Program-made: the position numbers and the translations under genes
In this document: positions 1-64,000 of the stretch, piece after piece
Position numbering within the stretch: the first letter of the stretch is position 1
How the letters are laid out: every line of letters begins with the position of its first letter
NCBI GenBank assembly: GCA_003487265.1
Contig: DNEP01000006.1
Span: 3,276-67,275, forward strand
Source of the DNA: Minisyncoccota bacterium
GTDB lineage: Bacteria; Patescibacteriota; Microgenomatia; UBA1400; UBA12028
Reading direction: 5' to 3'
Length of the DNA stretch: 64,000 nucleotides
The notes under the pieces: generated by a model
What the model was told of the DNA's origin: nothing
What the model saw: only the letters and a program-made list of their open reading frames with translations
Database searches by the model: none

Positions 1-33
1 TTTTTATCTCCCTTTTTAAATTTGCCATAACCT

Positions 34-906
34 TCACACTCTTTTCATAATGTCCTGAAACGCCTTCATCACTCCAACGTCTCTTTTTGTAGGATGAAAA
101 AATGCCTGGTGTTGGAAAATTAACTCATTCGATATCGATGAACTCATGATAATTTTCTGCATTGATCGAAAAAACCATTCAATCCCACGGGGGAAAATAT
201 TTGTCTGTTCAACAATCCTCGCTGTATTTGATTGATCGGGAATCGCGTTCGCAAATATCGAGTGCATCCAGGTGTTTTTTTGCAACAATCGCTCAGAAAG
301 CTCAAGCGGACATGCGATTGGTTGCGCTTGAATCAACTCGCGCGCCGAGTACAGCGTTTGTTTTTCGAGTGGTAGTTCAAGCGTTGACTCATCCATCCAC
401 AAATTCGTACAGGCTTTTTTTTCAAGCTCCTTATTCGCAAGATCATTTTTCCCACGATAGAGCCCAACGAACTTCAAAAAAAGAACAACAAGAAAGCGAG
501 TCGTCCACATCAGTCCTTTCCGAGTAATCACAACAAAATCAAGATCATCGTAGGATTGCACTGCTCCCGCACCCAAACTCCCCGAAAGCAACACTCCCCG
601 CACACCCCAGACTCGTGCAATACACAACCCTACGGATCGCGCGTATTCCAATTTTTCTTGAAATTTTTCTCTATCCCGTATTCTTTTCTCTGCCCAAGCG
701 CTGGTACCTGGAAAAAAATAATACTCGCGGACTTTTGTTATTTTCTTCGCGCGCTCTAACATAACGAGTGAACGCGAAAGTTCGGCGCGAGAAAACGGTT
801 TTTCGGTCTGCGAAAAACGAAAAATCTCTTCAAACGTCAAAGGAAAAGAAAACACAGCAGAATATCCAAGCGCCTTGATGCATGCAGAAGAAATGCGAGA
901 ATTCAT
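34..906 (-). CDS. Nucleotidyltransferase-domain protein (Pol-beta superfamily)
   Basis: ORF of 290 aa. The 'LLSGSLGAGAVQSYDDLDFVVI' segment matches the GS...D.D nucleotidyltransferase signature. No further family assignment is possible from sequence alone. Confidence 0.45.
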   Translation of the reverse strand: MNSRISSACIKALGYSAVFSFPLTFEEIFRFSQTEKPFSRAELSRSLVMLERAKKITKVREYYFFPGTSAWAEKRIRDREKFQEKLEYARSVGLCIARVWGVRGVLLSGSLGAGAVQSYDDLDFVVITRKGLMWTTRFLVVLFLKFVGLYRGKNDLANKELEKKACTNLWMDESTLELPLEKQTLYSARELIQAQPIACPLELSERLLQKNTWMHSIFANAIPDQSNTARIVEQTNIFPRGIEWFFRSMQKIIMSSSISNELIFQHQAFFHPTKRDVGVMKAFQDIMKRV

Positions 907-3150
907 TTATTGAAGTCCATAAAACTGAAGGGTCTTCACAATACCAAGTTGTGCCGTTGCGAGCGCTGATTCTGGCTCAACACCATTCACCGCCACGGCC
1001 GTCACCGCATCCTCAAGGTATTTTACAATTCGATCATTAATCCCCGTGTCGTGCGTGTCGGTGTTTGCGTACCATGATTTTGCCTGAGTTGTGCTTGAAA
1101 CAACTGCCCCAACAAATGGATCATCTTTTAACTCATCCAAAAGATCTTTTCGCGCGTACACCTCTCCAAATAGTCTTGGTGTTTTTTCTAACGCAGATCT
1201 GTACATTTTCGTCTGTTGCTCTTTCGAAGATAAAAACTGAAGAAACATCCATGCGCCATCTTTCTGTTTTGATTCTCGCGACACGCCTTCGACCCAGTAA
1301 TTCGCATAGTTCACGGTTGTCGTTTCAAGTTGTGGCACCGGAGCCATTCCAAAATCCAACGATGGGCTTTTTTGTCGAATCTCAAATGCTCTCCAAGAAG
1401 GCGCAAGTATCATTGCAACTTTTCCATCAGCAAACGCGGTCACCGAGTTGGGAAGTGTTGCATCCCACACTTTATCGGTTGTGGCAAATGATGTGTAGTA
1501 TGTTAATGCGTCAATTGCGGATTGAGAACTAAAATCTTTCATGTCCGCACCGTTCTGCATCATCAATAACGCGAGGATTTCAGAAAAATGATCAACATTT
1601 GTTGAAAGACCAACCGCTGCACCAGCACGTTCGATCTTTTTGCTTGTGTCGGCGGGTAATCGAAGCGCGGTCGCAGACTCACTAAATTCTTTCCATGTTG
1701 TTGGGGCTTCAAGCCCCGCTGTTGCAAAAGCTTGCTTGTTATAAAAAAGAACAAGCGAATCATACTGCAAGGGAATTCCCACCAATCCATCTTTTGTTTT
1801 TAAATCGGTGAGCGCAACCGGCAAAAATGTTTGATCAAACGTCAGCGAAGTAAAGATGTTGCTTGGAACAACAGCCAACTGAGACTTTAGCATTGGAACC
1901 CATGTTGCATGGTATCGAAAAACATCGGGCCCTTTCCCAGAAGAAATCGCGTCTTGCAACCGTTCGCGATAATCTTTTGAGGATTGTTGAACATAGCTCA
2001 CGGTAAATGTGGGGTTCTTCTGCTCGAACTCCGCAATCAATGGTTGCATGACAGCCGAAGACTCCCACAATCCCCAGTAGGTGATTGTTTTTTTTGTGGA
2101 TGAGGGTTTTTTATCTGAAGTCAAAGATTCAAGTGGACCCGCATTGGGAGATTTTGAAAAAATACCAAAAATCTTATCTGCAACAAACGCCAACACTCCA
2201 AAGAGTAATACAATTCCTACAATGAGTGGTAAAAATCGAAAAGGAGATTTTTTAACATCATTTGGAGTTGCATCCTCTGCGATTGGCTTGGGTTGCTCAA
2301 CGTTGGCGTCTGAAAGGGGAGCATCTGGAATTGGCGCAGATTCCACAGGTTGCGATGGTTCGGCGGGCTGCGGTGCTTGGAAAGGTTCTGGAAAAGACTG
2401 CGGTTGTTCGAAGGGTTGAGGTTGTTCAAGTGGTTGCGGTTGTTCGGATGATAATGGCTGTTCGGATGGTTGCACAGGCATCTCTTGTTGGGGAATCTGC
2501 TGTTGTCGTTCAATTGGATATTCGAGTGATGGCTCAATTGGTTGAACGTCGAAGGTATCAGCAGGAGTATATCCCGCAACAACCGGCGGTGTTTTTTGAT
2601 CATCAGAAGAAAAAACATCGACAGGAATCGGGAGATCTTGCGCGATGGATGGTGCGGACGAAAAAGGTTCTTGTGGTGCGGGAGGTTGAGGCTGCACTTC
2701 AGGTTGCAACTGTTCAAGCGGGGCCTTCTGTTCCGACGTGTTTTGAACTGTTCCCTGCCACGATTGATTGGGAACAGGTTGTTCTTGCGCGATATCTTGT
2801 GAACTGAGCTCTGCGGTTGGCGCATCTTCACCAGTTTCAGTTTCTACAGGAGACGAAGGTTCGGGTATCGCGGGATCCGCTTGCGGTGAAGACATTTTTT
2901 TCAAGTCTTCATTCATGGTGCGAAGCATCTCATTTAAATCGGAGGAAAGTGGGTCTTGATCCGAAGAAGACTTTTCGGGGGCGGATTCATCAACAGTAGG
3001 AGGGATTGGCGCTTGAAACACATCAGTAACAGAAGTTGATGCATCATTCCCATCATCTAGCAATTCAGGTTCTTCTGCCTGAGAAAGCGTTGCGGGAAGA
3101 ATTGGTGGTGGAAGGGTTTGGGCATCGTCTGGCATAATACACTCGTACAA
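907..3150 (-). CDS. ABC-transporter solute-binding protein (family 1, MalE-like) with a long N-terminal disordered region
   Basis: The C-terminal ~430 aa ('TITYWGLWESSAVMQPLIAEFEQKNP...') resemble sugar-type periplasmic binding proteins. It is preceded by a TM anchor ('FLPLIVGIVLLFGVLAFV') and a ~300-aa PEQ-rich low-complexity tail. Confidence 0.6.
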   Translation of the reverse strand: MYECIMPDDAQTLPPPILPATLSQAEEPELLDDGNDASTSVTDVFQAPIPPTVDESAPEKSSSDQDPLSSDLNEMLRTMNEDLKKMSSPQADPAIPEPSSPVETETGEDAPTAELSSQDIAQEQPVPNQSWQGTVQNTSEQKAPLEQLQPEVQPQPPAPQEPFSSAPSIAQDLPIPVDVFSSDDQKTPPVVAGYTPADTFDVQPIEPSLEYPIERQQQIPQQEMPVQPSEQPLSSEQPQPLEQPQPFEQPQSFPEPFQAPQPAEPSQPVESAPIPDAPLSDANVEQPKPIAEDATPNDVKKSPFRFLPLIVGIVLLFGVLAFVADKIFGIFSKSPNAGPLESLTSDKKPSSTKKTITYWGLWESSAVMQPLIAEFEQKNPTFTVSYVQQSSKDYRERLQDAISSGKGPDVFRYHATWVPMLKSQLAVVPSNIFTSLTFDQTFLPVALTDLKTKDGLVGIPLQYDSLVLFYNKQAFATAGLEAPTTWKEFSESATALRLPADTSKKIERAGAAVGLSTNVDHFSEILALLMMQNGADMKDFSSQSAIDALTYYTSFATTDKVWDATLPNSVTAFADGKVAMILAPSWRAFEIRQKSPSLDFGMAPVPQLETTTVNYANYWVEGVSRESKQKDGAWMFLQFLSSKEQQTKMYRSALEKTPRLFGEVYARKDLLDELKDDPFVGAVVSSTTQAKSWYANTDTHDTGINDRIVKYLEDAVTAVAVNGVEPESALATAQLGIVKTLQFYGLQ

Positions 3151-3183
3151 ACAAATATGATCTCATTTGAGCATACACAGTTC

Positions 3184-4968
3184 ATGAAAAGATTACAAGA
3201 ATATCGTCCGCTTGTTTTTGGAGCATCCGTCGCTCTTTTTTGTGTGTACCTCTGGGTTGAACTTGTTATCGGAAACTCGATAAAGATACTTCCATTTGTC
3301 AGCATAAACACTACTCGAATCGGCGGGCTCACTCCACAAGAAGCACAAACGCGTCTTGAAGATGTGTACAATCCAGAAAAAGTTCGCATATCGTTTGTCA
3401 TCGAAGTTGACGGGGTTGCGTCTGATTCGGCGATTGCGACAATGTCGGCAAAAGAACTTGGGCTTTCCTATCCTATAGATCATTCAGTTACGAAAGCATA
3501 TCAGCTCGGTCGATCGGGTTATTTTCTTCGTCGCATTCGCGAGATCTTCCAAAAATCTCACACGATCTCGCTCCAACCCGAATGGGATCGTGAGCGCCTT
3601 GATACGGTCGTCGACTCACTCCTCCATCAATACGAACAACCGTACACCCCATATTCTGTTTCGCTTGGGAAATCGGGATATTTTTCCACACTCGAGATTG
3701 AAGCAGGCACCTTTGGAACGACCAGCGATCTCTTAAAAACAACCGAGTCTATTATGCAAGCAGTTGCACATCTTGATCTGGACACAACCGACATGCATAT
3801 TCCTCTCGCGTATCACGCACACACCCCTCTCACATCCGAGGAGTACAAAACACTTCAAGAAAACGCAACGTATTTTGTTGGAAAATCTCCCGAACTCATC
3901 ATTTCAAACAAACACGCGAGTATTTCTGATCAGGAAATGATTTCTTTTCTTCATCCAAGGGGTGGATTGAACGGCGAAATACTTTCTCACTATATTGAGG
4001 AACTCAAAAAAAACATTGATCAAAATCCCGTTGAGCCTGTCTTGGAAATAGAACAAAATATCGTAGTGACATTTATCCCTCCCGAAGATGGTATTTCATT
4101 ACATTCCACGCAGGCGGTGCTCGAACTTCAGTCCGCATTAGAAAAAATGGTATCGGAAAAACCAAAAACACTCGATGCAATTACGCTTTCGTTTCAATCT
4201 ACCCCACCTACCCGCCCTCTCGAATCGACAAACACATTGGGAATCAAAGAGGTGATTGGGACAGGTGAGTCGTACTTTCATCATTCCATTCCCAATCGCG
4301 TTCACAATGTTAAACTCACATTCGATCGCATCCAACACGCGCTCATTCTTCCCGGAGAAACGTTTTCGTTCAATGCAACTGCTGGGGAAATTTCGTCACG
4401 CACGGGATTTAAACCCGCCTACGTTATTTCGAAAGGACAAACTGTGCTTGGAGATGGCGGTGGCGTATGTCAGGTCTCAACAACCGTTTTCCGTGCAACG
4501 CTCGATGCAGGACTTCCCATCGTGAAACGAAAAGGACATTCATATCGGGTGAGTTACTATGAAGAAAACTCAAAACCTGGATTTGACGCAACGGTATACG
4601 CACCCAGTACCGATTTTCAATTTGTAAATGATACTGCTCATGCGATTTTGTTACGTTCGTTTGTGGACACCGAGTTGCTCTACGCGCGCGTTGAGTTCTG
4701 GGGCACACAAGATGGCCGTGTAGCTGAAATTCAAAATTATAAACAATGGGGCGCTTCGCGCCCCCTCGCCACTCGATACGTTGACGACCCAACACTTCCC
4801 GCAGGAAAACTTCGACAGATCGACTGGTCGGCGCCAGGATTAAAAACATCGTTCGAGTACGTTGTGAAAAAGCCAAACAGCGACGGAAATCTCGAGGAGT
4901 CGCGCCAAGTTTTTTCGACCGTGTATCAACCGTGGGCGGCGGTATACCTGCGGGGCACGGGGAATTAA
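3184..4968 (+). CDS. VanW-family protein
   Basis: The motif 'GDGGGVCQVSTTVFRATLDAGLPIVKRKGHSYRVSYY' is typical of the VanW domain, and there is an N-terminal TM helix. I placed the start at the MKRLQEY codon to avoid overlap with the upstream minus-strand gene. Confidence 0.7.
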   Translation: MKRLQEYRPLVFGASVALFCVYLWVELVIGNSIKILPFVSINTTRIGGLTPQEAQTRLEDVYNPEKVRISFVIEVDGVASDSAIATMSAKELGLSYPIDHSVTKAYQLGRSGYFLRRIREIFQKSHTISLQPEWDRERLDTVVDSLLHQYEQPYTPYSVSLGKSGYFSTLEIEAGTFGTTSDLLKTTESIMQAVAHLDLDTTDMHIPLAYHAHTPLTSEEYKTLQENATYFVGKSPELIISNKHASISDQEMISFLHPRGGLNGEILSHYIEELKKNIDQNPVEPVLEIEQNIVVTFIPPEDGISLHSTQAVLELQSALEKMVSEKPKTLDAITLSFQSTPPTRPLESTNTLGIKEVIGTGESYFHHSIPNRVHNVKLTFDRIQHALILPGETFSFNATAGEISSRTGFKPAYVISKGQTVLGDGGGVCQVSTTVFRATLDAGLPIVKRKGHSYRVSYYEENSKPGFDATVYAPSTDFQFVNDTAHAILLRSFVDTELLYARVEFWGTQDGRVAEIQNYKQWGASRPLATRYVDDPTLPAGKLRQIDWSAPGLKTSFEYVVKKPNSDGNLEESRQVFSTVYQPWAAVYLRGTGN

Positions 4969-5027
4969 ATCAAAAATCGCGAACACCTCGCATATTTCTT
5001 ACAACAAATCGTGAATCACGGGAAAAT

Positions 5028-6446
5028 CTACTTCATCAATTCTTCCATCTGAGCCTCGATCTCCTCTGCGCGCTTCTTTGTGTTTCCAAAAATAATATAT
5101 GCGAGCATGTGTTGCGAAAGCAGGTTTTCCGAGATCACAATAATACCTTCTTTTGTTTTTTTGTTATAGAAAATTGGTTGCAATCGATCAAGAACCTCAG
5201 TAAACGTGTATGTTTTTTTTGGATTTAGTGGATAGTTATTGTGAGACAACACGCAGGTGTCGTACATAAAATCTTTGTCAAACAATTCAACCGCCGTCTG
5301 ATACACATGCGTTCCACCTGTTCGTCGCACGTTCGATTCGGTTGCAAACACCATCCCATTTTTTCCATACGCAAAATCAACATCATAAAATCCACGATAT
5401 CCATTTTGCGCATATCTTTCGCCGACAAAAAAACCAACATCCATCATCATTGTTGCGAGCTTATCCGACACAACGTCATCACTGATCTCAACCCCTCCAA
5501 AAACACCGTTTTTGGAAATTCTCATTCCACAGTAGTACAAAAACTCAACTTTGCCAGATTTTTGTACCTTAAACTCCACATTTGGGAATCCTCCACCAAT
5601 CGAAGGATTCACAGAAATAAACTGTTCGATGATAATGGGAAACTTATCCCAGTATTGATCTTTTCGGAGGTATGTGAGAATCGCGAGTTCCGCTTGATCG
5701 TAATCTTGCGGAAGGTCTCCAGGACGGAAAATTAACACCCCCGCGCCCGAATGTCCCTTCGACGTCTTTAGAACGGCACCGCCTGTTTTGAGATACATTT
5801 TCGTTGCGATTTTCGCTGCATCGACTATTCCACTACACACGAAGCCATCCGACATGCGCAAATCTGGTTCAACGGCCGCGCTTTGTTGCACAAGCTGTCG
5901 AAATCCAGATTTACTCCCATAAAAATTGACTGTCCACGCATCCTGCGCTTCGGGTGCCTCTGGCGTATAAACCGAAATTCCCTTATTCCGTAATGCATGA
6001 ACCAACTCTAAAAATTGCGGAGAGGTTGTATATGACATTAACGTGAGCTTTTTCACCGAGTTTGCCCGCTCCACAAGTGTGTTCATTATTTTCGGATCAT
6101 GAAGAATATCGTCACAAATGACTCCACTATGTTTTGCAGGAACGAGAATTTCCAGAGATTTCGTGTTAAACAATGTGGTGTAATACTTGTGAAACTCGGA
6201 AGAAACAGGTTTTGGCATCACAATGGTGATTCTGTCCTCTTGAGCAAGAGAAAAAAGATCGCGATCACCAAGGTTCGCGTTTTCCTCAATTTCATGTGCG
6301 CGTTCGGTGGGATCAGAAATACTGGAGATAAATGGCCACACGTCTTCAGATAAATTGAAGATGTAGATTTTTGCTTCGTAGTGTTTCGCGGCTGGATTTT
6401 CGGATCCAGACTGCGTACCTAGAGGTTCTTCTTCTTGTTTCATCAC
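5028..6446 (-). CDS. ATP-grasp superfamily ligase (function unknown)
   Basis: 472 aa. The Gly-rich loop 'KTSKGHSGAGVLIF', 'IIEQFISVN' (like E-x-I-xG) and 'ATESNVRRTGGTH' (like the ExN-R catalytic motif) fit an ATP-grasp fold. Confidence 0.45.
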   Translation of the reverse strand: MMKQEEEPLGTQSGSENPAAKHYEAKIYIFNLSEDVWPFISSISDPTERAHEIEENANLGDRDLFSLAQEDRITIVMPKPVSSEFHKYYTTLFNTKSLEILVPAKHSGVICDDILHDPKIMNTLVERANSVKKLTLMSYTTSPQFLELVHALRNKGISVYTPEAPEAQDAWTVNFYGSKSGFRQLVQQSAAVEPDLRMSDGFVCSGIVDAAKIATKMYLKTGGAVLKTSKGHSGAGVLIFRPGDLPQDYDQAELAILTYLRKDQYWDKFPIIIEQFISVNPSIGGGFPNVEFKVQKSGKVEFLYYCGMRISKNGVFGGVEISDDVVSDKLATMMMDVGFFVGERYAQNGYRGFYDVDFAYGKNGMVFATESNVRRTGGTHVYQTAVELFDKDFMYDTCVLSHNNYPLNPKKTYTFTEVLDRLQPIFYNKKTKEGIIVISENLLSQHMLAYIIFGNTKKRAEEIEAQMEELMK

Positions 6447-6534
6447 AGAAAAATAGCATACAGTATTTTTTGAAAAGTAAAAGATGGAAAATCAATCTTC
6501 GAATCAAGCGCTATACATCATCCCGTCTGCAAAC

Positions 6535-7035
6535 TCATAAAATACTCTGGATGACTTGTATTGCCCACTCTCTCGCTCGTTCCAACTCGCCATTAGAAAT
6601 CGGGCCTGTTTTACCCTTAACAATAAAACCTTCGGGGGGCAAAACAATCTCCCCACCTTTTTTCTGCAAAACATCGGCGATCTTTGGTGCAGCGTATCCA
6701 ATAGTTTTCAAAAGTGCGCGAAGCGCGAAGTTCTGCTCACGTTCAAGAAAGCGCGTATCAAAAACCGCAACTTTTTTGTGAGTGAGTGCGCCCAAAGGAA
6801 TCGCATCTAAAAACATTTGCATGCTAGGTTTTGCTCTCCCTCCATGCGTTGGAGAGCCAACAATCAAGAGGTCTGCTTCCAGCAAATGTTCTTGGGTCAC
6901 ATCTTGAACATACATCGCTTCAACCTTCATTTTTTGTCCGAAACTCTCTTTTTGTTGAAGAAGCGCATCCAACATTTCCAGCGCGATCTTTTTTGTATTT
7001 CCATACAAGGAGTCATACACAATAAGAATGTTCAT
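6535..7035 (-). CDS. Flavodoxin
   Basis: 166 aa. 'MNILIVYDSLYGNTKKIA' (FMN phosphate-binding loop) and 'LLIVGSPTHGG' are classic short-chain flavodoxin features. Confidence 0.8.
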   Translation of the reverse strand: MNILIVYDSLYGNTKKIALEMLDALLQQKESFGQKMKVEAMYVQDVTQEHLLEADLLIVGSPTHGGRAKPSMQMFLDAIPLGALTHKKVAVFDTRFLEREQNFALRALLKTIGYAAPKIADVLQKKGGEIVLPPEGFIVKGKTGPISNGELERAREWAIQVIQSIL

Positions 7036-7080
7036 GTCATCCTTTCGCTAAACACGCGTTCTTATCGTATAATACCAGAC

Positions 7081-9354
7081 ATGGACAAAACCTACGATCA
7101 TCGACTTGAATCAAAAATATATGCTCTCTGGGAAAACGCGCACGCGTTCGAACCACAAGGAGATGGAGAACCATATTCCATACTTCTTCCCCCACCAAAC
7201 GCGAATGCCTCACTCCACGCAGGACACGCGATGTATGTGATCGAGGACATTCTCGTTCGATGGAAAAGAATGCAGGGATACAAAACGGTCTGGATTCCAG
7301 GAACCGATCACGCGGGATACGAATCACAATATGTATATGAAAAACACCTCGCAAAACAAGGAAAGTCTCGATTCGATTTTGATCGTGAAACACTGTACAA
7401 CGATATTTTTACTTTTGTACGCGAAAACTCGGGGTTGATTGAAGATCAATTAAAAAAACTTGGCTTCTCGCTTGATTGGTCGCGCAAAACATTCATGCTT
7501 GATTCTCACGTAGTTGAAACGGTATACAAAACATTCGAAAAACTCGCGCAAGACGGATTGATCTATCGCGACCACTACATCGTGAATTACTGTCCAAAAT
7601 GCGGAACAACATTTGCCGACTTGGAAGTGACCTATAAAGACCAACAAGATCCCATGTATTACATACAATACGGCCCATTTGTGATTGCAACAGTTCGACC
7701 AGAAACAATGTACGGTGATACCGCGATCGCAGTTCATCCCGCCGACCCACGTTACTCTGCATGGATTGGGAAATCAGTTGAGGTTGAAGGCCCCCTCGGC
7801 CCCACAACGCTTCCCATAATTGCAGACGATGAAATCGACATGGCATTTGGAACCGGTGTAATGAAGGTGACTCCCGCGCACGACCCGCACGACTTCGCGC
7901 TCGCGAAAAAGCACCACCTGCCAGTCATCAGCGTGATCAATACAAGAGGAAAAATTGAGTTGTCTGCAGTTTCAAATCTTTCAAATACAAACGCGCGCGC
8001 CGAAACAACATCAACGGTGCAGAATCTTTCAACCGCAGACGCGCGGAAAAAAGTTGTGGAGTATTACAAAGAAAAAGGCCTCCTCGTAAAAATAGATGAA
8101 AAATACACACATCGTGTTGCGGTATGCTACAAGTCGGGGCACCTCATCGAACCACTTGTTCTTCCAAACTGGTTTATCAAGATGAAGCCGCTGGCTGAAC
8201 CCGCCATCAACGCCGTACGAACAGGAAAAGTGAAGTTCTTCCCCACACGCTTTGAATCGCAATACTACGAATGGTTGGGGAAATTTATTGATTGGCCGAT
8301 CTCTAGGCAAACGGTCTGGGGAATCCGCATTCCCGTGTGGTACTCGACAACAGAAAACCCCGATCTCGCGATAACCTATTTGTCAAAAACAGGCGAACGA
8401 ATAACGGGAACGGCGCAAGAATTGCTCGCAACCACGTCGCTTGAAGAAATTGCAAAAGGACTTCAACAACTTCGCGCACCAATCACAGCAAAATATGTGA
8501 TTTCAAGTACAAAACCATCGGATGAATATTTACCTGAAACGGATACATTTGACACTTGGTTTAGTTCTGGCCAATGGCCACTCACCACGCTCAAATATCC
8601 GGAAGGTGAAGACTTTAAAACCTTTTATCCAACCGCTGTGCTAGATACGATGTGGGATATTTTATTTTTCTGGGTTGCTCGTATGATCATGTTGGGGCTA
8701 TACATGACCGGAGAGGTTCCGTTCAAAACTGTCTACCTCCACTCCATGGTCACCGACGAAAAAGGGCAAAAGATGAGCAAATCAAAAGGGAATGTAATAA
8801 ATCCCATTGAAATCGTTGATCAGTTTGGCGCCGATGCGTTGAGAATCTCGCTCGTCGCGGGAAGCACTCCCGGAAATCCAATCGCAATGAGTCGAGAAAA
8901 GGTGAAAGGATATCGCAATTTTTCAAATAAACTGTGGAATATTGCCCGCTTTTTTATCATGCAACAAGAAAAAGGGCTTGAAGAGTCTGGTGATTCTTCT
9001 GCGATAGTCGAAACATCCGCACAAATTATTGAAAAAACGAATACCCTTATAACATCGGTGACCAAAAATCTTGATCGCTTCCGGTTCTCGGATGCGGCAC
9101 TAGAACTGTATGATTTTATTTGGAACGATTTTGCGAACACCGCGCTCGAACAAGCCAAAGAATTCATGCACCAAAAAGAAACATTCGAGGTATTTTTCGA
9201 GACATATCTCACTTGCTTAAAACTTTTGCATCCATTTATGCCATTCGTCACCGAGTCTATTTGGCAAGAACTTGGAACTGCAAAGCTTATTGATCGCACA
9301 CTGCTCATTCAAACAGCGTGGCCTACCCAAAAACGCGCTAAAATGATCAAATGA
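7081..9354 (+). CDS. valS: Valyl-tRNA synthetase (short form)
   Basis: 'PPPNANASLHAGHAMYV' (HIGH region) and 'KMSKSKGN' (KMSKS) mark a class I synthetase. Val-specific blocks include 'RPETMYGDTAIAVHPADPRY'. The ORF-track start at 6817 is an upstream extension; the real start is MDKTYDH at 7081. At 758 aa it lacks the usual C-terminal coiled-coil extension. Confidence 0.85.
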   Translation: MDKTYDHRLESKIYALWENAHAFEPQGDGEPYSILLPPPNANASLHAGHAMYVIEDILVRWKRMQGYKTVWIPGTDHAGYESQYVYEKHLAKQGKSRFDFDRETLYNDIFTFVRENSGLIEDQLKKLGFSLDWSRKTFMLDSHVVETVYKTFEKLAQDGLIYRDHYIVNYCPKCGTTFADLEVTYKDQQDPMYYIQYGPFVIATVRPETMYGDTAIAVHPADPRYSAWIGKSVEVEGPLGPTTLPIIADDEIDMAFGTGVMKVTPAHDPHDFALAKKHHLPVISVINTRGKIELSAVSNLSNTNARAETTSTVQNLSTADARKKVVEYYKEKGLLVKIDEKYTHRVAVCYKSGHLIEPLVLPNWFIKMKPLAEPAINAVRTGKVKFFPTRFESQYYEWLGKFIDWPISRQTVWGIRIPVWYSTTENPDLAITYLSKTGERITGTAQELLATTSLEEIAKGLQQLRAPITAKYVISSTKPSDEYLPETDTFDTWFSSGQWPLTTLKYPEGEDFKTFYPTAVLDTMWDILFFWVARMIMLGLYMTGEVPFKTVYLHSMVTDEKGQKMSKSKGNVINPIEIVDQFGADALRISLVAGSTPGNPIAMSREKVKGYRNFSNKLWNIARFFIMQQEKGLEESGDSSAIVETSAQIIEKTNTLITSVTKNLDRFRFSDAALELYDFIWNDFANTALEQAKEFMHQKETFEVFFETYLTCLKLLHPFMPFVTESIWQELGTAKLIDRTLLIQTAWPTQKRAKMIK

Positions 9355-9800
9355 GTATATTGCAAACGCGCTATCTGTTTCCACTCTTTTTACTGATCGT
9401 GGGGGGTTCAAGTGTTGTTCATATAAACAGCGCGCTAGTCGCACGATATCAATTTGTAACAACAAGCAATTCACGCGCGTTACACATGTTAGCAGAAGTG
9501 GGATATGAACAAAGCGTAACGAAACTTCGTTTTGCTCATCCAGAATTCTTCCACAACACGCCACCATTCACACGTGAGGTTGAAAATATTCTGAAACAAA
9601 AACAAGAAAACTGGAAAACCATCTTGCAAGTTCAGCCAACAAGCGAAGAACCCCTTTCAACACTCGCAGAATTATCGTACCAACTCAAATCACCATTAAA
9701 AGCAATGGACTATTCGTCACGATATCTCAAGTTGCATCCAAACGGAGATCGGGCGGAAGAAATGAAAAAGATTCAAGAACTGCTTCGGGAAAACGAGTAA
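9351..9800 (+). CDS. Hypothetical small protein with an N-terminal hydrophobic segment
   Basis: 149-aa ORF overlapping the valS stop codon (ATGA). No recognisable domain. Confidence 0.35.
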   Translation: MSILQTRYLFPLFLLIVGGSSVVHINSALVARYQFVTTSNSRALHMLAEVGYEQSVTKLRFAHPEFFHNTPPFTREVENILKQKQENWKTILQVQPTSEEPLSTLAELSYQLKSPLKAMDYSSRYLKLHPNGDRAEEMKKIQELLRENE

Positions 9801-9811
9801 CACGCTACGTG

Positions 9812-10489
9812 TTATTTTGCCTTCTCTTCTTCCTTTTTCACACCATCAGCATCCAACTCTTCATCTTGCTTACCTTTTGCTGCAATCTCAATGTCTTCAA
9901 GAGTTGGGACGACTTCTTCAACAACTTCTTCTTCAGCATTTGCTATACGCACAAGAACTTCGGTTTCGGGAAGAAGAACCTCAACCTTTGTACGATCGTA
10001 TGGTAAATCGGCAACGGTGATCTCTTGACCAACCTCAGAAAGAGTATCAATCGAAAGAACAAACTTTTCTGGCAAATCCGTTGGAAGCGCCTTAGCCTCA
10101 ACTTCATCGCGTAATGTTAACAACACCGCCCCCTCTTTCACCGCGGGAGACTCTCCAACGATCTCGATCTCAATTTGTGCGGTAATCTCTTCAAGTAAGT
10201 TCACTTCTTGAAATGAAATGTGAAGAAGATCTCCCGTCACAGAGTCGTATGCAACTTCCTTAAACATAACAGGTTTCTCTTTTAATGATTCGACCGAAAG
10301 GTACAACACTCCACTATCTCCAACTTCTGCATATGTTTTGCTCGCCAATTTTGTATCGACTTGAATCGCGGTTGTGCCCTTTTCCCCATAAATATTCGCA
10401 GGAATAAGCCCTTTAGAACGAAGCTGTTTTACTTTTTTTCCAAGCAAAACTCGCTTTTCAACGGATAAACGGTGTTGTGATGATGTCAT
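9812..10489 (-). CDS. rplY: 50S ribosomal protein L25 / general stress protein Ctc
   Basis: The N-terminus 'RLSVEKRVLLGKKVKQLRSKGLIPANIYG' is the L25/Ctc signature. An acidic C-terminal tail is present, as in Ctc-type L25. Confidence 0.8.
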   Translation of the reverse strand: MTSSQHRLSVEKRVLLGKKVKQLRSKGLIPANIYGEKGTTAIQVDTKLASKTYAEVGDSGVLYLSVESLKEKPVMFKEVAYDSVTGDLLHISFQEVNLLEEITAQIEIEIVGESPAVKEGAVLLTLRDEVEAKALPTDLPEKFVLSIDTLSEVGQEITVADLPYDRTKVEVLLPETEVLVRIANAEEEVVEEVVPTLEDIEIAAKGKQDEELDADGVKKEEEKAK

Positions 10490-10528
10490 ACGGTTCCTTT
10501 CGAAGAATGAGGACAGATTCTAGCATCC

Positions 10529-13297
10529 CTATCGAGAAACTTCAACCGCAACAAACTGATGCGTGCGCATCGTTGAAAAGAACTCCACACCGTTTGGAAT
10601 CACCGTCCCTTCTGGTGCGATTTTTTTCAGATGTGTGGAGGGTTCAATTCTGATTGAAATTGATTGCGGATACTGTGCGACCCCAGCCTGTTTCTGCATA
10701 AAAAAGGCATACGAAAACACCCCAGAAGATTGCGCGCTTGACTCCATTTCTTTTGCAGGAATGGTATACGAAAAGCTGAGTGCTTTCGTTGACTGAATTG
10801 GCACTTCAAGATACGCGCCCAACACTTTTTTTCCTTGTTCAACTGTCTCATATGTTGCGGATGCCGATAGTGGCTCACCATTTAACAAAATCGCAGAATG
10901 CGTGGCGGTTGGCGGAACATACATGCGGACATATGTTTTATATATTCCTCGAGGCCACGCCGTTGAATATGACAGGTTTTCCAGTTCGAGCGTGTGCGTG
11001 TGAACAATCTCGTTTGGATGAATGAAAATCACATGCGTCCCCGTGCGCTTGATCGATTCGTTCGCCTTGTTCACCCCAACATTTGCCTCGACCACATAGG
11101 ATGTATCAACAATACACATCTGCTCGGTAAACTGTTGTGGACAAAGCGGTGTCAGCACTCCCCCATCCCACCCAATTGATCGCAACACCTCCTGCTCAAC
11201 GGGGTTTTTTGAGTACAGATACATCTGCGACTCTTCCAAAGATAGAAGTATTTTTGAAAGAAGTTGCGACGCCTGAACGTTGTCAAGACTTTTCATTTTC
11301 TGCACAATCTGTTTCATTGTTTCAGAAAAATAGTCCTGTTTTGTCGACCCTTCAAGACGAAAGTTCACCTCTGTTCGATCAACAAGTCGTTGCATAAAAT
11401 TTTCCGCTTCCACCGTTTCGTTATTAAAACTTGGAAGAGAAACCCCCTGAACAAGATCTAGGAGTGGAAGCACCGCATGCGCGTTTATCGCAATCACCCC
11501 ATCAACAACGACACCCATCTCTTTTTCAAAAAACCACGAAATTTTTGTTGCAGAACTTGGGAAATCAGGTGACCAGTTTGCGTCGCGCAAATACCATTGA
11601 GATTCCTTTAAAAATTGTGTGAGGTCCGCTGGCGGCTCAACCTTACCTTGGAGCTGTTCATCTAAAGCATACGTGTCAAAATACTGAATATCCAACACCT
11701 TCCCCTTCTCCACCACAACCATCATCACCCCCTGAATAAAACCTCCTGTCGGCCGCAACTCCATTGGATTTTGCAACACAACAAGATATGTTCGTTTCTC
11801 ATTTTTTCCCAACATGCTTGGAAGAACAGACAGAATGTGTGATGTGGTGTATGTCATTTTTCGCAGTTTTGCTATCTCTTTTGCCAATAACGGAATTGAT
11901 CCGTGCGAGGATTGATATTGGGTGAGTTCCGACAAGAAAATGCTAGAATCTTTCGAAACGGAATCGAGCGTCGTTTGAAGTGATTGAAGCGCGTCTATAT
12001 TTTGTTGCACCCCCCCTTGTTGAACAACATTTGGAAATAAAATCGAAAGAAACAAAGATCCCGCGTCAAGAGAGGCGCTCGCCGAACCCGCATACACGCG
12101 CGCGATTTCCTCGGCAAATCGCATCGACCGAGATCGATCTTCAATCCACGCATCTTGCCCAACAAACACACTTATTCTTCTCAAATAATCCGCATACCAG
12201 CCCACCATCGAAATACTCGATTGAAGCAACGCGACATTTTGTTTTGTAACAACATAGGTTACCCCCTCCGTTGACGAGCTTTGGAGTTGTTGAATCCACC
12301 GTATTGAACGCTCAGAGACAAGATAGAACAGGAGTAAAAGACCCACATGAACAAGCAGAACACCACCCAACACACTCAAAAAAAGAGCTCGCATTTTTTC
12401 AAACGGCGTTCTTACGCGAAAACGCTTTTTCTTGGTTGAAATGATTGGAGGGGGTTCAAATGTGGATTCTTCAAGTTTTTGAACTCGAGTTGACTCTTGA
12501 AATGAGAACTGCATTCCCGAATTTGTTTGCTGACCCACCCCATCACCTTTTTGCAAAATTGACTGCAACACCGTCTTTTGTTCACTGTGAATCGAAGAGC
12601 TCTCATTTGAATCCAATAGAATGGGATGCTCTACGGGAACGTGAGAAAAGGCTGGGATGCGTGGCGGTGTTGGTGAAACTAGATACGATTTTTCTGCGTG
12701 CTTAAAAGGTGTGTGTGTAACGAGTGGATTTTCCGCCCCCCCCAACCCTTTCTTATCACCATCTTCCTCAACCAGCCCCTTTTCGCTACTATCTTCCTCG
12801 ACCACCTCATCCTCAGCAAGCGTAATGTTTTTTTTGCTCGGAGCAACAATCGAGTGTGTTGACCGAACAATCTCTTCTCCCCCTCCAACTAAAATCGTTT
12901 CTTTCTGCACTCCCCGCTCTCGGATAATAAACTCCGCACACGACTGTATTACACCAGCATCATAAACATTCCCACGCAAAATAATTGGAAAAACATTTTC
13001 AGGCTTATTCATTCCCTCTTTTGAAAAAACATAAATAATCGGGCATCCAAACTCGCGAACAACGTTTTGAATAACCCGTTCTAACACAAAATCAACACAC
13101 ACCAAGAGATATGGCGGAACTTCAATCGTTCGAATAAAGGATCCAAGGGTTTGCTCATGTAAAAATACCCCAACATATTCGCTAAACTGTTTTGTAATTT
13201 GATTTGCCAAAAGAGGTGCAACAAGATTATCTTGTTGAGAAAGAATAAGTACAGGAATTTTTTCCTGTGAGATTGTGCGAGAAATCAAGGTTTTCAT
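10529..13297 (-). CDS. DUF4012-domain membrane protein
   Basis: 922 aa. The central motif 'RTYLVVLQNPMELRPTGGFIQGV' matches the DUF4012 signature (R-x-Y-L-x-x-x-Q-N-x-x-E-L-R-P-T-GGF). One TM segment. This family is common in Gram-positive and CPR cell-envelope loci. Confidence 0.55.
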   Translation of the reverse strand: MKTLISRTISQEKIPVLILSQQDNLVAPLLANQITKQFSEYVGVFLHEQTLGSFIRTIEVPPYLLVCVDFVLERVIQNVVREFGCPIIYVFSKEGMNKPENVFPIILRGNVYDAGVIQSCAEFIIRERGVQKETILVGGGEEIVRSTHSIVAPSKKNITLAEDEVVEEDSSEKGLVEEDGDKKGLGGAENPLVTHTPFKHAEKSYLVSPTPPRIPAFSHVPVEHPILLDSNESSSIHSEQKTVLQSILQKGDGVGQQTNSGMQFSFQESTRVQKLEESTFEPPPIISTKKKRFRVRTPFEKMRALFLSVLGGVLLVHVGLLLLFYLVSERSIRWIQQLQSSSTEGVTYVVTKQNVALLQSSISMVGWYADYLRRISVFVGQDAWIEDRSRSMRFAEEIARVYAGSASASLDAGSLFLSILFPNVVQQGGVQQNIDALQSLQTTLDSVSKDSSIFLSELTQYQSSHGSIPLLAKEIAKLRKMTYTTSHILSVLPSMLGKNEKRTYLVVLQNPMELRPTGGFIQGVMMVVVEKGKVLDIQYFDTYALDEQLQGKVEPPADLTQFLKESQWYLRDANWSPDFPSSATKISWFFEKEMGVVVDGVIAINAHAVLPLLDLVQGVSLPSFNNETVEAENFMQRLVDRTEVNFRLEGSTKQDYFSETMKQIVQKMKSLDNVQASQLLSKILLSLEESQMYLYSKNPVEQEVLRSIGWDGGVLTPLCPQQFTEQMCIVDTSYVVEANVGVNKANESIKRTGTHVIFIHPNEIVHTHTLELENLSYSTAWPRGIYKTYVRMYVPPTATHSAILLNGEPLSASATYETVEQGKKVLGAYLEVPIQSTKALSFSYTIPAKEMESSAQSSGVFSYAFFMQKQAGVAQYPQSISIRIEPSTHLKKIAPEGTVIPNGVEFFSTMRTHQFVAVEVSR

Positions 13298-13442
13298 GGC
13301 AGGCAGTTCTTCCCTTGTATCGTACTCAATTCGGAAATAAATAGCAAGAAAGGATATTTATCAAAGAAACAGAAATAGCGCGATATATCGGTCAAATGCG
13401 AATTACAAATCTTTCACGTTATTTGATTGTGGCCCCCACATA

Positions 13443-13880
13443 TTATTCACGATGAGCGTCTAAAGATTGATTCACCAATCTATCTGCCTCTTTGTTCATT
13501 TCTCTCGGAACATACTGAAATGAAATAGTAATGTTCTTTTCTATTAATCGCTGACACATCTCCCACACGCGTTGCGCAAAAGAGAGAAGGTGAGGTTGAT
13601 TAATCTTGTATCGCTTATTAAGCTGTTCAACGACGAGTTGGGAATCTTCATAAAAATACACCCCTTGCTTCTCGGGAGAGTGGGGGAGTTGCTCAACCCA
13701 TTCCATTCCCGCCAACACCGCTCGGTATTCGGCAGTATTGTTCGTTTCAACCCCAATATACGACGATTGTTCAAACACCACTTCTTTTTTGTGAGGATCA
13801 CGAAACACAATCACACCAATTCCCGCATTCCCAGGGTTCCCCCGCGAACCACCATCTGTGTAAATCCAGTAGTTTGGCAT
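13443..13880 (-). CDS. rnhA: Ribonuclease HI
   Basis: 'IYTDGGSRGNPGNAGIG', 'TNNTAEYRA' and 'EMNKEADRL' cover all three catalytic-motif blocks of RNase H1. Confidence 0.85.
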   Translation of the reverse strand: MPNYWIYTDGGSRGNPGNAGIGVIVFRDPHKKEVVFEQSSYIGVETNNTAEYRAVLAGMEWVEQLPHSPEKQGVYFYEDSQLVVEQLNKRYKINQPHLLSFAQRVWEMCQRLIEKNITISFQYVPREMNKEADRLVNQSLDAHRE

Positions 13881-13883
13881 ATC

Positions 13884-14402
13884 TTACTCCGCAACTTCAC
13901 TGCGATCAGCCACCTCAATTGGCTTTTCCTCGGTGGGGGATTGCCCTGACTCCTCAAAATACCCCGCAGGAAATACCGTGAGTCGTCGAAATCGTCCCTC
14001 ACCAGAAGATTGCGTTTGCACACCTTCATTTTCCGACATGAGCATATGAACATATCGACGCTCTTCGGATGAAAGATAGGGGAGTGTCACAGGTTTTCCT
14101 GTCTCCAACACTTCATCGACAGCCTGTTTGGCAACATCTTCGGCAGTAGCAAGGCGACCTTCTTTATAGTGATTAATATCAATCGTCACTCGAGTATCTC
14201 CAAGTTGTTCGCGCATACCTAACCGCACAATTGCCTGCAAAGCTTGCAATGTTTCCCCCCGACGACCGATCAACACCCCAGACCCTTCCTCGGGAACCAT
14301 AATGTGAACAATCACACCATCCTCAACATCTTCCTGTTCAATGGTGAACTCTTCAATTCCTAAAAATCCTAACAGTTTCTCTAAAAATGAGCTTTCGATC
14401 AT
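13884..14402 (-). CDS. jag: Jag/SpoIIIJ-associated protein (KH + R3H domains)
   Basis: A KH 'GRRGETLQAL' block and an R3H 'LSSEERRYVHMLM' block are present. The gene sits immediately downstream of yidC, as in the canonical operon. I moved the start to the MIESSF codon to remove a 44-nt overlap with yidC. Confidence 0.75.
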   Translation of the reverse strand: MIESSFLEKLLGFLGIEEFTIEQEDVEDGVIVHIMVPEEGSGVLIGRRGETLQALQAIVRLGMREQLGDTRVTIDINHYKEGRLATAEDVAKQAVDEVLETGKPVTLPYLSSEERRYVHMLMSENEGVQTQSSGEGRFRRLTVFPAGYFEESGQSPTEEKPIEVADRSEVAE

Positions 14403-14412
14403 ATATTTCCTT

Positions 14413-15183
14413 TCATTTTTCAGCACGGGTGATAAACGCGCGGACTTTTCTCGCATACTCGGAAAGCGCCCCAGGTCCGCTCACATACCACTGTTGCGCA
14501 ATACTATATAGTGTTGAGACAACCCAATACCAGGCTAAACCACTTGGAAACTTCATCGCCATAATTCCCGTAATGATTGGCATCGTGAAGATCATTTGTT
14601 TTTGCATTGTTTCTGCCATTTCCAACATGTCATCTTCTTTTTTGTTTTCTTGTTTCACTTTTTTTACTTTTGACGCATTAGGAATAAGATCGTGTTTTTC
14701 GGCACCAGGCAAAATCATAACGCTTAGAATGAATTGTGATACTCCCGCAATAACCGGCAACACAAAATATTGATCTGGTTTAGAAAGGTTCATCCAAAAA
14801 AACTGCATCACCCCAACCTGATCTCCTGCTTTCAACACAATGTCTAACGCCTGATAAAGCACAATTAAAATAAAGAACTGCGCTAAATAGGGGATACACC
14901 CACTTACAGGATTGATTCCCTCTTTTTTATAGAGTTCAGCCTGCGCTTGTTGAAGTTTTGTAGGTTCTTTCGCAAATTTCTTCTTTAATTCGTCAAGTTT
15001 TGGCTTAAGAAGTTGCATTTTTTTCTGAGACTTCATCCCCTGAATTGAGAGGGGGAGAAGAAGCGATCGCATAAGAAGAGTAAAAAGAAAAATAGACACA
15101 CCAAAACTGTGCGTAAACGCATTCATTGTGAGCAACAATGAAACGAGCGGATGTACAACTGCCTCAAAAAATGAACCAAACAT
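14413..15183 (-). CDS. yidC: Membrane protein insertase YidC/Oxa1 (short Gram-positive type)
   Basis: 256 aa with 5 TM segments. 'LLPLSIQGMKSQKKMQLLKPKLDELKKKF' matches the YidC amphipathic/coiled region, and 'GLAWYWVVSTLYSIAQQ' the conserved C-terminal TM. Confidence 0.9.
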   Translation of the reverse strand: MFGSFFEAVVHPLVSLLLTMNAFTHSFGVSIFLFTLLMRSLLLPLSIQGMKSQKKMQLLKPKLDELKKKFAKEPTKLQQAQAELYKKEGINPVSGCIPYLAQFFILIVLYQALDIVLKAGDQVGVMQFFWMNLSKPDQYFVLPVIAGVSQFILSVMILPGAEKHDLIPNASKVKKVKQENKKEDDMLEMAETMQKQMIFTMPIITGIMAMKFPSGLAWYWVVSTLYSIAQQWYVSGPGALSEYARKVRAFITRAEK

Positions 15184-15186
15184 TAT

Positions 15187-15399
15187 TTACCAACATTGAA
15201 TAAGTCGTCGAATACCATAAAACAATCCCCGCATTGTACCATATTTCTGTATAGCAAAAATCGCATATTCACTACAGGTGGGTGAATGCTTACATGCGGA
15301 AGCATATCCAAAAATAGTTGAGATAAGAAAAGAAATTGGTTTATTTACACCTCGATAAACCCAAATTCCACCGATTGCAATATATTGAAAGATACTCAT
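15187..15399 (-). CDS. yidD: Membrane protein insertion efficiency factor YidD
   Basis: 'CKHSPTCSEYA' corresponds to the conserved C-x-x-x-P-(S/T)-CS-x-Y motif. I chose the start at the MSIFQY codon, giving 70 aa and a 4-nt overlap with the rnpA stop. Confidence 0.7.
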   Translation of the reverse strand: MSIFQYIAIGGIWVYRGVNKPISFLISTIFGYASACKHSPTCSEYAIFAIQKYGTMRGLFYGIRRLIQCW

Positions 15400-15722
15400 A
15401 TACTTCCTAAAAGTTTTTTCAAAACTATTTCCATATCTGCGCGTAATGCTATATCTGTTGTATTTCGCCGCACAATACACACAATCTCACCCATGAGAGA
15501 AGATTGGGTGAGTTGCGAATACGCATAGTGCATGAGCAAGCGTTTAATTCTATTTCTTCGTGTGGCTAACAAACACACCGTTTTGGGCACAATCGCAACA
15601 CATTGAAAAGGGTGGGTTGTTGGACGATAAAGAACATACAGATGTTCCCCAGACACATATTGTGGGTTGCATTGAAAAAAGGTGCTCCCGCGCAACAAAA
15701 GTTTATTTTTTTTAGGAATCAT
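15396..15722 (-). CDS. rnpA: RNase P protein component
   Basis: 108-aa basic protein. 'KKNKLLLRGS' and 'RRNRIKRLLMHYA' fit the RnpA 'RNR' motif, and the position between rpmH and yidD is canonical. Confidence 0.75.
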   Translation of the reverse strand: MIPKKNKLLLRGSTFFQCNPQYVSGEHLYVLYRPTTHPFQCVAIVPKTVCLLATRRNRIKRLLMHYAYSQLTQSSLMGEIVCIVRRNTTDIALRADMEIVLKKLLGSI

Positions 15723-15774
15723 GCGATCAGTATATCAAGATAACATGCGTACGCGAAATTGTTTGGCGGATAAC

Positions 15775-15918
15775 CTACACGGAAAGTTTTTTTCGACCCT
15801 TTGCGCGACGACGTTTAATTGTTGCGCGACCATCATGGGTATTCATTCTACGGAGAAAGCCATGCGTTCGTGCGCGCTTTCGTTTTGCTGGTTGCCATGT
15901 ACGAACTGTTTTTGCCAT
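15775..15918 (-). CDS. rpmH: 50S ribosomal protein L34
   Basis: Not in the ORF track because it is under 60 aa. The reverse complement encodes [47 protein letters not shown], a textbook L34, and it lies directly upstream of rnpA. Confidence 0.85.
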
Positions 15919-15954
15919 AGGAATGGATTCTATCAGAGTAAATCACAGATTACA

Positions 15955-16011
15955 ATGTGGAAAACTCACCCTTGATATTCGTTTTTTTCATGCGTATGAT
16001 TGTGGAAAACT
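15955..16011. promoter_or_regulatory. DnaA-box-like motifs upstream of dnaA (rpmH-dnaA intergenic region)
   Basis: Two copies of 'tgtggaaaac', the reverse complement of TTTTCCACA (a known DnaA-box variant), plus 'aatccacaaa', sit in an AT-rich spacer. This is consistent with dnaA autoregulation or the left part of oriC. Confidence 0.5.
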
Positions 16012-16044
16012 ATCGAAGTTTCTTGAAGTAAATCCACAAATCGC

Positions 16045-17493
16045 TTGCCCACAAAAAAGGATGGAATGACTGCAGAAGATCTTTGGAAAAGAATCCGAGA
16101 CTCTCTTGAGGTGACGCTTTCACAGGGCTATTTTTCGATGTGGATTAAACCAATTCAAGCCATCTCTTTACATGAATCACCTGAAAAAACACTTCTCACC
16201 ATCTCTTCTTCAAGTTCATATCACTTAAAAATGGCCGAACAGCGTTTTTCAGCACAAATATTAGAGGCGGGAAAACAAATTCTTCCAACACTCAGCGATA
16301 TTCGATTTTCGTTTGAACATGTTGGGCAAAACAACATGCTTCAAAAAAATTTGGAAAGCGATGCTCCCACAAGAGAGCATGGTAGACCTACCGAACAATC
16401 CGCACCGCTTTTCTCCTCGACAGAGTCTTCATATTCTTCGGCGATCCGTCGCGCAGGGCTTCGAGAAGACTACATTTTTGAAACGTTTGCCGTTTCGACA
16501 AGTAACGAAATGGCACACGCCGCAGCGATCGCGGTATCTCAAAATCCAGGAAAGGCGTATAACCCCCTCTTTTTATATGGAGGGGTTGGGGTGGGGAAGA
16601 CACATCTTATGCAGGCGGTCGGCCACAATATTTTAAAAAAAGATCCTAATGCGTCAATTGCGTATATCACAGGAGAGCAGTTCACGAATGAAATCGTTGC
16701 AGGCATTCAGCAGAAAAAGATGATCCAGTTAAAATCTCGCCTACGCAACTATTCCGTTCTCCTCGTTGACGATATCCAGTTTATCGCTGGGAAAGAGGCA
16801 GTTCAGGAAGAATTTTTTCACACCTTTAACGCAATCGCACCACTTGGAGGCCAGATTATTCTCACAAGCGACCGCGCCCCGCAAGAAATCCACCCCTTAG
16901 AAGATCGACTTAAATCAAGATTTGAAGCAGGATTGATCATCGACATCCAACAACCCACATTTGAACTCCGCACCGCCATCCTTCTCATCAAGGCAAAAAA
17001 ACTTCAGCTTAATCTCCCCATGGACTGCGCACAAAAAATTGCATCGGTGATAGAAAGCACGAGAAAACTCGAAGGGGCGCTCGCCAAACTTCATTCTGAA
17101 CACATGCTTTTTAAAAAACCAATTACACTTTCTCTCATAGAAGAAATTGTGGGAACTTCCCAATCCGTTTCATACTCAAAACAAAAGGTTCACCCCCAAG
17201 ACGTCATTCGCGCTGTAGCCGAACAGTTTCATATCACCACAAAAAGTTTAAAAGGCCCTGCGCGATCAAAAGAGTTGGTGCGCGCTCGACATATTGCCAT
17301 GTTTCTCCTTCGCGAGGAAAGCGAAATAACGCTTCAAGATATTGGAGAGATGTTCAACGGAAGAGACCACACGAGCGTTATGCACGCGGTTGAAAAAGTG
17401 AAAACACAAATAACTCAAGATGAGGTAATGAAAACGCAAGTGAACGCCGCGATATCCACAATTTCATTCGCATCATCCACATTTCAAGGGTAG
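16045..17493 (+). CDS. dnaA: Chromosomal replication initiator DnaA
   Basis: The Walker A 'LFLYGGVGVGKTHLMQAVG' and the AAA+ sensor and box motifs are present. The C-terminal DnaA-box-binding domain shows 'ARHIAMFLLRE...' and 'GRDHTSVMHA'. An alternative start is possible at MTAEDLW (16066). Confidence 0.9.
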   Translation: MPTKKDGMTAEDLWKRIRDSLEVTLSQGYFSMWIKPIQAISLHESPEKTLLTISSSSSYHLKMAEQRFSAQILEAGKQILPTLSDIRFSFEHVGQNNMLQKNLESDAPTREHGRPTEQSAPLFSSTESSYSSAIRRAGLREDYIFETFAVSTSNEMAHAAAIAVSQNPGKAYNPLFLYGGVGVGKTHLMQAVGHNILKKDPNASIAYITGEQFTNEIVAGIQQKKMIQLKSRLRNYSVLLVDDIQFIAGKEAVQEEFFHTFNAIAPLGGQIILTSDRAPQEIHPLEDRLKSRFEAGLIIDIQQPTFELRTAILLIKAKKLQLNLPMDCAQKIASVIESTRKLEGALAKLHSEHMLFKKPITLSLIEEIVGTSQSVSYSKQKVHPQDVIRAVAEQFHITTKSLKGPARSKELVRARHIAMFLLREESEITLQDIGEMFNGRDHTSVMHAVEKVKTQITQDEVMKTQVNAAISTISFASSTFQG

Positions 17494-17550
17494 GTGGATT
17501 GTGCATATGTTTCTCTTTTATGGGGAAACTGTGAACAATGTCTGGTGCGC

Positions 17551-17599
17551 GTATCCACAAAAACAAAACTTATCCACACAATCCACAAACTTATCCACA
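17551..17599. promoter_or_regulatory. oriC core: cluster of four DnaA boxes between dnaA and dnaN
   Basis: DnaA-box-like sequences occur at 17551-17559 ('gtatccaca'), 17570-17578 ('ttatccaca'), 17581-17587 ('atccaca') and 17591-17599 ('ttatccaca'), all in the same orientation. A very AT-rich stretch (about 17690-17725) follows and is a candidate DNA-unwinding element. Confidence 0.7.
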
Positions 17600-17729
17600 A
17601 TATTTTTTCTGTTTCGCACACGAAAAATGTACGAACTATTCGAGGGCGTTTTCAAACCATTTCACTTTTCCACACTACTACAAATACCTACTACTTCTTT
17701 CTTTATCTATTATTAGATACAATGCCACC

Positions 17730-18824
17730 ATGAAATGCACAGTGCTTCAGGAAAATCTATATAAAGCAATTTCTGCAATATCCCATTTTGCTCCAGCAAA
17801 AGCACATATTCCGATTCTTTCGAACATTCTTCTTCAATCACAAGAAGGAAAACTATTGTGTTATGCAACGGATTTGCAAGCAGGATTGCAAGTTGAAGTT
17901 GGCGGGAAGATTGAATCAGATTTTTCGATTACTGTCCCTGCAAAAATATTTACGGAATTTATTTCTTCTATCGGCTCAGGGAAGATCATTTTAGAGATTC
18001 AGGATCAATCGCTTATTATTCAGGGTGAAGGAACGAAAACAGTGATTCAGGGGGTCTCTGCGAAGGAGTTTCCAAGCTTTCCAAAAGAGAAAAAGAAAAT
18101 CTGCACGATCGCAAAAAAAATATTTTTACCGGCTGTCCAATTTGGCGGGGCATCTTCTGGCATGGACGAGACGCGCCCTATTTTCTCATCACTTCTTTTT
18201 CGAATATCGCAGGGGGAACTTATTGCGGTGAGCACTGATGGATATAGATTGTCAGAGAAACGAATTGCTCTTTCCTATGAGGGGGAACTCGCAGATCTTC
18301 TTATTCCAGCGCGACTTGTAAAGGAGGTTGTGCGTTTGTTGGACAAAAATCTTGAAGGAAATGTTGAGCTCGCTCTTTCTGAAGACAATGTTCTCCTTTT
18401 TTCATTTGACGAATGGAAAAGTTTTGTGCGGAAAAATGAGGGGGAGTATCCTCCGTACCAGAATATTATTCCAGATCATTTCGTTTCTTTTGTCGAATGT
18501 GACGCAGATGTATTGCAAAAAAACTTGAAAACGGCGATGGTGTTTGGCAAAGAGGGTTCTGGGATTGTAAAGTTACATTTGTCGGAAAACAAGCTCCGCA
18601 TGAAAACATCAACAACAACAGGAGAGCACGTTTCCGACATTGACGTTGGTTTTTCTGGCGAAGATGTTGAGATTGCGTTAAATGGAAAATATTTAGCGGA
18701 GTTTCTTCAGCTCGCTCAGGGGAAGCAGTGTAGAATCTCCATTCTCGAACCACTTAAACCAGCAAAACTTGAAATTGTTGACGACGCATCTTTTCTGTAC
18801 GTTATTATGCCGTTTAAAGTGTAA
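17730..18824 (+). CDS. dnaN: DNA polymerase III beta sliding clamp
   Basis: A three-domain beta-clamp of ~365 aa beginning 'MKCTVLQENLYKAISAISHF'. Typical features are 'RLVKEVVRLL' and a C-terminal 'LYVIMPFK'-like end. The ORF-track start at 17538 is spurious because it reads through the DnaA boxes. Confidence 0.85.
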   Translation: MKCTVLQENLYKAISAISHFAPAKAHIPILSNILLQSQEGKLLCYATDLQAGLQVEVGGKIESDFSITVPAKIFTEFISSIGSGKIILEIQDQSLIIQGEGTKTVIQGVSAKEFPSFPKEKKKICTIAKKIFLPAVQFGGASSGMDETRPIFSSLLFRISQGELIAVSTDGYRLSEKRIALSYEGELADLLIPARLVKEVVRLLDKNLEGNVELALSEDNVLLFSFDEWKSFVRKNEGEYPPYQNIIPDHFVSFVECDADVLQKNLKTAMVFGKEGSGIVKLHLSENKLRMKTSTTTGEHVSDIDVGFSGEDVEIALNGKYLAEFLQLAQGKQCRISILEPLKPAKLEIVDDASFLYVIMPFKV

Positions 18825-18830
18825 AACTTT

Positions 18831-20720
18831 TTATATGGTGGCAGACGCCCGTTGTTCGCTCGCTCTTTTTTGTAATATTTCTTCAGGATCCGTTGTGATA
18901 AGTTGGTGCTCTTGTTCGCTCGCGATTACGCGAATGGCAACGTGACTTTGTCCAGCAAAAAAGAGTCCCTCTCCTACATCCGAGCCCATAAGAAAGCGCC
19001 TTTCCCCCTCACTGAGATAGAATACTTGTGTGAGATGGGGGATTGCCGCGCTTGACTGTTTCATGAGGAATTGGATTGATGAGTTAGTGACGATCGCTTT
19101 TCCGTATTCATTGTTCAAAAAATCCTCAACATCTTGAGTAATTGTGGTGATCCCGAGATAATATTTTCGCGCACGTTTCGCCATTGCGTGAAGGAAGGAT
19201 GCACTATCTTGATAGCGCATAAAGTACCACGCCTCATCAACGATAAGAATGCGCTTTTTTAGAGAACTACGAATACGCGTCCAGATAAAATCAAGAATAA
19301 TAAACATTGCGATAGGTCGAAGGGAATCTTCCATTTCTTTTACAGAAAACACAGTCAGTTGATTTTTAATATCAATGTTTGATGCTTGATCAAATATTCC
19401 AGCAAACGAACCCGACGTGAATTTTTCCAGTCGTACGGCGAGCGATTGCGCTTCTGGCGAACTGATCGCTTTTAATGTCTGGAAAAGATCAACCATCTGC
19501 GGTGGTGTGCGCGATTGTGTGTTTGAATCTGGGGTAATTCCCTTTTTCTGGTATGTCTCAACTAGCGCGCGGTCTAATATCGCATCTTCGGTTGGGGAAA
19601 GTTGTCCAAGCATCACGCGTAACAGCGAATGAATGGAGATGATTTTCATTCCCAACTCATTTTCACCTTCTTGCTTTGAAGAACTTAAGTCAAAAGGATT
19701 GATTTTTTTATCTGAATCGAATGAGAATTGAACGTATTCACCACCCATTGCTCCGCACAGTTTTTCGTATTCATTTTCTGGATCAAGAACGATTACTTCG
19801 GCGTCAAACATGAGCTGTCGCAAAATTTCCAGTTTAACGGCGTACGATTTTCCAGCACCAGATTTCGCAAACACAACCATGTTCGCGTTTTCCATTTGGA
19901 ACCGATCAAACACAACAAGCGAATCGTTATGTTCGTTAATTCCATATAAAATCCCTCGATCGCTGGTGAGTTCGGCGGATGCGAAGGGGAATGTTGTGGC
20001 TAGGGAAGTTGTGTCCATATTTCTCGTGATACGTAATTTATCTACTCCCATGGGCGTGGTTGTTTTAAAGCCGTCCTCGATTTGTAAGGATGCTATTTTA
20101 CTCACAATTAACAGAGAGCCGAGGAGCGAGCGAACCTTATTCGTGATTTTATTTAATGCCTCCAACGAACTGTCGCTAATGGTGATGTACAATCCAAACT
20201 GGAAAAAACGCTCCGCACCTTTTGCGAGCTGTTCTTGAATAAGTCTCGCGTCTTCGAGTTTAATTTCTGTGTTGATGTTGCTTAATTTCCCTTGTCGAAC
20301 ATCCGAAGAGATCTCCGCTTCCATTTCTGTGATTTTTCTTCGAAGATCATCCAAGATTTCTTTTACTTCAATCGGGAAAATGTGCATTGAGATATCGAGT
20401 GAGTGGGGAAAATTAATAAGTGGCGCGAGCCAGTTTGCGGGGACGGTTCTGGGGTATCCTGCAACAAACAGGGTGCGAATGTAGGTTGAGTTGATTTTTT
20501 GATAGGTAAAATCAACCTCGATTGCTTCTGGGGCAATAATATCTTGAATACTTACAAGCCCCGCCGAAAATGTGCGAATTTGATCATCGAGCGACGCTTG
20601 CACGCTTTTTCCTGCAGGCGTTGTGATGTTTGTTTGCGCTGAAGATTTCCCCTGAGATTCGTTTTGGCGAGTGTTTACATGAGGTGTTTTTTTTGTAAAA
20701 AAGGGGAGAGAGATTGCCAT
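18831..20720 (-). CDS. VirB4/TraC/TrbE-family type IV secretion ATPase (Gram-positive PrgJ/TcpF-like)
   Basis: 629 aa. The Walker A 'VVFAKSGAGKSYAVK' and Walker B region 'RILIVDEAWYFM' are present. 'LGITTITQDVEDFL' matches the conserved VirB4 C-terminal motif block. This is the AAA_10/DUF87 architecture. Confidence 0.75.
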   Translation of the reverse strand: MAISLPFFTKKTPHVNTRQNESQGKSSAQTNITTPAGKSVQASLDDQIRTFSAGLVSIQDIIAPEAIEVDFTYQKINSTYIRTLFVAGYPRTVPANWLAPLINFPHSLDISMHIFPIEVKEILDDLRRKITEMEAEISSDVRQGKLSNINTEIKLEDARLIQEQLAKGAERFFQFGLYITISDSSLEALNKITNKVRSLLGSLLIVSKIASLQIEDGFKTTTPMGVDKLRITRNMDTTSLATTFPFASAELTSDRGILYGINEHNDSLVVFDRFQMENANMVVFAKSGAGKSYAVKLEILRQLMFDAEVIVLDPENEYEKLCGAMGGEYVQFSFDSDKKINPFDLSSSKQEGENELGMKIISIHSLLRVMLGQLSPTEDAILDRALVETYQKKGITPDSNTQSRTPPQMVDLFQTLKAISSPEAQSLAVRLEKFTSGSFAGIFDQASNIDIKNQLTVFSVKEMEDSLRPIAMFIILDFIWTRIRSSLKKRILIVDEAWYFMRYQDSASFLHAMAKRARKYYLGITTITQDVEDFLNNEYGKAIVTNSSIQFLMKQSSAAIPHLTQVFYLSEGERRFLMGSDVGEGLFFAGQSHVAIRVIASEQEHQLITTDPEEILQKRASEQRASATI

Positions 20721-20760
20721 AATGTCATCTTAGCAGGTTCGTGTGATATCTCGCAATGAA

Positions 20761-21456
20761 TTAGCGCGATTGAACCACTGGACTTGTGTACGCCTTTGAA
20801 CTCTCCACAATTTGACCATCAGAAGATCCTGGATTGTAGATGGTGTAGAAAATATGAATAAGTTCTTGAGTGTTGAGTTGTTTAACAATAATTCCAATGC
20901 GCGCAAGTTGTGAAATAATGTGATCGCGTTTTGGTTCAAGATCGGTTTTTGCTTTTTCAATAAGTTGCGGAATGTTAATTTGTGATTCTTGCGTTGATTT
21001 TTGCTTTTTAAATGGAAAAGGTGATGTTGGAAGGATTGAAGAAAGGGTGCTCGATTGATATGAAATGACAAGATAGAATTTTTTATCCAAAATGTTTCGC
21101 TCTTTCACAAGTGTGGAAACAAACTCTCGATACTGCGCGATTTGCGCGCGTTTTTGTGGGGCGTGTGTTCCACGCTCGGTTTCTTGAAGATGTCCCAAAT
21201 AACCCGAGATGTCTTTTTTTTGTGATCGAATGACAATTTGTATTGGAAAAGAAAGAGAATTGAGAATTCCCGCGTATGTGTAAATCATCGCTTCTTGTTC
21301 TTCTTCAGAGAGAAGATCAAAGTTAACCGATGATGCCGACATCACCATACTTGCCGTGCCATCACGAAGTAAAACGAGATTGTTCGTAATATCTAAAACA
21401 TCAAGAAATTCTTGCGTTGTTGATGAAAGGTGGTTGGAGGATGAGTGGGCGCTCAT
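20761..21456 (-). CDS. Hypothetical soluble protein immediately upstream of the VirB4-like gene
   Basis: 231 aa with no TM segment and no recognisable motif. It is co-oriented and tightly spaced with its neighbours. Confidence 0.35.
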   Translation of the reverse strand: MSAHSSSNHLSSTTQEFLDVLDITNNLVLLRDGTASMVMSASSVNFDLLSEEEQEAMIYTYAGILNSLSFPIQIVIRSQKKDISGYLGHLQETERGTHAPQKRAQIAQYREFVSTLVKERNILDKKFYLVISYQSSTLSSILPTSPFPFKKQKSTQESQINIPQLIEKAKTDLEPKRDHIISQLARIGIIVKQLNTQELIHIFYTIYNPGSSDGQIVESSKAYTSPVVQSR

Positions 21457-21465
21457 AGTGGTAGT

Positions 21466-22515
21466 TTAGGAGGTTTTCGCGAGAAATTCTAGCGGAGGAA
21501 TAATGGTGTTATTTGTAGTGAGTGTGTAGTTGTTAAATTCGAGGCCGTTTTTTTCTGTGCGAATACTAAAAGCTCCATTTTGTAGGGGGGATGTAATAAA
21601 GAATTGTCCTAATTTGTTCGTTTTGACTGCGCGCACCGCGATGCCCGTTTGATCAACAATTTCCACAATTGCCCCATCAACAATTTTACGATTTTGGTCG
21701 AGTACCATTCCAACAACAACGTTTGGTTGTTTTGGAGTTGATGGGAAGGGGAGACTACTATTTGTTTTCACCGCGATTTCCTGTTGGGTGGTAGTTTTAA
21801 TCACATTTTGTGCAAATGTGTGCAGCGTTTGTGTTGTTTCACCACGTTCTTCTTGTTGTTTTGATTTGTTTTGTGCCGCCTCAAATACGGTGACTTTTCC
21901 CGAAGGTTTAAGGAGGACTGATGAGGGTTGATGTGATTGTTTTTCAGCCGTAGATTGTTGGGTGGTAATAGGTTGGGTTGCTGGAGGAATAACGCGTTGT
22001 ATTTGTGCATGAGGCTTGGATTGTTGTAATGTGATAGGCGTTTTGTTGTTATGAAACAGTTGTGTGATGTTTTTTGAGTTCACAAAAAGATCATTTGGCT
22101 CAGACTGTGTTGAAATGGACTCAAAATACGCGCGAACTCGTTCGGAGCGTCCGATTTTTTGGTCGAGAAGGGGTTGCGATCGATCTCCTAATTTTTGTTG
22201 AATATACGCGAACGCATCTGGAATGCGGATTGTTTTTTTCCAGTAAAATTTTGTTGGTTTGTATATCGCGTGTAGGAACGCAACAACCCATTGATCTAGG
22301 GGGCGTTCTTCGAGCGGAACAAACGCAAACGCCGCTCCTGTGCCAATAATGATAAACACGAGAAAGAGTTTGAGTATGTTTGGAAGCGCGATCGAGTACA
22401 CGAGGAGCGCAACACCAACCGATCCAAGTAACTCGAAGAATTGCTTGAGCGTCATGTTTCCAATGAGGTGAAACTCGTACGCAGTGATATTCTGCGGGAC
22501 AGGATGCTCGATCAT
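21466..22515 (-). CDS. PrgI/VirB3-like membrane protein fused to a C-terminal beta-sandwich (carboxypeptidase-regulatory-like) domain
   Basis: The N-terminus 'EFHLIGNMTLKQFFELLGSVGVALLVY...FVFIIIGTGAAFAFVPLEERPLDQWVVAFL' matches the PrgI-family pattern: a two-TM hairpin ending in 'P-x-x-x-RPLDEW'. The C-terminal 'VVGMVLDQNRKIVDGAIVEIVD...FSIRTEKNGLEF' looks like a CarboxypepD_reg/Cna-B-type fold. Confidence 0.5.
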   Translation of the reverse strand: MIEHPVPQNITAYEFHLIGNMTLKQFFELLGSVGVALLVYSIALPNILKLFLVFIIIGTGAAFAFVPLEERPLDQWVVAFLHAIYKPTKFYWKKTIRIPDAFAYIQQKLGDRSQPLLDQKIGRSERVRAYFESISTQSEPNDLFVNSKNITQLFHNNKTPITLQQSKPHAQIQRVIPPATQPITTQQSTAEKQSHQPSSVLLKPSGKVTVFEAAQNKSKQQEERGETTQTLHTFAQNVIKTTTQQEIAVKTNSSLPFPSTPKQPNVVVGMVLDQNRKIVDGAIVEIVDQTGIAVRAVKTNKLGQFFITSPLQNGAFSIRTEKNGLEFNNYTLTTNNTIIPPLEFLAKTS

Positions 22516-22580
22516 ATACTTTCATTGTAGCAGAAAGGTAATATGCTCATGCGAATAATATACTTTCATATGGTGGGGAA

Positions 22581-23594
22581 TTATTCTGTTTGGATTGCGG
22601 AGGTCATCACCTCAATGGTTGCGGAATTTCCTTCGGCGTCCATTGCTGTTCCTGAAAAAATAGCGAAAGGCATAATGGTGTTTGTTGATGGAATCGTTTG
22701 ATATTCAATGCGCATTGTAAAAAGTTTTGAGGATCGCAATTCTTTTGGGGTGAGTAGTTTTCCGGAAATCTGGTATGAAAGAAGGGAGTATTCCCCATTC
22801 TTCATTGAAGAAATCATCTCTGGAATTGAACGCACATTTGCATGACCGCCATCAACTGGTTGATATGCGACGTTGTGAATGAATATTTTTCGAACATATC
22901 CTTGCGAATCAACAAGAACGGTTGCTGGGTTGTTTGTTGTTCCTGTATGAGAAAACGAATATCCTGAAAAGGAAAGAGAAAAAGGAATAGAAAAATAGGT
23001 TGCCTGCTCTTCGATTGTTTGGGTGAGTTCACTTTCCCCCTTCAAAAATTGAATATTGGAAAGTTGTGGCGCGAGCTCTAATGTTGGAGAAAAGAGCGCG
23101 AGCGCCTCTTTTGCCAGAAGAATCGCTTCTTCTGTGCGCACGGTTTGCATTTCGGTTTGTGGTGGAATATTTCCCGTATACCGTATGGTATTTGTTTCAC
23201 TGTCATAAAAAAGGGAATACCCAAATTCTTTTTGTGTCCACAATGATGTTGATGAGCTTTTTTCCATATTCCACGCTATTGCGAGTTCTTGTAGTTTTGT
23301 GAGTGAAATGGGGGGGAGACTGTTTTGGTTTTGATAAATAGGGAGCGTTTTTGGAAGGGTTGGTGTTGGCCCAATGTATTCAAATGTTTGAATATTTTGT
23401 TCCTGTGTGAGTGTTGTTTGAATGCTGGGCTTTTCGGGAACAACGATTGGGGGTTCACTGGGGAGTGGTTGCCTGTTTTGTAACAGGGTGAGAATGAGTT
23501 GTAAAACAAAAACGAGGATTGTTGCGAGAATAATGAATGTAATAAACCATCGTTTCACCGGAATTTGTTTTTTTATTTGGATGTTTGTATTCAT
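22581..23594 (-). CDS. Bitopic membrane protein (candidate VirB8/PrgL-like component)
   Basis: Single N-terminal TM 'WFITFIILATILVFVLQLILTLL' followed by a ~300-aa extracytoplasmic region. I chose the start at the MNTNIQ codon, which leaves a 4-nt overlap with the upstream gene. Confidence 0.35.
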   Translation of the reverse strand: MNTNIQIKKQIPVKRWFITFIILATILVFVLQLILTLLQNRQPLPSEPPIVVPEKPSIQTTLTQEQNIQTFEYIGPTPTLPKTLPIYQNQNSLPPISLTKLQELAIAWNMEKSSSTSLWTQKEFGYSLFYDSETNTIRYTGNIPPQTEMQTVRTEEAILLAKEALALFSPTLELAPQLSNIQFLKGESELTQTIEEQATYFSIPFSLSFSGYSFSHTGTTNNPATVLVDSQGYVRKIFIHNVAYQPVDGGHANVRSIPEMISSMKNGEYSLLSYQISGKLLTPKELRSSKLFTMRIEYQTIPSTNTIMPFAIFSGTAMDAEGNSATIEVMTSAIQTE

Positions 23595-26440
23595 TCTTCC
23601 TCCTGTTGTGCGCCTTCGGTGTTTTGCGATGCGTCGGGGGAACAAGAAGATGTGACATAATCATTTATCGCAACGTCCGGATCGGGAACGGCCTCAAGAA
23701 TATTGATCCCTAAGGCTTCATAATGAAGGTGATTCCCGGTGGAATTTCCAGTTGAATCGGTTTTTCCAATAAGATCTCCAACTTGTATAGACATGGAACT
23801 GTTTTCTGGCATTCCAGCGAAGTTTAAAAGGTGGGCAAAAATAAACACAAGACCGTCGTCGGAAAGGAGAACGACATGCTTTCCATATCCTGGGTCAAGT
23901 CCATTACCCTCTGCATAAAACAGCGCTTTACCAGAAAATGGGGCGTACACAGGTTCATCTGCTCCAAGCACAATGTCGAGCGCAGATCCAGGCCCAGAAA
24001 CATATTCTCCAGATATGTTTGGAATTGAGGATGTGTACACGGCGTGGGGATCTCCGTTAGTGTAGAATTCCCCCAACTGCGTAACTGTTCCACTTACAGG
24101 CCAGCATCCCACACTTGCAACCCCTTGACCGTGAAGTGTTGAGGTGGGGTCAAGCATCATAATATCCGACTGATTTGCGGTGTTTGCGGTAAAAATACGA
24201 ACCGCGATTAACGCCGGAATGGTGATTGCCATTCCAGATGATGCTGAAAAGATAGGTGATTTGCTTGCAATCGAAGCGCCGACCGAACCCAACCCACTTG
24301 CTCCACCCATCGCCCCCTGTCCTCCAACCGCTCCTGCAACTTTTGAGCCACCCGCAACTCCCGCACTCGTCGCTCCCCCTCCTCCGCCCCCTCCACCCAA
24401 AAATGACATGAGTTTCATTGCCCCCATAGCCATTGCGAGCAAACCACTTGCTATAAGTGCAAGCAAACTCAGCAAGATTTTTACAAGCTTTCCCAATCGG
24501 GAAACAGTGTTGAGAAGAAAATCTTCTGTGGCCTCTCCAACAATGGGAATTTTTCTTAACAACTCAGCATATTTAAACGTCTGGTCTAGCGCGGGAATTG
24601 CCCCCGCTCCCCCAGGGATAAAAGTGAGTGCGGTGGTAAGTGCTTTTTTTCCAAGTTCATAATCCGCTTCGTTAAATTCTCTATTTTGCGCTGTGCTTTC
24701 TCCAGAAATTGCAGGAAGCGCGCCAAACGAATCTGGTTCAGAATAAAAGAAATCAAAATCTTTACCAAAAAACTCACCAGCCGATTCAAGAGAAGTTGAA
24801 CCATGATAATACGCGAGAAAACGCTGCCTTTGTTCTTCGGTGGCCGTTGCCCACGCGTGTTGGGTGCCCAAAATTTTCCCCATTTTATACTTGAGTGCAC
24901 GTTGTGCAGAGGAGAATTCTCGACGTTCCCTCTCATTTTCTTCTGCTTGTAGTTTTGCTTGATTTTCAAGTGCATCTCTTCGAATGTACATTCCGCGAGA
25001 CACAATGCGATATCCCTGAAGAAAAACATCTTCCTCAAGTCCTTTGAGTGAGTTTTGATCGAGTGGGAGTGGAGAATGTACTGCGTTATTGTGTGTGTCA
25101 CGCGCAACACTGTTTCGCACGAGTCGAATATATGCGCTAAATGACTCTGCCCAATCTGTATCATAAATGGTGTGCAAGAAGGGGAGAATGCGCGACCGTT
25201 CTTCGTCGGTTAATAAATCTTCAAAAATTCTCTCAAATTGTTTTATGTTAATCGTGTCGATGGTGTGTCCAGAGATTGCCAAGGTTTGGAGTCGAACCAT
25301 AATTCTACGAATGTCGGACTCGGGAATGTTTGCTTTTTGCAAAAGTTGTTCAAGTTGTTCCTCCATAAAAGCTGTTGACGCTTGAGTGGTCCACCCAGCT
25401 TTTTCGAGTTTTTTCTGATCGATGTTTTGAAGAACTTTGCCCGCAGTTTCATCTTCAATAATTGCTTTTACAAGATCCTCAATCTTGGGAGGTTCAACGT
25501 TATTTTTTGCAAGCGAGGTGAGCTGTGTTTTGAGCGACAGTTGAAAATGTGCATCAAGTGAGAGTCGCTGCAAACATTGGATGTACAGTTTTTGCCGTCC
25601 GTCAAACGAGGTGAGCGTGCGAATCAAATCTTCACCGGTGAGTTGTGATAACTCAAATAAAACTATATTTGAGGTTGCGGGAAGGAGGTCGCTGATAAAC
25701 TTTTCGCGTTCTTGATCGTCGGTTATGCCGTATGAAATCGCTAGTCGTGCAAGAAGTGACTGTCGAACGAGGGTAACCTGATTCCGAAGCTCTCTGTCGG
25801 ACTTTAAGATGTCTGTTAACGAAAGATTTTGTTTTTCTTCTTCTTTTTCTCGCTTTTCTTCTTCTTTTTTGTCTTTCTCTTGCATTGCGGGGATCGCAAT
25901 CCCAGCGGATCTCGGTTGATCGCCTGCCGCCACAGGTTGTTCCCCAACCGCCGCCTTTTCTTCTTCGGTTTGTGGCGATCGCAATTCTTCTTCTGATAAA
26001 TCATGCGCTTCCCGCGCAATTTCAATAAGCGTTTCAGCCTCGCGCAACTGTGTGAGAAGATCTGAAAGTTTTTGATCGGGAGAGAGGCGACGTTCTATAC
26101 TGTATTCTTCAAAAATTTCATGCCCGAACAAATCATGATCGACTTTTTTTGGAATAATATAACGAATGGTGAGAATGAGCACCCAAAGTTGATTAAATGA
26201 CAACCTTCCCAGCGTTTGATCGTCGGGGTGATCAATCATCTCGCGAAGCATTGCTTTGTATCCACCGGAGGTTTGAATGCGGGATAAAACGCCCAACGAA
26301 CGATCCGCGAGATCATATGATCGCTTCATGTAGTCGCGCAACGCATACGCGACCTTACTTATGTTTTCATCTTGAAGGTGTTCGCGGGTAAAAAATGATC
26401 GAATTGGCGCGCTATCCAGCATACGCGTATTGTACCGCAT
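23591..26440 (-). CDS. Large membrane protein with a C-terminal M23 (LytM) peptidase domain
   Basis: 949 aa. The C-terminus 'GYGKHVVLLSDDGLVFIFAHLLNF...IGKTDSTGNSTGNHLHYE' matches the M23 zinc-site H-x-x-x-D ... H-x-H arrangement. A poly-Gly/Ala segment ('GGGGGGGGATSAGVAGG...') is flanked by two TM helices. The N-terminal ~600 aa are helical with a KE-rich coiled coil. Confidence 0.65.
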   Translation of the reverse strand: MRYNTRMLDSAPIRSFFTREHLQDENISKVAYALRDYMKRSYDLADRSLGVLSRIQTSGGYKAMLREMIDHPDDQTLGRLSFNQLWVLILTIRYIIPKKVDHDLFGHEIFEEYSIERRLSPDQKLSDLLTQLREAETLIEIAREAHDLSEEELRSPQTEEEKAAVGEQPVAAGDQPRSAGIAIPAMQEKDKKEEEKREKEEEKQNLSLTDILKSDRELRNQVTLVRQSLLARLAISYGITDDQEREKFISDLLPATSNIVLFELSQLTGEDLIRTLTSFDGRQKLYIQCLQRLSLDAHFQLSLKTQLTSLAKNNVEPPKIEDLVKAIIEDETAGKVLQNIDQKKLEKAGWTTQASTAFMEEQLEQLLQKANIPESDIRRIMVRLQTLAISGHTIDTINIKQFERIFEDLLTDEERSRILPFLHTIYDTDWAESFSAYIRLVRNSVARDTHNNAVHSPLPLDQNSLKGLEEDVFLQGYRIVSRGMYIRRDALENQAKLQAEENERERREFSSAQRALKYKMGKILGTQHAWATATEEQRQRFLAYYHGSTSLESAGEFFGKDFDFFYSEPDSFGALPAISGESTAQNREFNEADYELGKKALTTALTFIPGGAGAIPALDQTFKYAELLRKIPIVGEATEDFLLNTVSRLGKLVKILLSLLALIASGLLAMAMGAMKLMSFLGGGGGGGGATSAGVAGGSKVAGAVGGQGAMGGASGLGSVGASIASKSPIFSASSGMAITIPALIAVRIFTANTANQSDIMMLDPTSTLHGQGVASVGCWPVSGTVTQLGEFYTNGDPHAVYTSSIPNISGEYVSGPGSALDIVLGADEPVYAPFSGKALFYAEGNGLDPGYGKHVVLLSDDGLVFIFAHLLNFAGMPENSSMSIQVGDLIGKTDSTGNSTGNHLHYEALGINILEAVPDPDVAINDYVTSSCSPDASQNTEGAQQEEE

Positions 26441-28337
26441 TTGATTGTTCGGTTGCTGCGGCAGTAGGTGTGTGTGCGGGCGATGATTTTGTTGGAGCGT
26501 CTGTGCAGTTTTCGCAAATGTATCCCATTGTTATGAATGGGTTGTACGAAACTCCCGCAAACGATGCGATAAAGTTGTCAACTCCAACGTAGCCGTGCGA
26601 AGTTGTGGTTGAAAAAACGCCGTCTTTCTCTTGTTTTTCAGCTCCTTTACCTAATGTGTCCCTCATTTCGCATGCAAAACACACATCGCATTCGCCAACT
26701 CCACCATCAAGGTGTTTGTAATGAAACTTTCCATCGTTGCACATTTTACATGTTCCATCGTGCCACGCCGTTTCCCATCGTTTGGGTTTGTTGTGATTGA
26801 TGATTCGAATTTTTTCGTCGAGCGTGAGTGATTCTGTTCGAACGGCGCGTTGAAACTCTTCAAGCGAAGAAAAGCGCGATGGAATGCCCAAACCAAGGCT
26901 GTTTGTAGAAATGGAAGAAGCAAAATTGGGATTTAATCGTGTTATTCCTCCGGCTGATCCTGCGGTACAGTCAACAACGCTCACAACCCTTTTTAACACA
27001 TGACTCATTGAGGTATTTTGAAACGAACTAAAAAGGGCGTTGCGCGCAGAAACAAGCGCGGTTCCTTTATGTGATTGAAACACTTCCGGTTTTGCAACTT
27101 TTTCATATTGTTCCCATGCAACCGCGGAATCAAACATTTTTTGTTGCAAAATCGTGTTGAGCGCGACCTCGGCATTCATAAGAATAAGCGCCTCGGCTTG
27201 ATCAATAGAAATGTGTTTTTTCAATAACAATCCCCACACATCAAGAAAAATATCTGTGAGAAACTGTGATGACTCAGCAATAATCGGTTGATAGATCGTT
27301 CTAAAAAGATTCATCGCCTCTTGTTGTGCGACCGCGAGTTGCGCAATCTCCTCGGCGGGAAGCGCGTTTGTGAGAAGTGATGAAAAAAACGGCTCAACCT
27401 CTTCATATGCGAATGGGGGGTGAATAATGTGCGCGCGCATGATTTCCGATTCGGTGGGCGCCGAAGATGTGCGAGATGCCGAAGCCTCCCCCACCCCCCA
27501 CGTTTTCACAAATTCTGATATTGCTTGCGCGTGTTCTTGATGGGAAAAATCGTTGAATGCTTGATGAAGTAAAATAATCCACGCGTCTTTTGTGGGGAGA
27601 TAGCAGACACGATACACATTCCAAAATGATTTTCCCTCTTTGTAGGTTTGCGTATTAGACGGATACACCGCGAAAACTGGCGGGCCTATGAGTACGGGGG
27701 GGCGCTCGTTGGCATCTAGTCCGAGTCCCGCAAGCGCCTCGGTGGGAAGGGGCGCGGTGTACCACCCCCAACCCTCGGGTGGGGTGGGGAGAGGTTCATC
27801 TTCAGATTGCGCGAGTGCGTTAATATACGTGTGCGCAACTTCCGGTAGATTTTCCGCAATAAACTGCAAAAGTTCGAGCGTCTCGATAGCAAGGCGTTCC
27901 TCTTTTTTATATCGGTCCTCAAACGGATTTCCCAAGGCAGATTGAAAATTGGGATTTCGTCTTGCGTACTCAATCGCCTTTTTGCACTGTTCGCGGATTG
28001 TTCCACTATACAAAGGCAGTGCGGCATCCCATTTTCCCTGTTCATTTACAAGCGGAATCATTGCGGTTTCATGAAAGGGAAGGTGGAGTTCTTCTTTAAT
28101 CGCCGACTCAAAAATAAACTGCAGGTGAAGAAAAAACTCATGCTCGATTTTTTCCCAATTTCCCTCATGTTTCCCAATTAATTCTGCGCCTTTTGAAGCC
28201 CATGCGTGAAATAGGTTGAGAAGTGCGACGCGCGTGAGTTGAGAATATTCCGAGGTTTGTAGTGCGCGTTTTTCAACGGCTTGACGCAGTTTTTTTGTTT
28301 CAGTTCTAGATAATTGTGGTTGAAGATGTTCTCGCAT
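26412..28337 (-). CDS. Large hypothetical protein with a Cys-rich (zinc-ribbon-like) C-terminus
   Basis: 641 aa with no TM segment. The C-terminal cluster 'CKMCNDGKFHYKHLDGGVGECDVCFACEM...CENC' is zinc-ribbon-like. It is co-oriented with the M23 gene and overlaps it by 29 nt. Confidence 0.4.
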   Translation of the reverse strand: MREHLQPQLSRTETKKLRQAVEKRALQTSEYSQLTRVALLNLFHAWASKGAELIGKHEGNWEKIEHEFFLHLQFIFESAIKEELHLPFHETAMIPLVNEQGKWDAALPLYSGTIREQCKKAIEYARRNPNFQSALGNPFEDRYKKEERLAIETLELLQFIAENLPEVAHTYINALAQSEDEPLPTPPEGWGWYTAPLPTEALAGLGLDANERPPVLIGPPVFAVYPSNTQTYKEGKSFWNVYRVCYLPTKDAWIILLHQAFNDFSHQEHAQAISEFVKTWGVGEASASRTSSAPTESEIMRAHIIHPPFAYEEVEPFFSSLLTNALPAEEIAQLAVAQQEAMNLFRTIYQPIIAESSQFLTDIFLDVWGLLLKKHISIDQAEALILMNAEVALNTILQQKMFDSAVAWEQYEKVAKPEVFQSHKGTALVSARNALFSSFQNTSMSHVLKRVVSVVDCTAGSAGGITRLNPNFASSISTNSLGLGIPSRFSSLEEFQRAVRTESLTLDEKIRIINHNKPKRWETAWHDGTCKMCNDGKFHYKHLDGGVGECDVCFACEMRDTLGKGAEKQEKDGVFSTTTSHGYVGVDNFIASFAGVSYNPFITMGYICENCTDAPTKSSPAHTPTAAATEQSNAVQYAYAG

Positions 28338-28675
28338 GTGATCTTTCTGATGTGATTCTTCGTGCGAGCGAGGAAATCTATCAAACGATCACAGGAGCAG
28401 TGCTGTGCGTAGCGCTTGAATCCGAAGCCCCACACGATGTCTCGTTCCTGGCTTAGGTGTTGCTTTCGAAAAGCGACACCCACACAGTTGCGGTACAGCC
28501 CGCGATTTACACGCGGTTCCGAGTAGATCCACTATGATCGAGTCGAGGAAAGATTGCAAGAGGGTGATGTGCGTTTTGTGCGCGCGTGCTTTGCGCGCCT
28601 TGAATCTTTTTCGAACCGCCCCTTGATTTTCCAGATGATTCCCTGATATGAATAGATACAGAAAGTGAGGCGAAT

Positions 28676-30313
28676 ATGGCGGATGACGGAATGGATGCAA
28701 GATTAGCCGAACAACAGGCGGAAAGTAAAGCGCAAGATCAAGCATCACAACAAGAAAAACAATTAGATCAAGATGAGCAACGAAACGAATACATTCAAAA
28801 ATTAGTACAAACCGATCAAATACAAACTCAATCTGATAGTACATTTTCAAAACCGTTGAAAAGTGGCGATCACCTGTATTACGTAACACAAGATCAGGAT
28901 CCATACATTTTGACCGGCGGTCGTGTATTTGTTCACGCTTGGCAAACAGAACGCGCCAATCAGCGAAAACAAAACTTTTCGTATGATGAATTAATTTCTT
29001 GGACGACGTTCATGAAAAATCACCTCGACTTGGTTGGGCGAAAAGGAGGAGATGACACAACTGAGCTCGATCAAGAAATTGAGTTGTTTACTCAAGACGA
29101 TTTATGGATGCGAACAACGCTCGAACTTCAAGTGTTACTCGATAAACAAACCATACTTCAAGAGGAAAAACAAAAAGGAGTGATTTCAGAAATTCAGTAC
29201 TCTGAATCTACCATTGATTCGCAAATTAAAGACAAACGTCATCAACTCGCCACAGTCGAAGAGCAGTTATTTCAACGATACGAAGCAATATATTCACCTC
29301 AGAAACGATTGCATATTGAACCCGAGTTGTTGAACACACTTCTCCCGCAAATCGAAGCGCTATTTGCTCAAGAGGGGGAGGTTGATATCACGGCCGTGCG
29401 CGCGATGTTGCTTTCTTTACATCTCGACGAAGCGGCCGTCGATTCGTTTCTCAAAAGCCCCGCAACACTTTCATTTCGAGATCGACTTGGATTTTTTCTA
29501 TTGGGTCAGACGGATCTTCGTGAACAATCACCGCTCGGAGAAAACCAGAAGAAATTGATTTCGCTCATCACCGAAGATCTCAAGCGCGTTGCCGAAAAAG
29601 TGATGACACAAAAAGGAATTCTTCCAACCGACACCATCGATATTGCCGTAGACAAATTTACCGAAGGGATGCTTCCTTCTCAAAAAGCGTGGATGGAGCA
29701 ACGCGTCAAAATACTCGCGGCGGGCTCGTTCATTGCAGGAAACTCTGATATTAAGGCGCTGTTAGACTTTATCATTTCTGGACAAACGTATGGTGGACAC
29801 ATGGAAGGCCGGGATGAGTTGATGAAAAAAGGGCTTCCAACGGTTGGAAAAGAACATATTGTAAAAGTAGCCGATAGTCCCGAACAGGCGTTTTCGGTCG
29901 TTGAACATTCATTGAAAAACTTGTGTGAAGACTTTTCCGATGCATCCGATGAGGAGGGAAATAAAATTTTCTCTCTCATGGCAACGCATAAAGATCAACA
30001 GAAATTCATGAAGAAGAAAGAGGGGTCGGAGGAGGAAGAGTTCGACTTTACTCTTTATAAAGAGTGGGTTATGAACACATTTCTGTATCTTATCCGCAAT
30101 GATGGCTACAAAGAAAAAATTGAAAAATCAGTCGCAATATCGCTTTTTGATGCAGGTTTAAGGGAAGTTACGCAACAAAAAAATGACGGATCCCAATCAG
30201 AGGTGCGTTTCGATACCGCCGAACAAGCGGGTCGAGAAATGAAGCTCAGCCTCGAAGCGATCGAGCTCCTCCTTCAGCGCGCCAACGCTTGGAATGGAGT
30301 GCAAAAAGAATAG
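28676..30313 (+). CDS. Large hypothetical acidic/coiled-coil protein
   Basis: 545 aa, no TM or signal peptide, Q/E/K-rich N-terminus, no recognisable catalytic motif. Confidence 0.4.
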   Translation: MADDGMDARLAEQQAESKAQDQASQQEKQLDQDEQRNEYIQKLVQTDQIQTQSDSTFSKPLKSGDHLYYVTQDQDPYILTGGRVFVHAWQTERANQRKQNFSYDELISWTTFMKNHLDLVGRKGGDDTTELDQEIELFTQDDLWMRTTLELQVLLDKQTILQEEKQKGVISEIQYSESTIDSQIKDKRHQLATVEEQLFQRYEAIYSPQKRLHIEPELLNTLLPQIEALFAQEGEVDITAVRAMLLSLHLDEAAVDSFLKSPATLSFRDRLGFFLLGQTDLREQSPLGENQKKLISLITEDLKRVAEKVMTQKGILPTDTIDIAVDKFTEGMLPSQKAWMEQRVKILAAGSFIAGNSDIKALLDFIISGQTYGGHMEGRDELMKKGLPTVGKEHIVKVADSPEQAFSVVEHSLKNLCEDFSDASDEEGNKIFSLMATHKDQQKFMKKKEGSEEEEFDFTLYKEWVMNTFLYLIRNDGYKEKIEKSVAISLFDAGLREVTQQKNDGSQSEVRFDTAEQAGREMKLSLEAIELLLQRANAWNGVQKE

Positions 30314-30336
30314 AACAGATGTGGTAAAATAAAGAT

Positions 30337-33300
30337 ATGTTTCCAAGTCCAGAAAGCGTTCGATATCCAGAGCAAAGTAAAATACTTGCGCTGAGGAATT
30401 CAAATTTTACTCTCGAAGATATTAACGAGATCGTTGAACTTTCAAGATATATACAAAATCCTGCCATTCCCTACAATGCTGACCAATCGGAAAGAATTGC
30501 ACAGCTAATTACACAATGGAGAACGGGACACCCAGCGCCTACTACAAGTTACGAGGCAACGGTAAATGAAATCTTTGATCTTCTTGAGTATTACTTATCA
30601 CAAAAATCCGTACCCCAGCCTTCAGAAACTGCGCCTGAGCTTGAACCCCAAACTGATAGCGAGCATCTTGGTTCAGTAGAAATAGATGGTGTGAGACTTA
30701 CCCGAGAAGAATATTTTCTCTATCTTGAATCAGTGGGATTCGTAAACAAAAAATTCCGAGATGATAATTCTAAAACATCAGAAGCCTATAATAATGAACT
30801 TTCTGCGTTATATCAATCAGTAAATAAGGTATTGAGTTTTTGGAAAGTGATCGCTTCCCAAGGACCAAATCAGTTTTTAGAAGCAAGTATCGCTCAATTG
30901 GAGAAAGTTTTACATCAGTTCGAGAACACAAAAAAAGAAACTCCTCCAGACAGCGAGGAGAGAAGGCGTCAACTTGTTCATGATATTGTTGCGAACATTA
31001 ATTCGAGAATTGGGGATGAAAAGTACAAGCTTGACTATTCCGCTCTCCGATTTGATCAACAGGAGGGGTTAAATAAGAATGAGCAAACTTTCCTCCATAA
31101 TTTTTTCCGTTTTTTGTTTATGGATGTGTTCAATGAGCGTATTTTAAATAATCCAATTAAGGATGAAAATGGATATCCAAAACTACATTCCGATGTGAAT
31201 TTGTATGATATTACGATTGCAATGGTTGTGGGTATGGATGGAGAAGAATCGACATATTCATTATTAAAATTACTTGATAACATTTTCCCAACAAACATCA
31301 TAAGATCAGCGTTTGAAGAAAAGAATTCGGGGACGTTTGGCAATCGTTTGCTATTCATGCATAAATTACTTTCAATGGAAAGAAAAATTAATAGCATTCC
31401 TTTTACATTTGATTATTTCAAAAAGATGTTTGGGTCTACGAATTTAGGTGGAATACTTGATGATCCGACATCGAATAGTTACTCGCATTATTATCGAAAA
31501 TTTCTGATGAGAGCAATGAATAGACCCGTACTAACAAAAGGCTCTCCTGCATTTTTTGCTGAGCCAGATGAGATGAAAACTTTTAAAGAACATTTAGGGG
31601 AAAAGGATGATTTTTATCTTGGTGTGTTCATTGATTATTTTTCAAATCATCTTGAAGCACATACCGCAATGACAATTCAAAAATATCTTGCACAGGGAAG
31701 ACTTGATCTAATTGAAAACTATCTTGATGACCAAAAATCGACAAATAAAGGGAAATATCGAAAATTTATTACGCCAATAAAACAGAGATTAAATGAAATC
31801 ATCGATGCTCTTCCAGAAGAATACGATAAGAAATACATTAAGGAGCTAGCCAAATGGGCTTTTGTTTTCGCATCATACAGATGGTCATGTAATTTGGGTA
31901 AATTGAGGGCAGACCCTGCAGCAATTCTCGGGGATGAATGGGGACGTGTTAATCATGGATACATGGAATACAAAATGAAAGAAGACGCAAACCGAACGAA
32001 GCGCGCAAGAAGAACGATGAAAAACTTGTTATACGCCCCACTCATTTCATTAGAGCAATATCTCGGAGTTAAAGTTAAGCTTCCCATTTCGTGTATAGAA
32101 CTAGTATATCCTCAAGAATATGATGAAGAAACAAGAAAAGATCTTCGTAAGAAATTTCATAAAAAAGTGTATCACGAACAGACAAAAACGACTACCGATT
32201 TTACTGATGAACGAATTCTTAAACACACAATAGGAATACGCTTTAATCCAGACAAACTTCCAAAAGACTTTGATCCTGTGCTGATGAATGTATACAAAAA
32301 CATGAACCGTAAATTGATCATTCTGCACAAATACGATTTTTCCGAAACACAAGAAGCAGGAATCGTTAAAAATGTGGACACTCAGAGAGCTCGATTGAGC
32401 GCATGCGAAAAGATTCAAAGTGGATCGCTTGTTAAGATACTGGAGAATCCAAACATATCAAGAAAAGAAATATCTGAGATTGTTACTTTATTGCGAGTCA
32501 TTACCGAGATTGAATCCAGCAATCCTATCTTCAACGAAATAAAGAAATCACTTCAAGAGAAAATTTCAGAGATTCAGCGTGGAACTCCCAGTTCATATCC
32601 GAAATTAAGTGATTTGTTGAAAGAACTTGCTCGCACGCCACAAGCAACAGAAGTTTTGTATGCTGAAATTGTATCAAAAGAAACAAGATTACATTTTACG
32701 CAAAGTGAAAACAATCTTCCTGCCCATTTAACCGAAACACTCGCAGTTGCGGAAACAGTATCTATGGGTATTCCAAGGGAATGGGTAATTTGGGAATCCA
32801 TGAACGATAACGCGACGAAAATTTATTCAGAGGCTATGGAATATGTGGCGGCGTTTGCAAAAATGATGTTGTATACAGACCACAGTCCTTTTCCCGATCC
32901 ATCGGTAATGTTGGGGAAGGTTTCTTTAAAAAAGACCGCCTTACAAGCGTGGACAAGCGAAAAAGTTCAAGAATATGTGCATTTTACTGACGAGTGGATT
33001 AAACGTGCATCAATTCAAATCAGTGGGATTAATACTGAGGAAACGAAGAAAAAAATTGAAGAATTCAGCAAAGAACTCGAGTTACGATATACCTGCGCAC
33101 CTATTACGAACAATGAACTTGCATTGAAGACTACGGTTGAAGGAAAAAATCCAGATGACGGAGATGGTCTTGCATATATCATTCAAAATTTGGGGCAATA
33201 TTTCTCGACGGCGTTACTTGCCGGACAGCCGGAAGATGGTGACAAACGACTTTCCTTCTTTATGGATATGTTTAGGGGTGGACATGATCTAAAAATCCGT

Positions 33301-33846
33301 CAAGAATTTCAAGAATTTGTTCGCAATGTGAATAAAAAATCAAAAATGAAACTAGGTGAATATAATTTTTTTACTGCTATCGTGATGTCGTTATTCGAGC
33401 TGTATTTGGATGATTTTGAACCAGACAGAAAAGATGATGAGTTTAATTCAAAAGAACTGTCACATATCGCATTAGCACTTGCTGATCCAAAAAATAAACA
33501 AATAGTGGAATCAGTCATTCCTTTGTTAAAACGAATATCGGAGGCTGGAGAGCAGAAAATTACCGAAAAATCCTTAATTCTTGGGCCAAAGGAGCGCGTT
33601 TTTGTTCGAAAGCTGTATCAAAGAATTATTCAAGAATTACACCTCTTTTTTAGTACGAAAGGTTCCCAAGCGGATATGCCTTCTCAGTTTGTGAAGGATC
33701 CTGTAAATGATGTTATATATCTATCTCCTTCCTATTTGGATCAAGAGCTTCGTTCACGAAGAATTATTGGGACAATTCAATACTTCAAAGATTCGTTATA
33801 TGAAAAACCACTCCACTCAGAAGAAAAAGACGGAAAAGGACATTAG
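30337..33846 (+). CDS. Very large hypothetical protein (1169 aa), predicted cytoplasmic
   Basis: Long uninterrupted ORF with good coding character, no signal peptide or TM, and no recognisable motif. Confidence 0.45.
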   Translation: MFPSPESVRYPEQSKILALRNSNFTLEDINEIVELSRYIQNPAIPYNADQSERIAQLITQWRTGHPAPTTSYEATVNEIFDLLEYYLSQKSVPQPSETAPELEPQTDSEHLGSVEIDGVRLTREEYFLYLESVGFVNKKFRDDNSKTSEAYNNELSALYQSVNKVLSFWKVIASQGPNQFLEASIAQLEKVLHQFENTKKETPPDSEERRRQLVHDIVANINSRIGDEKYKLDYSALRFDQQEGLNKNEQTFLHNFFRFLFMDVFNERILNNPIKDENGYPKLHSDVNLYDITIAMVVGMDGEESTYSLLKLLDNIFPTNIIRSAFEEKNSGTFGNRLLFMHKLLSMERKINSIPFTFDYFKKMFGSTNLGGILDDPTSNSYSHYYRKFLMRAMNRPVLTKGSPAFFAEPDEMKTFKEHLGEKDDFYLGVFIDYFSNHLEAHTAMTIQKYLAQGRLDLIENYLDDQKSTNKGKYRKFITPIKQRLNEIIDALPEEYDKKYIKELAKWAFVFASYRWSCNLGKLRADPAAILGDEWGRVNHGYMEYKMKEDANRTKRARRTMKNLLYAPLISLEQYLGVKVKLPISCIELVYPQEYDEETRKDLRKKFHKKVYHEQTKTTTDFTDERILKHTIGIRFNPDKLPKDFDPVLMNVYKNMNRKLIILHKYDFSETQEAGIVKNVDTQRARLSACEKIQSGSLVKILENPNISRKEISEIVTLLRVITEIESSNPIFNEIKKSLQEKISEIQRGTPSSYPKLSDLLKELARTPQATEVLYAEIVSKETRLHFTQSENNLPAHLTETLAVAETVSMGIPREWVIWESMNDNATKIYSEAMEYVAAFAKMMLYTDHSPFPDPSVMLGKVSLKKTALQAWTSEKVQEYVHFTDEWIKRASIQISGINTEETKKKIEEFSKELELRYTCAPITNNELALKTTVEGKNPDDGDGLAYIIQNLGQYFSTALLAGQPEDGDKRLSFFMDMFRGGHDLKIRQEFQEFVRNVNKKSKMKLGEYNFFTAIVMSLFELYLDDFEPDRKDDEFNSKELSHIALALADPKNKQIVESVIPLLKRISEAGEQKITEKSLILGPKERVFVRKLYQRIIQELHLFFSTKGSQADMPSQFVKDPVNDVIYLSPSYLDQELRSRRIIGTIQYFKDSLYEKPLHSEEKDGKGH

Positions 33847-33898
33847 TATCATCCGTTAACTACGTGTTTGCAAAGATTTTATTATCGAATTGCTTGTG

Positions 33899-35548
33899 CT
33901 ATTTCAGATCTTCAATTGGAATATCTGCGTAGCCCTCTGGGAATGAAGTTTGTGGTGCGTCAGTGTATGTATTTTCAACTCCAGAGCTTGTCTTCGATTG
34001 AAGATTCTTTTCCTGTAATCCTTTATAAACGCGAGTTCCATACTTCCCACCTCCCATAAACACACCATCTTTCATCCATCCTGGGGTGGACTTCACAAAC
34101 TTCGTTCCACCTGCCAGACCGCCGGCGCCGGGGATTCTGCTCCATTCCATGCCGGGAATAATCTTGTCGCCTTCCCAACCTTTAGTCAAATTCTTCTGAA
34201 TTTCTGGGATGTATTTTTCAAAGAAGCCTTCTTTGGCTCCGGACATTTCCTTTGCGATCTTGATGGAGGAGGGGAGCATCATGAGAATTCCGAGTGCGAT
34301 CAGCGCTTGGGTGGCTCGCACGGCCTCCTGTGTGGAGGCGTTTCTTCCATCTGAAATCAGTGGGGGCATAAATCCACCAGATGTTGATTGATATCCGATA
34401 TCGCCTTTTCCAAATCCTCCAAGTGTCATCGCGAGTAACAGCATCACGAGTACGACGGGGAATGGGAGAAGGCGACCGATCATATTCTTGATCCACTGCA
34501 TAAACCCACCCCCTTGCTCGAGAAGCGTGTTCAGCGCAAGCTCGATTGGTGAAAAAATCAAAGAAACAAGAAAACCAACATACGACTTTACCAGTTCAAA
34601 CCACGTTTGAATGACAACAAACAGCAACGCAATGGAAAGGACAACATTCATCAAAATATTTGAGGTGAGCGAAAGCGCAGAAGAAAACCATTTAATCACT
34701 TCTGGCCCAGAAAGGACGCCGTCGACCATATCACCAACGCCGCTACCAATTGTTTGAATCATGGATCCGTTTGTGCCGCCACCATTCCATACCGCTCCCC
34801 AACCGATTGCGAAGATGCTTTGCGAAAATGCGATCTCGGTTAAGGAGACTTCGACTCCGCCGATTTTTGGATTGTTCATCAAACCAGAAAAGATTCCAAC
34901 AAATAAGTACATCGTCACGTACATCAAATCAACAATTAATCCGGCAATGGCGTAGGAAAAAGTTACAATGATCAAGCTGACAACAACGCGCGGGATTGCG
35001 GTTGCAACGGTCATCACGGCTTGGCCGCCGAGTTTTTGGCGGAAAATAATCGCAAACCCAATCACCACAAAAAATAATGCATAAAATCCGTATGCGACGT
35101 TCAAAAATGTTTTCCAGATTGGAAGAATGGGGGTGAGACTCGCAAAACCAACGCCTCCCACACTTTGTGCGTACGCGGGAGGTGCAAACTTTGAGTGTTG
35201 CGCTAAATCTTGAACGTATTGGCCAACGCCCGCGGGGGGAGTGCGATACATAAACGCAATTGCCCGACCAAATCCAGAAATCGCGCTGTCCTTTGATCCA
35301 CCAGTCGTGTTTGCAATTGAGGCCATATCAAGTAAGAATCCGGTTTTACGCCAACACTCCATAGAAAGGGAGCCTGTTTGCTGACAATGATCATATGCAG
35401 ACTCAGCTGAGTCCATCGTGGGAAAATTGTATTTTTCATCTTCTTGTGCGTATGTTGTTGGAACAGAAACAATAAGTGACAGGAGAATGCCCGAAAAAAA
35501 GATCGCTCCCATTGTAAACACACTAATAAATCGGCGCATACTCACCAT
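33899..35548 (-). CDS. Polytopic membrane protein, VirB6/TrbL-like candidate
   Basis: 549 aa. A signal-peptide-like N-terminus is followed by a periplasmic segment and then 6 or more TM helices rich in G/A/I/L/V ('VMTVATAIPRVVVSLIIVTFSYAIAGLIVDLMYV...'). This is the VirB6/TrbL-type topology. Confidence 0.45.
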   Translation of the reverse strand: MVSMRRFISVFTMGAIFFSGILLSLIVSVPTTYAQEDEKYNFPTMDSAESAYDHCQQTGSLSMECWRKTGFLLDMASIANTTGGSKDSAISGFGRAIAFMYRTPPAGVGQYVQDLAQHSKFAPPAYAQSVGGVGFASLTPILPIWKTFLNVAYGFYALFFVVIGFAIIFRQKLGGQAVMTVATAIPRVVVSLIIVTFSYAIAGLIVDLMYVTMYLFVGIFSGLMNNPKIGGVEVSLTEIAFSQSIFAIGWGAVWNGGGTNGSMIQTIGSGVGDMVDGVLSGPEVIKWFSSALSLTSNILMNVVLSIALLFVVIQTWFELVKSYVGFLVSLIFSPIELALNTLLEQGGGFMQWIKNMIGRLLPFPVVLVMLLLAMTLGGFGKGDIGYQSTSGGFMPPLISDGRNASTQEAVRATQALIALGILMMLPSSIKIAKEMSGAKEGFFEKYIPEIQKNLTKGWEGDKIIPGMEWSRIPGAGGLAGGTKFVKSTPGWMKDGVFMGGGKYGTRVYKGLQEKNLQSKTSSGVENTYTDAPQTSFPEGYADIPIEDLK

Positions 35549-35627
35549 AATGGTTGTATTGTATCGTGTATCGCGATCTCAAACAAGAACGCGGAAAACA
35601 GTTCGCTGGAAATGATAGAATATCGAT

Positions 35628-38228
35628 ATGCGCACGCGAGGTATTTTGTTGATGATTGTCTCTTCGAGTTTTCTTGTTGTAATGGCGTTTTTTCGTCTTT
35701 CTTTTCCATATTCCGCGCATGCGGTGGTCGAAAAATCCATTCCGTTTATTTTTCCTGGGCCCGATGATGCGTTTTTGAACTGTTCTGGTGATAAAGAAGA
35801 ATGTTTTCGAGAGTCCGCCTCACAGTACATTATGACGTGCTCTCCAGAAATCAAGTTGCAGGCGCAGGTTGATCCTGAAAAAATCAATGAACCTATTATG
35901 ATTGACGGAACAGCAACAACACTTGCGGAATATTGTGGAACTGATCCAGAAAATGCAAACTGCGTGTTCAATCCCGTAAGTGGATCGGTGACAAGTCTTG
36001 TACCGAAGTCCGCGAATACCTCACTGTATCGCACAACACAATCTTCGGGGAAGGTACTGAAGGGGAGAACGGAAAGTCTGGAAGGTTTTTTGGCGGGAGA
36101 TGCGGATCCCGAAACGATATTTGATGCAGGTCCATCAAGAAAAATCCAAACCGTGCAACAAAACTGTTCACAGAGTATTCGCTATCTTCTTGCGGTTGAA
36201 TCACTTTGCCGAGAAGAAACGCAGCAAGGCGAGTTTTCCCCAGGGTTCCAGACGCAAAGCGTTATTGATCAATTTTTGAATCAATTTAGTCAGCAGTTCC
36301 AAGGGTGTTCACTTAACGAAAAGATTGGAGATACTTCGTACGCTGAGTTGTTGAGCGCTGTTCGAGAGCGAGCCGGCGGTGAAGGAAAAGAGGAGTTGTA
36401 TTGTCGTTTACCCGAATACCTCGATCCCGACTCTGCGGCAAATAATGACTTGGGAAAGAAGCAGGAATACATTGATAGAGCAAGCAAAATAGACAGTCTG
36501 CGCCCAATCTTGGATCGCGCGTTTTCAAAAGGATACTTGGCAATCGCCAATCAAAAAGGAACGGTGTATTCGGTGATTCCCGTGCTAATTCCTTCGAGTT
36601 TGGGATTGTATGAACAAAACTTTCCCGTGCTTTCTGGTTCAAACAATGTCGGGTTTAATGGACCGCTTCGACAATTAATGAGTATGTATATTACTCAAAG
36701 TCAACTGATGGCGATGCAAGACCAACAAAATCTTGCACAAGAAAAGATTGCGCAAACCATGCGTGCAATCGACAATGAACAACTTGATATAAGTGCGTCT
36801 CCGTACATTGATCCAAATTTTTGTTCAAATCCAAGTACCGACGCGCAAAAAATCGCGTGCCTTTTTGCAGACCGCATAAATGCTGGAATTGCCAACAATG
36901 AGTTTGAAGGACCGGATGGAAATACAACCTGTACATTTTCACCTACAAAAGCCGATGCGGAAACAGCAAAAAAACTGTATTCATCTACGAAGCCGAACTT
37001 TTTAACCACACTGTTTTCCTTTTTTTCACCACCCGATGAATCGTTTTCTGGCACACCTGTTGTATCGCAACCTCAGGTACAAAATGATTCCTCAATTCGT
37101 TCGTTTTTGCTTGTTCCATGCGCCGATTTTTGTTTGATTCGATATACAGAAAAAGCTTTGTTTGGTGCGATGGCGGACACAAACTATGCTTCAAACATCG
37201 AACAACACATCAAAGAAGGAAACTATAAAAGCAATGGCTTTTTGCGATTGTCTGGCATTGCTCCAAAGATCACCTCGTACGTATCCGAAAAAACTTTTCC
37301 TTCTGTTTCTGGATCTCCTGTAACAATTTCTGCGGAGATTGTGCCAACAGGAGACGCAAATCCGTTGATGTTTGGAGGATGGCTTGCTCAGTTGTTTTAT
37401 CTTTACACCGCGGGAGTGACCGCGGATGTAGATTCGCCAGCAAGAGCAGAAACATATCCCACACTTGAAACATACTGGACATCATTCAAAAGCGAATCAT
37501 CGCAGTCAACGGGGACATTTGAGTATTGTTCAGATTACAAAGATCCGAATGATGAAAATGCGTGGATCACTGTTGACGTTCCCACGATCCCAGAAATTAA
37601 ACAGCTCGCCTGTTCCACTGCAGAAAAATACAACGTTCCCGCCTCGATGCTTTGGGGAATATTTCAAATTGAGTCGGGATATGACAACACAAATGTGAGT
37701 TATATCAATATTGCATCGCGCCTCGATCCTGATGTAACAACCTACGCGTGTTCTTTGCAAACAGATGGAAGTTTTAAGCCATTAAATCTCATGGTCAACG
37801 ATTGTCGTGTGAATCTTCCCGAGTTTTTTCCAGATGCGAATCCTCCGCTTTCGGCGCTCCCCGCAAATGGCGAGTCAGAGTTTGTTCGGGGAAGAAATGT
37901 GTGCGAAATCGAAGTAGCGTTCGATGTGATTGCGCAAAGTCTTGCGACCTACAGTAAGGCGAAAACTTTCCAATATCCCGCAGGATCAGCGAAAGCGGGA
38001 ACGCCAAATTGGTACTGGTTGGCTGGTCAGTTTGGTGTTGGCGGAATTATTCAAGAATTTAAACAACAAGAAGAACCATACAAATGCGCCATCCCCGAAG
38101 GTGGTCCGTATGAAAAATGGGCGCATGTAAGCGGGTGTTATGAAAATCAACAAACGCTTTCTGGGGCAAATGTCGATTACTGTACTTGTTTAGTTGAAAA
38201 CTTCCCATTGGATTGTTCAAGTTTATAA
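35628..38228 (+). CDS. Secreted Cys-rich 866-aa protein with a lysozyme-like (SLT-type) motif
   Basis: N-terminal signal peptide 'ILLMIVSSSFLVVMAFFRLSFPYSAHA' and more than 25 Cys residues. The segment 'ASMLWGIFQIESGYDNTNVS' resembles the catalytic E-S block of lytic transglycosylases; this assignment is weak. Confidence 0.4.
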   Translation: MRTRGILLMIVSSSFLVVMAFFRLSFPYSAHAVVEKSIPFIFPGPDDAFLNCSGDKEECFRESASQYIMTCSPEIKLQAQVDPEKINEPIMIDGTATTLAEYCGTDPENANCVFNPVSGSVTSLVPKSANTSLYRTTQSSGKVLKGRTESLEGFLAGDADPETIFDAGPSRKIQTVQQNCSQSIRYLLAVESLCREETQQGEFSPGFQTQSVIDQFLNQFSQQFQGCSLNEKIGDTSYAELLSAVRERAGGEGKEELYCRLPEYLDPDSAANNDLGKKQEYIDRASKIDSLRPILDRAFSKGYLAIANQKGTVYSVIPVLIPSSLGLYEQNFPVLSGSNNVGFNGPLRQLMSMYITQSQLMAMQDQQNLAQEKIAQTMRAIDNEQLDISASPYIDPNFCSNPSTDAQKIACLFADRINAGIANNEFEGPDGNTTCTFSPTKADAETAKKLYSSTKPNFLTTLFSFFSPPDESFSGTPVVSQPQVQNDSSIRSFLLVPCADFCLIRYTEKALFGAMADTNYASNIEQHIKEGNYKSNGFLRLSGIAPKITSYVSEKTFPSVSGSPVTISAEIVPTGDANPLMFGGWLAQLFYLYTAGVTADVDSPARAETYPTLETYWTSFKSESSQSTGTFEYCSDYKDPNDENAWITVDVPTIPEIKQLACSTAEKYNVPASMLWGIFQIESGYDNTNVSYINIASRLDPDVTTYACSLQTDGSFKPLNLMVNDCRVNLPEFFPDANPPLSALPANGESEFVRGRNVCEIEVAFDVIAQSLATYSKAKTFQYPAGSAKAGTPNWYWLAGQFGVGGIIQEFKQQEEPYKCAIPEGGPYEKWAHVSGCYENQQTLSGANVDYCTCLVENFPLDCSSL

Positions 38229-38255
38229 CGACAATCGTTCGGAAGTGCGATGTTT

Positions 38256-38696
38256 TTACGGTTGATAAATAGTGAACTGCATGATCGAGGTGACGCCGGT
38301 AAAGTTCGACAAAAACAGCATAATCAACCACGAAGAAATGGCAACCAAAATTCCCAGTAGTGCGAAAGAAAGCGTTTTCTTTCCCGCCTCGGTCATTTTT
38401 GGGTTTCCCCCGCTAAGTAAAAAGGTGAATGCGCCAACAATTAACATAACAAATGATGATAATCCGACTGCCGTGACCGCAATGTTTAATACATTTCGCA
38501 CCACACATTCTAGTCCAGAAAGCGTGGGAATTTCGTATGTTGCTGGGCCGTTTCCTAAATCCATGGTGACTTGTTGAACGCAGCCTTTGGAGGCATTCCA
38601 TTCATTGAGCTTTGTCTGAGCGGAAATTGTTGCGGGTGTTACAAAAGAAACGGAACACAGAACGACGAACGCAATACACGAGGTGAGCAATTTCAT
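38256..38696 (-). CDS. Small two-TM membrane protein, paralog 1 of 7 (putative T4SS-type pilin family)
   Basis: Signal peptide, then a hydrophobic helix, the loop 'LSGGNPKMTEAGKK', and a second helix. This is the same architecture and loop motif as the six downstream paralogs. Confidence 0.5.
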   Translation of the reverse strand: MKLLTSCIAFVVLCSVSFVTPATISAQTKLNEWNASKGCVQQVTMDLGNGPATYEIPTLSGLECVVRNVLNIAVTAVGLSSFVMLIVGAFTFLLSGGNPKMTEAGKKTLSFALLGILVAISSWLIMLFLSNFTGVTSIMQFTIYQP

Positions 38697-38785
38697 ATGT
38701 GTAGTTTAACATACGAACGACCGCTTCTGCATTCGCAGAGATTCGCAAGATGTTTACTAAACCGATTCGAGTACCAATTTGAGTA

Positions 38786-38815
38786 CAAAAAGGCCCCGTT
38801 TTTCAAGCGGGGCCA
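38786..38815 (-). terminator. Rho-independent terminator after the paralog array
   Basis: On the minus strand the GC hairpin GGCCCCGC-(loop)-GCGGGGCC is followed by a T-run. It lies directly after the stop of the 38847-39188 gene. Confidence 0.6.
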
Positions 38816-38846
38816 AGGTTTTCAAAATGTATGAAGTGAGTGTGTA

Positions 38847-39188
38847 TTAGAACGGTCGTTTGATCTGATCGCCGAGGTGAAACACATCAATTCCAAAGAA
38901 GTACGCGACAACTTGCATGAGCGCATATGAAGATGCAACGATTGCGAGTCCGACCAAGGAAGCGGTGATTTTGTTTCGAGCGCTTTCGGTCTTGCTCTTG
39001 TCGCCACCGGACATAATCCACTCAATACCGCCAATAACAAGATATGCGAACACCAAAACAGCCGAGATTAACAAGGCCAAATTGAGAACACTTGTAAAAA
39101 GCAACCCAATATCCGTGATTTTTACGTTTCCATCATTGACTGGGTCAATGGTAATAGTTGGCTTTGCTTGTGCGAGAAGTGCGAGCAT
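38847..39188 (-). CDS. Small two-TM membrane protein, paralog 2
   Basis: '...VIGGIEWIMSGGDKSKTESARNKITASLVGLAIV...FFGIDVFHL' fits the shared family motif. Confidence 0.5.
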   Translation of the reverse strand: MLALLAQAKPTITIDPVNDGNVKITDIGLLFTSVLNLALLISAVLVFAYLVIGGIEWIMSGGDKSKTESARNKITASLVGLAIVASSYALMQVVAYFFGIDVFHLGDQIKRPF

Positions 39189-39270
39189 GTATTCCTCCTT
39201 AGACTATGTGTGCATTTTACCTTGTTTACGTGTTCGGTGCAAGCGGGCGGTGTTTCCCGCGGTTTCGCAT

Positions 39271-39669
39271 TTACAGTACGTAATATTTGTCTTTATCCCA
39301 ATCAACAGGTTTTAGTTGGTCTTGTTTAAGCGGTGTTTTCTCGTTTCCATCCTTTATTTTTTCTAAATTGACGATATTGAGTCCAAAATACCATTGAATA
39401 ATTGCAAAAATGGCGTACGCAGATGCGGTAACCGTGAGCCCAATAATGGCATTGGTGATCATTTGTTTTGCGCTGTCGAGCTTTCCTTTGTCTCCTCCTG
39501 CAAGAACCCACTGTAATCCACCGAAGACTAAATAGAAAAATGTTGCAATACCTGCAATTAACAACAGCGTTCCTGTTGCGGATCCAACGTACTTCCCCAA
39601 GTCAAAAATATTCACAACGGACCCTTCAACTTGCAGGCCTCCTAAAATATCAAGTCGTTGTGTGATCAT
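39271..39669 (-). CDS. Small two-TM membrane protein, paralog 3
   Basis: '...VFGGLQWVLAGGDKGKLDSAKQMITNAIIGLTV...YFGLNIVNL'. Confidence 0.5.
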   Translation of the reverse strand: MITQRLDILGGLQVEGSVVNIFDLGKYVGSATGTLLLIAGIATFFYLVFGGLQWVLAGGDKGKLDSAKQMITNAIIGLTVTASAYAIFAIIQWYFGLNIVNLEKIKDGNEKTPLKQDQLKPVDWDKDKYYVL

Positions 39670-39672
39670 ATC

Positions 39673-40029
39673 TTATTTCCCCAACAATCTTGGAAATACA
39701 GGTTGAAGTAGGCTTAATCCAAAGACGCTTTCCACAAACAACGCGATCGCTGCGACACCCGCCAACACCCCAAAACCGACGATGGACTGCATGATCATTG
39801 TCTTTGCGGAATCAATTTTCCCCTTGTCGCCTGCGGCACTCGTCCATTCCCACCCCGCGCGAAGCAAGTTAACAAGAACCATGATTCCACCAAGAACGAC
39901 CAGCGTTTGCCACAACACCGCAATATATGTGGTGAGTACAAGCGCAGAACTCGCAGTATCCTTCACCGTTTGAAGTTTTGTGGGAAGAACAGGATTTGTG
40001 ATCGCTGCTAAAAGCGTTGTGTTCATCAG
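39673..40029 (-). CDS. Small two-TM membrane protein, paralog 4
   Basis: '...LLRAGWEWTSAAGDKGKIDSAKTMIMQSIVGFGV...VFGLSLLQPV'. I moved the start to the second Met to give a 4-nt overlap with paralog 5. Confidence 0.5.
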   Translation of the reverse strand: MMNTTLLAAITNPVLPTKLQTVKDTASSALVLTTYIAVLWQTLVVLGGIMVLVNLLRAGWEWTSAAGDKGKIDSAKTMIMQSIVGFGVLAGVAAIALFVESVFGLSLLQPVFPRLLGK

Positions 40030-40424
40030 CATCCTCCCCAAATATTGTTCAAGATGAGGATGGGATTCAAGATATCTATTCCAAGAACCCCACCGACAAT
40101 CCCAATGATCGCCTGCGAAACAATCACGACCACAAGTCCAATCGCCCCGTTAATCATTGATTGTTTTGCTGTGTCGATCTTCCCTTTTTCGCCATTCGCG
40201 GTAATCCACGTGAGTCCCGCGAACACCATGTACACCAAGAACATAAGTCCGCCAAGTGCAGTGAAAAATCCAAGAAAAACAGAGATGAGTGTTTCAAGTG
40301 GTCCAGTTGCAACTGCAGAACAATCGCCACTGAAATTTGGGCTCAATTTTTCACTTGCGCTTTTCACAAATCCAGAGAGAGGATTTGTGCTTGCTTCTAG
40401 TGCTAGTAACTTCTGTAACATCAT
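40026..40424 (-). CDS. Small two-TM membrane protein, paralog 5
   Basis: '...VFAGLTWITANGEKGKIDTAKQSMINGAIGLVV...VLGIDILNPI'. Confidence 0.5.
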   Translation of the reverse strand: MMLQKLLALEASTNPLSGFVKSASEKLSPNFSGDCSAVATGPLETLISVFLGFFTALGGLMFLVYMVFAGLTWITANGEKGKIDTAKQSMINGAIGLVVVIVSQAIIGIVGGVLGIDILNPILILNNIWGGC

Positions 40425-40431
40425 TGTTTCC

Positions 40432-40770
40432 TTATGGCGTGACTAGTTTTGGATTGAGGAAGTACGTGGCGTTTCCAAACAACACCCATCCAATAATACC
40501 CATGATAATCGGTGCAGAGACTAACAACAACAACCCCAATATGCTCATGTTGAATTTTTGCATCACTTTTTCGTGTGTTTTTGTATCACCGTTCGAGGTG
40601 ATGTACTGAAATCCTGCGAATACAATGTTAAACAATGCGATTAAGCCACCTACGACTGAAACAAAGACCATCATATTATTGATGAATAGAATGATCTGTC
40701 CACTTGTCCCATAACCGTCTAACGGTGAAGGTTGTGTGATTGTTCCAAAAAATCCATATAGCATAGTCAT
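40432..40770 (-). CDS. Small two-TM membrane protein, paralog 6
   Basis: '...VFAGFQYITSNGDTKTHEKVMQKFNMSILGLLL...LFGNATYFLNP'. Confidence 0.5.
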   Translation of the reverse strand: MTMLYGFFGTITQPSPLDGYGTSGQIILFINNMMVFVSVVGGLIALFNIVFAGFQYITSNGDTKTHEKVMQKFNMSILGLLLLVSAPIIMGIIGWVLFGNATYFLNPKLVTP

Positions 40771-40779
40771 ATTGTACCA

Positions 40780-41127
40780 TTAGATCGCTGGGTTAAGGAT
40801 GTCAAATCCTGCACCGAAGAATACGAGTGACAAGATCTGAACAATCCAATACGCCCCGATTACAAGGAGAAATCCAATAAGCGCGGTTTGAATCGTTTTT
40901 GACCCTTTTTCGAGTCCTTTTGGATCACCTCCAGATGCGACAATGGTGATTCCACCAAACACAAGCATAACAAAGATGATTAACCCACCAAACAGAAAAA
41001 TGTTTGGTAAAAACACATTGATAATGCTCGCGGGATTGGGAAATTTTGAGTCAATAGTTGCCCCAGTATTCGAGTTTAAGATGAGTTCTTGTTTGAAATC
41101 AACGACGGCAAGCAACGATCTGGACAT
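40780..41127 (-). CDS. Small two-TM membrane protein, paralog 7
   Basis: '...VFGGITIVASGGDPKGLEKGSKTIQTALIGFLL...FFGAGFDILNP'. Confidence 0.5.
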   Translation of the reverse strand: MSRSLLAVVDFKQELILNSNTGATIDSKFPNPASIINVFLPNIFLFGGLIIFVMLVFGGITIVASGGDPKGLEKGSKTIQTALIGFLLVIGAYWIVQILSLVFFGAGFDILNPAI

Positions 41128-41146
41128 ACGAATATCTTAGCATATT

Positions 41147-41536
41147 TCAGAAAATCTGAGGGGGTTGCGTGCTTGTTTGTGTTTCTGCCGAGCCCGATGC
41201 CTGTTGCGCCGTTGAAGGCGAGGGTTTTGGGGTTGGGCTCCCCTGCGTTGCAACGTCGAGTGCGATCGGAAAAGATGACAACTCGTCTTGTGTGTATTGA
41301 CGGCGTTGATCAACATCGCGAATCGTGTTTTTGTCAATTGTGTCAGGTAATTTTTTTGTTTGTTCTTGAATTTCGGCAGGAAGGGTATATTTTTTTGCGT
41401 TTATCGACAGAGACACCGCGATCCACAGAATAACGGTGATGATACCAATAATGCCAATCATGGCGTATTCTCGACTATGCGTTACATATGCCAAGAAAGA
41501 TTGATCTTTTGGAGAGCGTATTTTTTGCGATGTCAT
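41147..41536 (-). CDS. Bitopic membrane protein with a P/S/T/Q-rich C-terminal tail
   Basis: 129 aa with one TM 'IGIIGIITVILWIAVSLSI'. It sits between the PilO-like gene and the paralog array and overlaps the PilO-like stop by 4 nt. Confidence 0.4.
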   Translation of the reverse strand: MTSQKIRSPKDQSFLAYVTHSREYAMIGIIGIITVILWIAVSLSINAKKYTLPAEIQEQTKKLPDTIDKNTIRDVDQRRQYTQDELSSFPIALDVATQGSPTPKPSPSTAQQASGSAETQTSTQPPQIF

Positions 41537-42282
41537 AGTTCAACCTCGTCTTGTTTTTTCTTGATGGTTTTTTCAACTGGTTGCCCAACAAAAAACGCGT
41601 GTACTTCTAACGACGCATTTTGAATGCTCACCTCATCTGCGTTTTTTAGCGTTGCGATGGATACAGATTGGACCTTCATCATGCGATCGGCCTTTTCCAC
41701 TGCTTGAATAAACGATCGGATTTGGGGATAGGTCGCGAGAAGGCGGACCTGAATAACCGCGGAATGAATTTCCCCATTTTTTTCTGGGGCGGGGAGATTT
41801 TCTGGAATGGATGCCATTTGAATAGATGAAAGGCGGATTCCTTGATCGGAACCAATGCGTTCAATCCGTTTTACCACCTCTTCGATCTCGGGAGTGTTTG
41901 GAATGGTGCGATGGAGGTTGTTGATTTGCGCTTTTAATGGCGGAAGTTCGGTTGAAAATGAAGAAAGTACCGAGATTTTTTCTGACAACAACTGTGTTGT
42001 TTTTTGTCGATCCTCGATTTGTTTGAGGAGATCGGACATGGTGAGAAGCGTGGGGCGAATTGCAAGCGTTGCGAGTAAAACAATAGACAGCACCGTCGCG
42101 GTAAGTTCAAGTGTTGTGCGCGAAGAAGACTGGTTTACGAGTCGTTGTGCGGTTTGCTCCGCAATACGCCGAAGGTCGTAAAACGTTGCCTTCGCTTGTT
42201 TTTTTGGGCCAAACGATTGCGGTTGAGGTGCAGAAAATTGAGAAGGAGAGGTTGAGCCGACTGTTTGTGGTGCGTCTGTCAT
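41533..42282 (-). CDS. PilO-like pilus-assembly protein
   Basis: 249 aa. Cytoplasmic N-terminus, single TM 'LELTATVLSIVLLATLAI', a coiled-coil, then a ~120-aa C-terminal domain. This is the PilO/PilN-type bitopic architecture. It overlaps the PilN-like stop. Confidence 0.45.
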   Translation of the reverse strand: MTDAPQTVGSTSPSQFSAPQPQSFGPKKQAKATFYDLRRIAEQTAQRLVNQSSSRTTLELTATVLSIVLLATLAIRPTLLTMSDLLKQIEDRQKTTQLLSEKISVLSSFSTELPPLKAQINNLHRTIPNTPEIEEVVKRIERIGSDQGIRLSSIQMASIPENLPAPEKNGEIHSAVIQVRLLATYPQIRSFIQAVEKADRMMKVQSVSIATLKNADEVSIQNASLEVHAFFVGQPVEKTIKKKQDEVEL

Positions 42283-42824
42283 GATTTTACCTCGAAAGAA
42301 AGAATGAACTGATATCCCATCTCTTTTTCATCATCGTTTCGAACTTGGGAAACCGAAAGTTTTTCAATTTGCGGTGATTTTTGAAGTGTGGTGACAAGAA
42401 GCGCAATATCATCTGCTGAGTTTGCAATTCCCGCAATTTGAAGTTGGGCGCCTTTTTGTTGAATAGTTTTCAGATATACGTTGCGAGGTATCTTTGAACT
42501 CACAACGTCAAGAGCGCGAACAATAGAACCTTGCTTTTCTGTTTGAGAAAGAAATGTTGTTTTTTGTTGGATTGCGCGAACATCCTGCTCCATTGTTCCG
42601 TAGGAGGAGACAATCGCCGATTTTTGGACGAGGGTTGCGTTAAGATCGGTGAGATCTCGGTCGAGCTTGAATCGAGAAGCGATACTCAAGATAACGATAA
42701 ACTCGGTGAAGATGATGAGATGTTTCCCAACCGCAGAAGACCAACTCAGCAAACGACCTACGGGCGTGTCAAGAAAAGGATCTTTTGGAAGTAAGTTGAT
42801 GGATTGGACAGGTTTTGTATTCAT
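42279..42824 (-). CDS. PilN-like pilus-assembly protein
   Basis: The N-terminal 'SINLLPKD' matches the hallmark PilN 'INLLP' motif. It is followed by a TM 'LIIFTEFIVILSIASRF' and a periplasmic domain. I chose the start at the MNTKPVQ codon. Confidence 0.5.
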   Translation of the reverse strand: MNTKPVQSINLLPKDPFLDTPVGRLLSWSSAVGKHLIIFTEFIVILSIASRFKLDRDLTDLNATLVQKSAIVSSYGTMEQDVRAIQQKTTFLSQTEKQGSIVRALDVVSSKIPRNVYLKTIQQKGAQLQIAGIANSADDIALLVTTLQKSPQIEKLSVSQVRNDDEKEMGYQFILSFEVKS

Positions 42825-42895
42825 CGCTCCTCGGCAGGAAGGGTACATGGCGACCATGTATTTATGTATGATACTATATCTCAAAAGATTCTGCT

Positions 42896-43507
42896 ATGAA
42901 CTTCACCCCCCAATTTCAAGAAGAACGTCAAAAAGAGCGCGTGTTTGTTCACGATCTTCGATCTGGGGATGTGCGCGCGGTTGAGGAATGGTATCGCCTG
43001 TATAAACAAAAAATGTTGCGATATGTGAATCAAAAAATCGGCGATTCTCGTGACGCCGAGGAAGTCATGCATGATATTTTCCTTTCCTGTTTAGAAAGTC
43101 TCCCTCTTTTCCATGGTCAGTCGATGCTTTGGACGTGGATGTGCGCAATCGCGCGACACGAGATTGCCGATTATTTTCGCAAAAAATACGCAAAAAAATT
43201 GATCAAATCGATTCCACTTATTGATGCGATTTTACCTCTTGTGGGATCACGTTCGGGGGAAGATACACAAAGCACAACCGAGGAAATCCAACTCGCGCTT
43301 CGGGAGTTGTCGGATCGCGATCGCGAGATTTTGCTTATGAAGTACATTGATAAACTGCACGTGAGTGAAATCGCGAGAAAGTTTGGTGTGAGTCTGAAAA
43401 GCATGGAGTCCTCACTTTTTCGAGCGAGAAAATTATTTCGATCGTTATACGAACGCTCCTGTCGCAATGCGACCGAGGCGGTATTCATGGAAAACACAAA
43501 CGCGTGA
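42896..43507 (+). CDS. ECF-type RNA polymerase sigma-70 factor
   Basis: Region 2 is 'DAEEVMHDIFLSCL' and region 4 is the helix-turn-helix 'KLHVSEIARKFGVSLKSMESSLFRARKLF'. The gene is divergent from the PilN-like gene. Confidence 0.75.
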   Translation: MNFTPQFQEERQKERVFVHDLRSGDVRAVEEWYRLYKQKMLRYVNQKIGDSRDAEEVMHDIFLSCLESLPLFHGQSMLWTWMCAIARHEIADYFRKKYAKKLIKSIPLIDAILPLVGSRSGEDTQSTTEEIQLALRELSDRDREILLMKYIDKLHVSEIARKFGVSLKSMESSLFRARKLFRSLYERSCRNATEAVFMENTNA

Positions 43508-43536
43508 AATAAGCGCGAATACTCGACGAATACATC

Positions 43537-43788
43537 ATGCAGGAAACAACATCAAAAAGAGATAAAAACAATCGAGAGGCAGTCTTCCTTTCTCGTTTGC
43601 GCGAACTCGCCGAAGAACAAACGATTCTTTCAAAAACATCGCCACTGCCCGATTGGTCTGCCCCTCTGGCAAACTGGATTGAAAAACGCGCGTATTGGCT
43701 TATTCCCAGCATCGCATTTTGTTTTTCGATGGTGATCTTTTTGTGGAAGTATCCAACCTTTCTTGAAATGGGAGCACACCTGCGATGA
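43537..43788 (+). CDS. Putative anti-sigma factor (small single-TM protein)
   Basis: 83 aa directly downstream of the ECF sigma gene, with a C-terminal TM 'WLIPSIAFCFSMVIFLW'. The assignment is by position only. Confidence 0.3.
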   Translation: MQETTSKRDKNNREAVFLSRLRELAEEQTILSKTSPLPDWSAPLANWIEKRAYWLIPSIAFCFSMVIFLWKYPTFLEMGAHLR

Positions 43789-44147
43789 ACTTCAAGATGA
43801 ATCTCATGCGCGTTCTTCCGCTTTTCTATAACCCTTTCCTCACCTTGCAGGGGGTGCTGTTTCATCCGTACAAAACATTTCGTGAAATTGCTCGAGAACA
43901 TCGGTGGTACTGGGTTGCTTTTCCTTCTTTACTTTGGATTTTTGGGTTTTTGATTTGGCGTATGCTGTTTTTGTTTGGTGTGTTGCGATTTGGATATGCA
44001 ATGAGCTGGATTTTTTTGTCGCTCTGGTTTACGATCTACTGTTCAATGTACCAAGTGTTTGTGTTGTATCTATTGGTGAGATTTGGAGATGTTAAACTGC
44101 AGATGATGTTACGTAAAAAAGGAAAACATGAAGGCGCAAAAATATGA
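43785..44147 (+). CDS. Hypothetical integral membrane protein
   Basis: 120 aa with 3 hydrophobic helices. Its start overlaps the previous stop and its stop overlaps the idi start. Confidence 0.35.
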   Translation: MNFKMNLMRVLPLFYNPFLTLQGVLFHPYKTFREIAREHRWYWVAFPSLLWIFGFLIWRMLFLFGVLRFGYAMSWIFLSLWFTIYCSMYQVFVLYLLVRFGDVKLQMMLRKKGKHEGAKI

Positions 44148-44767
44148 CACAGGATGCTGATTTGTTGGCCCGCGTTCAGCGCGCGATCGATCCTGACGTT
44201 TTTGCGCGTCTCTCGCAGATGCAGGTTGCATTTGTCGATGAAAACGGAATCGAGATTGGGCAAACCTCGGTGATTGATGCGCATCTTGGTGAAGCAAAAC
44301 GTCATCGCGCCGCTTCGGTCTTTTTATTTTCTGACTCTGGAAAAATGTTGATGCAACAACGAGCAAAACAAAAAATTGTTGGTGGTGAGCTGTGGTCGAA
44401 CACGATCTGTGGGAACGCCCGCCCCAGTGAGTCAAGTGAGGCGTGTGCCCACCGACGGTTGCGGGAAGAGCTGGGAATTGAGGGGGTGGTGCTGGAACAG
44501 GTGGACTCGTTTGAGTATCGCGTCCCATGTGATGCATTTTTTAGCGAGTGGGAGTTTGATACCGCGTTTATCGGCACATATTCAGCAGAACCAACGCCAA
44601 ACCCGCAAGAAGTGATGGGTTGGGAATATCTCTCGTTTGATGTTATTCAGAAACAGCTCGAGGATTATCCAGAAAAGTTTTCCCCGTGGTTTCGCGTATT
44701 TATAAAACGACCGAAAATTCTCGAGATGTTTCACGCTGTATCTAGGCAGATTGTAGAAAAAGAATAG
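44144..44767 (+). CDS. idi: Isopentenyl-diphosphate delta-isomerase (type 1, Nudix fold)
   Basis: 'HRAASVFLFSDSGKMLMQQRAKQKIVGGELWSNTICGNARP' parallels the IDI-1 'HRAFSVF..' and 'W.NTCC.HP' blocks. The Nudix glutamates are in 'HRRLREELGIE'. Confidence 0.7.
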   Translation: MTQDADLLARVQRAIDPDVFARLSQMQVAFVDENGIEIGQTSVIDAHLGEAKRHRAASVFLFSDSGKMLMQQRAKQKIVGGELWSNTICGNARPSESSEACAHRRLREELGIEGVVLEQVDSFEYRVPCDAFFSEWEFDTAFIGTYSAEPTPNPQEVMGWEYLSFDVIQKQLEDYPEKFSPWFRVFIKRPKILEMFHAVSRQIVEKE

Positions 44768-44783
44768 CGCGTGGGGGGTTTGT

Positions 44784-45764
44784 ATGCGAAAAGCAACTGT
44801 TCAATCATCATCTGATGTTGCATTAGTCAAGTATTGGGGGAGAAAAGACGAAGTATTACGTCTTCCAGAAAATGGAAGCATTTCGTTGATTTTAGATTCG
44901 CTGTATTCACAAACAACGGTTGAGTTTCGCAATGATTTGTCGCGGGACGAAGTCACCATTACCGGTCTATCGGAAGAAGGTGAAGAAACGCGCGTTTCAA
45001 AACACTTGGATCGTATTCGCGCATTGGCGGGAGTTCAAACGCGCGCAAAAGTGAACTCGGTAAATAATTTTCCTCCTGCGACGGGATTGTCGAGTAGTGG
45101 ATCGGGATTTTCTGCGCTCACGCGCGCTGGGTTGCTGGCGGCGGGTTTGGATTTGAATGAGCGTGAGATCTCAATTTTGGCGCGACAAGGATCGGGAACG
45201 GCGTGTCGATGCAGTTGTGGAGGAATTGTTGAGTGGAAAGATGGCGACACATCCGAAGCGTCATATGCGGAGTCGCTGTACGCTTCAGATTATTGGGATA
45301 TTCGAGATGTGATTGCGGTTGTTTCCACCGGTCGAAAAGATACTTCTTCAAGTGAAGGACACACGTTGGCGAAAACCTCTCCGTTATATTCAACTCGATT
45401 AGCAAACATTCCCAAAAAACTCTTTCAAGTAAAAGAGTTGTTGGCAAAAAAAGCGTTCGAGGAGTTGGGAGAGGTTGTCGAGCAGGAAGCGCTCGAATTT
45501 CATAGCATTTTATTTACCTCAACGCCATCGCTTTTTATATGGTTGCCAGGAACGATCGAGGTTATTCGTGAGGTTCGTGCGCTTCGTACAGAAGGAGTGC
45601 CCGCATATTTCACGATCAGTACGGGATTTAACGTGCATGTGCTGACGTTGCCGGAATTCGAATCAAAAGTTGAGGAACGGTTGCGCGCATTACCGTCGGT
45701 TATCAATATTTTAAAAAGTAAAATAGGCGATGCGCCAAAAGAACTGCAAACGCATTTGTTTTAG
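44784..45764 (+). CDS. mvaD: Diphosphomevalonate decarboxylase (GHMP kinase family)
   Basis: 'SSDVALVKYWGRKDEVLRLPENGSISL' matches the MVD N-terminal motif 'NIA.IKYWGK.D'. 'PPATGLSSSGSGFSAL' is the GHMP ATP-binding motif. I cannot exclude a phosphomevalonate decarboxylase variant. Confidence 0.65.
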   Translation: MRKATVQSSSDVALVKYWGRKDEVLRLPENGSISLILDSLYSQTTVEFRNDLSRDEVTITGLSEEGEETRVSKHLDRIRALAGVQTRAKVNSVNNFPPATGLSSSGSGFSALTRAGLLAAGLDLNEREISILARQGSGTACRCSCGGIVEWKDGDTSEASYAESLYASDYWDIRDVIAVVSTGRKDTSSSEGHTLAKTSPLYSTRLANIPKKLFQVKELLAKKAFEELGEVVEQEALEFHSILFTSTPSLFIWLPGTIEVIREVRALRTEGVPAYFTISTGFNVHVLTLPEFESKVEERLRALPSVINILKSKIGDAPKELQTHLF

Positions 45765-45772
45765 GACTGTAT

Positions 45773-46471
45773 ATGAACAAACCAATAGATCATATCGCGA
45801 TCATTATGGACGGAAATCGTCGGTGGGCACGCGCACATTCTCTTCCCGAAGTTGCGGGGCACGAGTTTGTGGTGAATCATGTGATTGAGGAGCTCGTTGA
45901 TGAATGTGTAGCGCAACATATTCCATATCTTACATTGTGGGCATTTAGCACAGAAAACTGGAATCGGTCAACACTCGAGGTAAATGCGGTGCTTAATCTT
46001 TTTCGCAAAGCATTTGAAAAAAATGTTCAAGATCTACACAAAAAAGGTGTGCGATTGCTGATGATTGGAGATTTGTCGCGTTTTCCCGAGGATATTCAAA
46101 AAAATGTCGCGCGATGGATTGAAATGTCGAAAGATAATACAAAAATTACGCTGATTATCGCGCTGAATTACGGTGGTCGTGATGAAATTGTTCGTGCGAT
46201 GAAAAAACTTTCTGTTGAGAACTTTCCACCCGAAAAACTGCGCGAAATATCAACCGATTCATTTGGGGAATTCCTCGACACCGCGGGAGTTCCCGATCCC
46301 GATCTCATCATTCGCCCAGGGGGTGAAAAGCGCCTGTCTGGGTTTATGCTTTGGCAAAGTGCGTACGCGGAGTTGTATTTTTCTGATTTGATGATGCCCG
46401 AGTTTCGCACCGAGGCGTTGCGAGATGCAGTTCAAGACTATGGGGAACGTAAGCGGCGTTTTGGAAAATAA
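45773..46471 (+). CDS. uppS: Undecaprenyl-diphosphate synthase (cis-prenyltransferase)
   Basis: 'HIAIIMDGNRRWA', 'LTLWAFSTENWNR' and the C-terminal 'RLSGFMLWQSAYAELYF' cover all UPPS signature blocks. Confidence 0.85.
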   Translation: MNKPIDHIAIIMDGNRRWARAHSLPEVAGHEFVVNHVIEELVDECVAQHIPYLTLWAFSTENWNRSTLEVNAVLNLFRKAFEKNVQDLHKKGVRLLMIGDLSRFPEDIQKNVARWIEMSKDNTKITLIIALNYGGRDEIVRAMKKLSVENFPPEKLREISTDSFGEFLDTAGVPDPDLIIRPGGEKRLSGFMLWQSAYAELYFSDLMMPEFRTEALRDAVQDYGERKRRFGK

Positions 46472-46511
46472 AATTTCGGAAATACCTCCAGATTTTTGAT
46501 AGAATAAACAA

Positions 46512-48257
46512 GTGAGAAAAACATCCATTTTTGTTGTGATCTTTTTTGTCCTTTTTTCGTTTTATTTTTCCAGAGGATTTTTTGTTCGTGCGATTGATTG
46601 TCAGGGGGACGCAACCTGCACACAACTCTCTCAAGACATTGAAAAACTTCAAAAAGATTTAGAGGCGAGTGTGAATGCAACAACACCATTGGTTGATGAA
46701 GTAAAAAAGCTTGATGCGCGAATTAAATCAATACAGTCAGCAATCTCATCAGCGAAAAAAAAGGCAAACGATCTCGCGATCGATGTTGAAAAACGAGAAG
46801 CCGAGCTTGGTCAGACCTACACAGAACTTGCGCTCCGCGTGCGTCGACAGTACATGCAAAAACGATCAACATCAGATTTGGAGATATTTTTCAGCAATAC
46901 CTCCTCGAGCACCACGCGCGCACTCGCGTATCGTGCGAGTTTGGCAAAACAGGATGAACAAAAAGTGCATGAGTTGGGTGCAATAATCATTGCACTAGAA
47001 GAAGACAAAAAGCGATTAGAACAAGAACAGAAGCAACTCGCGGGATTACAGGTACAAATCGACAAACAGGCGAGTTTTTTCAAGCAGGAAATCGCAAATG
47101 CCGTTTCATATCAACAATCGTTGCGTGGGAAAATCGCGGAGTTTTCTGCGAAACAGCAGTCGATTTTGTCTGAAAAATCGGGAACATTTCAAACAACCGT
47201 TGGAGATGTTCCACTCGCCGATGATTTTAACGCATCGCCCGCGTTTTCCCCACCGTTTAGCCCCGCATTCGCGGTATTTTCGTTTGGTGCCCCCCACTTT
47301 AACGGGCTTTCGCAGTACGGCGCGCTCGGGCGATCAAAAGAGGGGCAAAGTGCGGATCAGATTTTACACGCCTACTACGGCGATGTTGAGATCAAAAAAG
47401 ATTATGATCAGAACACTGAAATTTGTGTCGGCTCAAGCGCTTCAAACTGCGAGCGCATGTCGATGGAAACCTACGCAAAACGCATTTACGAAGTTCCCAA
47501 CGGTTGGGGCGATCAAGGGGGAATGGAGGCGTTGAAAGCGCAGGCGGTTGCCGCGCGATCCTACGCGTTGGCGGACATGCAACGGCGAGGGTACATTTGT
47601 GCAACAGAATCGTGCCAAGTGTATAAATCTTCAAACAAGGGCGGGAACTGGGAGAGCGCAGTGAACGCGACGGCGGGCTGGGTGCTTATGAAGAACGGAA
47701 AACCGTTATGGGCAAAATATGCCTCAACCGCGGGAGGATACATTGATGCATACACCGATTCTGCATCCACAGGGCATCGAACGCCGAGTTTTTGGGATAC
47801 AAAAAATGGTCGCGATGGATGGACTTCACAGGCATTCGAAAAAATTGCGGGGAGTCCGTGGTTTTACAAAGCGTGGTACAAAACGCGAGGGGGTGATTCC
47901 TGCGGTCGTTCGCATCCGTGGCTCACACAGGAAGAAACCGCGGATGTTCTCAACGCGTGGATTGTGCTTTCAAACACGAGTGAGTCGCGTATCTCGCCTC
48001 TTGGTGGATGTTGGGGTGGGAATCCGTACTCGATGAGTGAGTTGCGCGATCGTGCGAACGGATACGGTGGCGCGGTGACAAGCGTGAGCGATGTTCATGT
48101 CGAGTATTCAAACGATGGATACACCGCCAATGTGATCTTTCAAACAAACAAAGGTGAGGTTTCGATTTCTGGGTCTGAGTTTAAAAAAGTGTTCAACATC
48201 CGCGCGCCTGGCAACATTTCGGTCAAGAGTGGGTTGTTTAATGTAGAGAAGAGATAA
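46512..48257 (+). CDS. SpoIID/LytB-domain protein with an N-terminal coiled-coil
   Basis: Signal/TM, then a ~200-aa coiled-coil. The SpoIID signature 'EALKAQAVAARSYAL' and 'SCQVYKS' are present. Confidence 0.65.
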   Translation: MRKTSIFVVIFFVLFSFYFSRGFFVRAIDCQGDATCTQLSQDIEKLQKDLEASVNATTPLVDEVKKLDARIKSIQSAISSAKKKANDLAIDVEKREAELGQTYTELALRVRRQYMQKRSTSDLEIFFSNTSSSTTRALAYRASLAKQDEQKVHELGAIIIALEEDKKRLEQEQKQLAGLQVQIDKQASFFKQEIANAVSYQQSLRGKIAEFSAKQQSILSEKSGTFQTTVGDVPLADDFNASPAFSPPFSPAFAVFSFGAPHFNGLSQYGALGRSKEGQSADQILHAYYGDVEIKKDYDQNTEICVGSSASNCERMSMETYAKRIYEVPNGWGDQGGMEALKAQAVAARSYALADMQRRGYICATESCQVYKSSNKGGNWESAVNATAGWVLMKNGKPLWAKYASTAGGYIDAYTDSASTGHRTPSFWDTKNGRDGWTSQAFEKIAGSPWFYKAWYKTRGGDSCGRSHPWLTQEETADVLNAWIVLSNTSESRISPLGGCWGGNPYSMSELRDRANGYGGAVTSVSDVHVEYSNDGYTANVIFQTNKGEVSISGSEFKKVFNIRAPGNISVKSGLFNVEKR

Positions 48258-48258
48258 A

Positions 48259-49836
48259 TTAATACAACTGCATGTCTGGATGCGTTGATGGAATATAGAA
48301 CAACGCTCCCTGCGGATCGGCAGAATAAAACATATTTTTGATGTTTCCGGTGGTTACTTTGTACAACACCCCCGCGAGTGACTGTCCCCAAGAATTACCA
48401 AGTTGTGAGGTAAGAAAGTCGGTGGGAGGACTCCAGTTTTCTCCTGCTATCGATCGGCCTATATGGAAAAGCACATCTTTCCAACGGGGAAGTTTAAACA
48501 AAACGTGGATATCAAGAACGGCTCCACGCTGACCTTGATTTGCCTTTGCAATTGTTGAGAGAATGAGTGATAAAAGATTTTCAGTTGAAAATGCCACCCA
48601 TACTCCCAAACGAAACTCGGGGCAATCGAGGTTCGATTTATCTTGCTGGAGTGTGACGATTTCATGAATGATCTGTTTTAACATCGTTCCAATTTCTTGC
48701 CCACCATCTATAATGTCGGTGATAATTTTTGAGTTTTTAAAGTATTCCACTGGAACTGCGCGAAGCGAACGAGCTTTTCCAGTAGGAATAATTACTCGGA
48801 TTTGCTTTTGAATATTTGTGAAAATGTACACTTCAGTATCAGAATATTTTTCCATTTTTACATAGCTGAGCTGTTGTTGTTCACATCGATGAATAAGATA
48901 GTCAGCAATATGAAATCCCGATCGATAGGCTTTCCCACTTTTTCCAAACGGCGTGCGATCTCCAAGCGGTGTCACAATGTAGGAAATATCATTCTGATTT
49001 GGGTCGGGAATATCGCGTTCTAAACATGTGTCAATTAATCTGCGGACTTCAGTTTTGTAATCTTCTGGTTCAATCGCAACTGTTTTTTCAAGCAATGCGT
49101 TCCAAGCATGATTTGTGGCGGTAAACCGATCTCGCAGATCGGAAAAATGTGAAAATAAACTCCAAAGCATTTTCCAGCTTAAAAAACTTCCCGTTGTAAC
49201 CTGTTCCCAAGTTCGTTGTTCCGATGCCAAACAAGGGTGGACTTGACGAGGAACAAGAAAGGTATCATTCGCCATAACCGCTAATCCTGTCGGCTTAAGA
49301 TGTGCTGGGATCTCCTCTGAGATTGCGTATGCTCGTAAAGAGTCTGGCCAAGTGGAAACTTGCTCAAAAGAAGTGCGAAAACACTGCTCAATTTGTTTCA
49401 TAACGATTTGAGATTGACATTCTTGTTGACGTGGAGGCTGTTGTCTCTGTGGTTTTGGTTCTTGAGGAAGTGGTTGAGGAAGATCGTTGAGTGTGGGTTC
49501 AGAAAACGGTTGTTGAGTTGGAATGGTAATGGGCGCGTCGTTTAGGCTGAGTCTTGGGAGTGGAACAGGAATATTCCCAAACTCAGGAGGAAGCGTATCA
49601 GGATCTTCTAGTGGTTCCCATTGTGGTTCTGAGGGAAAAAGAAATGGAAGAAGTGGGAGACCAAAAGGAGTCAATAAGTTTCTAATCATTTCTTCTGCAA
49701 GAATTGCTCCACCAAGTTTCAGCAAACCGCGCCTCGAAAGTAAAAGTGGTGGTTTTTCATATCCACTAAAGGATGGATCCGACGTCTCTATCTTCTCAAT
49801 ATAGACTGGTGCTGATATCTCAGTTCGCTTTGACAT
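48259..49836 (-). CDS. Hypothetical protein (525 aa)
   Basis: Long ORF with a Pro/Gln-rich linker ('PQPLPQEPKPQRQQPPRQQ') and no recognisable motif. Confidence 0.35.
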   Translation of the reverse strand: MSKRTEISAPVYIEKIETSDPSFSGYEKPPLLLSRRGLLKLGGAILAEEMIRNLLTPFGLPLLPFLFPSEPQWEPLEDPDTLPPEFGNIPVPLPRLSLNDAPITIPTQQPFSEPTLNDLPQPLPQEPKPQRQQPPRQQECQSQIVMKQIEQCFRTSFEQVSTWPDSLRAYAISEEIPAHLKPTGLAVMANDTFLVPRQVHPCLASEQRTWEQVTTGSFLSWKMLWSLFSHFSDLRDRFTATNHAWNALLEKTVAIEPEDYKTEVRRLIDTCLERDIPDPNQNDISYIVTPLGDRTPFGKSGKAYRSGFHIADYLIHRCEQQQLSYVKMEKYSDTEVYIFTNIQKQIRVIIPTGKARSLRAVPVEYFKNSKIITDIIDGGQEIGTMLKQIIHEIVTLQQDKSNLDCPEFRLGVWVAFSTENLLSLILSTIAKANQGQRGAVLDIHVLFKLPRWKDVLFHIGRSIAGENWSPPTDFLTSQLGNSWGQSLAGVLYKVTTGNIKNMFYSADPQGALFYIPSTHPDMQLY

Positions 49837-49898
49837 AGCCTATAATGATACCATAAGGGTCAAGACTTGAGATATGAGAAGAATCAGTGTTTTATGTC

Positions 49899-50297
49899 TT
49901 AAAACCCGATCTTATTCACTATGAAAAATGTCACAGTGGAAACCGAGGCCGCGAGCACCGCGCCCCAAGCCAAATCGACGAGCGTGACCAAAAGTGGCCA
50001 GTCTTTCGCGACTGCCAAGTTTGTTAAATCGTAAGTGGCGTAACACACAAATCCGAACAGAGCGCCAAAAAGAAGTGCGTGCATCCATGAATTTTTTTCC
50101 ATCGCAGGAGTGATCACAAACACCACGAGTCCGGCAATAAAAATCAAATAAAAAATAATTGCGGCAATCCAGTTCACATCAGATTTCATTAACGATCCGA
50201 TTTGATCTCGATAAAAGTTTTTGGATACAACGCCAAGCCAAATCATGTCGATTGCGAAAAAGACGGGAAGCGCGATGAGGCTAAGTTTCAAAAACAT
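49899..50297 (-). CDS. Small integral membrane protein (4 TM)
   Basis: 132 aa with four clear hydrophobic helices. Confidence 0.45.
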   Translation of the reverse strand: MFLKLSLIALPVFFAIDMIWLGVVSKNFYRDQIGSLMKSDVNWIAAIIFYLIFIAGLVVFVITPAMEKNSWMHALLFGALFGFVCYATYDLTNLAVAKDWPLLVTLVDLAWGAVLAASVSTVTFFIVNKIGF

Positions 50298-50333
50298 GCG
50301 TTACCTCTTCTTTTTAGTATTGTATAGATTGAA

Positions 50334-50423
50334 TGGCGGAAGGGGAGGGAATCGAACCCTCGTGGAGCTTGCGCCCCCAGCGGTTTTCAAGACCGAGCCG
50401 ATAGACCGCTCCGGCACCCTTCC
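50334..50423 (-). tRNA. tRNA-Ser (anticodon UGA)
   Basis: The reverse complement is GGAAGGGTGCCGGAGCGG...CTTGAAAACCG...GGGTTCGATTCCCTCCCCTTCCGCCA. It has a 7-bp acceptor stem, a long variable arm, discriminator G73, a TΨC arm, and the anticodon loop C-U-UGA-A-A. The CCA end is encoded. Confidence 0.8.
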
Positions 50424-50515
50424 TTAAATATCTGTGACCACTTATATTGCGCGTCGCAGTCGATAGTATACAACATTGTAAGCCGTTTGTAGGATCTGCG
50501 CCGTATGCTGTGCGC

Positions 50516-51193
50516 ATGATTCTTGATTACATTTTTCCCAAAGTCTGTCTTTCGTGCGGGAAATGGGGCGAATATCTGTGCGCAAATTGTAAATCAAGTG
50601 CAAAATACTTTGATTTTTCGCTGTGTCCAATGTGTGATCGACCTACTAAAAATGGAAAAACGCACGATGTCTGTCGTTTACCTCTGGGCTTGGATGGATT
50701 TCTGTGCTTTTCGCAGTACGCGGAGCCCGTTTCCACTGTTGTGCATTCCATTAAGTATGAAGGCGTTTTTGATGCGATTCGGGAACAAGAAAAAACGATC
50801 GAGGAGCGGTGGCCTGCGTATGCGCCCGCGTTTGATTCGATCATCGCGATTCCCATGACACCTCGAAAAAAACAATCGCGTGGATATAATCAAGCGGAGT
50901 TATTGGCGCGAAAGCTTGCTGAGTTCTTGCGCGTGCCACATGACAGTTCCGCGTTGATCAAAATTCGCGATACGGTTCCGCAGATGCGCTTGTCGAAAGC
51001 GGAGCGAGTGCAAAACAGCGCGTTGAAGCAATCGTTTGTGTGTATTTATCCAAGCAGAATTCGAGGAAAAACCATTGCGTTGGTGGATGACGTCGCAACC
51101 ACGCGCTCAACCTTGCTTTTTGCGTGTCACGTGTTGAAAAAAGCGGGCGCGCAAGAAGTGTGGGGCGTGGTGTACGCGCACGCGTATGGATAG
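50516..51193 (+). CDS. comF: ComF-family protein (phosphoribosyltransferase domain, zinc-finger N-terminus)
   Basis: The N-terminal 'CLSCGKWGEYLCANCKS...CPMCDRP' is a double zinc-ribbon. The C-terminal PRTase motif 'IALVDDVATTRSTL' is present. I chose the start at the MILDYIFP codon. Confidence 0.65.
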   Translation: MILDYIFPKVCLSCGKWGEYLCANCKSSAKYFDFSLCPMCDRPTKNGKTHDVCRLPLGLDGFLCFSQYAEPVSTVVHSIKYEGVFDAIREQEKTIEERWPAYAPAFDSIIAIPMTPRKKQSRGYNQAELLARKLAEFLRVPHDSSALIKIRDTVPQMRLSKAERVQNSALKQSFVCIYPSRIRGKTIALVDDVATTRSTLLFACHVLKKAGAQEVWGVVYAHAYG

Positions 51194-51603
51194 ATATATG
51201 AGCTTGAGTTAAGTCTTTTTCTAGTAATATTATTTGATATACTCTTATGAATAGTAAATCAAGGGAGAATTCATATGAATAATCAAGAGGATGGTCAAGA
51301 CAAGAGAATGGCAGAAATGTTACATCAAGATCAAGTGAGAGCAGGTCTTGATGTTATTTTAAGAGCGATAACTCCGGCGGGTGTTGATCTGACTGATGAA
51401 ATGGCTGAGTAACTATTGCAATTGTTAAGAGAAAAAACCAATATGGGTGTAAACGGTTTTGAAAAACTCAAAGAAGGTTTGGCTACCATGGGGTTGGCTC
51501 AGTCTATGGATGACGACGACTTACCTACTAATGAGGGTTAAAATAGTCTTGAAAGAAATTCAGACGTACAATTTTTCATTTTGGTTAATTGTTCAACCTT
51601 TTG

Positions 51604-51999
51604 TGGAGATGCGCGGGAATGACCCGCGGTCCGCAGGAGCAAATCATCATCTTCTACAAGCGTAGTGTCTTTTTGAATAGGACGAGTGGTGGAGAAACAA
51701 ACCGTTCTCGTTCTTCTGGTAGAAAGGCTTACGCGGTCGCCCTACCAATGCGATCGCAGTCACACTGACTGTGTTCCCACCCTGTTCCCTCCATCAGTGA
51801 GAGAGAAGAACAGAATGCCTTACGTTCACGCAAAAGCGAGGACGCTTGGAGCTGGAGAAAGGAAGGAAGCGATGCTTGCCAAAATGTCTCCGGCTGTCTG
51901 TCGAATTGATTTGACAGTTGTGTTTTTGATGCTTTTACGGTTTCATCAAACCGGCTTGCAGATGGTAAAGAGCCCGCCACGTCGATTCAATACATCCCC
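51604..51999 (-). ncRNA. ssrA: tmRNA (ssrA)
   Basis: The minus-strand 5' end GGGGAUGUAUUGAAUCGACGUGGCGGG matches the tmRNA 5' consensus (GGGG..GA...GGAUUCGACGGG). The 3' end GGACCGCGGGUCAUUCCCGCGCAUCUCCA matches the E. coli 3' end GGACGCGGGUUCAACUCCCGCCAGCUCCA. The acceptor stem pairs GGGGAUG with CAUCUCC and contains a G3·U pair, the Ala identity element. An internal tag ORF, GCA AGC ... GCT TTT GCG TGA, encodes ASIASFLSPAPSVLAFA and ends in 'AFA' like mollicute-type tags. CCA is not encoded. Confidence 0.7.
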
Positions 52000-52216
52000 T
52001 GATTCGCTGAGGAGCCTCCCTTGGCGTTTGACCGCCTCGAGGAGATTCTTCGAGTGACTGGGGGTATTATAGCATGAAGAGAAACACGTCTAGTTTTTAG
52101 AGTGTTCTAGATGCAATTTCACATTTGTCAGCTAAAAGTAAGGCATTTCCGATATCGTATTTTCAAGAAAGGAGGAAATATGGCAAAAATGATGCAAAAA
52201 TTGTTACGATATAAAG

Positions 52217-53626
52217 ATGCTCGGAATAAAAACCGCGGTAGCATATTATCATCGCTTTCTTCGTCTATGGAACCCTGGGCAACCGAGTAGCAAAGATGAC
52301 GCTTTTTTCATCTCAGCGTTGTATATTTCACTTGCGGGAATGTGTGGTTTGTTCTTTGTTTCGTTGGCGTATAGGATGCATCTCGAAATAATTAGCGTTT
52401 TAGTTGAAAAAACTGCGTTTTCTATAGGTGAGATTGCATTGATAGGTATACTTCTTATTGTGTTTTTGGTCAATATCAAGCAACACAAAAAAGAGGCGTC
52501 CATACTGTTTGTGTGCTCAATCTTTATTGTTGCGATATACCTTAGCTCTCGTTGGGGCGTAACGACTCCTCTTGGACTTTTATTCTACGGATTTGCAATC
52601 TCTGTCGCAGGATTGCTTTTTGGATCGCGGGCAACGCTTTATTGTGCAGGAGTAAGTAGTATCGCGATTCTGGGAATCTTTTTTATTCAGTCGAGCGTGT
52701 TTCCAGATCAGATGCAACTTTGGAAACGACAACAAACGATGATTGGTGACGTGCTGATGTATGTGACGCTACTTGTTTTAACAGGGGTTAGTTCGTGGAT
52801 GCACGCGAGAAAGTCAGAAAAACAGAACGTTCAGTTGCGTCACCAGCGCGATGATCTCGAGGAAGAAGTACAAAAAAGAACACACGCTTTGGAAGAGTCG
52901 AACAAAACACTCTACGATACATTCGAATCGTTTCGACGAGAACAAATTCGATCGTATCGGGAAACAAAAAATTTAGTTGCTGTTGGAAAAGTGACTGCGG
53001 GACTGGTTCATGATCTTGTAAATCCATTAACTTTTTTAGGAAATATAACGCGGTTTTTGAAAGAAACAGAAGAAACAAAAAGAATTCGAGAGGGAGTTCA
53101 AGAAATTTCTGATCTTGTCATTACGACAAAACAGATGATGAGCAATGACTCAATTGAGGAAATCTTTTCTGTTAAAACAGAGATCAATAAAATCTTACGA
53201 TTATTCCAATATCAATCGCATGCATTGGGAGTGCGGTTGTGCTTTGAGACTCAGACGAAGGCAAAGATAAAAGGATCGGCGGTTCGGTTTAGAGAAATTA
53301 TTGCCAACATTTTGTCGAACGCACTTGATGCGTATGAAGAGAAAAGTGATATAAGAATTAAGAGTATATCGATCGCATGTATTAAGAAAAACAAAAAGCT
53401 TGAGATCTTAATTGTTGATCATGCGGGTGGTATTCCCATGGCTATCCGATCAAAAATATTCAATCCGTTTGTTACAACAAAATCCTTGAAGGGTGGAACG
53501 GGACTTGGGCTTTCGTTGGCAAGGGAGATTGCGGAAAATGAACTTCGAGGAAGATTAGAATACGAATATTGCGATCCAGATGGTTCCAAATTTATACTAA
53601 CTCTTCCCATGTATACCAGTCAGTAA
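52217..53626 (+). CDS. Sensor histidine kinase (membrane-embedded sensor)
   Basis: About 6 N-terminal TM helices. The HisKA H-box is 'GLVHDLVNPLTFL', and the HATPase_c region shows 'NALDAY', 'DHAGGIP' and 'GGTGLGLSLAREIAE'. No response regulator lies adjacent. Confidence 0.75.
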   Translation: MLGIKTAVAYYHRFLRLWNPGQPSSKDDAFFISALYISLAGMCGLFFVSLAYRMHLEIISVLVEKTAFSIGEIALIGILLIVFLVNIKQHKKEASILFVCSIFIVAIYLSSRWGVTTPLGLLFYGFAISVAGLLFGSRATLYCAGVSSIAILGIFFIQSSVFPDQMQLWKRQQTMIGDVLMYVTLLVLTGVSSWMHARKSEKQNVQLRHQRDDLEEEVQKRTHALEESNKTLYDTFESFRREQIRSYRETKNLVAVGKVTAGLVHDLVNPLTFLGNITRFLKETEETKRIREGVQEISDLVITTKQMMSNDSIEEIFSVKTEINKILRLFQYQSHALGVRLCFETQTKAKIKGSAVRFREIIANILSNALDAYEEKSDIRIKSISIACIKKNKKLEILIVDHAGGIPMAIRSKIFNPFVTTKSLKGGTGLGLSLAREIAENELRGRLEYEYCDPDGSKFILTLPMYTSQ

Positions 53627-53744
53627 TCAAAACCTTCTATGTTGAGAGAGAAGTAAACAAACAACCTCAGTTGTAAGAAAAATGTCATTATGTGCTGATA
53701 TGGTATGGGAATGACATTATTGAAATTGATATTCCCAGAAGACC

Positions 53745-55436
53745 ATGATTAATACGCTTTTCCGAGAACTTCTATTTTCTCTTGAAGAAAATGGATTTGC
53801 ATCAGCTCATCTATCTGAATCTCGCTCCCAAACCAACGTCATTAATCTCCCAACCTTCTATCCCATTCCTATTGCTCTCGAATTATTACAGCCGCACAAA
53901 CAAAGCATCCCTAAGTTATATGAAGAACTACAACGCATTCTTCTTGATCAATTTGATCCACAAACACAAACGTGCAACTGGCTTATTCGCTCCTTGAACT
54001 ACAATCTTGCTTCACAGCAGTATCCAGATGATCTTGACGATACCGCAGTTGCTTGGATCGCGCTTGCTTCAATTCAACAATCTCTCGATCCGAAAAAGCT
54101 TGCGGTGCTTACGCAAACGCTCATTTCTTGTGAACAATCCGAGGGTGGTCCATACAGCACGTGGGTGGTTAATACTGAAGATTCCGTATGGAACGACTGT
54201 GATCCTGTGGTGAATGCGAACATTGCGCGCATGCTCACAAAACTCGGAGTGAATGTTGATCCGCTTCACGAGTGGATTCTCTCCGCAATAGAAAAGAATA
54301 TCGCATCACCATATTACAAAGGAACGCAAACACAAATATATTTTCTCCTCCGATACTTTGAAGCTTGTGGGGAGTATCTATCCGTCGCATTTTTAATAAA
54401 GTATCAAACAATTAATGCTGAAGTTATTACGCAAGCGAGAAAAGCACTCAAAACATCGATATACGACGGAGAAAAACTCATGTTGATTTCCGGTCTTGCT
54501 CGAGTTAAGGAAATTGAACAGGATTTAATTGACGAAATTCCTACCCTTAAACCCGCTTGGTTTCCATTCTGTTTAGATCATCAAAAAAGTGATGGGACGT
54601 TTTATTCAGGTACCAAACTTCTTGCAGAAGTATTTTTACTCGACGTGTTGCATTCTTTGCAATCAAAAACTCAAAAAGAAGAAGGTGTTCCCGTTCCTCA
54701 GCGATGGAAAAAAATCATCAGCTTACTTCCACAGATGATTGCGGATTCATATCAGGAAAAAATCACGCCAGTTCAGCAAAAACAAATCCAAAAACTACTC
54801 GATCTACTACTAAACGCATGGATTGTGTTCACCGCCTTTGATGATTTGTATGACAAAGACAACGACACGATTGACTTTCATACAATTCTCCCCAAGTTGG
54901 ATCGGATGTACGCAATCTCTCATGATTTGCAGATTCAATCACTCGTTTCACAACAAATCGCGCGTTGGCTCGCGCATCTCAAAAATCACAACAAGCTTGT
55001 CGGATTCTTATCATTTGAAGCACTGATTCTTGCACAAATACTCCATGTACCACATTCACAAATAAAAGCATGTCTTTCGGTTTTAGATCTCTACGAATCA
55101 ATTTCTCAACTCCATGATGACCTCCATGACTGTGTTGAAGATTGGCGTGCAAAAAGAAAAACAAAAGTCACAACATATCTTTTCCGACATGTTTCCGAGA
55201 ATGGCACATCTCAAAAACTATTCAAGATCATCGAAAAAAAAGCAATTCCACATTTTCTCACTGTGATGACTAACCGTGTGCAACTCGAAAAAGAACGGTT
55301 TTTATCTGTCGATCTGCTCAATAATCAACCTTTTCTTCAGATAATTTCCGATCTCGAACACCTCATCGACCGTGCCCGCACCAATCTTCTCGATCAAGAT
55401 CTCTTTCTTGACCAATTCTTGCGAGATGATGCGTAA
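53745..55436 (+). CDS. Terpene cyclase/synthase-like protein
   Basis: 'PDDLDDTAVAWIALAS' is a perfect class II DxDD(T/S)A motif, as in squalene-hopene cyclase. 'IVFTAFDDLYDKDND' carries a class I DDxxD metal-binding motif. The region between them is helical. Confidence 0.4.
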   Translation: MINTLFRELLFSLEENGFASAHLSESRSQTNVINLPTFYPIPIALELLQPHKQSIPKLYEELQRILLDQFDPQTQTCNWLIRSLNYNLASQQYPDDLDDTAVAWIALASIQQSLDPKKLAVLTQTLISCEQSEGGPYSTWVVNTEDSVWNDCDPVVNANIARMLTKLGVNVDPLHEWILSAIEKNIASPYYKGTQTQIYFLLRYFEACGEYLSVAFLIKYQTINAEVITQARKALKTSIYDGEKLMLISGLARVKEIEQDLIDEIPTLKPAWFPFCLDHQKSDGTFYSGTKLLAEVFLLDVLHSLQSKTQKEEGVPVPQRWKKIISLLPQMIADSYQEKITPVQQKQIQKLLDLLLNAWIVFTAFDDLYDKDNDTIDFHTILPKLDRMYAISHDLQIQSLVSQQIARWLAHLKNHNKLVGFLSFEALILAQILHVPHSQIKACLSVLDLYESISQLHDDLHDCVEDWRAKRKTKVTTYLFRHVSENGTSQKLFKIIEKKAIPHFLTVMTNRVQLEKERFLSVDLLNNQPFLQIISDLEHLIDRARTNLLDQDLFLDQFLRDDA

Positions 55437-55453
55437 GGCGCTATGCTAGTACT

Positions 55454-56005
55454 ATGCCTGACGCCCCAATGACTGCAGTAAATCAAGTGCCATCTGCGCC
55501 ACAACCTTCCAATCTGCAAGAAGAGGAGCTCGTTGTTGGCTGGCAGTCCATGAATCGCGTCTTCAAGAAACGCTCGCGCGAGTACTACACCTCGATCGCG
55601 ACAATCGCGTTCCTCGTGAGCGTGCTGTTGTTCTTTTTCAACCTCTACATGTTGATCTTTGTCATCATTGCGCTCGCGTTCGCGTCCTACGCGCTTGCGC
55701 TCGTTCCCCCAGAAATGGCCGAACATATCGTCACGAGTTATGGCCTGTATACCTCCGATCGGTTTTACTCGTGGAGCGAGATGGAGCGCTTTTGGTTTTC
55801 AAATAGACTTGGACATCGACTGTTGTCCGTTGAGCTTAAAGGAAAACTCGTGCGACGAGTGACCGTTTTGTTGGGTGAGGTGCCCGAAGACGACCTGCGC
55901 GCCATTTTTCAACAGTTTTTGCCCGAACACCGCCCCCTTCAAACCGTTTTCGAGAAAATGGTGGACTGGTTCGAGACACATTTTCCCATGGACGCAAAAG
56001 AATAG
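55454..56005 (+). CDS. Hypothetical membrane protein (two-TM hairpin, PH-like)
   Basis: 183 aa with a central hydrophobic hairpin 'IATIAFLVSVLLFFFNLYMLIFVIIALAFASYALALV'. Confidence 0.4.
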   Translation: MPDAPMTAVNQVPSAPQPSNLQEEELVVGWQSMNRVFKKRSREYYTSIATIAFLVSVLLFFFNLYMLIFVIIALAFASYALALVPPEMAEHIVTSYGLYTSDRFYSWSEMERFWFSNRLGHRLLSVELKGKLVRRVTVLLGEVPEDDLRAIFQQFLPEHRPLQTVFEKMVDWFETHFPMDAKE

Positions 56006-56063
56006 GCACGCATTCAAGGACACTTTCTGATAAAACGGATCCCCTGCGAAATCGCGCCTCTCG

Positions 56064-56072
56064 GTGTATAAT
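56064..56072 (+). promoter_or_regulatory. Candidate extended -10 element (TGTATAAT) upstream of the tRNA pair
   Basis: 'tgtataat' ends 10 nt before the tRNA-Arg 5' end. Confidence 0.4.
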
Positions 56073-56081
56073 GCAGATCAC

Positions 56082-56153
56082 GCCCTCATAGTTCAATGGA
56101 TAGAACATCGGTTTGCGGAACCGACAATTGTGGTTCGATTCCACATGGGGGCA
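56082..56153 (+). tRNA. tRNA-Arg (anticodon GCG as read)
   Basis: The sequence is GCCCTCATAGTTCAATGGATAGAACATCGGTTTGCGGAACCGACAATTGTGGTTCGATTCCACATGGGGGCA. Acceptor stem is 7 bp with one U·G pair. D-stem is GTTC/GAAC. Anticodon stem is TCGGT/ACCGA with loop U-U-GCG-G-A. T-stem is TGTGG/CCACA with the loop TTCGATT. Discriminator is A. CCA is not encoded. Confidence 0.7.
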
Positions 56154-56196
56154 CATATTTAGTTTTTGAATGTGCGTTTTATGACTGTTTTGCGAA

Positions 56197-56287
56197 GGAG
56201 GGGTGCTTGGAGTGGTTTATCAGCCAGGTCTCGAAAACCTTGGGCTCCGCAAGGGGCACGCGGGTTCGAATCCCGCCCTCTCCGCCA
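56197..56287 (+). tRNA. tRNA-Ser (anticodon CGA)
   Basis: The sequence is GGAGGGGTGCTTGGAGTGG...CAGGTCTCGAAAACCTTGGGCTCCGCAAGGGGCACGCGGGTTCGAATCCCGCCCTCTCCGCCA. It has a long variable arm, discriminator G, an encoded CCA end, and the anticodon loop C-U-CGA-A-A. Confidence 0.8.
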
Positions 56288-56328
56288 GCGATTAAGAGAA
56301 ATAGATAATCGATTGAGGAGAAAAACCA

Positions 56329-56769
56329 ATGGATTTCACCACTCTTCCCGACGAAAAAGACTATCGATTCGCGGCGATTCTCAATAAAAAGATCGAAGTG
56401 GGAAAATTAATGAATGCACTCGGTCACATGACCGCTGGATTATCGGGCAAAGTTGGTGATGCAGAAAAAATGGTCTTCCTCGATTACGTAGATAAGGATG
56501 GTGGCACGCATCCGGCAATTTCACACTTTCCCTTTATCGTTTTAACCGCAGACAACTCAAATATGATAAGAACGATAAGAAACGAAGCATTGGTAAGAGG
56601 AATTCCCTTCACAGATTTTACAAGTACGATGACCGTTGGAACTTCTCAACAACAGGTTGAGGCAACCGCGACAACGGCAGAATCAAATCTCGAATACTTT
56701 GGCATCGTTCTTTTTGGAGGAACACAAGAATTAAAAGAATTTACGGGGAAGTTTTCTCTGTTTCGATAA
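56329..56769 (+). CDS. DUF2000-like hypothetical protein
   Basis: 146 aa. 'FAAILNKKIEVGKLMNALGHMTAGL' resembles the DUF2000 N-terminal block. This is a memory-based call with low certainty. Confidence 0.35.
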   Translation: MDFTTLPDEKDYRFAAILNKKIEVGKLMNALGHMTAGLSGKVGDAEKMVFLDYVDKDGGTHPAISHFPFIVLTADNSNMIRTIRNEALVRGIPFTDFTSTMTVGTSQQQVEATATTAESNLEYFGIVLFGGTQELKEFTGKFSLFR

Positions 56770-56782
56770 GAAGGCGATTTTT

Positions 56783-57247
56783 ATGATAACTACACTTCCT
56801 CAAAGAAATGTACCTGCCAAAATATCAGAATGGCTGACTCGATATTTTCCTGCCGAAATAATTGCGATTATTGGAGCCATGGCAGGTGGATTACTTACAC
56901 ATTACTTTTTTCACAATCCCGTTTTAACTGCTCTCGGGGGAACGTGGGGAGAAAATATAGGATACTATGGAAAGATTTTATATTCCGATGTTCAGGCTAG
57001 AAAAAAAATGGATGAAAAAATTACATTCATCAGCATAGTTAAAGTTTTTCGTAATGCTATTGTTGAATTTGGTTTTGCAGAGTATCTTGATAGTTTTATA
57101 ATCAGACCATTCGCGATGTATTTTTTCCCAAAGTGGACTGGAAATGTTGTGCTTGGTTTATTTTTAGGTAAGATTAGTGCGGATGTTACTTTTTATTTGC
57201 CAACGATCTTTTTCTACGAACTCAGAAAGAAATATTTTAAGGATTAA
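56783..57247 (+). CDS. Hypothetical membrane protein
   Basis: 154 aa with 3-4 hydrophobic helices. Confidence 0.4.
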   Translation: MITTLPQRNVPAKISEWLTRYFPAEIIAIIGAMAGGLLTHYFFHNPVLTALGGTWGENIGYYGKILYSDVQARKKMDEKITFISIVKVFRNAIVEFGFAEYLDSFIIRPFAMYFFPKWTGNVVLGLFLGKISADVTFYLPTIFFYELRKKYFKD

Positions 57248-57303
57248 TCACGATCATACAGACCCGAACATTCATAAATAGATCATCCTGTGTTCTTCAT
57301 AAC

Positions 57304-58098
57304 GTGCTACCAAGTTCGTCATGCTACGATATATCTATGAAAAACCTCATCATCAAACTTTGTGTAGCGGTGTCATATCTCGCGATGATATGGGTGAATT
57401 ATCTGGCCAACGCCCTCCCGATCAACAACCGCTCCACCGGTGCCATCTCGGACGCCTATCCTAATTTGTTTGCTCCTGCGGGGATCACCTTTTCCATTTG
57501 GGGGCTCATTTATTTTTTGTTGGCTGGATATGTCATTTTTCAATTCACCACGCGCGGTCAGCAAAAAGAAAAACTGATCGCGAAGATCAATCCGCTGTTC
57601 ATTGCGACCTCACTGATCAATATGTTGTGGATTTTTGCTTGGCATTACGATTATATTGGCGTTTCGGTGATTCTGATGTCCGCGTTTCTTGTGCTCCTCA
57701 TTAAGATTGCCGATACACTTCGCACAGAATCAATGACCGCGCAAGAAAAACTGTTCATCTCCACACCTTTTTTTGTGTACTTTGGTTGGATCACTGTGGC
57801 GACGATCGCAAACATCACGGTTTTTTTGGTGAGCACTGGATGGACAGGATTTGGAATCGCGGATTATATCTGGACAAGCGCCGTTCTTCTTGTTGGAACG
57901 TTGATCGGCATTCTGCGTCTGCGCAAAGATAAACAGATCGCGTATGGCTTGGTTTTTTTATGGGCGTACCTGGGTATCTTGCTCAAACACACAACAGCGG
58001 GCGGTTTTGATGGAAAATATCCCAGCGTGATTGTCACGGTGATCGCATGTCTTGTATCACAACTAGTGTTTATTCTCAGATTGCGTAGTAAAAACTAA
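57304..58098 (+). CDS. Polytopic membrane protein (TspO/MBR-related family candidate)
   Basis: 'ANALPINNRSTGAISDAYPNLFAPAGITFSIWGLIYFLL' resembles a family annotated as TspO/MBR-like in Firmicutes. 6 or more TM helices. Confidence 0.35.
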   Translation: MLPSSSCYDISMKNLIIKLCVAVSYLAMIWVNYLANALPINNRSTGAISDAYPNLFAPAGITFSIWGLIYFLLAGYVIFQFTTRGQQKEKLIAKINPLFIATSLINMLWIFAWHYDYIGVSVILMSAFLVLLIKIADTLRTESMTAQEKLFISTPFFVYFGWITVATIANITVFLVSTGWTGFGIADYIWTSAVLLVGTLIGILRLRKDKQIAYGLVFLWAYLGILLKHTTAGGFDGKYPSVIVTVIACLVSQLVFILRLRSKN

Positions 58099-58111
58099 AG
58101 GAGACACTTTC

Positions 58112-58597
58112 ATGAAAAATCAAATAGATGAAAACGAATGTTGTCCAAAATTTGATCCAGCGCCTTGGAACGAAAAAACATTTCATTGGGACAATAAAAA
58201 ATTCATTCAAGATCGCGTGAGAACATTTTTTTATATTCCCCTTAACTTTGGTTCGGTGATGACGCGATCGGTGAAAAAGATCGAGGACGCGAAAGCAAAA
58301 ATGTTGGAAGGCGTGGTGTTATCTGAATCTACGTCCAAATGGAACATGGATCTGTACATCGCCGTTGATCAACACATTCACAACGCGGAAAACACAACGA
58401 TGAACGGAAAGTTTGTGAGTAAAGTCTACGAGGGAAGTTTTCAAAATATGGGGATCTGGATGAAAGACTTTGAACAATTCGCGCAAGCAAAAAAGCTTTC
58501 TCTCACAAAAACGTACATGTGGTACACCACGTGTCCTCAATGTGCAAAGAAATATGGCAAGAACTATGTGGTGATTGTTGGAAAACTCGCCGACTAA
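58112..58597 (+). CDS. Hypothetical protein
   Basis: 161 aa, soluble, Cys pairs near both termini ('CCPKF', 'CPQC'), no assignable family. Confidence 0.35.
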   Translation: MKNQIDENECCPKFDPAPWNEKTFHWDNKKFIQDRVRTFFYIPLNFGSVMTRSVKKIEDAKAKMLEGVVLSESTSKWNMDLYIAVDQHIHNAENTTMNGKFVSKVYEGSFQNMGIWMKDFEQFAQAKKLSLTKTYMWYTTCPQCAKKYGKNYVVIVGKLAD

Positions 58598-58601
58598 TGG
58601 A

Positions 58602-59606
58602 TTAATTCGCGCTTTTTTTCAATCTCAATACCGTGAGCAGAAGTGGTAATCCAACTCCAAAAACACCATACACGATCCAAAAATGTGGAATGACGCTTTT
58701 CCCATACAGTTCATAATAATATGATGCAGAAATTCCCGTGAGCGCAATCAAAATAAGATGTACAACTTTGAACGCGAGGAACTGACCAAACACAATCTGT
58801 ATGGTGTTTGCCCCAATAAACTGCATCGCGCGTTGCATTTTTTGTGGTGCGTGTTCGAGAAGACGTGCGCACGCATAGGCACAGAAAAATCCAATGAGAG
58901 AATCAAAAATCATAGACGGGTGATGTAGCGCGAGATTGGGAAGATATGAATACTGGTGGACTCTAAACAGCAAATACACGATCGCGCACACAATAAAAAT
59001 CGAGAGACGTGTTTTTGTGAACGATATTTTTTTAAATCTTCCTCCGCGTTGTAGACGCGCGATCATCATTCCAATCCAGATCAATCCAACTCCAAGCAAC
59101 ACATCTTTTGAGATTCCGATCAACTCAGTTTGTGTAAACACCGCGTACTCCCCAATCAGCAATGAAATAATCGGAAAAAGATGAAACGAGATGTGAACTC
59201 GATCAGCAACACGCGTCCACAGAAATAACGCGCACTCAGCGACAAAAAGCACAGGAAGAAACCACGAGGCACCAACAAGAGGATCGGTGTTTGAACCGAT
59301 GATCATTCCAAAAAGATATCGCGGAGAAAAAACTTCTGCAGAAACAACGAGACGCGCAAGGTACACCAAGAAATTCACAATCAAATATGGCAGATATAGT
59401 CGGCGCAAACGTGAAGAAAAAAACTTGATCGCTGATTTTTTCTCAACTGATCGTTCAACCCACAGCATCCCCGCGAGATAAAAAAACAACTGAACGTGGA
59501 AAAGGTACAACATTGCTCGAAACGGGGCGTCGGTGTGCCCAAGCACGATTGCGATAATTCCGATCGCACGAATGTAATCCCATAACGGAATGCGTTGGAG
59601 GTTCAT
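58602..59606 (-). CDS. Acyltransferase family 3 membrane protein
   Basis: N-terminal 'LWDYIRAIGIIAIVLGHT' matches the acyltransferase-3 'D.LRG.A...VV..H' motif. About 10 TM helices. Confidence 0.6.
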   Translation of the reverse strand: MNLQRIPLWDYIRAIGIIAIVLGHTDAPFRAMLYLFHVQLFFYLAGMLWVERSVEKKSAIKFFSSRLRRLYLPYLIVNFLVYLARLVVSAEVFSPRYLFGMIIGSNTDPLVGASWFLPVLFVAECALFLWTRVADRVHISFHLFPIISLLIGEYAVFTQTELIGISKDVLLGVGLIWIGMMIARLQRGGRFKKISFTKTRLSIFIVCAIVYLLFRVHQYSYLPNLALHHPSMIFDSLIGFFCAYACARLLEHAPQKMQRAMQFIGANTIQIVFGQFLAFKVVHLILIALTGISASYYYELYGKSVIPHFWIVYGVFGVGLPLLLTVLRLKKSAN

Positions 59607-59703
59607 ATCGCTTATTATGCCCGAAGATCTGCGAATCTGATATACTTCGCGTATTCGAAAAAAGATTATTCGCGCACAGCCTATTCTTGTAAAAGAATCC
59701 TCG

Positions 59704-59776
59704 CGCTCCCATAGGCTAATGGATAGACCATGAGTTTCCGAAACTTAAAATGAAGGTTCAATTCCTTCTGGGAGCA
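59704..59776 (+). tRNA. tRNA-Arg (anticodon CCG)
   Basis: The sequence is GCTCCCATAGGCTAATGGATAGACCATGAGTTTCCGAAACTTAAAATGAAGGTTCAATTCCTTCTGGGAGCA. Acceptor stem is GCTCCCA/TGGGAGC. Anticodon stem is TGAGT/ACTTA with loop U-U-CCG-A-A. T-stem is GAAGG/CCTTC. Discriminator is A. Confidence 0.7.
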
Positions 59777-59793
59777 CTTTTTGTTAAACGAAC

Positions 59794-60174
59794 TCAATCT
59801 TTAGGAAGCGTATCGAGATATTCTTGTAATAATAATGCTGCAGCAATGGCGTCGATTTTTTTATCTCCCCGTTTCATTTTTTTCATGCGATGTGCTTCAA
59901 CGGATGAAAGTGATTCGTCGACCTCGACCCATTTTACAGGATGCGTATATGAAAAAGATTGAAGCGTTGATAGAAACATACGCGCTTGTTCTGCAATGCG
60001 ACCGTCGGGAATTCCGATAAGCACAACATCCACTTTTCGTGTTTGAATGAGTGCTTGAATATTTTCGGTTGCGCGATCTGTTGGAAAGACTGCGAGCGGT
60101 TCTGCAAACGTTTCAATGTTCATCGCAGTCCCAACGCGAACGGTTCCATAATCAATGCAAAGATACTGTTTCAT
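59794..60174 (-). CDS. ruvX: Holliday-junction resolvase-like protein RuvX/YqgF
   Basis: 'YLCIDYGTVRVGTA' (like the GLDLGTKRIGVA block), 'DESLSSVEA' and 'KIDAIAAALLLQEYL' match the YqgF/RuvX conserved blocks. Confidence 0.75.
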   Translation of the reverse strand: MKQYLCIDYGTVRVGTAMNIETFAEPLAVFPTDRATENIQALIQTRKVDVVLIGIPDGRIAEQARMFLSTLQSFSYTHPVKWVEVDESLSSVEAHRMKKMKRGDKKIDAIAAALLLQEYLDTLPKD

Positions 60175-60183
60175 GTCGCAATC

Positions 60184-61002
60184 TTACTCAAGATTTTCCA
60201 GTTGTGCAAATACAATTCCGCGTCGAAGGTACGTTCCGGGGGGCGTACAGGTGATCAACTTGAGTTCTTTTGTGTCGTGACGCTGAGAAAGAATGTAGGT
60301 ATCGTCTGGTTTTACCTCCATTTTATTCGTGACGCGGTAGGTGTAGGTGATGCCGTCGTAGGTCACGATGATTTTGTCATCCTTTTTTAACTGCATGATC
60401 TTGGTGAAAATGGAAATGTATCGGCGCGGATTTGATTCCGAAGGATTGTAAAAAAGTTGCGATACGGAGTGTCCAAAGATCACCGGCGACCCAAGCTCCC
60501 CCGGATTCGCGGTACCAGGGTACTGAATGAGCGATTTGTCGAGATTTAATCCACCAATATTCACCATTGCGTTGCTGATATTCAAGCTGGGGATACTAAT
60601 GGAATATTGTTCTGCTTTTTCTTCGTCAACCTGTGGAATTTCTTTCCATGGAAACCATTGCGAAAGATTAATGTACTCAAGTTCTTCCTCGATTACAATT
60701 GGTCCGGACTCGCGTTGCTGTGTTTCAACGGGTTTCGCGATGGTTGCAGGGGGAGCTGTTTGCGTTTGAACGGGAGCTGCGGAAAGATACACCTCTTCTT
60801 TTGCCGATGAGATCGGAGAAATGAACAACTGATATGACACAATCGGCCACACCACATTTGCGAGCAACATGCTTCCAATGGTGATTAAACTTGCGGGAAG
60901 GATCGCTTGCTTGTTAAACAAGGAAAACGCCCGAACTGGCTTTGTTGGCGCGGTTACGGGTGGTTGCGTTGGTGTTGCTTTTCGGTACACTTTGATGGGC
61001 AT
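60184..61002 (-). CDS. Sortase-family transpeptidase
   Basis: N-terminal TM anchor. 'SPVIFGHSV' contains the catalytic His, and 'LKLITCTPPGTYLRRGIVF' is the TLxTC Cys motif with the downstream Arg. Confidence 0.65.
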   Translation of the reverse strand: MPIKVYRKATPTQPPVTAPTKPVRAFSLFNKQAILPASLITIGSMLLANVVWPIVSYQLFISPISSAKEEVYLSAAPVQTQTAPPATIAKPVETQQRESGPIVIEEELEYINLSQWFPWKEIPQVDEEKAEQYSISIPSLNISNAMVNIGGLNLDKSLIQYPGTANPGELGSPVIFGHSVSQLFYNPSESNPRRYISIFTKIMQLKKDDKIIVTYDGITYTYRVTNKMEVKPDDTYILSQRHDTKELKLITCTPPGTYLRRGIVFAQLENLE

Positions 61003-61023
61003 AGGCAGTTTTTATTTCTCGTG

Positions 61024-63444
61024 TTATTTCTCGATGGTGATGGTGATTGCGCTTGCGTCCTTTGGCAGTCTTCCAAAAAGCGTTGGAAGAACTGCGGGAG
61101 ATCGTGTGAGCTTGTGAGATTCTATTTCTTTATACGTCGACAACAGCGTGCTGACTTGATCGGGCGTTCTTCCTTGAATTTGCGGAAGAAGGCGGTCGAT
61201 TGCGAACTGTGGTTGGATTTTTGCGCGAACCGCGAGTCGAAGCTCGGTGCCATCCTTGATTTGTTTTTGTGATTGATCCACGGCAAAAACTTCAACTGAA
61301 GTAAGATCAACCGATCCTTTTGCGATTTCCTCTGCAAACAACACTTGAATAATTTCAAGCATCGCATCCTGCGACAGCGTCGCGGATTTGCGCGCGATCG
61401 TCATGGACATTTCGAGTTGCGTCGTTTCATCTCCAAGATCGTGCGAGGTTGTTTTGTCTTTTACCTCGGCAAGATCAAGTGAAATTGTGTTTTGTTGTTG
61501 GGTAGTCGGTTTTTCGAGAAGCTCTTTTTTGAGTTGTGATTCAAGATTTGAAAGATCGGTTTTTGAAACAACTTGAATTTCACTACTTGAACCACCAGAA
61601 AACGCTTGCGCATTTGATGCGATAAACGAGATTTTGTCGAAGTTTGCAACCGTAAACTCGGTTCCCGATGCGACGTTGTAGTTTGGTCCAATCTTTGTTG
61701 CCACAACTTTTACTTCCGCTTTCCCCGGTTGAATCGAAAAATCTGAGCCTGAACTACTTGAGGCGATCTTCACATCCTCGGTTGTGGAAAATACAAGTCC
61801 ACCTGCTCCCGTGAGTTTTGTGTCTTTCGGGAACGTTTTTTCGCTCGAGGTGCGATTGTATAGCGTGACTGTTCCTGAGGAGCTTTCGCCAACTTTATCT
61901 TTTCCTGTGGTTTGCGCATCTTTTTTTCCATCCACAAGATCCTCAACAATTTGTATGGGAATTGAGGTTTCTCCAATCACGAGCGTCTGAGCTTTACTAT
62001 CAATAGTCGCATCAATCTCTTTCGAGATAGGTTCAAGTTTGAGTTTGATTGAAAGCGAAGCGCGCAGTGATGAATCAGCATAGACATATCCACCACCAAT
62101 CGCGAACAAAAGAAGTAACGGTAAGCCAACAAAAAGAAGCAGTTTTTTTACTGGAAGCCGTTTTGTTTGAAGTGCTTCGACGAGTCCTTCGTTTACATCA
62201 TCTGTGCGCATACGATTCACGTGCAGTTTTTGCGTTGTTTTTTGGAAGATGCGCTGTATGAATGCCGTCGAGTTCCTTTGTAAACCGCGGAGAGCGTGCT
62301 CTTTGCGAGGTTCGGGGACAGACTGAATATTCATATCTTCTTGCATGATGTCTTCTGAAAGTTCCTCGTCTGCTGGCATTTGTGTTTGTGTCGGCTGCCA
62401 AGGTGGAGGTAAGACCTCTGACTGCAGATTGTTCTGATTAGAAAAATCAGGAGTCATGAACGAACTATCCTGCTCGATTTCAACAGAATACTTTGGTTGA
62501 GGAGGCAGTGGAGGAAGGGGAAGCTCTTCTTGAGCAGGAGGAACGGGTTTTGGAAGTGGCTCATCTTGTTCATCGGTAGCCGTGAGAGATTCAGATGCGT
62601 TGTTTTGTGCAGTTTGCACGGGCTCTTCTTGAGAAGGATCCAAAATGCCAAGCGCACGTGCAACTTCTGAACCTCCCGCAACACAAACTGCGGAGATCAT
62701 CACGCGTGGCTCGAGCACCTCGACCTTCGGAATGTGCGCAAAAGGAAAGGACGATTTCCAATCATGCGCAAGAAACGTTTGTTTTTCTTCTTCAAGCTGT
62801 TCTTGTTTGAGTCGTTCTGCGCTCAATAATATTCGAGAAGGAAAGTGCGCTGTTTTCATACGCGCAAAACCTTCGGAAAGATCCGCGACTGCATCGCCAC
62901 TGCGACCAATAAACTCTTGTGCTTCGATTTTTCCTGCGGTCACGAGCGAGAGTTGTAGTTGCGATTCGCTGTAGCGCAAGAGAAAAGCGGTTACCGGCGC
63001 ACCCTCAATATCCTGTAAATAATGGGTAAGTGCTTCGTCAGTGACAACAAAACCAATTGGATTGAGTTGCAACTCATCTTTTAAGCTTTTGATTATTTTT
63101 TTCTTTTCATTTTCGATTCCCGATGCGGTAACCCAATCGGCGCGCAGACCCAGCATCACATCATCAACCTTGCTCGCTTCCGCTCCGAGCTCCTCGAGTG
63201 CAACGTCCGCAGCTTCAACGGCATCTTTTGCGTCTTCGCCTGACCACTGAATGGGGCTACTGTACTTCAAAATCTCGACGCCATCGAGCCCCGCCATCCA
63301 CAATCCGGCGGTTATTGCTTCAGATCCAATTTCGAGCGCGAGAAACGTTCGAACTTCGTCTTTTTTTTGTGTACGCGAAAAAATGGAAGGGAGATCCATA
63401 GATCCATTAAAGCAGGAAAATGGGTGCGCGTCCAATTTACGCAA
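61024..63444 (-). CDS. Large membrane protein with an FtsA/PilM-like (actin-fold) N-terminal domain and an extracellular C-terminal region
   Basis: 806 aa. The N-terminal 'TFLALEIGSEAITAGLWMA...ADVALEELG...IGFVVTDEALTHYL' follows the phosphate-1, adenosine and connect pattern of actin-like ATPases. After a P/Q-rich linker there is a TM 'LLLFVGLPLLLLFAIGGGYVYA' and a ~330-aa Ser/Thr-rich ectodomain. Confidence 0.4.
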   Translation of the reverse strand: MRKLDAHPFSCFNGSMDLPSIFSRTQKKDEVRTFLALEIGSEAITAGLWMAGLDGVEILKYSSPIQWSGEDAKDAVEAADVALEELGAEASKVDDVMLGLRADWVTASGIENEKKKIIKSLKDELQLNPIGFVVTDEALTHYLQDIEGAPVTAFLLRYSESQLQLSLVTAGKIEAQEFIGRSGDAVADLSEGFARMKTAHFPSRILLSAERLKQEQLEEEKQTFLAHDWKSSFPFAHIPKVEVLEPRVMISAVCVAGGSEVARALGILDPSQEEPVQTAQNNASESLTATDEQDEPLPKPVPPAQEELPLPPLPPQPKYSVEIEQDSSFMTPDFSNQNNLQSEVLPPPWQPTQTQMPADEELSEDIMQEDMNIQSVPEPRKEHALRGLQRNSTAFIQRIFQKTTQKLHVNRMRTDDVNEGLVEALQTKRLPVKKLLLFVGLPLLLLFAIGGGYVYADSSLRASLSIKLKLEPISKEIDATIDSKAQTLVIGETSIPIQIVEDLVDGKKDAQTTGKDKVGESSSGTVTLYNRTSSEKTFPKDTKLTGAGGLVFSTTEDVKIASSSSGSDFSIQPGKAEVKVVATKIGPNYNVASGTEFTVANFDKISFIASNAQAFSGGSSSEIQVVSKTDLSNLESQLKKELLEKPTTQQQNTISLDLAEVKDKTTSHDLGDETTQLEMSMTIARKSATLSQDAMLEIIQVLFAEEIAKGSVDLTSVEVFAVDQSQKQIKDGTELRLAVRAKIQPQFAIDRLLPQIQGRTPDQVSTLLSTYKEIESHKLTRSPAVLPTLFGRLPKDASAITITIEK

Positions 63445-63446
63445 TG

Positions 63447-63959
63447 TTATGCGCGACCTTCATCTAGCTCAATATCATACGGTTCTAGAATCACATCATT
63501 ATCATCAGCTATTTCAATTTCTGAAATGATGTCCAATAAGACTAAACGAATTTGTGACAGCTGATGCAGATAACATATTTGATTTTTTTGCTCCTGCGTC
63601 AATTGTTGCGAATCATATCCGAGCGAGACAGCCAAAGTATCGAACGATGGTTGTTGTTGCGTAATGCGCTTAGCCAGTTCTTGAATGACCCTTTTTGCAA
63701 TCTTTATCCAGGTTTTGCTTCGTAGATCAAGCGCGTTTTTTTGTTTATTGTTTTCTACTAAATCATAAATATACGTTTGATATCCTCTATATAGTCTATT
63801 TATTTTCCCAGGATTATCGATAATTTTATCAAAGGGAATAATTGATCCAAATACGGTCACAGTTGCTTCTCGTGTTTTTTTCTCAACTGGATCAACTTCA
63901 ATCCAAGAACCAATGTAACTAGGTTTATCTGTAGGAATACTGCCCGAGGGAAGCACCAT
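63447..63959 (-). CDS. Hypothetical protein
   Basis: 170-aa ORF, no motif. It is co-oriented with and directly upstream of the FtsA/PilM-like gene. Confidence 0.3.
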   Translation of the reverse strand: MVLPSGSIPTDKPSYIGSWIEVDPVEKKTREATVTVFGSIIPFDKIIDNPGKINRLYRGYQTYIYDLVENNKQKNALDLRSKTWIKIAKRVIQELAKRITQQQPSFDTLAVSLGYDSQQLTQEQKNQICYLHQLSQIRLVLLDIISEIEIADDNDVILEPYDIELDEGRA

Positions 63960-64000
63960 TTTTGTGTATGTTTGTACACCACTAAATTCTGCATAGTTTG

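Follow-up and report, generated by a model that had tools for sequence, protein, structure and literature searches.

[quoted passage not shown] The non-conjugative reading is already known for Patescibacteria (Wang et al., 2023; Quinonero-Coronel et al., 2025), with the literature on the phylum having concluded a chromosomal T4SS without conjugation hallmarks (PMC10633639; PMC12102498; review PMC12857230). The riboswitch at the head of the core operon was not found reported and is the new point, as neither it nor the zinc-ribbon-like first gene was found mentioned in the literature on Patescibacteria T4SSs. Further new points are an ECF sigma factor gene flanking the pilin array, the narrow-clade occurrence of PilN/PilO, and an opposite-strand slot of conserved position and hypervariable content. 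A B12 riboswitch on the core operon could help to test the role of the T4SS.

Cobalamin riboswitch and first gene of the core operon

The core operon comprises six minus-strand genes coding for a zinc-ribbon-like protein, an M23 hydrolase, a bitopic protein, a PrgI/VirB3-like protein, a TrsD-like protein, and VirB4. An aptamer in its 5' leader (28422-28570, minus strand) matched RF00174 over the full model length with 37.5 bits (E 6.5e-6; gathering score 31.5) and ended 85 nt ahead of the ATG at 28337; RF01482 also gave a full-length match. Homologous elements occupied the same position, together with the zinc-ribbon-like first gene, in another 13 fetched loci from 12 other organisms, including near-threshold cobalamin-clan matches in six relatives. 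A custom model of the leader returned 16 matches in approximately 2.3 Mb, which represent the window plus these 13 loci; every match fell on the operon strand where the element was expected. Covariation in the aptamer alignment was 0.63 compared to a shuffled value of 0.20, and none of 500 shuffles reached it; paired cells made up 96.7% compared to 75.5%, and compensatory changes were identified in four of the five P4 pairs. Across 14 sequences, the ligand-binding core and B12 box hardly varied and the stems covaried, indicating that selection maintains the aptamer fold. Cobalamin is assumed to be the ligand from membership of this RNA family. An ORF at 28389-28904 overlapping the riboswitch was rejected as spurious.

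The first gene (26412-28337, minus strand) encodes a soluble 641-aa protein, defined by a family alignment (A9) and a zinc-ribbon-like CxxC...GECxxCxxCE motif. A hydrophobic motif is conserved in the family (consensus G-x-F-[IV]-A-x-L-[IV]); it forms the very C-terminus in several relatives and in the window's protein reads DNFIASFAG, approximately 55 residues before the end. No Pfam or PDB match and no B12-related domain were identified for the family. The same-strand operon ran unbroken from aptamer to virB4 in 13 of 13 loci checked. The riboswitch was present in only about one quarter of the loci with a visible leader, always alongside the first-gene family, and it may therefore control the first gene only. 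A hairpin that would sequester the Shine-Dalgarno sequence and AUG was not better than shuffles (z -1.2), and a sigma-70-like match was found between aptamer and ATG that, if real, would give a transcript bypassing the aptamer.

Core operon from M23 hydrolase to VirB4

The M23 protein (23591-26440, minus strand) has a soluble N-terminal part of approximately 640 aa, two hydrophobic segments with a Gly-rich spacer, and a C-terminal M23 domain (PF01551, 1.8e-12), in agreement with the membrane-anchored hydrolase described in the first-pass annotation. The domain aligned to solved M23 peptidases (best 4.4e-7) and retains the HxH, central His, and Asp residues; the first His was not evident and the domain may lack one zinc ligand. 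The bitopic protein (22581-23594, minus strand) carries one N-terminal TM segment, a Pro-rich linker, and an alpha/beta ectodomain, and homolog P0242 set its start at M18, consistent with the earlier start at 23594. In 55 of 56 loci, the gene immediately preceding prgI coded for a protein with a single TM segment at its N-terminus. Searches with Pfam, PDB, and hhalign gave no signal for the candidate, its predicted structure reached a pLDDT of 43.5, and a VirB8/TcpC-like role is no more than a possibility.

The proposed PrgI/VirB3-like TM hairpin (21466-22515, minus strand) was supported by PF12666 (2.4e-8, residues 5-88). This protein has two TM segments and a long C-terminal extension, at the end of which lies a CarboxypepD_reg-like domain (PF13620 8.7e-5, below cut-off), and its gene was found in 69 of 80 loci. 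The next gene (20761-21456, minus strand), previously listed as an unknown between PrgI and VirB4, encodes a TrsD-like protein resembling the VirB4 N-terminal region: TrsD/TraD NCBIfam NF041427 matched nearly full length (1.2e-5, below the curated cut-off), the VirB4_plasma N-terminal region matched at 2.1e-10, and the gene was present in 73 of 80 loci. The last gene (18831-20720, minus strand) codes for the VirB4-family ATPase already recognized there (P-loop_TraG 4.5e-25, AAA_10 1.4e-14, CagE_TrbE_VirB 7e-5), with extreme conservation throughout the Patescibacteria (65-79% identity). The PrgI-TrsD-VirB4 order parallels TrsC-TrsD-TrsE of pGO1-type systems. The M23-bitopic-PrgI-TrsD-VirB4 order adjoining dnaN/dnaA was kept in 63-73 of 80 loci, i.e., in most of 80 species, and the whole-block layout recurred in locus L081. 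An order earlier called unusual is thus the norm in this class, recurring beside dnaA/dnaN in dozens of species, and the block forms five alternating transcription units rather than a few co-oriented operons.

Opposite-strand slot and VirB6-like protein

Two orphan genes on the plus strand, coding for soluble proteins of 545 aa (28676-30313) and 1169 aa (30337-33846; low GC, 0.37), occupy a slot whose position is conserved and whose large proteins are hypervariable in sequence. Neither matched Pfam, NCBIfam, PADLOC, or PHROGs, the 545-aa protein had no tblastn match in the 80 loci, its position being within range, and the proteins at the position of the 1169-aa orphan in L081 and L083-L085 were not homologous to it. 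The count of orphan soluble proteins, 2355 aa, upheld the more than 2300 aa of unknown proteins claimed before. The VirB6/TrbL-like assignment of the polytopic membrane protein at 33899-35548 (minus strand) was corroborated by a VirB6-like fold, TrwI/VirB6 being the best PDB structural match. A lysozyme motif attributed to the secreted Cys-rich 866-aa protein (35628-38228, plus strand; signal-peptide-like N-terminus) was not supported by Pfam, NCBIfam, or PDB searches, including those run at lenient thresholds; the protein was 22% identical to a 1323-aa protein at the same L081 position.

Pilin array, PilN/PilO, and ECF sigma factor

Six tandem VirB2-type pilin paralogs were encoded on the minus strand at 38847-41127, namely pil1 (38847-39188), pil2 (39271-39669), pil3 (39673-40041), pil4 (40026-40424), pil5 (40432-40770), and pil6 (40780-41127). 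A seventh, pil0 (38256-38696, minus strand; PF18895 6.2e-6, at the gathering score), has its own signal peptide and forms a separate transcription unit. The two units are divided, as had been suggested, by a strong intrinsic terminator (38787-38814, minus strand; GGCCCCG...CGGGGCC hairpin plus U tract, fold z-score -4.2) that lies between pil1 and pil0 and ends the PilN-to-pil1 operon. The count of seven paralogs was confirmed by T4SS_pilin (PF18895) matches for six of seven, five of them in the tandem array, and for pil3, with only a weak pilin-like NF045849 match, by its two-TM build and paralog BLAST. The paralogs shared 25% mean identity, and orthologs in L081 were one-to-one and in the same order for pil1-pil6 (45-73% identity), with 49% identity for pil0; judged from these comparisons, the seven pilins are old and individually conserved.

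Upstream on the minus strand lie a small bitopic protein with one TM segment (41147-41536; weak ortholog in L081, L097, and L098 only), a PilO-like protein of the type IV pilus alignment complex (41533-42282; PF04350 6e-10), and a PilN-like protein (42279-42824; PF05137 1.3e-14) that probably starts at M21 of the ORF beginning at 42884. The presence of PilN/PilO was thus confirmed, but not their standing as general parts of the system, since they occurred in 2 of 28 array-centered loci plus L081 as a narrow-clade insertion. The PilN translation contains INLLP, the sequence by which PilN of type IV pili binds PilM, and its retention suggests that PilN/PilO are probably part of a type IV pilus. 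An ECF-type sigma factor (42896-43507, plus strand; Sigma70_r2, Sigma70_r4_2, Sigma70_ECF) is divergent from the pilin operon, and this arrangement was found in 21 of 28 loci and also in L081 and L085. The following 83-aa single-pass membrane ORF (43537-43788, plus strand), recognized by a hydrophobic segment in its translation, is a possible anti-sigma factor.

Chromosomal setting

A cluster of six TTATCCACA-like DnaA boxes in the dnaA-dnaN spacer (17452-17674), probably oriC, contains the only two perfect DnaA boxes of the window and lies approximately 1.2 kb from the virB4 3' end, with the cumulative GC-skew minimum at 16-18 kb. Together with dnaA and dnaN (identified by Pfam) and rnpA-yidD-yidC-jag, these features verified the claimed position beside oriC and housekeeping genes. 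The reported absence of relaxase, VirD4, integrase, and transposase held among the ORFs tested across the 64-kb window, to which the VirD4/relaxase statement applies, and a repeat search around the block found no flanking repeats. VirD4 and relaxase genes are often far from virB4 in Patescibacteria genomes (PMC12102498). Either could therefore be located outside the window in this genome. Profile matches, lack of mobility genes, and conserved synteny support the idea of a domesticated origin-side T4SS akin to Gram-positive conjugation machines. A comF-like gene was observed at 50447-51193.

Comparison with known systems

The homologous cluster of Southlakia epibionticum ML1 (SEML1_0006-0019) is likewise a neighbor of dnaA/dnaN, and epibiotic growth requires it (PMC10633639); a phylum-wide survey reported the same parts list, no relaxase, origin proximity, and 2-11 pilins with approximately 25% identity (PMC12102498). 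Shared with these chromosomal systems are VirB4, TrsD-like, PrgI, and TrbL/VirB6-like proteins, wall hydrolases, six or seven divergent PF18895 pilins in an array, and a cluster without relaxase or coupling protein. The present block differs in its class (Microgenomatia), gene order, single M23 fusion in place of lysozyme plus DD-peptidase, two orphan genes on the opposite strand that split the cluster, PilN/PilO preceding the pilins, and the cobalamin riboswitch and zinc-ribbon-like gene heading the core operon. VirB4, the PrgI/TrsC hairpin, TrsD, a wall hydrolase, a bitopic scaffold-type protein, and the lack of an outer-membrane core are common to MPF-FATA systems (pGO1/pIP501 Trs/Tra, pCF10 Prg, pCW3 Tcp), whereas the block lacks relaxase, T4CP, oriT, and adhesin and has the VirB2-type pilins missing from Gram-positive systems (PMC12857230). 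The bitopic and polytopic families showed no sequence-profile similarity to TcpC, PrgL, PrgD, Orf13, PrgH, or TcpH. The R388/Agrobacterium VirB systems likewise have VirB2-type pilins, and their TrwI/VirB6 is the protein that the polytopic one resembles; the block differs in lacking VirB5, VirB7, VirB9, VirB10, and VirB11, in its seven pilin paralogs rather than one, and in a single-membrane envelope. The aptamer shares its core, B12 box, P3/P4 stems, and 5' leader position on the coding strand with known cobalamin riboswitches (clan CL00101; btuB leader), but is short, scores near threshold, and precedes a secretion machine rather than genes for B12 transport, B12 synthesis, or B12-independent isozymes.

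Proposed mechanism and alternatives

VirB4 docked on PrgI/TrsD would power assembly of a channel from the VirB6-like and bitopic proteins, with the M23 hydrolase opening the peptidoglycan and the seven pilins forming a surface filament or conduit toward the epibiont's host cell. Plentiful cobalamin would act through the riboswitch to reduce expression of the first gene at least, an effect that probably extends to later genes via tight spacing and gene overlap. B12 riboswitches usually repress genes for B12 uptake or synthesis and B12-independent isozymes, so that acquisition of host-derived material or sensing of nutritional state would be favored over DNA transfer as the role of the T4SS. A possible, though less likely, reading limits riboswitch control to translation of a first gene whose role is separate from secretion, with the T4SS genes expressed independently. 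Such a module is consistent with the joint occurrence of riboswitch and first-gene family (both in 10 loci, neither in 30), the start codon approximately 10 nt after the B12 box in L081 and L003, which fits translational over transcriptional control, and retention of the remaining operon in lineages without the module. However, the first gene invariably preceded the M23 gene as its immediate same-strand neighbor (gaps of -29 to +87 nt), the 29-nt overlap with the M23 gene start in the window favors co-transcription and coupling, the family's domain content is not B12-related, and terminator-like sites in the operon stretch were not clearly above chance (18 compared to 12.4 ± 4.0).

Import of DNA, as by H. 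pylori ComB or archaeal Ced, rather than exchange of proteins or small molecules is unlikely. The absence of relaxase and coupling protein from the window, the comF-like gene, and a PNAS perspective raising nucleotide acquisition through the T4SS (PMC11665869) speak for it, but loss of comEC in S. epibionticum abolishes competence and leaves viability unaffected while the T4SS is essential (PMC12857230), which rules out a ComEC-dependent role but does not bear on import without ComEC. Domains for DNA binding or nuclease activity were not detectable in the block, and a B12 riboswitch is no obvious regulator of DNA uptake. That the block represents an integrative conjugative element, decayed or cryptic, is very improbable despite components homologous to Gram-positive conjugation proteins: mobility genes and flanking repeats are absent from the window, the same site beside dnaA/dnaN is occupied in at least 60 species with VirB4 65-79% identical, and GC content resembles that of the flanks apart from the two plus-strand orphans. 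Equally hard to credit is a type IV pilus-like fiber independent of VirB4, suggested by the common operon of PilN, PilO, and the pilins in the window and in L081, L097, and L098, because the small proteins match the VirB2-type family and not type IV pilins, 26 of 28 array loci lack PilN/PilO with the ECF sigma gene there adjoining the array, PilB, PilC, PilM, and PilT are missing from the window, and INLLP indicates a distinct type IV pilus machine. Finally, there is little likelihood that the cobalamin match marks a degenerate relic, or an RNA of another kind, that no longer binds cobalamin; the modest score in the window, relatives all below the gathering score, several non-canonical P1/P2 pairs, and downstream genes outside a classical B12 regulon would fit such decay, but are set against the near-invariant core and B12 box, the covarying stems, and full-length matches to both cobalamin families.

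Organization and conservation of the T4SS block

The core operon runs on the minus strand from 28337 to 18831 as a tightly packed series of genes identified from the ORF listing and profile searches. Neighboring genes are separated by -55 to +65 nt, the former value changing to -4 nt when the start of the bitopic gene is corrected. Its first gene codes for a soluble protein of 641 aa (26412-28337), followed by a protein of 949 aa (23591-26440) in which two hydrophobic segments precede an M23 peptidase domain at the C-terminus, a bitopic protein (22581-23594, start set by a homolog), PrgI/VirB3 (21466-22515; PF12666, 2.4e-8), a TrsD-like protein of 231 aa (20761-21456), and VirB4 with Pfam VirB4 domains (18831-20720), all on the minus strand. 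The TrsD assignment comes from a nearly full-length match to NF041427 (1.2e-5) under the curated cut-off, and the same protein also matches VirB4 models in their N-terminal region. PrgI is extended at its C-terminus by 260 residues ending in a CarboxypepD_reg-like beta-sandwich that scores under the Pfam cut-off. The Southlakia epibionticum cluster includes a separate essential prealbumin-like protein, SEML1_0004.

Beyond the core operon lie two orphan soluble proteins on the plus strand (545 aa, 28676-30313; 1169 aa, 30337-33846, the latter in a low-GC stretch of 0.37), a polytopic protein (33899-35548, minus), and a secreted Cys-rich protein of 866 aa (35628-38228, plus), the last two being divergent across a 79-bp spacer. 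A second minus-strand operon, from 42884 to 38847, encodes PilN, PilO, a 129-aa bitopic protein, and six VirB2-type pilin paralogs, and is closed by a strong intrinsic terminator after which the seventh pilin stands alone (38256-38696, minus). The 171-aa ORF at 28389-28904 was rejected as spurious, and the layout therefore resolves into five transcription units of alternating orientation instead of the few co-oriented operons proposed in the first-pass annotation, the parts list of which was mostly borne out.

One flank of the block contains rnpA, yidD, yidC, jag, and rnhA, then dnaA and dnaN. The dnaA-dnaN spacer holds a cluster of six DnaA boxes, including the only two perfect ones of the window, and coincides with the cumulative GC-skew minimum. 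The dnaN ORF as listed (17538-18824, plus) starts inside this box cluster and its Pfam match begins at residue 65; from the sequence, the true start probably lies about 180 nt further downstream. A conjugative T4SS or an integrative conjugative element would carry a relaxase, a coupling ATPase (T4CP), an integrase, and attachment repeats; no relaxase, coupling ATPase, integrase, or transposase was present in the ORFs tested across the 64-kb window, and a repeat search in the window found no repeats flanking the block. The origin-proximal, non-mobile setting read from the sequence at first pass thus holds within the window.

VirB4 has thousands of homologs, the best of which are all from Patescibacteria (65-79% identity), with a Microgenomates-group MAG as the closest named genome, and by sequence similarity it appears to belong to the Patescibacteria clade. 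Mapping of the window proteins onto the loci of 80 species gave matches for TrsD in 73, PrgI in 69, and the M23 protein in 42, together with the neighbors DnaA (64), DnaN (63), YidC (56), Jag (55), and RNase H (56). The entire 24-kb layout, including seven pilins in the same order, is repeated on a 995-kb contig of one relative (locus L081), and the gene order, at first described as unusual, is standard for the Microgenomatia class. In two more distant relatives, SpoIID lies directly beside the pilin genes (L083:1-4088, L084:1875-3620), accompanied by SBP/VanW in L083. The SpoIID and SBP/VanW genes of the window (907-4968 and 46512-48257) lie 4-35 kb away from the array, pointing to rearrangement around a shared neighborhood.

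Epibiotic growth of S. epibionticum requires an apparent T4SS encoded next to dnaA/dnaN (Wang et al., 2023; PMC10633639), which comprises VirB4, PrgI, six pilins, wall hydrolases, and a TrbL/VirB6-like protein without a coupling protein or relaxase (PMC10633639). A survey of 3,035 genomes placed the Patescibacteria VirB4 proteins in a monophyletic clade nested within MPF-FATA, with abundant TrsD and PrgI, VirB2 arrays of 2-11 genes at ~25% identity, nearly absent relaxases, and T4SS loci near dnaA/dnaN particularly in Microgenomatia and Paceibacteria (Quinonero-Coronel et al., 2025; PMC12102498), and a 2025 review regards such systems as a new superfamily branch that is by now established (PMC12857230). 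The block has the features of this MPF-FATA-derived type: VirB4, PrgI and TrsD beside virB4, a VirB6-like protein, a pilin array, and dnaA/dnaN. The T4SS interpretation made at first pass is therefore supported and matches the published Patescibacteria systems, so that it is not new. The block is real and is a new Microgenomatia instance of a known system; it extends the published description of the machine only slightly, and the riboswitch-headed operon is what lifts it above routine.

A predicted cobalamin riboswitch at the head of the core operon

In an Rfam scan of the window, minus-strand positions 28422-28570 matched the cobalamin riboswitch aptamer over its full length (37.5 bits vs. 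a gathering score of 31.5). The element is placed within a 338-bp spacer, and its 3' end is 85 nt ahead of the ATG that opens the core operon's first gene. An upstream GTG start for this gene at 28435 was rejected because the frame has a non-protein-like composition. Homologous leader sequence occupies the same position in relatives (L001, L003, and L081/L082). At the gathering threshold the Rfam scan gave no match in six relatives because scores fall just below it, the leaders of L001, L003, and L081/L082 reaching 31.3 and 27.7 bits (RF00174) and 33 bits (RF01482). A covariance model of the shared core recovered ten more matches in the virB4-centered loci, all in the orientation of the operon at 8-10 kb upstream of virB4, and only two matches in 819 kb of array-centered loci, each where expected. 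Of the distant elements, three were tested with Rfam and scored 49.0, 38.4, and 34.7 bits against the AdoCbl model, with a gathering score of 50. The aptamers of relatives lie at L001:1773-1926, L003:1783-1855, L081:16684-16807, L067:170-286, L031:1284-1407, and L071:1218-1346, and in seven more loci.

The core CUGUGCCGCAAC(U/G)GU and the B12 box AAGUC(A/C)G are nearly invariant across 14 aligned sequences. For these 14 sequences, in an alignment fitted to the model, paired cells amounted to 96.7% vs. 75.5% in shuffles, the covariation score was 0.63 vs. 0.20 (reached by 0 of 500 shuffles), and P4 had compensatory changes in four of its five pairs whereas every slid control collapsed. The riboswitch-class leader is well supported as an RNA element, its ligand and regulatory reach being predicted. 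Translational control by the leader is suggested because the start codon follows the B12 box by ~10 nt in L081 and L003; in the window leader, a possible hairpin that would enclose the SD and AUG is no better than shuffles. Scans with consensus promoters and terminators were not above chance and were uninformative. A common CGACGAGCAUC motif occurs shortly downstream of several aptamers (L060:~860-880, L023:~1920-1935, L065:~2180-2195, and L067:~287-297) and may be part of a shared expression platform.

The first-gene family, which has no known domain in Pfam and PDB searches, shares the motif CxxC...GECxxCxxCE and, at the C-terminus or close to it, the hydrophobic motif G-x-F-[IV]-A-x-L-[IV]. 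In the incomplete body of literature covered, no publication was found that connects Patescibacteria, or a T4SS, with a cobalamin riboswitch.

Predicted regulation and function

From established T4SS knowledge, VirB4 hexamers would dock on PrgI/VirB3 together with TrsD, the VirB6-like and bitopic proteins would form the membrane channel, the M23 protein would remodel peptidoglycan, and the pilins would be inserted in the membrane and then extracted into a filament or conduit. By extension of the S. epibionticum data, the system would serve host-dependent growth and not conjugation. Cobalamin riboswitches usually act as repressors at high B12. High B12 would then repress at least the first gene and, through coupling and co-transcription, probably the rest of the operon too, and by analogy such repression would fit the logic of acquisition or nutritional state better than that of DNA transfer.

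It is a tentative proposal, less likely than not, that cobalamin directly switches the core T4SS operon off via the leader, such that T4SS regulation in these Microgenomatia resembles that of a B12 acquisition system. The same-strand gene chain from aptamer to virB4 is unbroken in every locus checked. The main rival explanation is that the riboswitch governs the first gene only: the riboswitch is always accompanied by the first-gene family, with both present in ten loci and both absent from thirty, and in three of the four apparent cases of the family without the riboswitch the gene begins at the very border of the retrieved sequence. The genes downstream of the aptamer encode the zinc-ribbon-like first protein, M23, bitopic, PrgI, TrsD, and VirB4 proteins, and none for B12 transport or synthesis or for a B12-independent isozyme was found among them. 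If control of the whole operon by cobalamin were true, the machine, or the zinc-ribbon-like product that it may handle, would serve the acquisition, from the host cell, of cobalamin or other material of host origin, giving the first metabolite-level clue to the function of a Patescibacterial T4SS. The phylum is often put at a quarter of bacterial diversity. Its T4SS is essential in the one species tested and occurs in ~80% of genomes, with a role described as "completely unknown" (PMC11665869). The conserved riboswitch at the head of the core operon offers a cheap experimental handle as well as a hypothesis on what the system responds to.

VirB6-like, candidate VirB8-like, and secreted components

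The polytopic protein (33899-35548) had no Pfam match and neither did any among the 120 homologs listed. Its family amounts to 4,923 clusters at 50% identity. A structure model built from 54 sequences had a confident membrane core, and a Foldseek search of this model against the PDB returned TrwI/VirB6 chains of R388 as the best four matches (probability 0.98-1.0, E ~0.02). The family profile gave no signal against PrgH or TcpH in hhalign. On the structure model the protein is accepted as VirB6-like, in agreement with its initial description as VirB6/TrbL-like. The structural identification is useful because VirB6 was found to be scarce in Microgenomatia, a gap noted in the 2025 survey (PMC12102498) that it fills.

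Of the 56 loci examined, 55 have a gene for a protein with one N-terminal TM segment, the VirB8 candidate, immediately upstream of prgI. The structure model of the window representative (22581-23594) was unusable (pLDDT 43.5) because the homolog search gave only two near-identical sequences; at this low confidence it has a TM segment, a linker, then helices, then sheets, an arrangement compatible with NTF2-like modules. A 40-sequence family profile matched nothing in PDB sequences or Pfam, and nothing in hhalign comparisons with TcpC, PrgL, PrgD, and Orf13. A relevant reference is ECOD e4ec6, which we take to be pIP501 TraM. A VirB8-like protein is plausible in such clusters by analogy, since the supplement of Wang et al. 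assigns this NTF2-like domain (ECOD e4ec6) to SEML1_0012 (PMC10633639).

The lysozyme motif initially ascribed to the 866-aa secreted protein (35628-38228) found no support in Pfam (for the C-terminal domain also at E<=5), NCBIfam, or PDB sequences, and a lysozyme or lytic transglycosylase was rejected as no SLT, lysozyme, or glucosaminidase match was obtained at the sequence level. Much larger proteins, of 298, 357, and 1076 aa, have the VirB2-type two-helix module as their C-terminus in some relatives (L083:4324-5220, L083:5223-6296, and L084:5683-8913 on the plus strand). The largest shares regions with the big secreted proteins found at the position of 35628-38228, a sequence relationship that hints at physical association of the secreted proteins with the pilin structure.

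Every relative examined also encoded, next to the VirB6-like gene and opposite to it in strand, one or two large soluble proteins of 350 to 1767 aa (window 28676-33846, plus; L081:11915-16568; L083:11726-15338; L084:11761-15219; L085:11828-17131). These had no detectable similarity among species or to the 545- and 1169-aa proteins of the window, which themselves had no match in Pfam, NCBIfam, PADLOC, or PHROGs; with PADLOC and PHROGs empty, a defense-island or prophage reading of the slot is unsupported. Fixed position combined with unrestrained sequence change is as expected of host-interaction proteins, and the hypervariable proteins are candidate substrates, their role as effectors being only a guess.

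The pilin array and its neighbors

Six of the seven pilin-like paralogs (38847-41127 and 38256-38696) matched PF18895, and PilN/PilO-like proteins were found by profile search, both as anticipated at first pass. Mean identity among the paralogs is 25%, as in the published survey, compared to 45-73% between orthologs of the window and L081, where they stand in the same order, which argues for an old and fixed pilin set and not for recent amplification.

Among 28 long metagenome loci centered on the best-conserved pilin and examined for array neighbors, PilN/PilO preceded the array only in the two closest relatives and were absent from 26, and a metagenome scan with PilN as the sole query returned no match. 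The window PilN retains the sequence INLLP, presumably the PilM-binding motif of type IV pilus PilN. Because of this distribution and the retained motif, we conclude that PilN and PilO are type IV pilus genes inserted in a narrow clade, co-transcribed with the pilins in the window lineage, and not general T4SS parts. A type IV pilus as such was rejected: searches for PilB/PilT, PilC, PilM, and pilins with class III signal peptides left PilN and PilO as the only components found, and the small proteins are VirB2-type.

An ECF sigma factor gene (42896-43507, plus) is divergent from and just upstream of the array in 21 of the 28 loci as well as in L081 and L085, and is followed by a small single-pass membrane ORF (43537-43788, plus) that could be an anti-sigma factor. 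The sigma factor, a conserved neighbor, is a candidate regulator. Sigma factors and PilN/PilO alike go unmentioned in the 2025 survey (PMC12102498).

Other features of the window

A tmRNA (51601-51999, minus; Rfam 81.7 bits) was absent from the ARAGORN output, and the 123-aa ORF at 51686-52057 is probably not a gene because the tmRNA overlaps it. An 806-aa protein (61024-63444, minus) contains a Baseplate_J or phage baseplate-wedge-like region (Pfam 1.8e-5, PHROG 1.5e-9); no other phage genes were recognized nearby, and its gene is adjoined by a sortase gene (60184-61002, minus).

Follow-up and report, generated by a model that had tools for sequence, protein, structure and literature searches.

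A long-form PrgI/VirB3 subunit of a chromosomal Patescibacteria type IV secretion system carries a tethered, conserved and probably cytoplasmic C-terminal beta-sandwich

VirB3 is regarded as a minimal membrane anchor for the VirB4 ATPase of type IV secretion systems (T4SSs). In the Gram-negative systems (TrwM of R388, VirB3 of Agrobacterium) it is a small subunit with two transmembrane helices, which anchors the N-terminal domain of VirB4 and keeps its termini in the cytoplasm. A FEMS review describes VirB3 subunits as small (10-15 kDa), with short extensions at both termini. According to reviews, the N- and C-termini of VirB3 homologs are cytoplasmic, and the protein is sometimes fused to cytoplasmic VirB4; in these natural fusions the C-terminal addition is VirB4 and not a tethered beta-sandwich, and no VirB3-VirB4 fusion has been found in Patescibacteria. 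The protein that gave the PrgI family (PF12666) its name, the VirB3-like PrgI of the Enterococcus faecalis plasmid pCF10, consists of 117 aa and is encoded directly upstream of a CD1110-type VirB4, as is the protein described here. The closest annotated relative of the latter that we found outside Patescibacteria, encoded by the megaplasmid NZ_CP064357.1 of Miltoncostaea oceani (Actinomycetota), has 122 aa.

The ultrasmall Patescibacteria possess a T4SS consisting of PrgI, TrsD, VirB4 and VirB2-like pilins, encoded near dnaA and lacking a relaxase (Wang et al. 2023, PMC10633639; Quinonero-Coronel et al. 2025, PMC12102498). VirB8 was reported to be largely missing in this group, and no T4SS before this one had been reported as essential to its own bacterium. 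In Southlakia, the 'PrgI family protein' SEML1_0010 is essential; its gene of 903 nt encodes 300 aa, of which residues 5-90 match PF12666, and it lies in the same gene order as here. We found nothing in the literature searched on a PrgI family protein with a carboxypeptidase-regulatory extension. Extensions of PrgI are not discussed in PMC10633639 and PMC12102498, and the text and tables of the latter contain neither 'carboxypeptidase' nor PF13620 nor protein lengths.

The DNA analysed here, a stretch of 64,000 nucleotides referred to as the window, belongs to a Candidatus Pacebacteria genome, and its T4SS is the published chromosomal system of Patescibacteria, which is MPF-FATA-related and has a FATA/CD1110-type VirB4 beside a separate TrsD homolog. 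The features considered below are collected in Table 1.

Table 1. Positions in the window of the long-form PrgI/VirB3 gene, its parts and the T4SS genes around it
Feature	Position	Strand	Basis or remark
Long-form PrgI/VirB3 subunit, complete ORF	21466..22515	-	ORF list; homologs with PF12666 and PF13620
N tail, residues 1-25 (MxEHPVPQNITxYxFHLIGNMTLKQ)	22441..22515	-	best-conserved part of the protein
PF12666 PrgI match, residues 5-88	22252..22503	-	34.9 bits, cut-off 27
Two-helix transmembrane hairpin, residues 26-67, with tight conserved NLPxxIKWP turn	22315..22440	-	hydropathy, AF2, loop consensus
K/R-rich segment after the hairpin, residues 68-105 (PLEERPLDxW helix followed by PTKFYWKKxxxIP)	22201..22314	-	58% median identity
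Scaffold N-gap of public records, collapsed in the window	22220..22241 (about)	-	comparison with public scaffolds
Middle block specific to the lineage, and disordered linker rich in Q/T/P/S, residues 106-245	21781..22200	-	pLDDT 44-70; 11-17% identity
Transthyretin-like beta-sandwich (C domain), residues 246-349	21469..21780	-	pLDDT 94-98, fold matches
TrsD-like protein, 231 aa, detached VirB4 N-terminal piece	20761..21456	-	NCBIfam TrsD/TraD, 1.2e-5
VirB4 ATPase, 629 aa, CD1110 family	18831..20720	-	395 bits, cut-off 325
p354, single-TM protein upstream of PrgI, fast-evolving	22581..23645	-	22% identity
949-aa protein with C-terminal M23 peptidase	23591..26440	-	PF01551 at 47.7 bits
Seven paralogous VirB2-like T4SS pilins (112-146 aa, each with two TM)	38256..41127	-	PF18895

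The order M23-p354-PrgI-TrsD-VirB4-dnaA/N is found across 80 species loci, and in the window dnaA and dnaN (16045-18824) lie beside the T4SS cluster. The TrsD-like gene begins 9 nt past the PrgI stop and adjoins PrgI in 76 of the 80 loci; VirB4 keeps its place in the PrgI-TrsD-VirB4 order in 64, and the M23 protein is found upstream of PrgI in 38. The PrgI and TrsD-like genes share a reading frame, with a stop and three codons between them. In the CD1110 VirB4 profile, the TrsD-like protein covers positions 16-124, and together with VirB4 it tiles one VirB4 profile; the two make up a split VirB4. The M23 protein, with transmembrane segments at about 646-680, is a candidate VirB1-type wall hydrolase of the system, while p354 has no family match in profile scans. 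About 16 kb from the PrgI operon, all seven pilin ORFs match PF18895, three of them at or above the cut-off. The pCF10 system differs in that it serves plasmid conjugation and includes a coupling protein and a relaxase, whereas the system described here is chromosomal and situated beside dnaA, and no family match to a coupling protein (T4CP) or relaxase was found among the scanned window ORFs of at least 150 aa.

An earlier note on this DNA proposed that a PrgI-type module with two transmembrane helices, belonging to a core T4SS membrane subunit, is extended here by a linker and a second domain. The N-terminal ~105 residues are indeed a bona fide PrgI module, made up of the conserved N tail, the hairpin in the membrane and the basic juxtamembrane segment. 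The match to the Pfam profile is above the cut-off and covers profile positions 1-87 of 91; PrgI of pCF10 itself scores slightly lower (32.6 bits). Adjacent hydrophobic helices are placed at residues 26-44 and 50-68 by hydropathy and at 23-41 and 46-65 in the AF2 model (pLDDT ~97), and the hairpin of pCF10 PrgI occupies the same position (residues 18-61, against 18-64 here). The median identity of the N tail to homologs reaches 84%, compared with 69% for VirB4, and H4, P7, Q8, Y13, F15, G19, M21, T22, K24 and Q25 are invariant. M1 is invariant too (alignment A2). Direct similarity to pCF10 PrgI is too weak to be relied on (pairwise E 0.03; hhalign probability 0.2%), and therefore the assignment rests on the Pfam HMM, on synteny and on the Miltoncostaea protein as an intermediate. 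The latter shares 34% identity with the window protein over residues 20-101 (E 2e-10) as well as the GRP(I/L)DxW motif, and is encoded in the same PrgI-TrsD-VirB4 order, with a TrsD-like protein that is 29% identical (E 4e-26). Solved VirB3 chains show no detectable sequence similarity to the window protein, a profile search of PDB sequences having matched none of them.

The alignment with Miltoncostaea PrgI stops at residue 101, so that homology to short PrgI proteins ends in the post-hairpin segment. The motif P-x-x-x-RPLDEW, which had been taken as the usual end of PrgI proteins, recurs in the Miltoncostaea relative (GRPIDDW) but is absent from pCF10 PrgI; the usual length of about 120 aa, assumed in the same place, agrees with both of these proteins. 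The window protein departs from the small size of PrgI/VirB3 subunits, as it consists of 349 aa, about 245 of them past the PrgI module. Whereas pCF10 PrgI finishes with a short basic tail, and the Miltoncostaea protein ends about 17 residues past the start of the extension with neither linker nor beta-sandwich, the additional residues here include a terminal beta-sandwich.

Before the extension is discussed, the integrity of the gene has to be considered. In the window it is a single uninterrupted ORF, but public annotation gives products of 135 aa and 205 aa, or the 205-aa product only. The ENA scaffold of the source genome has an N gap within this prgI-type gene (...ACAATCCG-N10-CCGCATT...), and GenBank MFWX01000033.1 has a longer N run within the same gene; the gene is split in public records because of this scaffold gap and nothing else, and the truncated annotation A2378_01390 is hereby corrected. 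One could suppose that the 349-aa ORF is an artefact, in which a short PrgI gene and a separate beta-sandwich gene were misjoined at the collapsed gap or are split by a frameshift, as the earlier note had considered. The gap, at residues ~95-97, and the two public products would fit such an arrangement, as would an in-frame TAA between the N module and the C domain in a related locus (L053). However, the reading frame continues through the join, where the sequence agrees exactly with the family consensus. The spacing from the invariant P87 to F102 is exactly 16 residues in 120 of 120 homologs, therefore nothing is missing at the collapsed gap, and the homolog P0010 (KKTIRIP) is identical to the window protein across the join. 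The collapse is accounted for by a 3-base overlap (CCG) flanking the gap. Moreover, one ORF holds both modules in 80 of 81 loci, L053 being the exception, and the same is true of 137 among the 150 best representatives. An artefact of this kind is thus extremely improbable, and we treat the gene as one.

The extension proved to be organized somewhat differently than proposed. A Q/T-rich linker is present (Q, T, S, P and N make up 52% of residues 161-262), and structure prediction of the C-terminal part returned a beta-sandwich with high pLDDT; however, this domain does not comprise ~230 aa, as had been assumed, but only ~104, with the strands of a seven-to-eight-stranded sandwich between residues 267 and 347. 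For residues ~135-245 disorder is predicted (pLDDT 44-55), and homologs share only 11-17% identity there. The stretch of residues 106-245 contains a weak helix (120-134) and a nearly invariant P168. An invariant, family-specific motif, LPFPxxPxxPN, leads into the C domain, and 16 positions within or just before this domain are invariant, including LPFP, N265, E285, N300 and GQF. We rejected the possibility that LPFP is a sortase motif, since neither T-G nor a hydrophobic tail follows it, and it precedes the domain instead of standing at the C-terminus.

The suggested resemblance of this domain to carboxypeptidase-regulatory or Cna-B folds was confirmed at several levels. CarboxypepD_reg (PF13620) matches residues 267-329 (nt 21529-21717) with E 8.7e-5 and 23.2 bits, which is below the cut-off of 32.3; orthologs above it exist (P0170, 35.7 bits), and most homologs carry a precomputed PF13620 match. 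The best Foldseek matches are CnaB2, SdrD-B and the transthyretin-like (TTL) domains of carboxypeptidases N, D and M, the last with E 7.7e-6 to 1e-3 and rmsd 2.1-3.5 Å (for 2nsm, E 7.7e-6 and 2.1 Å over 83 columns). A profile match among PDB sequences is again the TTL domain of carboxypeptidase M, which has the motif TNxxGxF in common with the C domain. TTL/CarboxypepD_reg and CnaB-type domains of this fold (2nsm, 3mn8, 5aq0, 8bdw, SdrD) are known as parts of an enzyme, an adhesin, a pilin or a TonB-dependent transporter, whereas the domain described here is attached to an inner-membrane subunit of a T4SS. No catalytic or ligand-binding motif was recognised in the extension by family profile scans.

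The long form is not a peculiarity of one genome. At E<=1e-3 we obtained 908 homologs, the best 120 of which are nearly all 340-470 aa long with PF12666 and PF13620, and 1,206 clusters were found at E<=1e-10. In the loci and representatives that carry it, the C domain is always at the extreme C-terminus, and no paralogous C domain was found nearby in the 81 loci. The linker, on the other hand, varies in length, from 111 to 222 aa among the loci, and among the representatives it reaches about 490 aa. Searches with single modules in an index of 5.8 billion proteins returned 7 and 1 short entries and are uninformative on architecture; one short entry, P0122, sits at a contig end. The survey of homologs thus answers the question, raised in the earlier note, of whether similar extensions occur elsewhere: they are the rule in this lineage, while the PrgI proteins of pCF10 and Miltoncostaea are short. 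In Pacebacteria, Woesebacteria, Collierbacteria and Microgenomates, the subunit gained a C-terminal addition of ~245 residues, consisting of a variable disordered tether and a conserved beta-sandwich of ~104 residues, and hundreds of related species have conserved this tail. The extension of Southlakia PrgI differs, its annotated fold being helical and TFIIS-domain-2/KIX-like (156-200 and 261-290).

A separate problem is on which side of the membrane the tail resides. Transthyretin-like, CarboxypepD_reg and CnaB domains are mostly extracytoplasmic, and proteins that span the wall typically have P/T/Q/S-rich tethers. In the earlier note the domain was assumed to lie outside the cytoplasm, and the tether could be imagined to cross the wall zone and expose the beta-sandwich for binding of peptidoglycan, S-layer, the T4SS pilus or a host surface. 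The closest folds would agree with this (carboxypeptidase TTL domains, CnaB2, SdrD-B, pilins, SusC NTE), and so would the composition of the linker and the reported scarcity of VirB8 in Patescibacteria. A composition classifier trained on proteins of the source genome also assigned extracytoplasmic-like log-odds to both parts of the tail (linker, +0.11; C domain, +0.036), though it is crude, with overlapping classes and leave-one-out ranges, and confounded by beta-sheet composition. An extracytoplasmic tail would supply a wall-spanning element otherwise seemingly absent from the T4SSs of monoderm Patescibacteria, in which VirB8 is rarely detected; for this the hairpin would have to be N-out/C-out, or export would have to follow an unconventional route.

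Several observations argue against such a placement. There are two transmembrane helices only in every member examined, therefore both termini lie on one side of the membrane; no third hydrophobic segment was found in 120 homologs or in forms of up to 694 aa, and the window protein has no hydrophobic segment past residue 105. In the 120 homologs, the 43 residues after the hairpin contain on average 6.7 K and R, compared with about 1 in the inter-helix turn, and this positive-inside bias of about 7 charges favours the N-in/C-in orientation. The topology of VirB3 and the VirB3-VirB4 fusions indicate the same orientation. Along the single-chain SCO6880 profile, the consecutive PrgI, TrsD and VirB4 products match successive regions, with weak E-values (13-76, 247-291 and 327-477). 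If the tail were outside, the N tail would be outside too, yet it is the best-conserved part of the protein and its divergence tracks that of the VirB4 N-terminus. Cytoplasmic enzymes also share the fold of the C domain, namely the transhydroxylase beta subunit (rank 2 in the fold search), HIU hydrolase and catechol dioxygenases. Furthermore, the C domain is conserved like cytoplasmic parts and unlike external neighbours: its median identity is 47%, close to TrsD (48%) and DnaA (44%), against 22% for the external neighbour p354. This makes an adhesin role unlikely, as does the lack of surface signals of the CnaB/MSCRAMM type in the window protein, which has no signal peptide and no LPXTG with a hydrophobic tail and ends in ...PPLEFLAKTS. 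Together with the co-variation described below, these features lead us to regard the extracytoplasmic arrangement as rather unlikely, and to conclude, from sequence features and from analogy to other VirB3 proteins, that the tether and the beta-sandwich are probably cytoplasmic.

Co-variation was assessed in 48 loci by a partial Mantel test in which DnaA and DnaN were controlled for. Divergence of the C domain followed that of TrsD (partial r 0.38, p 0.0003; 0.31 when VirB4 was controlled as well), although tests of the mirror-tree and partial Mantel type are prone to inflated significance with related sequences. The signal did not decay along TrsD, being 0.27 for its adjacent half and 0.36 for its distal half. 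Between the C domain and the M23 domain, which is external, co-variation in the same test was 0.10 and not significant. The positive control gave the expected result, with a partial r of 0.48 between the N module and the N-terminal 230 residues of VirB4; between the N module and TrsD it was 0.34. The divergence of the N module tracks that of the VirB4 N-terminus, the domain that a VirB3-like subunit would bind 1:1.

One plausible explanation would involve docking of the tail on the ATPase. The hairpin would insert in the N-in/C-in orientation, as in other VirB3 proteins, and the tether with its beta-sandwich would hang on the cytoplasmic side around the TrsD/VirB4 ATPase, one per VirB3 copy and, by analogy with R388, perhaps six per machine. 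The beta-sandwich may then serve for protein binding and dock on the TrsD-like N-domain of VirB4; once docked, it could stabilise or regulate the junction of the ATPase with the membrane, or draw something else to that junction, in a system with neither coupling protein nor relaxase in its cluster. Taken jointly, a VirB3 subunit with this orientation and a tethered cytoplasmic beta-sandwich docking on the TrsD-like domain seems to us the best explanation of the data, and a reasonably probable one.

It might be argued that the tail is cytoplasmic but does not dock on the ATPase, acting instead as a spacer, a solubility element or a regulatory one (an entropic bristle, or a tag for degradation or assembly) with the beta-sandwich as a passive cap. 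The extreme variability of the linker length and the lack of recognised catalytic or ligand-binding motifs are compatible with this idea, and the different, helical extension of the 300-aa Southlakia PrgI may mean that the exact fold does not matter. On the other hand, a passive cap is hard to reconcile with the 16 invariant positions and 47% identity across the family, with the strict retention of the domain at the C-terminus and with its co-variation with TrsD; these features point to a specific, selected interaction, and we find the non-docking alternative very unlikely. A bolder version of the docking model would be that VirB3 itself took over a receptor or gating function, its six tethered C-terminal modules docking on cytoplasmic TrsD/VirB4 and recruiting substrates or controlling access to the channel in place of VirD4 or VirB11. 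We consider this unlikely. Under such a reading the modules would be beta-sandwiches in Microgenomatia and a helical bundle in Saccharimonadia.

Irrespective of the exact role of the tail, a whole class of Patescibacteria keeps a conserved, tethered, folded domain on VirB3. Since Southlakia is genetically tractable and has a long PrgI, the tethered domain, this protein and the co-variation with TrsD together provide a testable handle on the organization of the cytoplasmic side of the T4SS. Should the topology be inverted, the tail would bear instead on how the T4SS spans the wall.

The window protein is a VirB3/PrgI subunit of the Patescibacteria type IV secretion system (T4SS), whose C-terminus bears a conserved beta-sandwich, specific to this lineage and attached through a variable, disordered tether. 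Its residues 5-88 matched the Pfam family PrgI (PF12666) with 34.9 bits, above the curated cut-off of 27 and slightly better than PrgI of pCF10 (32.6 bits), to which direct similarity is weak (E 0.03) yet collinear. A better bridge to short PrgI is provided by Miltoncostaea oceani (Actinomycetota), whose megaplasmid, the only match in the plasmid collection, encodes in order an annotated PrgI of 122 aa, a protein of 337 aa and a DUF87 VirB4. The first of these shares 34% identity with residues 20-101 of the window protein (E 2e-10), and the second shares 29% with the window TrsD-like protein (E 4e-26). The likeness to short PrgI proteins stops at about residue 101-105, and the remainder is an addition. 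Hydropathy analysis revealed two adjacent hydrophobic helices (26-44 and 50-68), and no further hydrophobic segment downstream of them in the window protein.

An earlier note on this DNA had proposed a PrgI module fused through a Q/T-rich linker to an extracytoplasmic beta-sandwich of about 230 aa, resembling carboxypeptidase-regulatory or Cna-B folds. The elements that it listed, namely the ORF, the PrgI module with two hydrophobic helices, the linker (52% Q/T/S/P/N in residues 161-262) and a CarboxypepD_reg-like part, are present at the coordinates given. The last of them (PF13620, residues 267-329) was detected at E 8.7e-5 and 23.2 bits, under the cut-off of 32.3. The structure prediction that the note had called for was made with AlphaFold2 and a 120-sequence alignment, and it confirmed the fold, although the folded unit comprises about 104 aa, not 230 (Table). 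A Foldseek search with the beta-sandwich pointed to the transthyretin-like (TTL) domains found in carboxypeptidases N, D and M (E 7.7e-6, with an rmsd of 2.1 A across 83 columns), and also to CnaB2, SdrD-B, domains of pilins and the N-terminal extension of SusC. Its matches included cytoplasmic enzymes as well, namely the beta subunit of pyrogallol transhydroxylase in second place, HIU hydrolase and catechol dioxygenases. When PDB sequences were searched with a profile, the carboxypeptidase M TTL domain came up, with the TNxxGxF motif common to both. Invariant residues form two clusters, one in the N tail and the flanks of the hairpin (H4 P7 Q8 Y13 F15 G19 M21 T22 K24 Q25 F26 A64 P67 D74 P87 W92 P99) and the other in or just before the sandwich (L255 P256 F257 P258 N265 G269 M270 E285 A296 N300 G303 Q304 F305 G314 F327 P341).

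Table. Parts of the long PrgI protein (residues, AlphaFold2) and features of the window (nucleotides, strand)
Feature	Position	Remarks
Transmembrane (TM) hairpin	residues 23-41, 46-65	two helices, pLDDT ~97
Helix	residues 73-85	
Weak helix	residues 120-134	
Disordered stretch	residues ~135-245	pLDDT 44-55
Beta-sandwich (C domain)	residues 246-349	very confident, pLDDT 94-98
Long PrgI	21466-22515 (-)	349 aa
N tail, residues 1-25	22441-22515 (-)	MxEHPVPQNITxYxFHLIGNMTLKQ
VirB4	18831-20720 (-)	629 aa
TrsD-like	20761-21456 (-)	231 aa
p354	22581-23645 (-)	354 aa
M23 protein	23591-26440 (-)	949 aa
641-aa ORF	26412-28337 (-)	heads the T4SS gene string, since it overlaps the M23 protein gene start; no Pfam/NCBIfam match, no TM segment, no tblastn match in 80 related loci
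Cobalamin riboswitch RF00174	28422-28570 (-)	37.5 bits (gathering score 31.5); directly upstream of the 641-aa ORF
171-aa mechanical ORF	28389-28904	overlaps the riboswitch; probably not a gene
545-aa ORF	28676-30313 (+)	precedes the 1169-aa ORF; no Pfam or NCBIfam match
Low-GC stretch	30001-34000	0.37 vs ~0.44 elsewhere; holds the 1169-aa ORF
1169-aa ORF	30337-33846 (+)	no Pfam or NCBIfam match
549-aa ORF	33899-35548 (-)	about seven hydrophobic segments, no family match; between two T4SS sub-loci; candidate VirB6-like polytopic subunit
VirB2-like pilin array	38256-41127 (-)	seven tandem two-TM ORFs (146, 113, 132, 122, 132, 112, 115 aa), 7/7 matching PF18895 T4SS_pilin; ~16 kb from the PrgI-TrsD-VirB4 operon; similar array reported for Southlakia
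PilN/PilO genes	41533-42884	adjoin the pilin array
tRNA	50334-50423 (-)	tRNA-Ser (anticodon tga) by ARAGORN vs tRNA-Sec as Rfam best clan member (53.8 bits); a long-arm tRNA-Ser is most likely, rather than a selenocysteine tRNA
Sortase gene	60184-61002 (-)	
806-aa ORF	61024-63444 (-)	adjoins the sortase gene; weak Baseplate_J-like match (24.6 bits); possibly what remains of a phage-tail-like element, or a component of one

A separate problem is the integrity of the gene. The ORF listing of the window gives a single uninterrupted frame, and yet the top database match is a 205-aa protein, A2378_01390 of Candidatus Pacebacteria bacterium RIFOXYB1_FULL_44_10, which is 100% identical to the C-terminal part and has an internal GTG as its start. 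Within the PrgI gene the ENA scaffold (scaffold_1113) reads ...ACAATCCG-NNNNNNNNNN-CCGCATT..., with annotated products of 135 and 205 aa, and GenBank contig MFWX01000033.1 has a longer N run; the deposited annotation is truncated or split because of this gap, which corresponds to 22220-22241 in the window and was noted at ~2170-2200 in locus L081 and in locus L082. The window contains no N bases; there, the gap was collapsed on a 3-base overlap (~22220-22241), and the join is in frame. It matches the family consensus: the spacing between the invariant P87 and F102 is exactly 16 residues in 120/120 homologs, and the homolog P0010 has the same KKTIRIP as the window protein across the join. Both modules occupy one ORF in 80 of 81 loci; in the exception, L053, the PrgI module is separated from the tail by one in-frame TAA (1045-1047), with ORFs 772-1044 and 1048-1887 in the same frame; this may stem from a sequencing error, mark a pseudogene or reflect a natural split. 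Given the consensus join and the single ORF in nearly all loci, the objection of two genes separated by a frameshift, raised in the earlier note, fails, and it is very unlikely that the 349-aa ORF is an assembly artefact.

The note had proposed to survey PrgI homologs for similar extensions. A word-indexed search returned 908 homologs at E<=1e-3, and the best 120 of them are nearly all 340-470 aa long, most with both Pfam domains. Scanning one genome per GTDB species gave 309 genomes with a relative; the best 80 all align with the query as far as residue 333 or further and, where sensibly named, belong to Pacebacteria, Woesebacteria, Collierbacteria, Microgenomates or Patescibacteria. When only the N module served as query in an exhaustive HMMER search, 1,681 representative clusters reached E<=1e-3 (1,206 reached E<=1e-10), and the C domain is located at the extreme C-terminus in 137 of the 150 best representatives. 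The remaining 13 look like fragments, because they are 113-291 aa long and stop in linker-like or nonsense tails. In the loci the linker measures 111-222 aa, and forms of 481-694 aa have longer linkers only, with no extra hydrophobic segment. No paralogous C domain was found in neighbouring ORFs of the loci, and phage records gave no match. The essential PrgI family protein of Southlakia epibionticum (Saccharimonadia), SEML1_0010 (903 nt, 300 aa, PF12666 at 5-90), is also long; however, its tail is annotated as a helical TFIIS-domain-2/KIX-like fold (156-200, 261-290; PMC10633639, supplementary tables), not a beta-sandwich. Thus, long PrgI seems general in Patescibacteria, and the tail domains seem class-specific. 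Neither the extended architecture nor class-specific tails are discussed in the text and tables of the 2025 survey (PMC12102498) or the literature searched.

The TrsD/TraD-like protein, which starts 9 nt downstream of PrgI, aligns with the N-terminal part of the CD1110 VirB4 profile (positions 16-124), and the next product, VirB4, covers positions 184-734 (395 bits). Since they jointly tile this profile, VirB4 is split here into an N-terminal TrsD-like piece and the ATPase (18831-21456, -). Upstream of PrgI lie p354, a single-TM protein with no family match in Pfam and profile searches, and a protein with a C-terminal M23 peptidase. The dnaN and dnaA genes adjoin, and tmRNA and tRNA genes are also in the window, the context being therefore chromosomal and origin-proximal. 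The order M23 protein, p354, PrgI, TrsD, VirB4, dnaA/dnaN is strongly conserved across related loci. This cluster is the Patescibacteria T4SS of Wang et al. 2023 and Quinonero-Coronel et al. 2025, comprising VirB4, TrsD, PrgI/VirB3 and VirB2-like pilins, related to Gram-positive MPF-FATA, usually without relaxase, often near dnaA and essential to epibiotic growth of Southlakia (PMC10633639; PMC12102498). No coupling protein or relaxase family was detected in the large window ORFs scanned. The T4SS was already known, and the gene belongs to a large family that carries the label 'PrgI family protein' in databases.

Two TM helices place both termini of a protein on one side of the membrane. No third hydrophobic segment was found in any family member checked, and the 43 residues after the hairpin contain on average 6.7 K+R, vs about 1 in the turn. 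Reviews ascribe to VirB3 homologs short cytoplasmic extensions at both termini, an 'IM/cyto' localisation, binding to the VirB4 N-terminal domain and, sometimes, fusion to VirB4. The N tail, necessarily on the same side as the C-terminus, reaches 84% identity within the family (VirB4 69%, TM hairpin 40%), which, like the foregoing points, counts for the cytoplasm. So does the order of the PrgI, TrsD and VirB4 products, which match successive parts (13-76, 247-291, 327-477) of the single-chain actinobacterial SCO6880 profile, with weak E-values. The main rival, that the C domain is an extracytoplasmic wall- or pilus-binding domain, draws on a fold family and a linker composition typical of surface proteins. 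It agrees also with a composition classifier that scored the linker (+0.11) and C domain (+0.036) as extracytoplasmic, and the N tail and post-hairpin segment as cytoplasmic; this classifier is crude, trained on this genome's own proteins, confounded by beta-sheet composition, and its leave-one-out ranges overlap. Such placement would need an inverted or unconventional topology, against the hydropathy, the K/R-rich segment and the reviews, and we regard it as rather unlikely. Of the earlier reading, which is supported in part, the fusion and the fold stood, the domain size did not, and the extracytoplasmic location was an assumption.

Conservation also speaks against a host-facing adhesin: the C domain (47% identity across the family) is conserved like TrsD (48%) and DnaA (44%), whereas the external neighbour p354 shows 22% identity and is detectable in 18/80 loci, and the M23 protein is recognisable across loci solely by its catalytic domain. 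Pairwise distance matrices from 48 loci were compared by partial Mantel tests, with DnaA and DnaN as controls. Known partners TrsD and VirB4 co-varied (partial r 0.54, permutation p 0.0003), as did the N module with the N-terminal 230 residues of VirB4 (0.48, p 0.0003) and with TrsD (0.34, p 0.0007), as expected of VirB3. The C domain co-varied with TrsD (0.38, p 0.0003; 0.31 with VirB4 also controlled), and not significantly with the N module (0.08, p 0.15) or the M23 domain (0.10, p 0.23, n=25). Simple linkage is unlikely, because the distal half of TrsD (0.36, p 0.0003) is not weaker than the gene-proximal one (0.27, p 0.0003). As such tests overstate significance for related sequences, we read these values, with which the conservation pattern agrees, as a soft indication that the C domain is functionally coupled to TrsD, the cytoplasmic piece of VirB4. 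A tail serving as a passive spacer is quite improbable.

The model which we consider fairly probable assumes that the hairpin inserts N-in/C-in and that the tether and beta-sandwich surround the TrsD/VirB4 ATPase on the cytoplasmic side, in six copies per machine by analogy with R388. Docking of the sandwich on TrsD would then stabilise, regulate or load the machine. In the M23 protein, about 640 N-terminal residues, including E/K-rich stretches, are devoid of a hydrophobic segment and precede TM segments (~646-680), a long glycine run and the peptidase. If this N-terminal part is cytoplasmic, it would give this T4SS another large appendage in the cytoplasm, carried by a subunit that is normally external.

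Follow-up and report, generated by a model that had tools for sequence, protein, structure and literature searches.

Comparison of related loci shows that the C-terminal enzyme domain of a 949-aa protein encoded in the window (the whole 64,000-nucleotide stretch of DNA from a Minisyncoccota bacterium that we analysed) is swapped together with the downstream gene as a cassette. This exchange is the main new result of our analysis and alters the functional reading of the gene: on a scaffold linked to a type IV secretion system (T4SS), such a cassette looks, by analogy, like a toxin/immunity arrangement. The gene, a real open reading frame (ORF) in the ORF list at 23591..26440 on the minus strand (stop codon 23591-23593), encodes a scaffold-M23 fusion that is, by its sequence, a member of a small and previously undescribed family. 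Two starts occur in public records, M1 (949 aa) and M7 (943 aa; ATG at 26422); M7 is the sole invariant column in the start region of the family alignment, and the alignment favours it over M1. The protein can be read as three parts, namely a leaderless all-alpha scaffold of ~650 aa, a hydrophobic Gly/Ala/Ser-rich membrane module, and an exchangeable C-terminal “warhead”, which here would be an M23 metallo-endopeptidase with five catalytic residues, a long M23A-like His...Asp spacing, and a conserved Cys pair.

Among the relatives, one scaffold is joined to three different C-terminal modules: M23, CHAP (PF05257, 28.7 bits), and an unclassified HExxH module. A search for a known function of the HExxH module gave none, so the warheads need not all be wall hydrolases. 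The downstream partner gene (22581..23594, minus strand) encodes 337 aa from the ATG at 23594, the mechanical ORF starting at a TTG at 23645 (354 aa), and its product has an N-terminal transmembrane (TM) anchor (aa 37-55 of the ORF) followed by a soluble domain. Its start overlaps the stop of the 949-aa gene as ATGA, with an AGGAGG Shine-Dalgarno sequence, in an arrangement of translational coupling. Partner type follows enzyme type in all nine loci compared, with the CHAP type represented by one locus. The partner found here is homologous only to partners from other M23-type loci; all partner types carry N-terminal TM anchors, and comparison of the types by hhalign gave a probability of 0.4% and no shared core. 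Two independent close pairs place the breakpoint directly after the last hydrophobic segment. Between L007 (M23) and L009 (HExxH), VirB4 is 93% identical, PrgI 78%, and the scaffold 58%, but identity drops to 8-22% directly past “...FLTPRTGG”, and there is no homology between the downstream genes (E = 0.24). Between L010 (M23) and L005 (HExxH), with the scaffold 79% and PrgI 93% identical, DNA homology ends at a junction matching that of L007/L009, and the downstream genes are again unrelated (E = 4.3).

The gene sits in a chromosomal, oriC-adjacent operon of a Gram-positive-type (MPF-FATA-like) T4SS, whose order is a 641-aa gene, the 949-aa gene, the 354-aa partner ORF, PrgI, TrsD/TraC-like, and VirB4. 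The first gene (26412..28337, minus strand; ORF list) encodes a protein with no TM segment and an invariant CxxC...CxxCxxC cluster, for which no known family was matched in Pfam, NCBIfam, or PHROG; its overlap with the start of the 949-aa gene is 29 nt long, or 11 nt should translation of the latter begin at M7. Ahead of it, a cobalamin-riboswitch-like aptamer lies at 28422..28570 on the minus strand (RF00174, 37.5 bits, gathering 31.5), and 7/7 loci have one ahead of the operon's first gene, with compensatory pairs present. The T4SS genes share the strand of the 949-aa gene, with small gaps, and comprise a PrgI/VirB3-like gene (21466-22515; Pfam PrgI), a TrsD/TraC-like gene (20761-21456; Pfam P-loop_TraG, NCBIfam TrsD), and a VirB4 gene (18831-20720; Pfam CagE_TrbE_VirB), with an NCBIfam conju_CD1110 match at 395 bits among these core genes (18831..22515). 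The slot is maintained in every locus whose length allows a judgement (L001, L003, L004, L005, L007, and L009), and L010 has the matching gene order as far as its contig end, inside the PrgI-like gene. We found no relaxase among the ORFs scanned and no VirD4-type coupling protein in the window, and for lack of the latter there is no evident route for substrate recruitment. Patescibacterial T4SSs have been described as MPF-FATA-derived, located near dnaA, and without a relaxase; they are essential in Saccharibacteria, and in most classes VirB1 homologues were not found near virB4 (PMC12102498, PMC10633639).

This setting bears out the parallel with the wall hydrolases of Gram-positive T4SSs that the initial annotation had drawn, and raises the alternative of an ordinary VirB1/PrgK-type assembly hydrolase, anchored by the first hydrophobic segment with its N-domain in the cytoplasm and its enzyme outside, that opens only the producer's peptidoglycan for T4SS assembly, the downstream gene being a structural subunit (e.g., VirB8-like) or a regulator. 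PrgK of pCF10, TraG of pIP501, and other VirB1-like proteins are likewise encoded in an MPF-FATA-type cluster next to PrgI/VirB3 and VirB4, the neighbourhood here matching prgI-prgJ(VirB4)-prgK of pCF10, and share the layout of an N-terminal non-enzymatic domain, a membrane segment, and wall-hydrolase domain(s); in PrgK itself, a single TM segment separates a cytoplasmic N-domain of ~250 aa from extracellular hydrolase domains. Modularity of the hydrolase domains is seen across those systems too, and Gram-positive VirB1-like proteins mix different ones, including the LytM domain found in PrgK (PMC12857230). VirB1 and VirB8 homologues are otherwise absent near virB4 in Microgenomatia (PMC12102498), and the N-terminal TM plus soluble domain of the partner is a typical VirB8-like layout. 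Against this, enzyme and downstream gene are replaced jointly between genomes with 78-93% identity in VirB4 and PrgI, whereas a producer's own wall chemistry is not expected to shift over such short distances, nor is a structural subunit expected to follow enzyme type, and the partner types lack a common core even in profile-profile comparison. Swapping of an enzyme with its cognate downstream gene has not been described for PrgK or TraG. The resemblance also does not extend to sequence: alignment against PrgK gave no homology (best pairwise E = 0.15), and none was found to any other known T4SS hydrolase scaffold. Compared with PrgK, the scaffold here has 2.5 times the length and an acidic/helical instead of a basic character; compared with PrgK and TraG, the protein has an additional hydrophobic segment along with a region rich in Gly/Ala/Ser, its sole enzyme domain is M23, with no lysozyme/SLT or CHAP domain, and its locus is chromosomal. 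We consider the assembly hydrolase a rather unlikely explanation, and favour an exchangeable warhead coupled to the T4SS.

The module carried here (aa 778-949; 23594..24109, minus strand) comprises a GCWP junction, the M23 domain, and a tail with Cys933. Pfam, AF2, and Foldseek agree on an M23 fold, as had been proposed: Peptidase_M23 matched aa 820-909 (23714-23983) at 47.7 bits against a gathering threshold of 28.7 (E = 1.8e-12), and the AF2 model (pLDDT 83.9, pTM 0.82) adopts the M23/LytM fold, with Csd1/2, LytM, lysostaphin, and StM23 matched at a Foldseek probability of 1.0. The zinc site had been given as an intact H-x-x-x-D...H-L-H. The H-L-H (H904, H906) is present, as is the His of “AHL” (H870), but HxxxD is not, since Gly818 stands four residues before Asp822 (“G-S-A-L-D”); aligned residue by residue, solved M23 chains pair with the sequence from SALD onwards. 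His799, 22 residues upstream of Asp822, is the only candidate first zinc ligand. All five catalytic positions (H799, D822, H870, H904, H906) are kept in the family, being invariant in 8/8 M23-bearing relatives (31-44% identity), and C779, E908, and C933 are also among the 22 invariant columns of that alignment. The His...Asp spacing varies from 9 to 27 residues across the M23-type family, and the putative site resembles the expanded spacing of M23A enzymes rather than HxxxD. M23A enzymes (beta-lytic protease, LasA) are secreted and contain disulfides. They share with this module the M23 fold, HxH, the third catalytic His, and a long loop between the zinc-ligand His and Asp; in beta-lytic protease the zinc/catalytic residues are His22, Asp36, His82, His121, and His123, and enzymes with this H-x13-D spacing are active (PMC8715609). 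By comparison, the module here has a longer spacing that varies, the Pfam and PDB sequence matches point to M23B-type proteins, and there is no pre-pro region but a fusion to a large scaffold.

Degenerate LytM domains usually lack several canonical residues. It has to be considered whether the M23 domain is one of these, catalytically dead and activating or positioning another hydrolase, as with EnvC, NlpD, or the LytM domain of PrgK. Gly818 at the position of the canonical first zinc ligand would fit this, as would the degenerate LytM domains Csd2, EnvC, and DipM among the leading structural matches and the regulatory role reported for PrgK LytM (PMC12857230). However, four of five canonical residues are present, the upstream His799 is as invariant as they are, the M23A precedent shows that a wider His...Asp spacing is compatible with activity, and the alternative modules at this position look catalytic (CHAP retains its Cys/His and the HExxH motif is intact). 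We therefore regard a dead domain as improbable, and take the module to be a probable active enzyme.

Most of the protein consists of the scaffold, predicted by AF2 to be all-alpha, in agreement with the helical N-terminal ~650 aa first described. Helical block A (aa 14-155; 25976..26401, minus strand) was modelled on the family alignment with pLDDT of about 70-88, and a PDB fold search found no match for it. The acidic/basic linker that follows (aa 156-204; 25829..25975, minus strand) contains the KE repeat EKDKKEEEKREKEEEKQ, quoted exactly in the initial annotation (aa 188-204) and there called a coiled coil; AF2 gives low confidence or disorder (pLDDT 33-55), and a coiled coil is not demonstrated. 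K/E-rich tracts occupy the equivalent position in all relatives with variable linker length, and the near-identical strain P0018 has a 7-aa deletion inside it. Helical block B (aa 205-650; 24491..25828, minus strand; alignments A1 and A3, AF2) holds the most strongly conserved scaffold motifs, DRxxRxExxRIQ...YGxPE and IPIxGE, with pLDDT of 70-87 at aa 205-500 and low values at aa 520-590. Exhaustive phmmer found 15 representatives of the scaffold in 1.84 billion proteins, and there was no match in Pfam, NCBIfam, PHROG, PDB, plasmid, or phage collections, so the earlier remark that the N-terminal part has no obvious relatives essentially holds.

Some phage tape-measure proteins combine a long helical region with hydrophobic segments rich in Gly and an M23 domain at the C-terminus, a layout shared with the protein described here. 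The gene could on this basis be a tape-measure remnant, or else a general wall turnover or division enzyme, lying beside T4SS genes without a functional link; PHROG tape-measure families do match the M23 part, and an identical protein in public records (Microgenomates group bacterium) is labelled merely “Glycine-rich cell wall protein”. However, the PHROG matches are restricted to aa ~798-929, the N-terminal 640 aa had zero matches in 50,697 phage records and 72,556 plasmids, no phage genes flank the gene, and the T4SS-operon slot is conserved in all judgeable loci with overlapping or tightly spaced genes. We find such an unlinked origin very hard to credit, and the operon position would fit a part in T4SS function.

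Between scaffold and enzyme, a Gly-rich, nearly charge-free stretch (aa 682-727; 24260..24397, minus strand) is bracketed by two hydrophobic segments, as originally described. The first (aa 652-681; 24398..24487, minus strand) is a strong TM candidate (Kyte-Doolittle 2.37) with a counterpart in all relatives (2.0-2.5), while the second (aa 728-751; 24188..24259, minus strand) is borderline (1.64 over aa 728-750) and in relatives closes with the “FLT(P)R”-type motif that marks the recombination breakpoint. The quoted Gly-rich string GGGGGGGGATSAGVAGGSKVAGAVGGQGAMGGASG is exact (aa 682-716) and opens with a run of eight Gly (G8, aa 682-689), whose codons are mixed. The run is identical in near-identical strains and missing from every distant relative, where the equivalent region has 30-44% Gly, Ala, and Ser; by sequence it is a lineage-specific feature set in a family-wide, charge-poor Gly/Ala/Ser-rich linker. 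The suggestion of a pentaglycine substrate mimic thus finds no support from conservation. Given a pair of hydrophobic segments, a leaderless N-terminus of 650 aa, and the lack of a signal peptide on the 949-aa protein, the simplest topology would leave the enzyme in the cytoplasm, with a plain two-TM reading placing the M23 domain on the same side as the N-terminus. The charge distribution around the segments fits neither topology decisively. The invariant C779/C933 pair and the N-terminal TM anchors on all partners hint that the enzyme acts outside the cytoplasm.

As far as the available accounts of polymorphic toxin/immunity cassettes go (T7SS LXG, T6SS effectors, and the T4SS X-Tfe/X-Tfi of Xanthomonas/Stenotrophomonas), these likewise combine a conserved N-terminus with variable C-terminal enzymes, a recombination breakpoint at the domain junction, a next gene downstream that co-varies with the C-terminal domain, a partner sited where a wall-degrading enzyme would exert its effect, and a secretion system encoded alongside. 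Unlike them, the protein has no LXG, XVIPCD, or other known trafficking domain by Pfam and NCBIfam, and it has strongly hydrophobic segments between scaffold and enzyme; a segment such as the first is unusual in secreted substrates. It is also single-copy in a fixed core-operon slot, with secretion and immunity putative, and its T4SS is a monoderm one, belongs to an epibiont, and lacks a recognised coupling protein. Even so, the reading to which we give roughly even credence is a T4SS-coupled scaffold with an exchangeable wall-cutting warhead, aimed probably at the host wall, and a downstream gene for a cognate inhibitor or immunity factor. The scaffold would be the link between enzyme and T4SS, with the protein acting either as a subunit associated with the machine or as a substrate that is exported. 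Outside the cytoplasm, the M23 domain would cleave the peptide cross-links of any peptidoglycan that lies in the way of the T4SS. Turnover of the warhead between very close relatives makes the attached host cell's wall a more probable target than the producer's own, which the co-exchanged partner, membrane-anchored and predicted to lie mostly outside the membrane, may shield. We believe that this makes the gene a testable candidate for how ultra-small CPR/Microgenomates epibionts may breach cell walls.

The 949-aa product of the minus-strand ORF at 23591-26440 of the window has an identical counterpart in public records, where it is named 'Glycine-rich cell wall protein' in Microgenomates-group or 'Pacebacteria' metagenome-assembled genomes and is annotated from either M1 (949 aa) or M7 (943 aa). 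The M23 peptidase proposed for it in the initial annotation was borne out: Peptidase_M23 is its sole Pfam domain (PF01551; aa 820-909, scoring 47.7 bits where the gathering threshold is 28.7), with no Pfam match to SLT, lysozyme, CHAP or NlpC/P60 domains in the protein. An AF2 model of aa 766-949 confidently adopts the M23/LytM beta-fold (pLDDT 83.9, pTM 0.82), matching LytM, lysostaphin, Csd1/Csd2, NMB0315 and StM23 with a Foldseek probability of 1.0. In an alignment of the C-terminal modules from eight relatives that carry M23 (31-44% identity), only 22 columns are invariant, among them H799, D822, H870, H904, H906 and E908. The HxH motif is thus present as H904-L-H906, as originally reported, and H870 ('AHL') is the third catalytic His. 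The H-x-x-x-D half of the proposed zinc site did not hold up, however. The sequence reads G818-S-A-L-D822, with Gly818 occupying the position four before Asp822 in 8/8 M23-bearing relatives, so the HxxxD motif with its M23B spacing is absent; residue-level alignments to solved M23 chains begin at 'SALD'. The invariant H799 lies farther upstream, at a His to Asp spacing of 22 residues (9-27 among relatives). A precedent for such long spacing is H22/D36 of the M23A enzyme beta-lytic protease, whose catalytic residues are His22, Asp36, His82, His121 and His123 (PMC8715609). Because the Asp and His residues including H799 are invariant and M23A provides this precedent, the metal site is probably intact in a non-canonical, M23A-like arrangement. 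Two further invariant residues in the same eight relatives, C779 (in the 'GCWP' junction motif) and C933, hint at a disulfide and therefore at an extracytoplasmic working location. One scaffold-family protein, P0009 (976 aa), ends soon after the A-L-D of the M23 module and continues into unrelated C-terminal sequence, and may represent a frameshift or a decaying enzyme module.

The region preceding the M23 domain has few relatives. An exhaustive phmmer search of 1.84 billion representative sequences with aa 1-640 recovered 15 proteins (E 2e-24 to 5e-5), mostly 870-1220 aa long. No match outside the M23 domain was found in Pfam, NCBIfam or PHROGs, and tblastn searches of 72,556 plasmids and of 50,697 phage records likewise gave none. 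A scan of species-representative genomes yielded one locus with a tight sub-alignment and none with a single-protein query. This scaffold of about 650 aa appears to belong to a family that is so far undescribed. AF2 modelling with the family alignment predicted an all-alpha N-terminal region with two blocks of moderate confidence, aa 14-155 and aa 205-500. The K/E-rich segment between them had been read as a coiled coil, but it was modelled at low confidence, and a disordered linker of variable length fits it better; one near-identical strain carries a 7-aa deletion within it. All members of the family share a membrane module of three parts: a strong hydrophobic segment, then a Gly/Ala/Ser-rich stretch almost devoid of charge (G+A+S 30-44%), then a second, less hydrophobic segment terminating in an 'FLT(P)R'-type motif. 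In the query, two hydrophobic segments do bracket the Gly-rich stretch as first described, one strong (aa 652-681, Kyte-Doolittle 2.37) and one borderline (aa 728-750, 1.64), and both peptide strings quoted at the outset occur exactly as given, at aa 188-204 and at aa 682-716. The run of eight glycines within this stretch (aa 682-689) is confined to the query's lineage and is not conserved in the family; the suggestion that it mimics a pentaglycine substrate finds no support in conservation and was rejected. Variation in its length, or slippage, was rejected as well, as near-identical strains carry exactly this run and its Gly codons are mixed. In sum, the initial observations were partly confirmed, all but the HxxxD motif and the coiled coil, and their interpretation was partly supported.

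The topology of the protein can be read in several ways. Given two hydrophobic segments, no signal peptide and a 650-aa N-terminus, the simplest model leaves the enzyme on the cytoplasmic side, a placement that the initial annotation had itself named as counting against its reading, and the flanking charges are ambiguous. [quoted passage not shown] Indirect evidence, namely the Cys pair, the topology of the downstream gene product and the location of the substrate, suggests that the enzyme lies outside the cytoplasm. A third transmembrane segment at aa 600-618 is unlikely (Kyte-Doolittle 1.35, modelled as helix-break-helix), and lipoprotein processing at a 'GC' was rejected, as the residues ahead of it form no lipobox when read from the sequence.

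The gene belongs to a tightly spaced operon on the minus strand. At its head is a 641-aa gene (26412-28337), followed by the query gene, a 354-aa ORF (22581-23645), a PrgI/VirB3-like gene (21466-22515), a 231-aa TrsD/TraC-like gene (20761-21456) and a VirB4 ATPase (18831-20720; NCBIfam conju_CD1110, 395 bits), directly after which come dnaN and dnaA, with rnpA/yidC/jag farther on. The operon is that of the chromosomal, oriC-proximal T4SS of MPF-FATA descent known from Patescibacteria (PMC12102498), which is widespread and adjoins the replication origin. This T4SS is essential to Southlakia epibionticum, has neither a relaxase nor a coupling protein, and no transport function is known for it (PMC10633639, PMC12857230); we likewise found no coupling protein in the window. 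The system is essential for epibiotic growth in the one genetically tractable species, and how it crosses two cell walls has no answer in the literature (PMC10633639, PMC12102498, PMC12857230). In a published survey, VirB1-type hydrolases showed a poor association with virB4 across the majority of classes and outside Paceibacteria, and VirB6 was scarce in Microgenomatia; the survey makes no mention of the scaffold family, of an immunity-like partner or of a riboswitch (PMC12102498). A member of the scaffold family occupies the same operon slot in seven loci of relatives (L001, L003, L004, L005, L007, L009 and L010; L002 was too short to include). All of these extend to VirB4, which is relocated upstream in L004, except L010, whose contig stops inside the PrgI-like gene with the same order up to that point.

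Several other features of these loci deserve mention. The 231-aa protein has matches in the N-terminal part of long VirB4 proteins and in the TrsD/TraD family of NCBIfam, and its relatives are 'TraC-like' in Pfam; the function of VirB4 thus seems to be divided between a TrsD-like and a TrsE-like gene, an arrangement seen in the pGO1-type subclass. An additional CarboxypepD_reg-like domain forms the C-terminal part of the PrgI-like protein. Near the operon, a 549-aa protein (33899-35548, minus strand) with about seven predicted transmembrane segments and no Pfam match has equivalents of similar size close to the operon in other loci. It could be the VirB6-like channel subunit that is 'missing' in Microgenomatia. 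The record containing L005 (CAYILC010000013.1) is titled 'uncultured Pseudomonadales bacterium' yet shows the typical CPR arrangement of T4SS, dnaN and dnaA, and the title probably reflects an error in binning or labelling. Elsewhere in the window, an 806-aa ORF (61024-63444, minus strand) with a weak Baseplate_J-like match (24.6 bits) may, together with its neighbours (60184-61002 and 63447-63959), belong to a module of phage-like or contractile-injection type, and wall-related genes for a VanW/PG_binding_4 protein and a SpoIID-domain protein are present at 3118-4968 and 46512-48257 on the plus strand.

Our main result is that the C-terminal enzyme of this scaffold, hereafter the warhead, is exchanged between loci together with the gene directly downstream, its partner. 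Three warhead types occur on one scaffold. Most members carry M23, P0015 carries a CHAP domain (PF05257, 28.7 bits), and P0007, P0008, P0011 and the member at L005 (134-3373) carry in place of M23 a module of about 200 aa with the invariant residues H-E-x-x-H...D...E-x-F-A-E. This HExxH module has no significant relative in Pfam or PDB and only a weak resemblance to DUF6782, and its assignment to a known family was rejected. Across nine loci, homology between partners runs within enzyme type only: the five M23-type partners all show homology to one another (E 1e-8 to 1e-43), as do the three HExxH-type partners (E 1e-18 to 1e-46), while all cross-type comparisons gave E values of at least 0.045. 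The CHAP-type partner, at L003, is 220 aa long. Profile-profile comparison with hhalign also spoke against a hidden core common to the partner types (probability 0.4%). The PrgI-like proteins encoded beside them are 36-60% identical between loci and about equally diverged regardless of enzyme type.

Two pairs of close relatives independently pin down the exchange. Between L007 (M23) and L009 (HExxH), identity is 93% for VirB4, 83% for the TraC-like protein, 78% for PrgI and 58% for the scaffold (aa 1-862), but it falls to 8-22% immediately past '...LQTVLFSAFLTPRTGG', and the downstream genes (348 vs 188 aa) are unrelated. Between L010 (M23) and L005 (HExxH), the scaffold is 79% and PrgI 93% identical, and DNA homology of 85.6% over 2,227 nt stops at the same junction, again with unrelated downstream genes. 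In both pairs, the breakpoint falls right after the last hydrophobic segment. Every partner consists of an N-terminal transmembrane anchor followed by a soluble domain. In the window, the 354-aa ORF is the partner. Its true start is the ATG at 23594, which gives a protein of 337 aa; this codon follows an AGGAGG and shares bases with the M23 gene's stop in the overlap ATGA.

Four elements come together here: the N-terminal region is conserved, the breakpoint at the junction is sharp, the C-terminal enzymes are unrelated, and the downstream gene co-varies with them and is translationally coupled, its product being predicted to lie on the outer face of the membrane. Such a combination is the signature of polymorphic enzyme/immunity cassettes linked to secretion systems. 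VirB4 is 93% identical in genomes whose warheads have nevertheless been replaced, and we therefore propose that the selective pressure comes from the host wall and that the partner protects the producer. We give about an even chance to this mechanism, in which exchange would be driven by an external target, the wall of the host, rather than by the producer's own wall, which the partner would shield. The main rival is that the protein is a plain VirB1 analogue acting on the producer's own wall, an explanation we consider rather unlikely. The operon slot and general layout of the query do recall T4SS wall hydrolases of the PrgK/TraG type, yet a role at the producer's own wall fits poorly with warheads that are swapped among genomes with nearly the same VirB4. 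VirB1-like hydrolases (PrgK/TraG/TcpG/CwlT) are also encoded in T4SS clusters beside VirB3 and VirB4 genes, and PrgK of pCF10, which sits right after PrgI and VirB4, has a basic N-domain of about 250 aa and one transmembrane segment followed by lysozyme and CHAP domains. The parallel to such hydrolases drawn in the initial annotation stands as far as genomic context is concerned, with PrgI-like and VirB4 genes as neighbours. It does not extend to homology with PrgK, which was dropped after BLASTP, with PrgK as the sole VirB1-like protein compared, gave a best E of 0.15. Phage tape-measure families match the query in its M23 domain only, and a tape-measure or prophage origin was rejected, as PHROG matches span aa 798-929 only, no match to the N-terminal region was found in the phage and plasmid records, and the neighbours are T4SS and replication genes with no phage tail context. 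Judged by sequence and gene order, the query is best viewed as a putative T4SS-associated wall hydrolase combined with a polymorphic enzyme/partner cassette on an apparently undescribed scaffold.

The operon may also be under riboswitch control. A Cobalamin aptamer (RF00174; 37.5 bits, gathering threshold 31.5) lies on the minus strand at 28422-28570, with 85 nt between it and the 641-aa gene downstream. In 7/7 loci that cover this region, including the window, such an element stands ahead of the homologous first gene; the others are at L001 8031-8185, L003 6870-6996, L004 18404-18483 (minus strand), L007 6304-6427, L009 6293-6424 and L010 5423-5561. Across the seven, scores range from 27.2 to 37.5 bits, with three at or above gathering, two short of it by 0.2-0.4 bits and two by 3-4 bits. 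In four aligned copies, the core is almost invariant while neighbouring proteins are only 15-27% identical, and one hairpin shows two compensatory pair changes. The 3' end of the aptamer overlaps the start codon in L007, L009 and L010. These elements point to corrinoid-responsive control of the operon, and a literature search found no paper tying a cobalamin riboswitch to CPR bacteria or to a T4SS. In L004, the first gene is apart from the T4SS genes and retains the element, so this riboswitch-like structure is linked primarily to the 641-aa gene family, the one directly under it. Homologues of this protein (516-590 aa) are found in all syntenic loci, and the family has an invariant CxxC...CxxCxxC cluster (C530, C533, C550, C553 and C556), no transmembrane segment and no match in Pfam, NCBIfam or PHROGs.

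It is tempting to combine all of these elements into a polymorphic effector, which would give the Patescibacterial T4SS its first identifiable cargo or weapon and would breach the host wall. The all-alpha scaffold would then serve as a T4SS recognition and translocation module, the hydrophobic Gly/Ala/Ser-rich hairpin would insert where epibiont meets host, and the M23, CHAP or HExxH warhead would be suited to the wall of that host. The co-inherited, membrane-anchored immunity protein would neutralise the warhead in the producer, and the cobalamin-type riboswitch would deploy the whole operon according to corrinoid availability. That all of these steps hold jointly we consider quite unlikely. 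Even so, this work defines a new family in the scaffold of about 650 aa and documents an M23 variant with expanded His to Asp spacing. For Microgenomates-type genomes, it offers a specific candidate, open to testing, for the step at which the Patescibacterial T4SS breaches the wall, and possibly for a secreted effector/immunity pair. A conserved operon occupant with an exchangeable, predicted wall-degrading enzyme and a co-exchanged partner may thus provide a handle on how this essential system acts at the cell wall.
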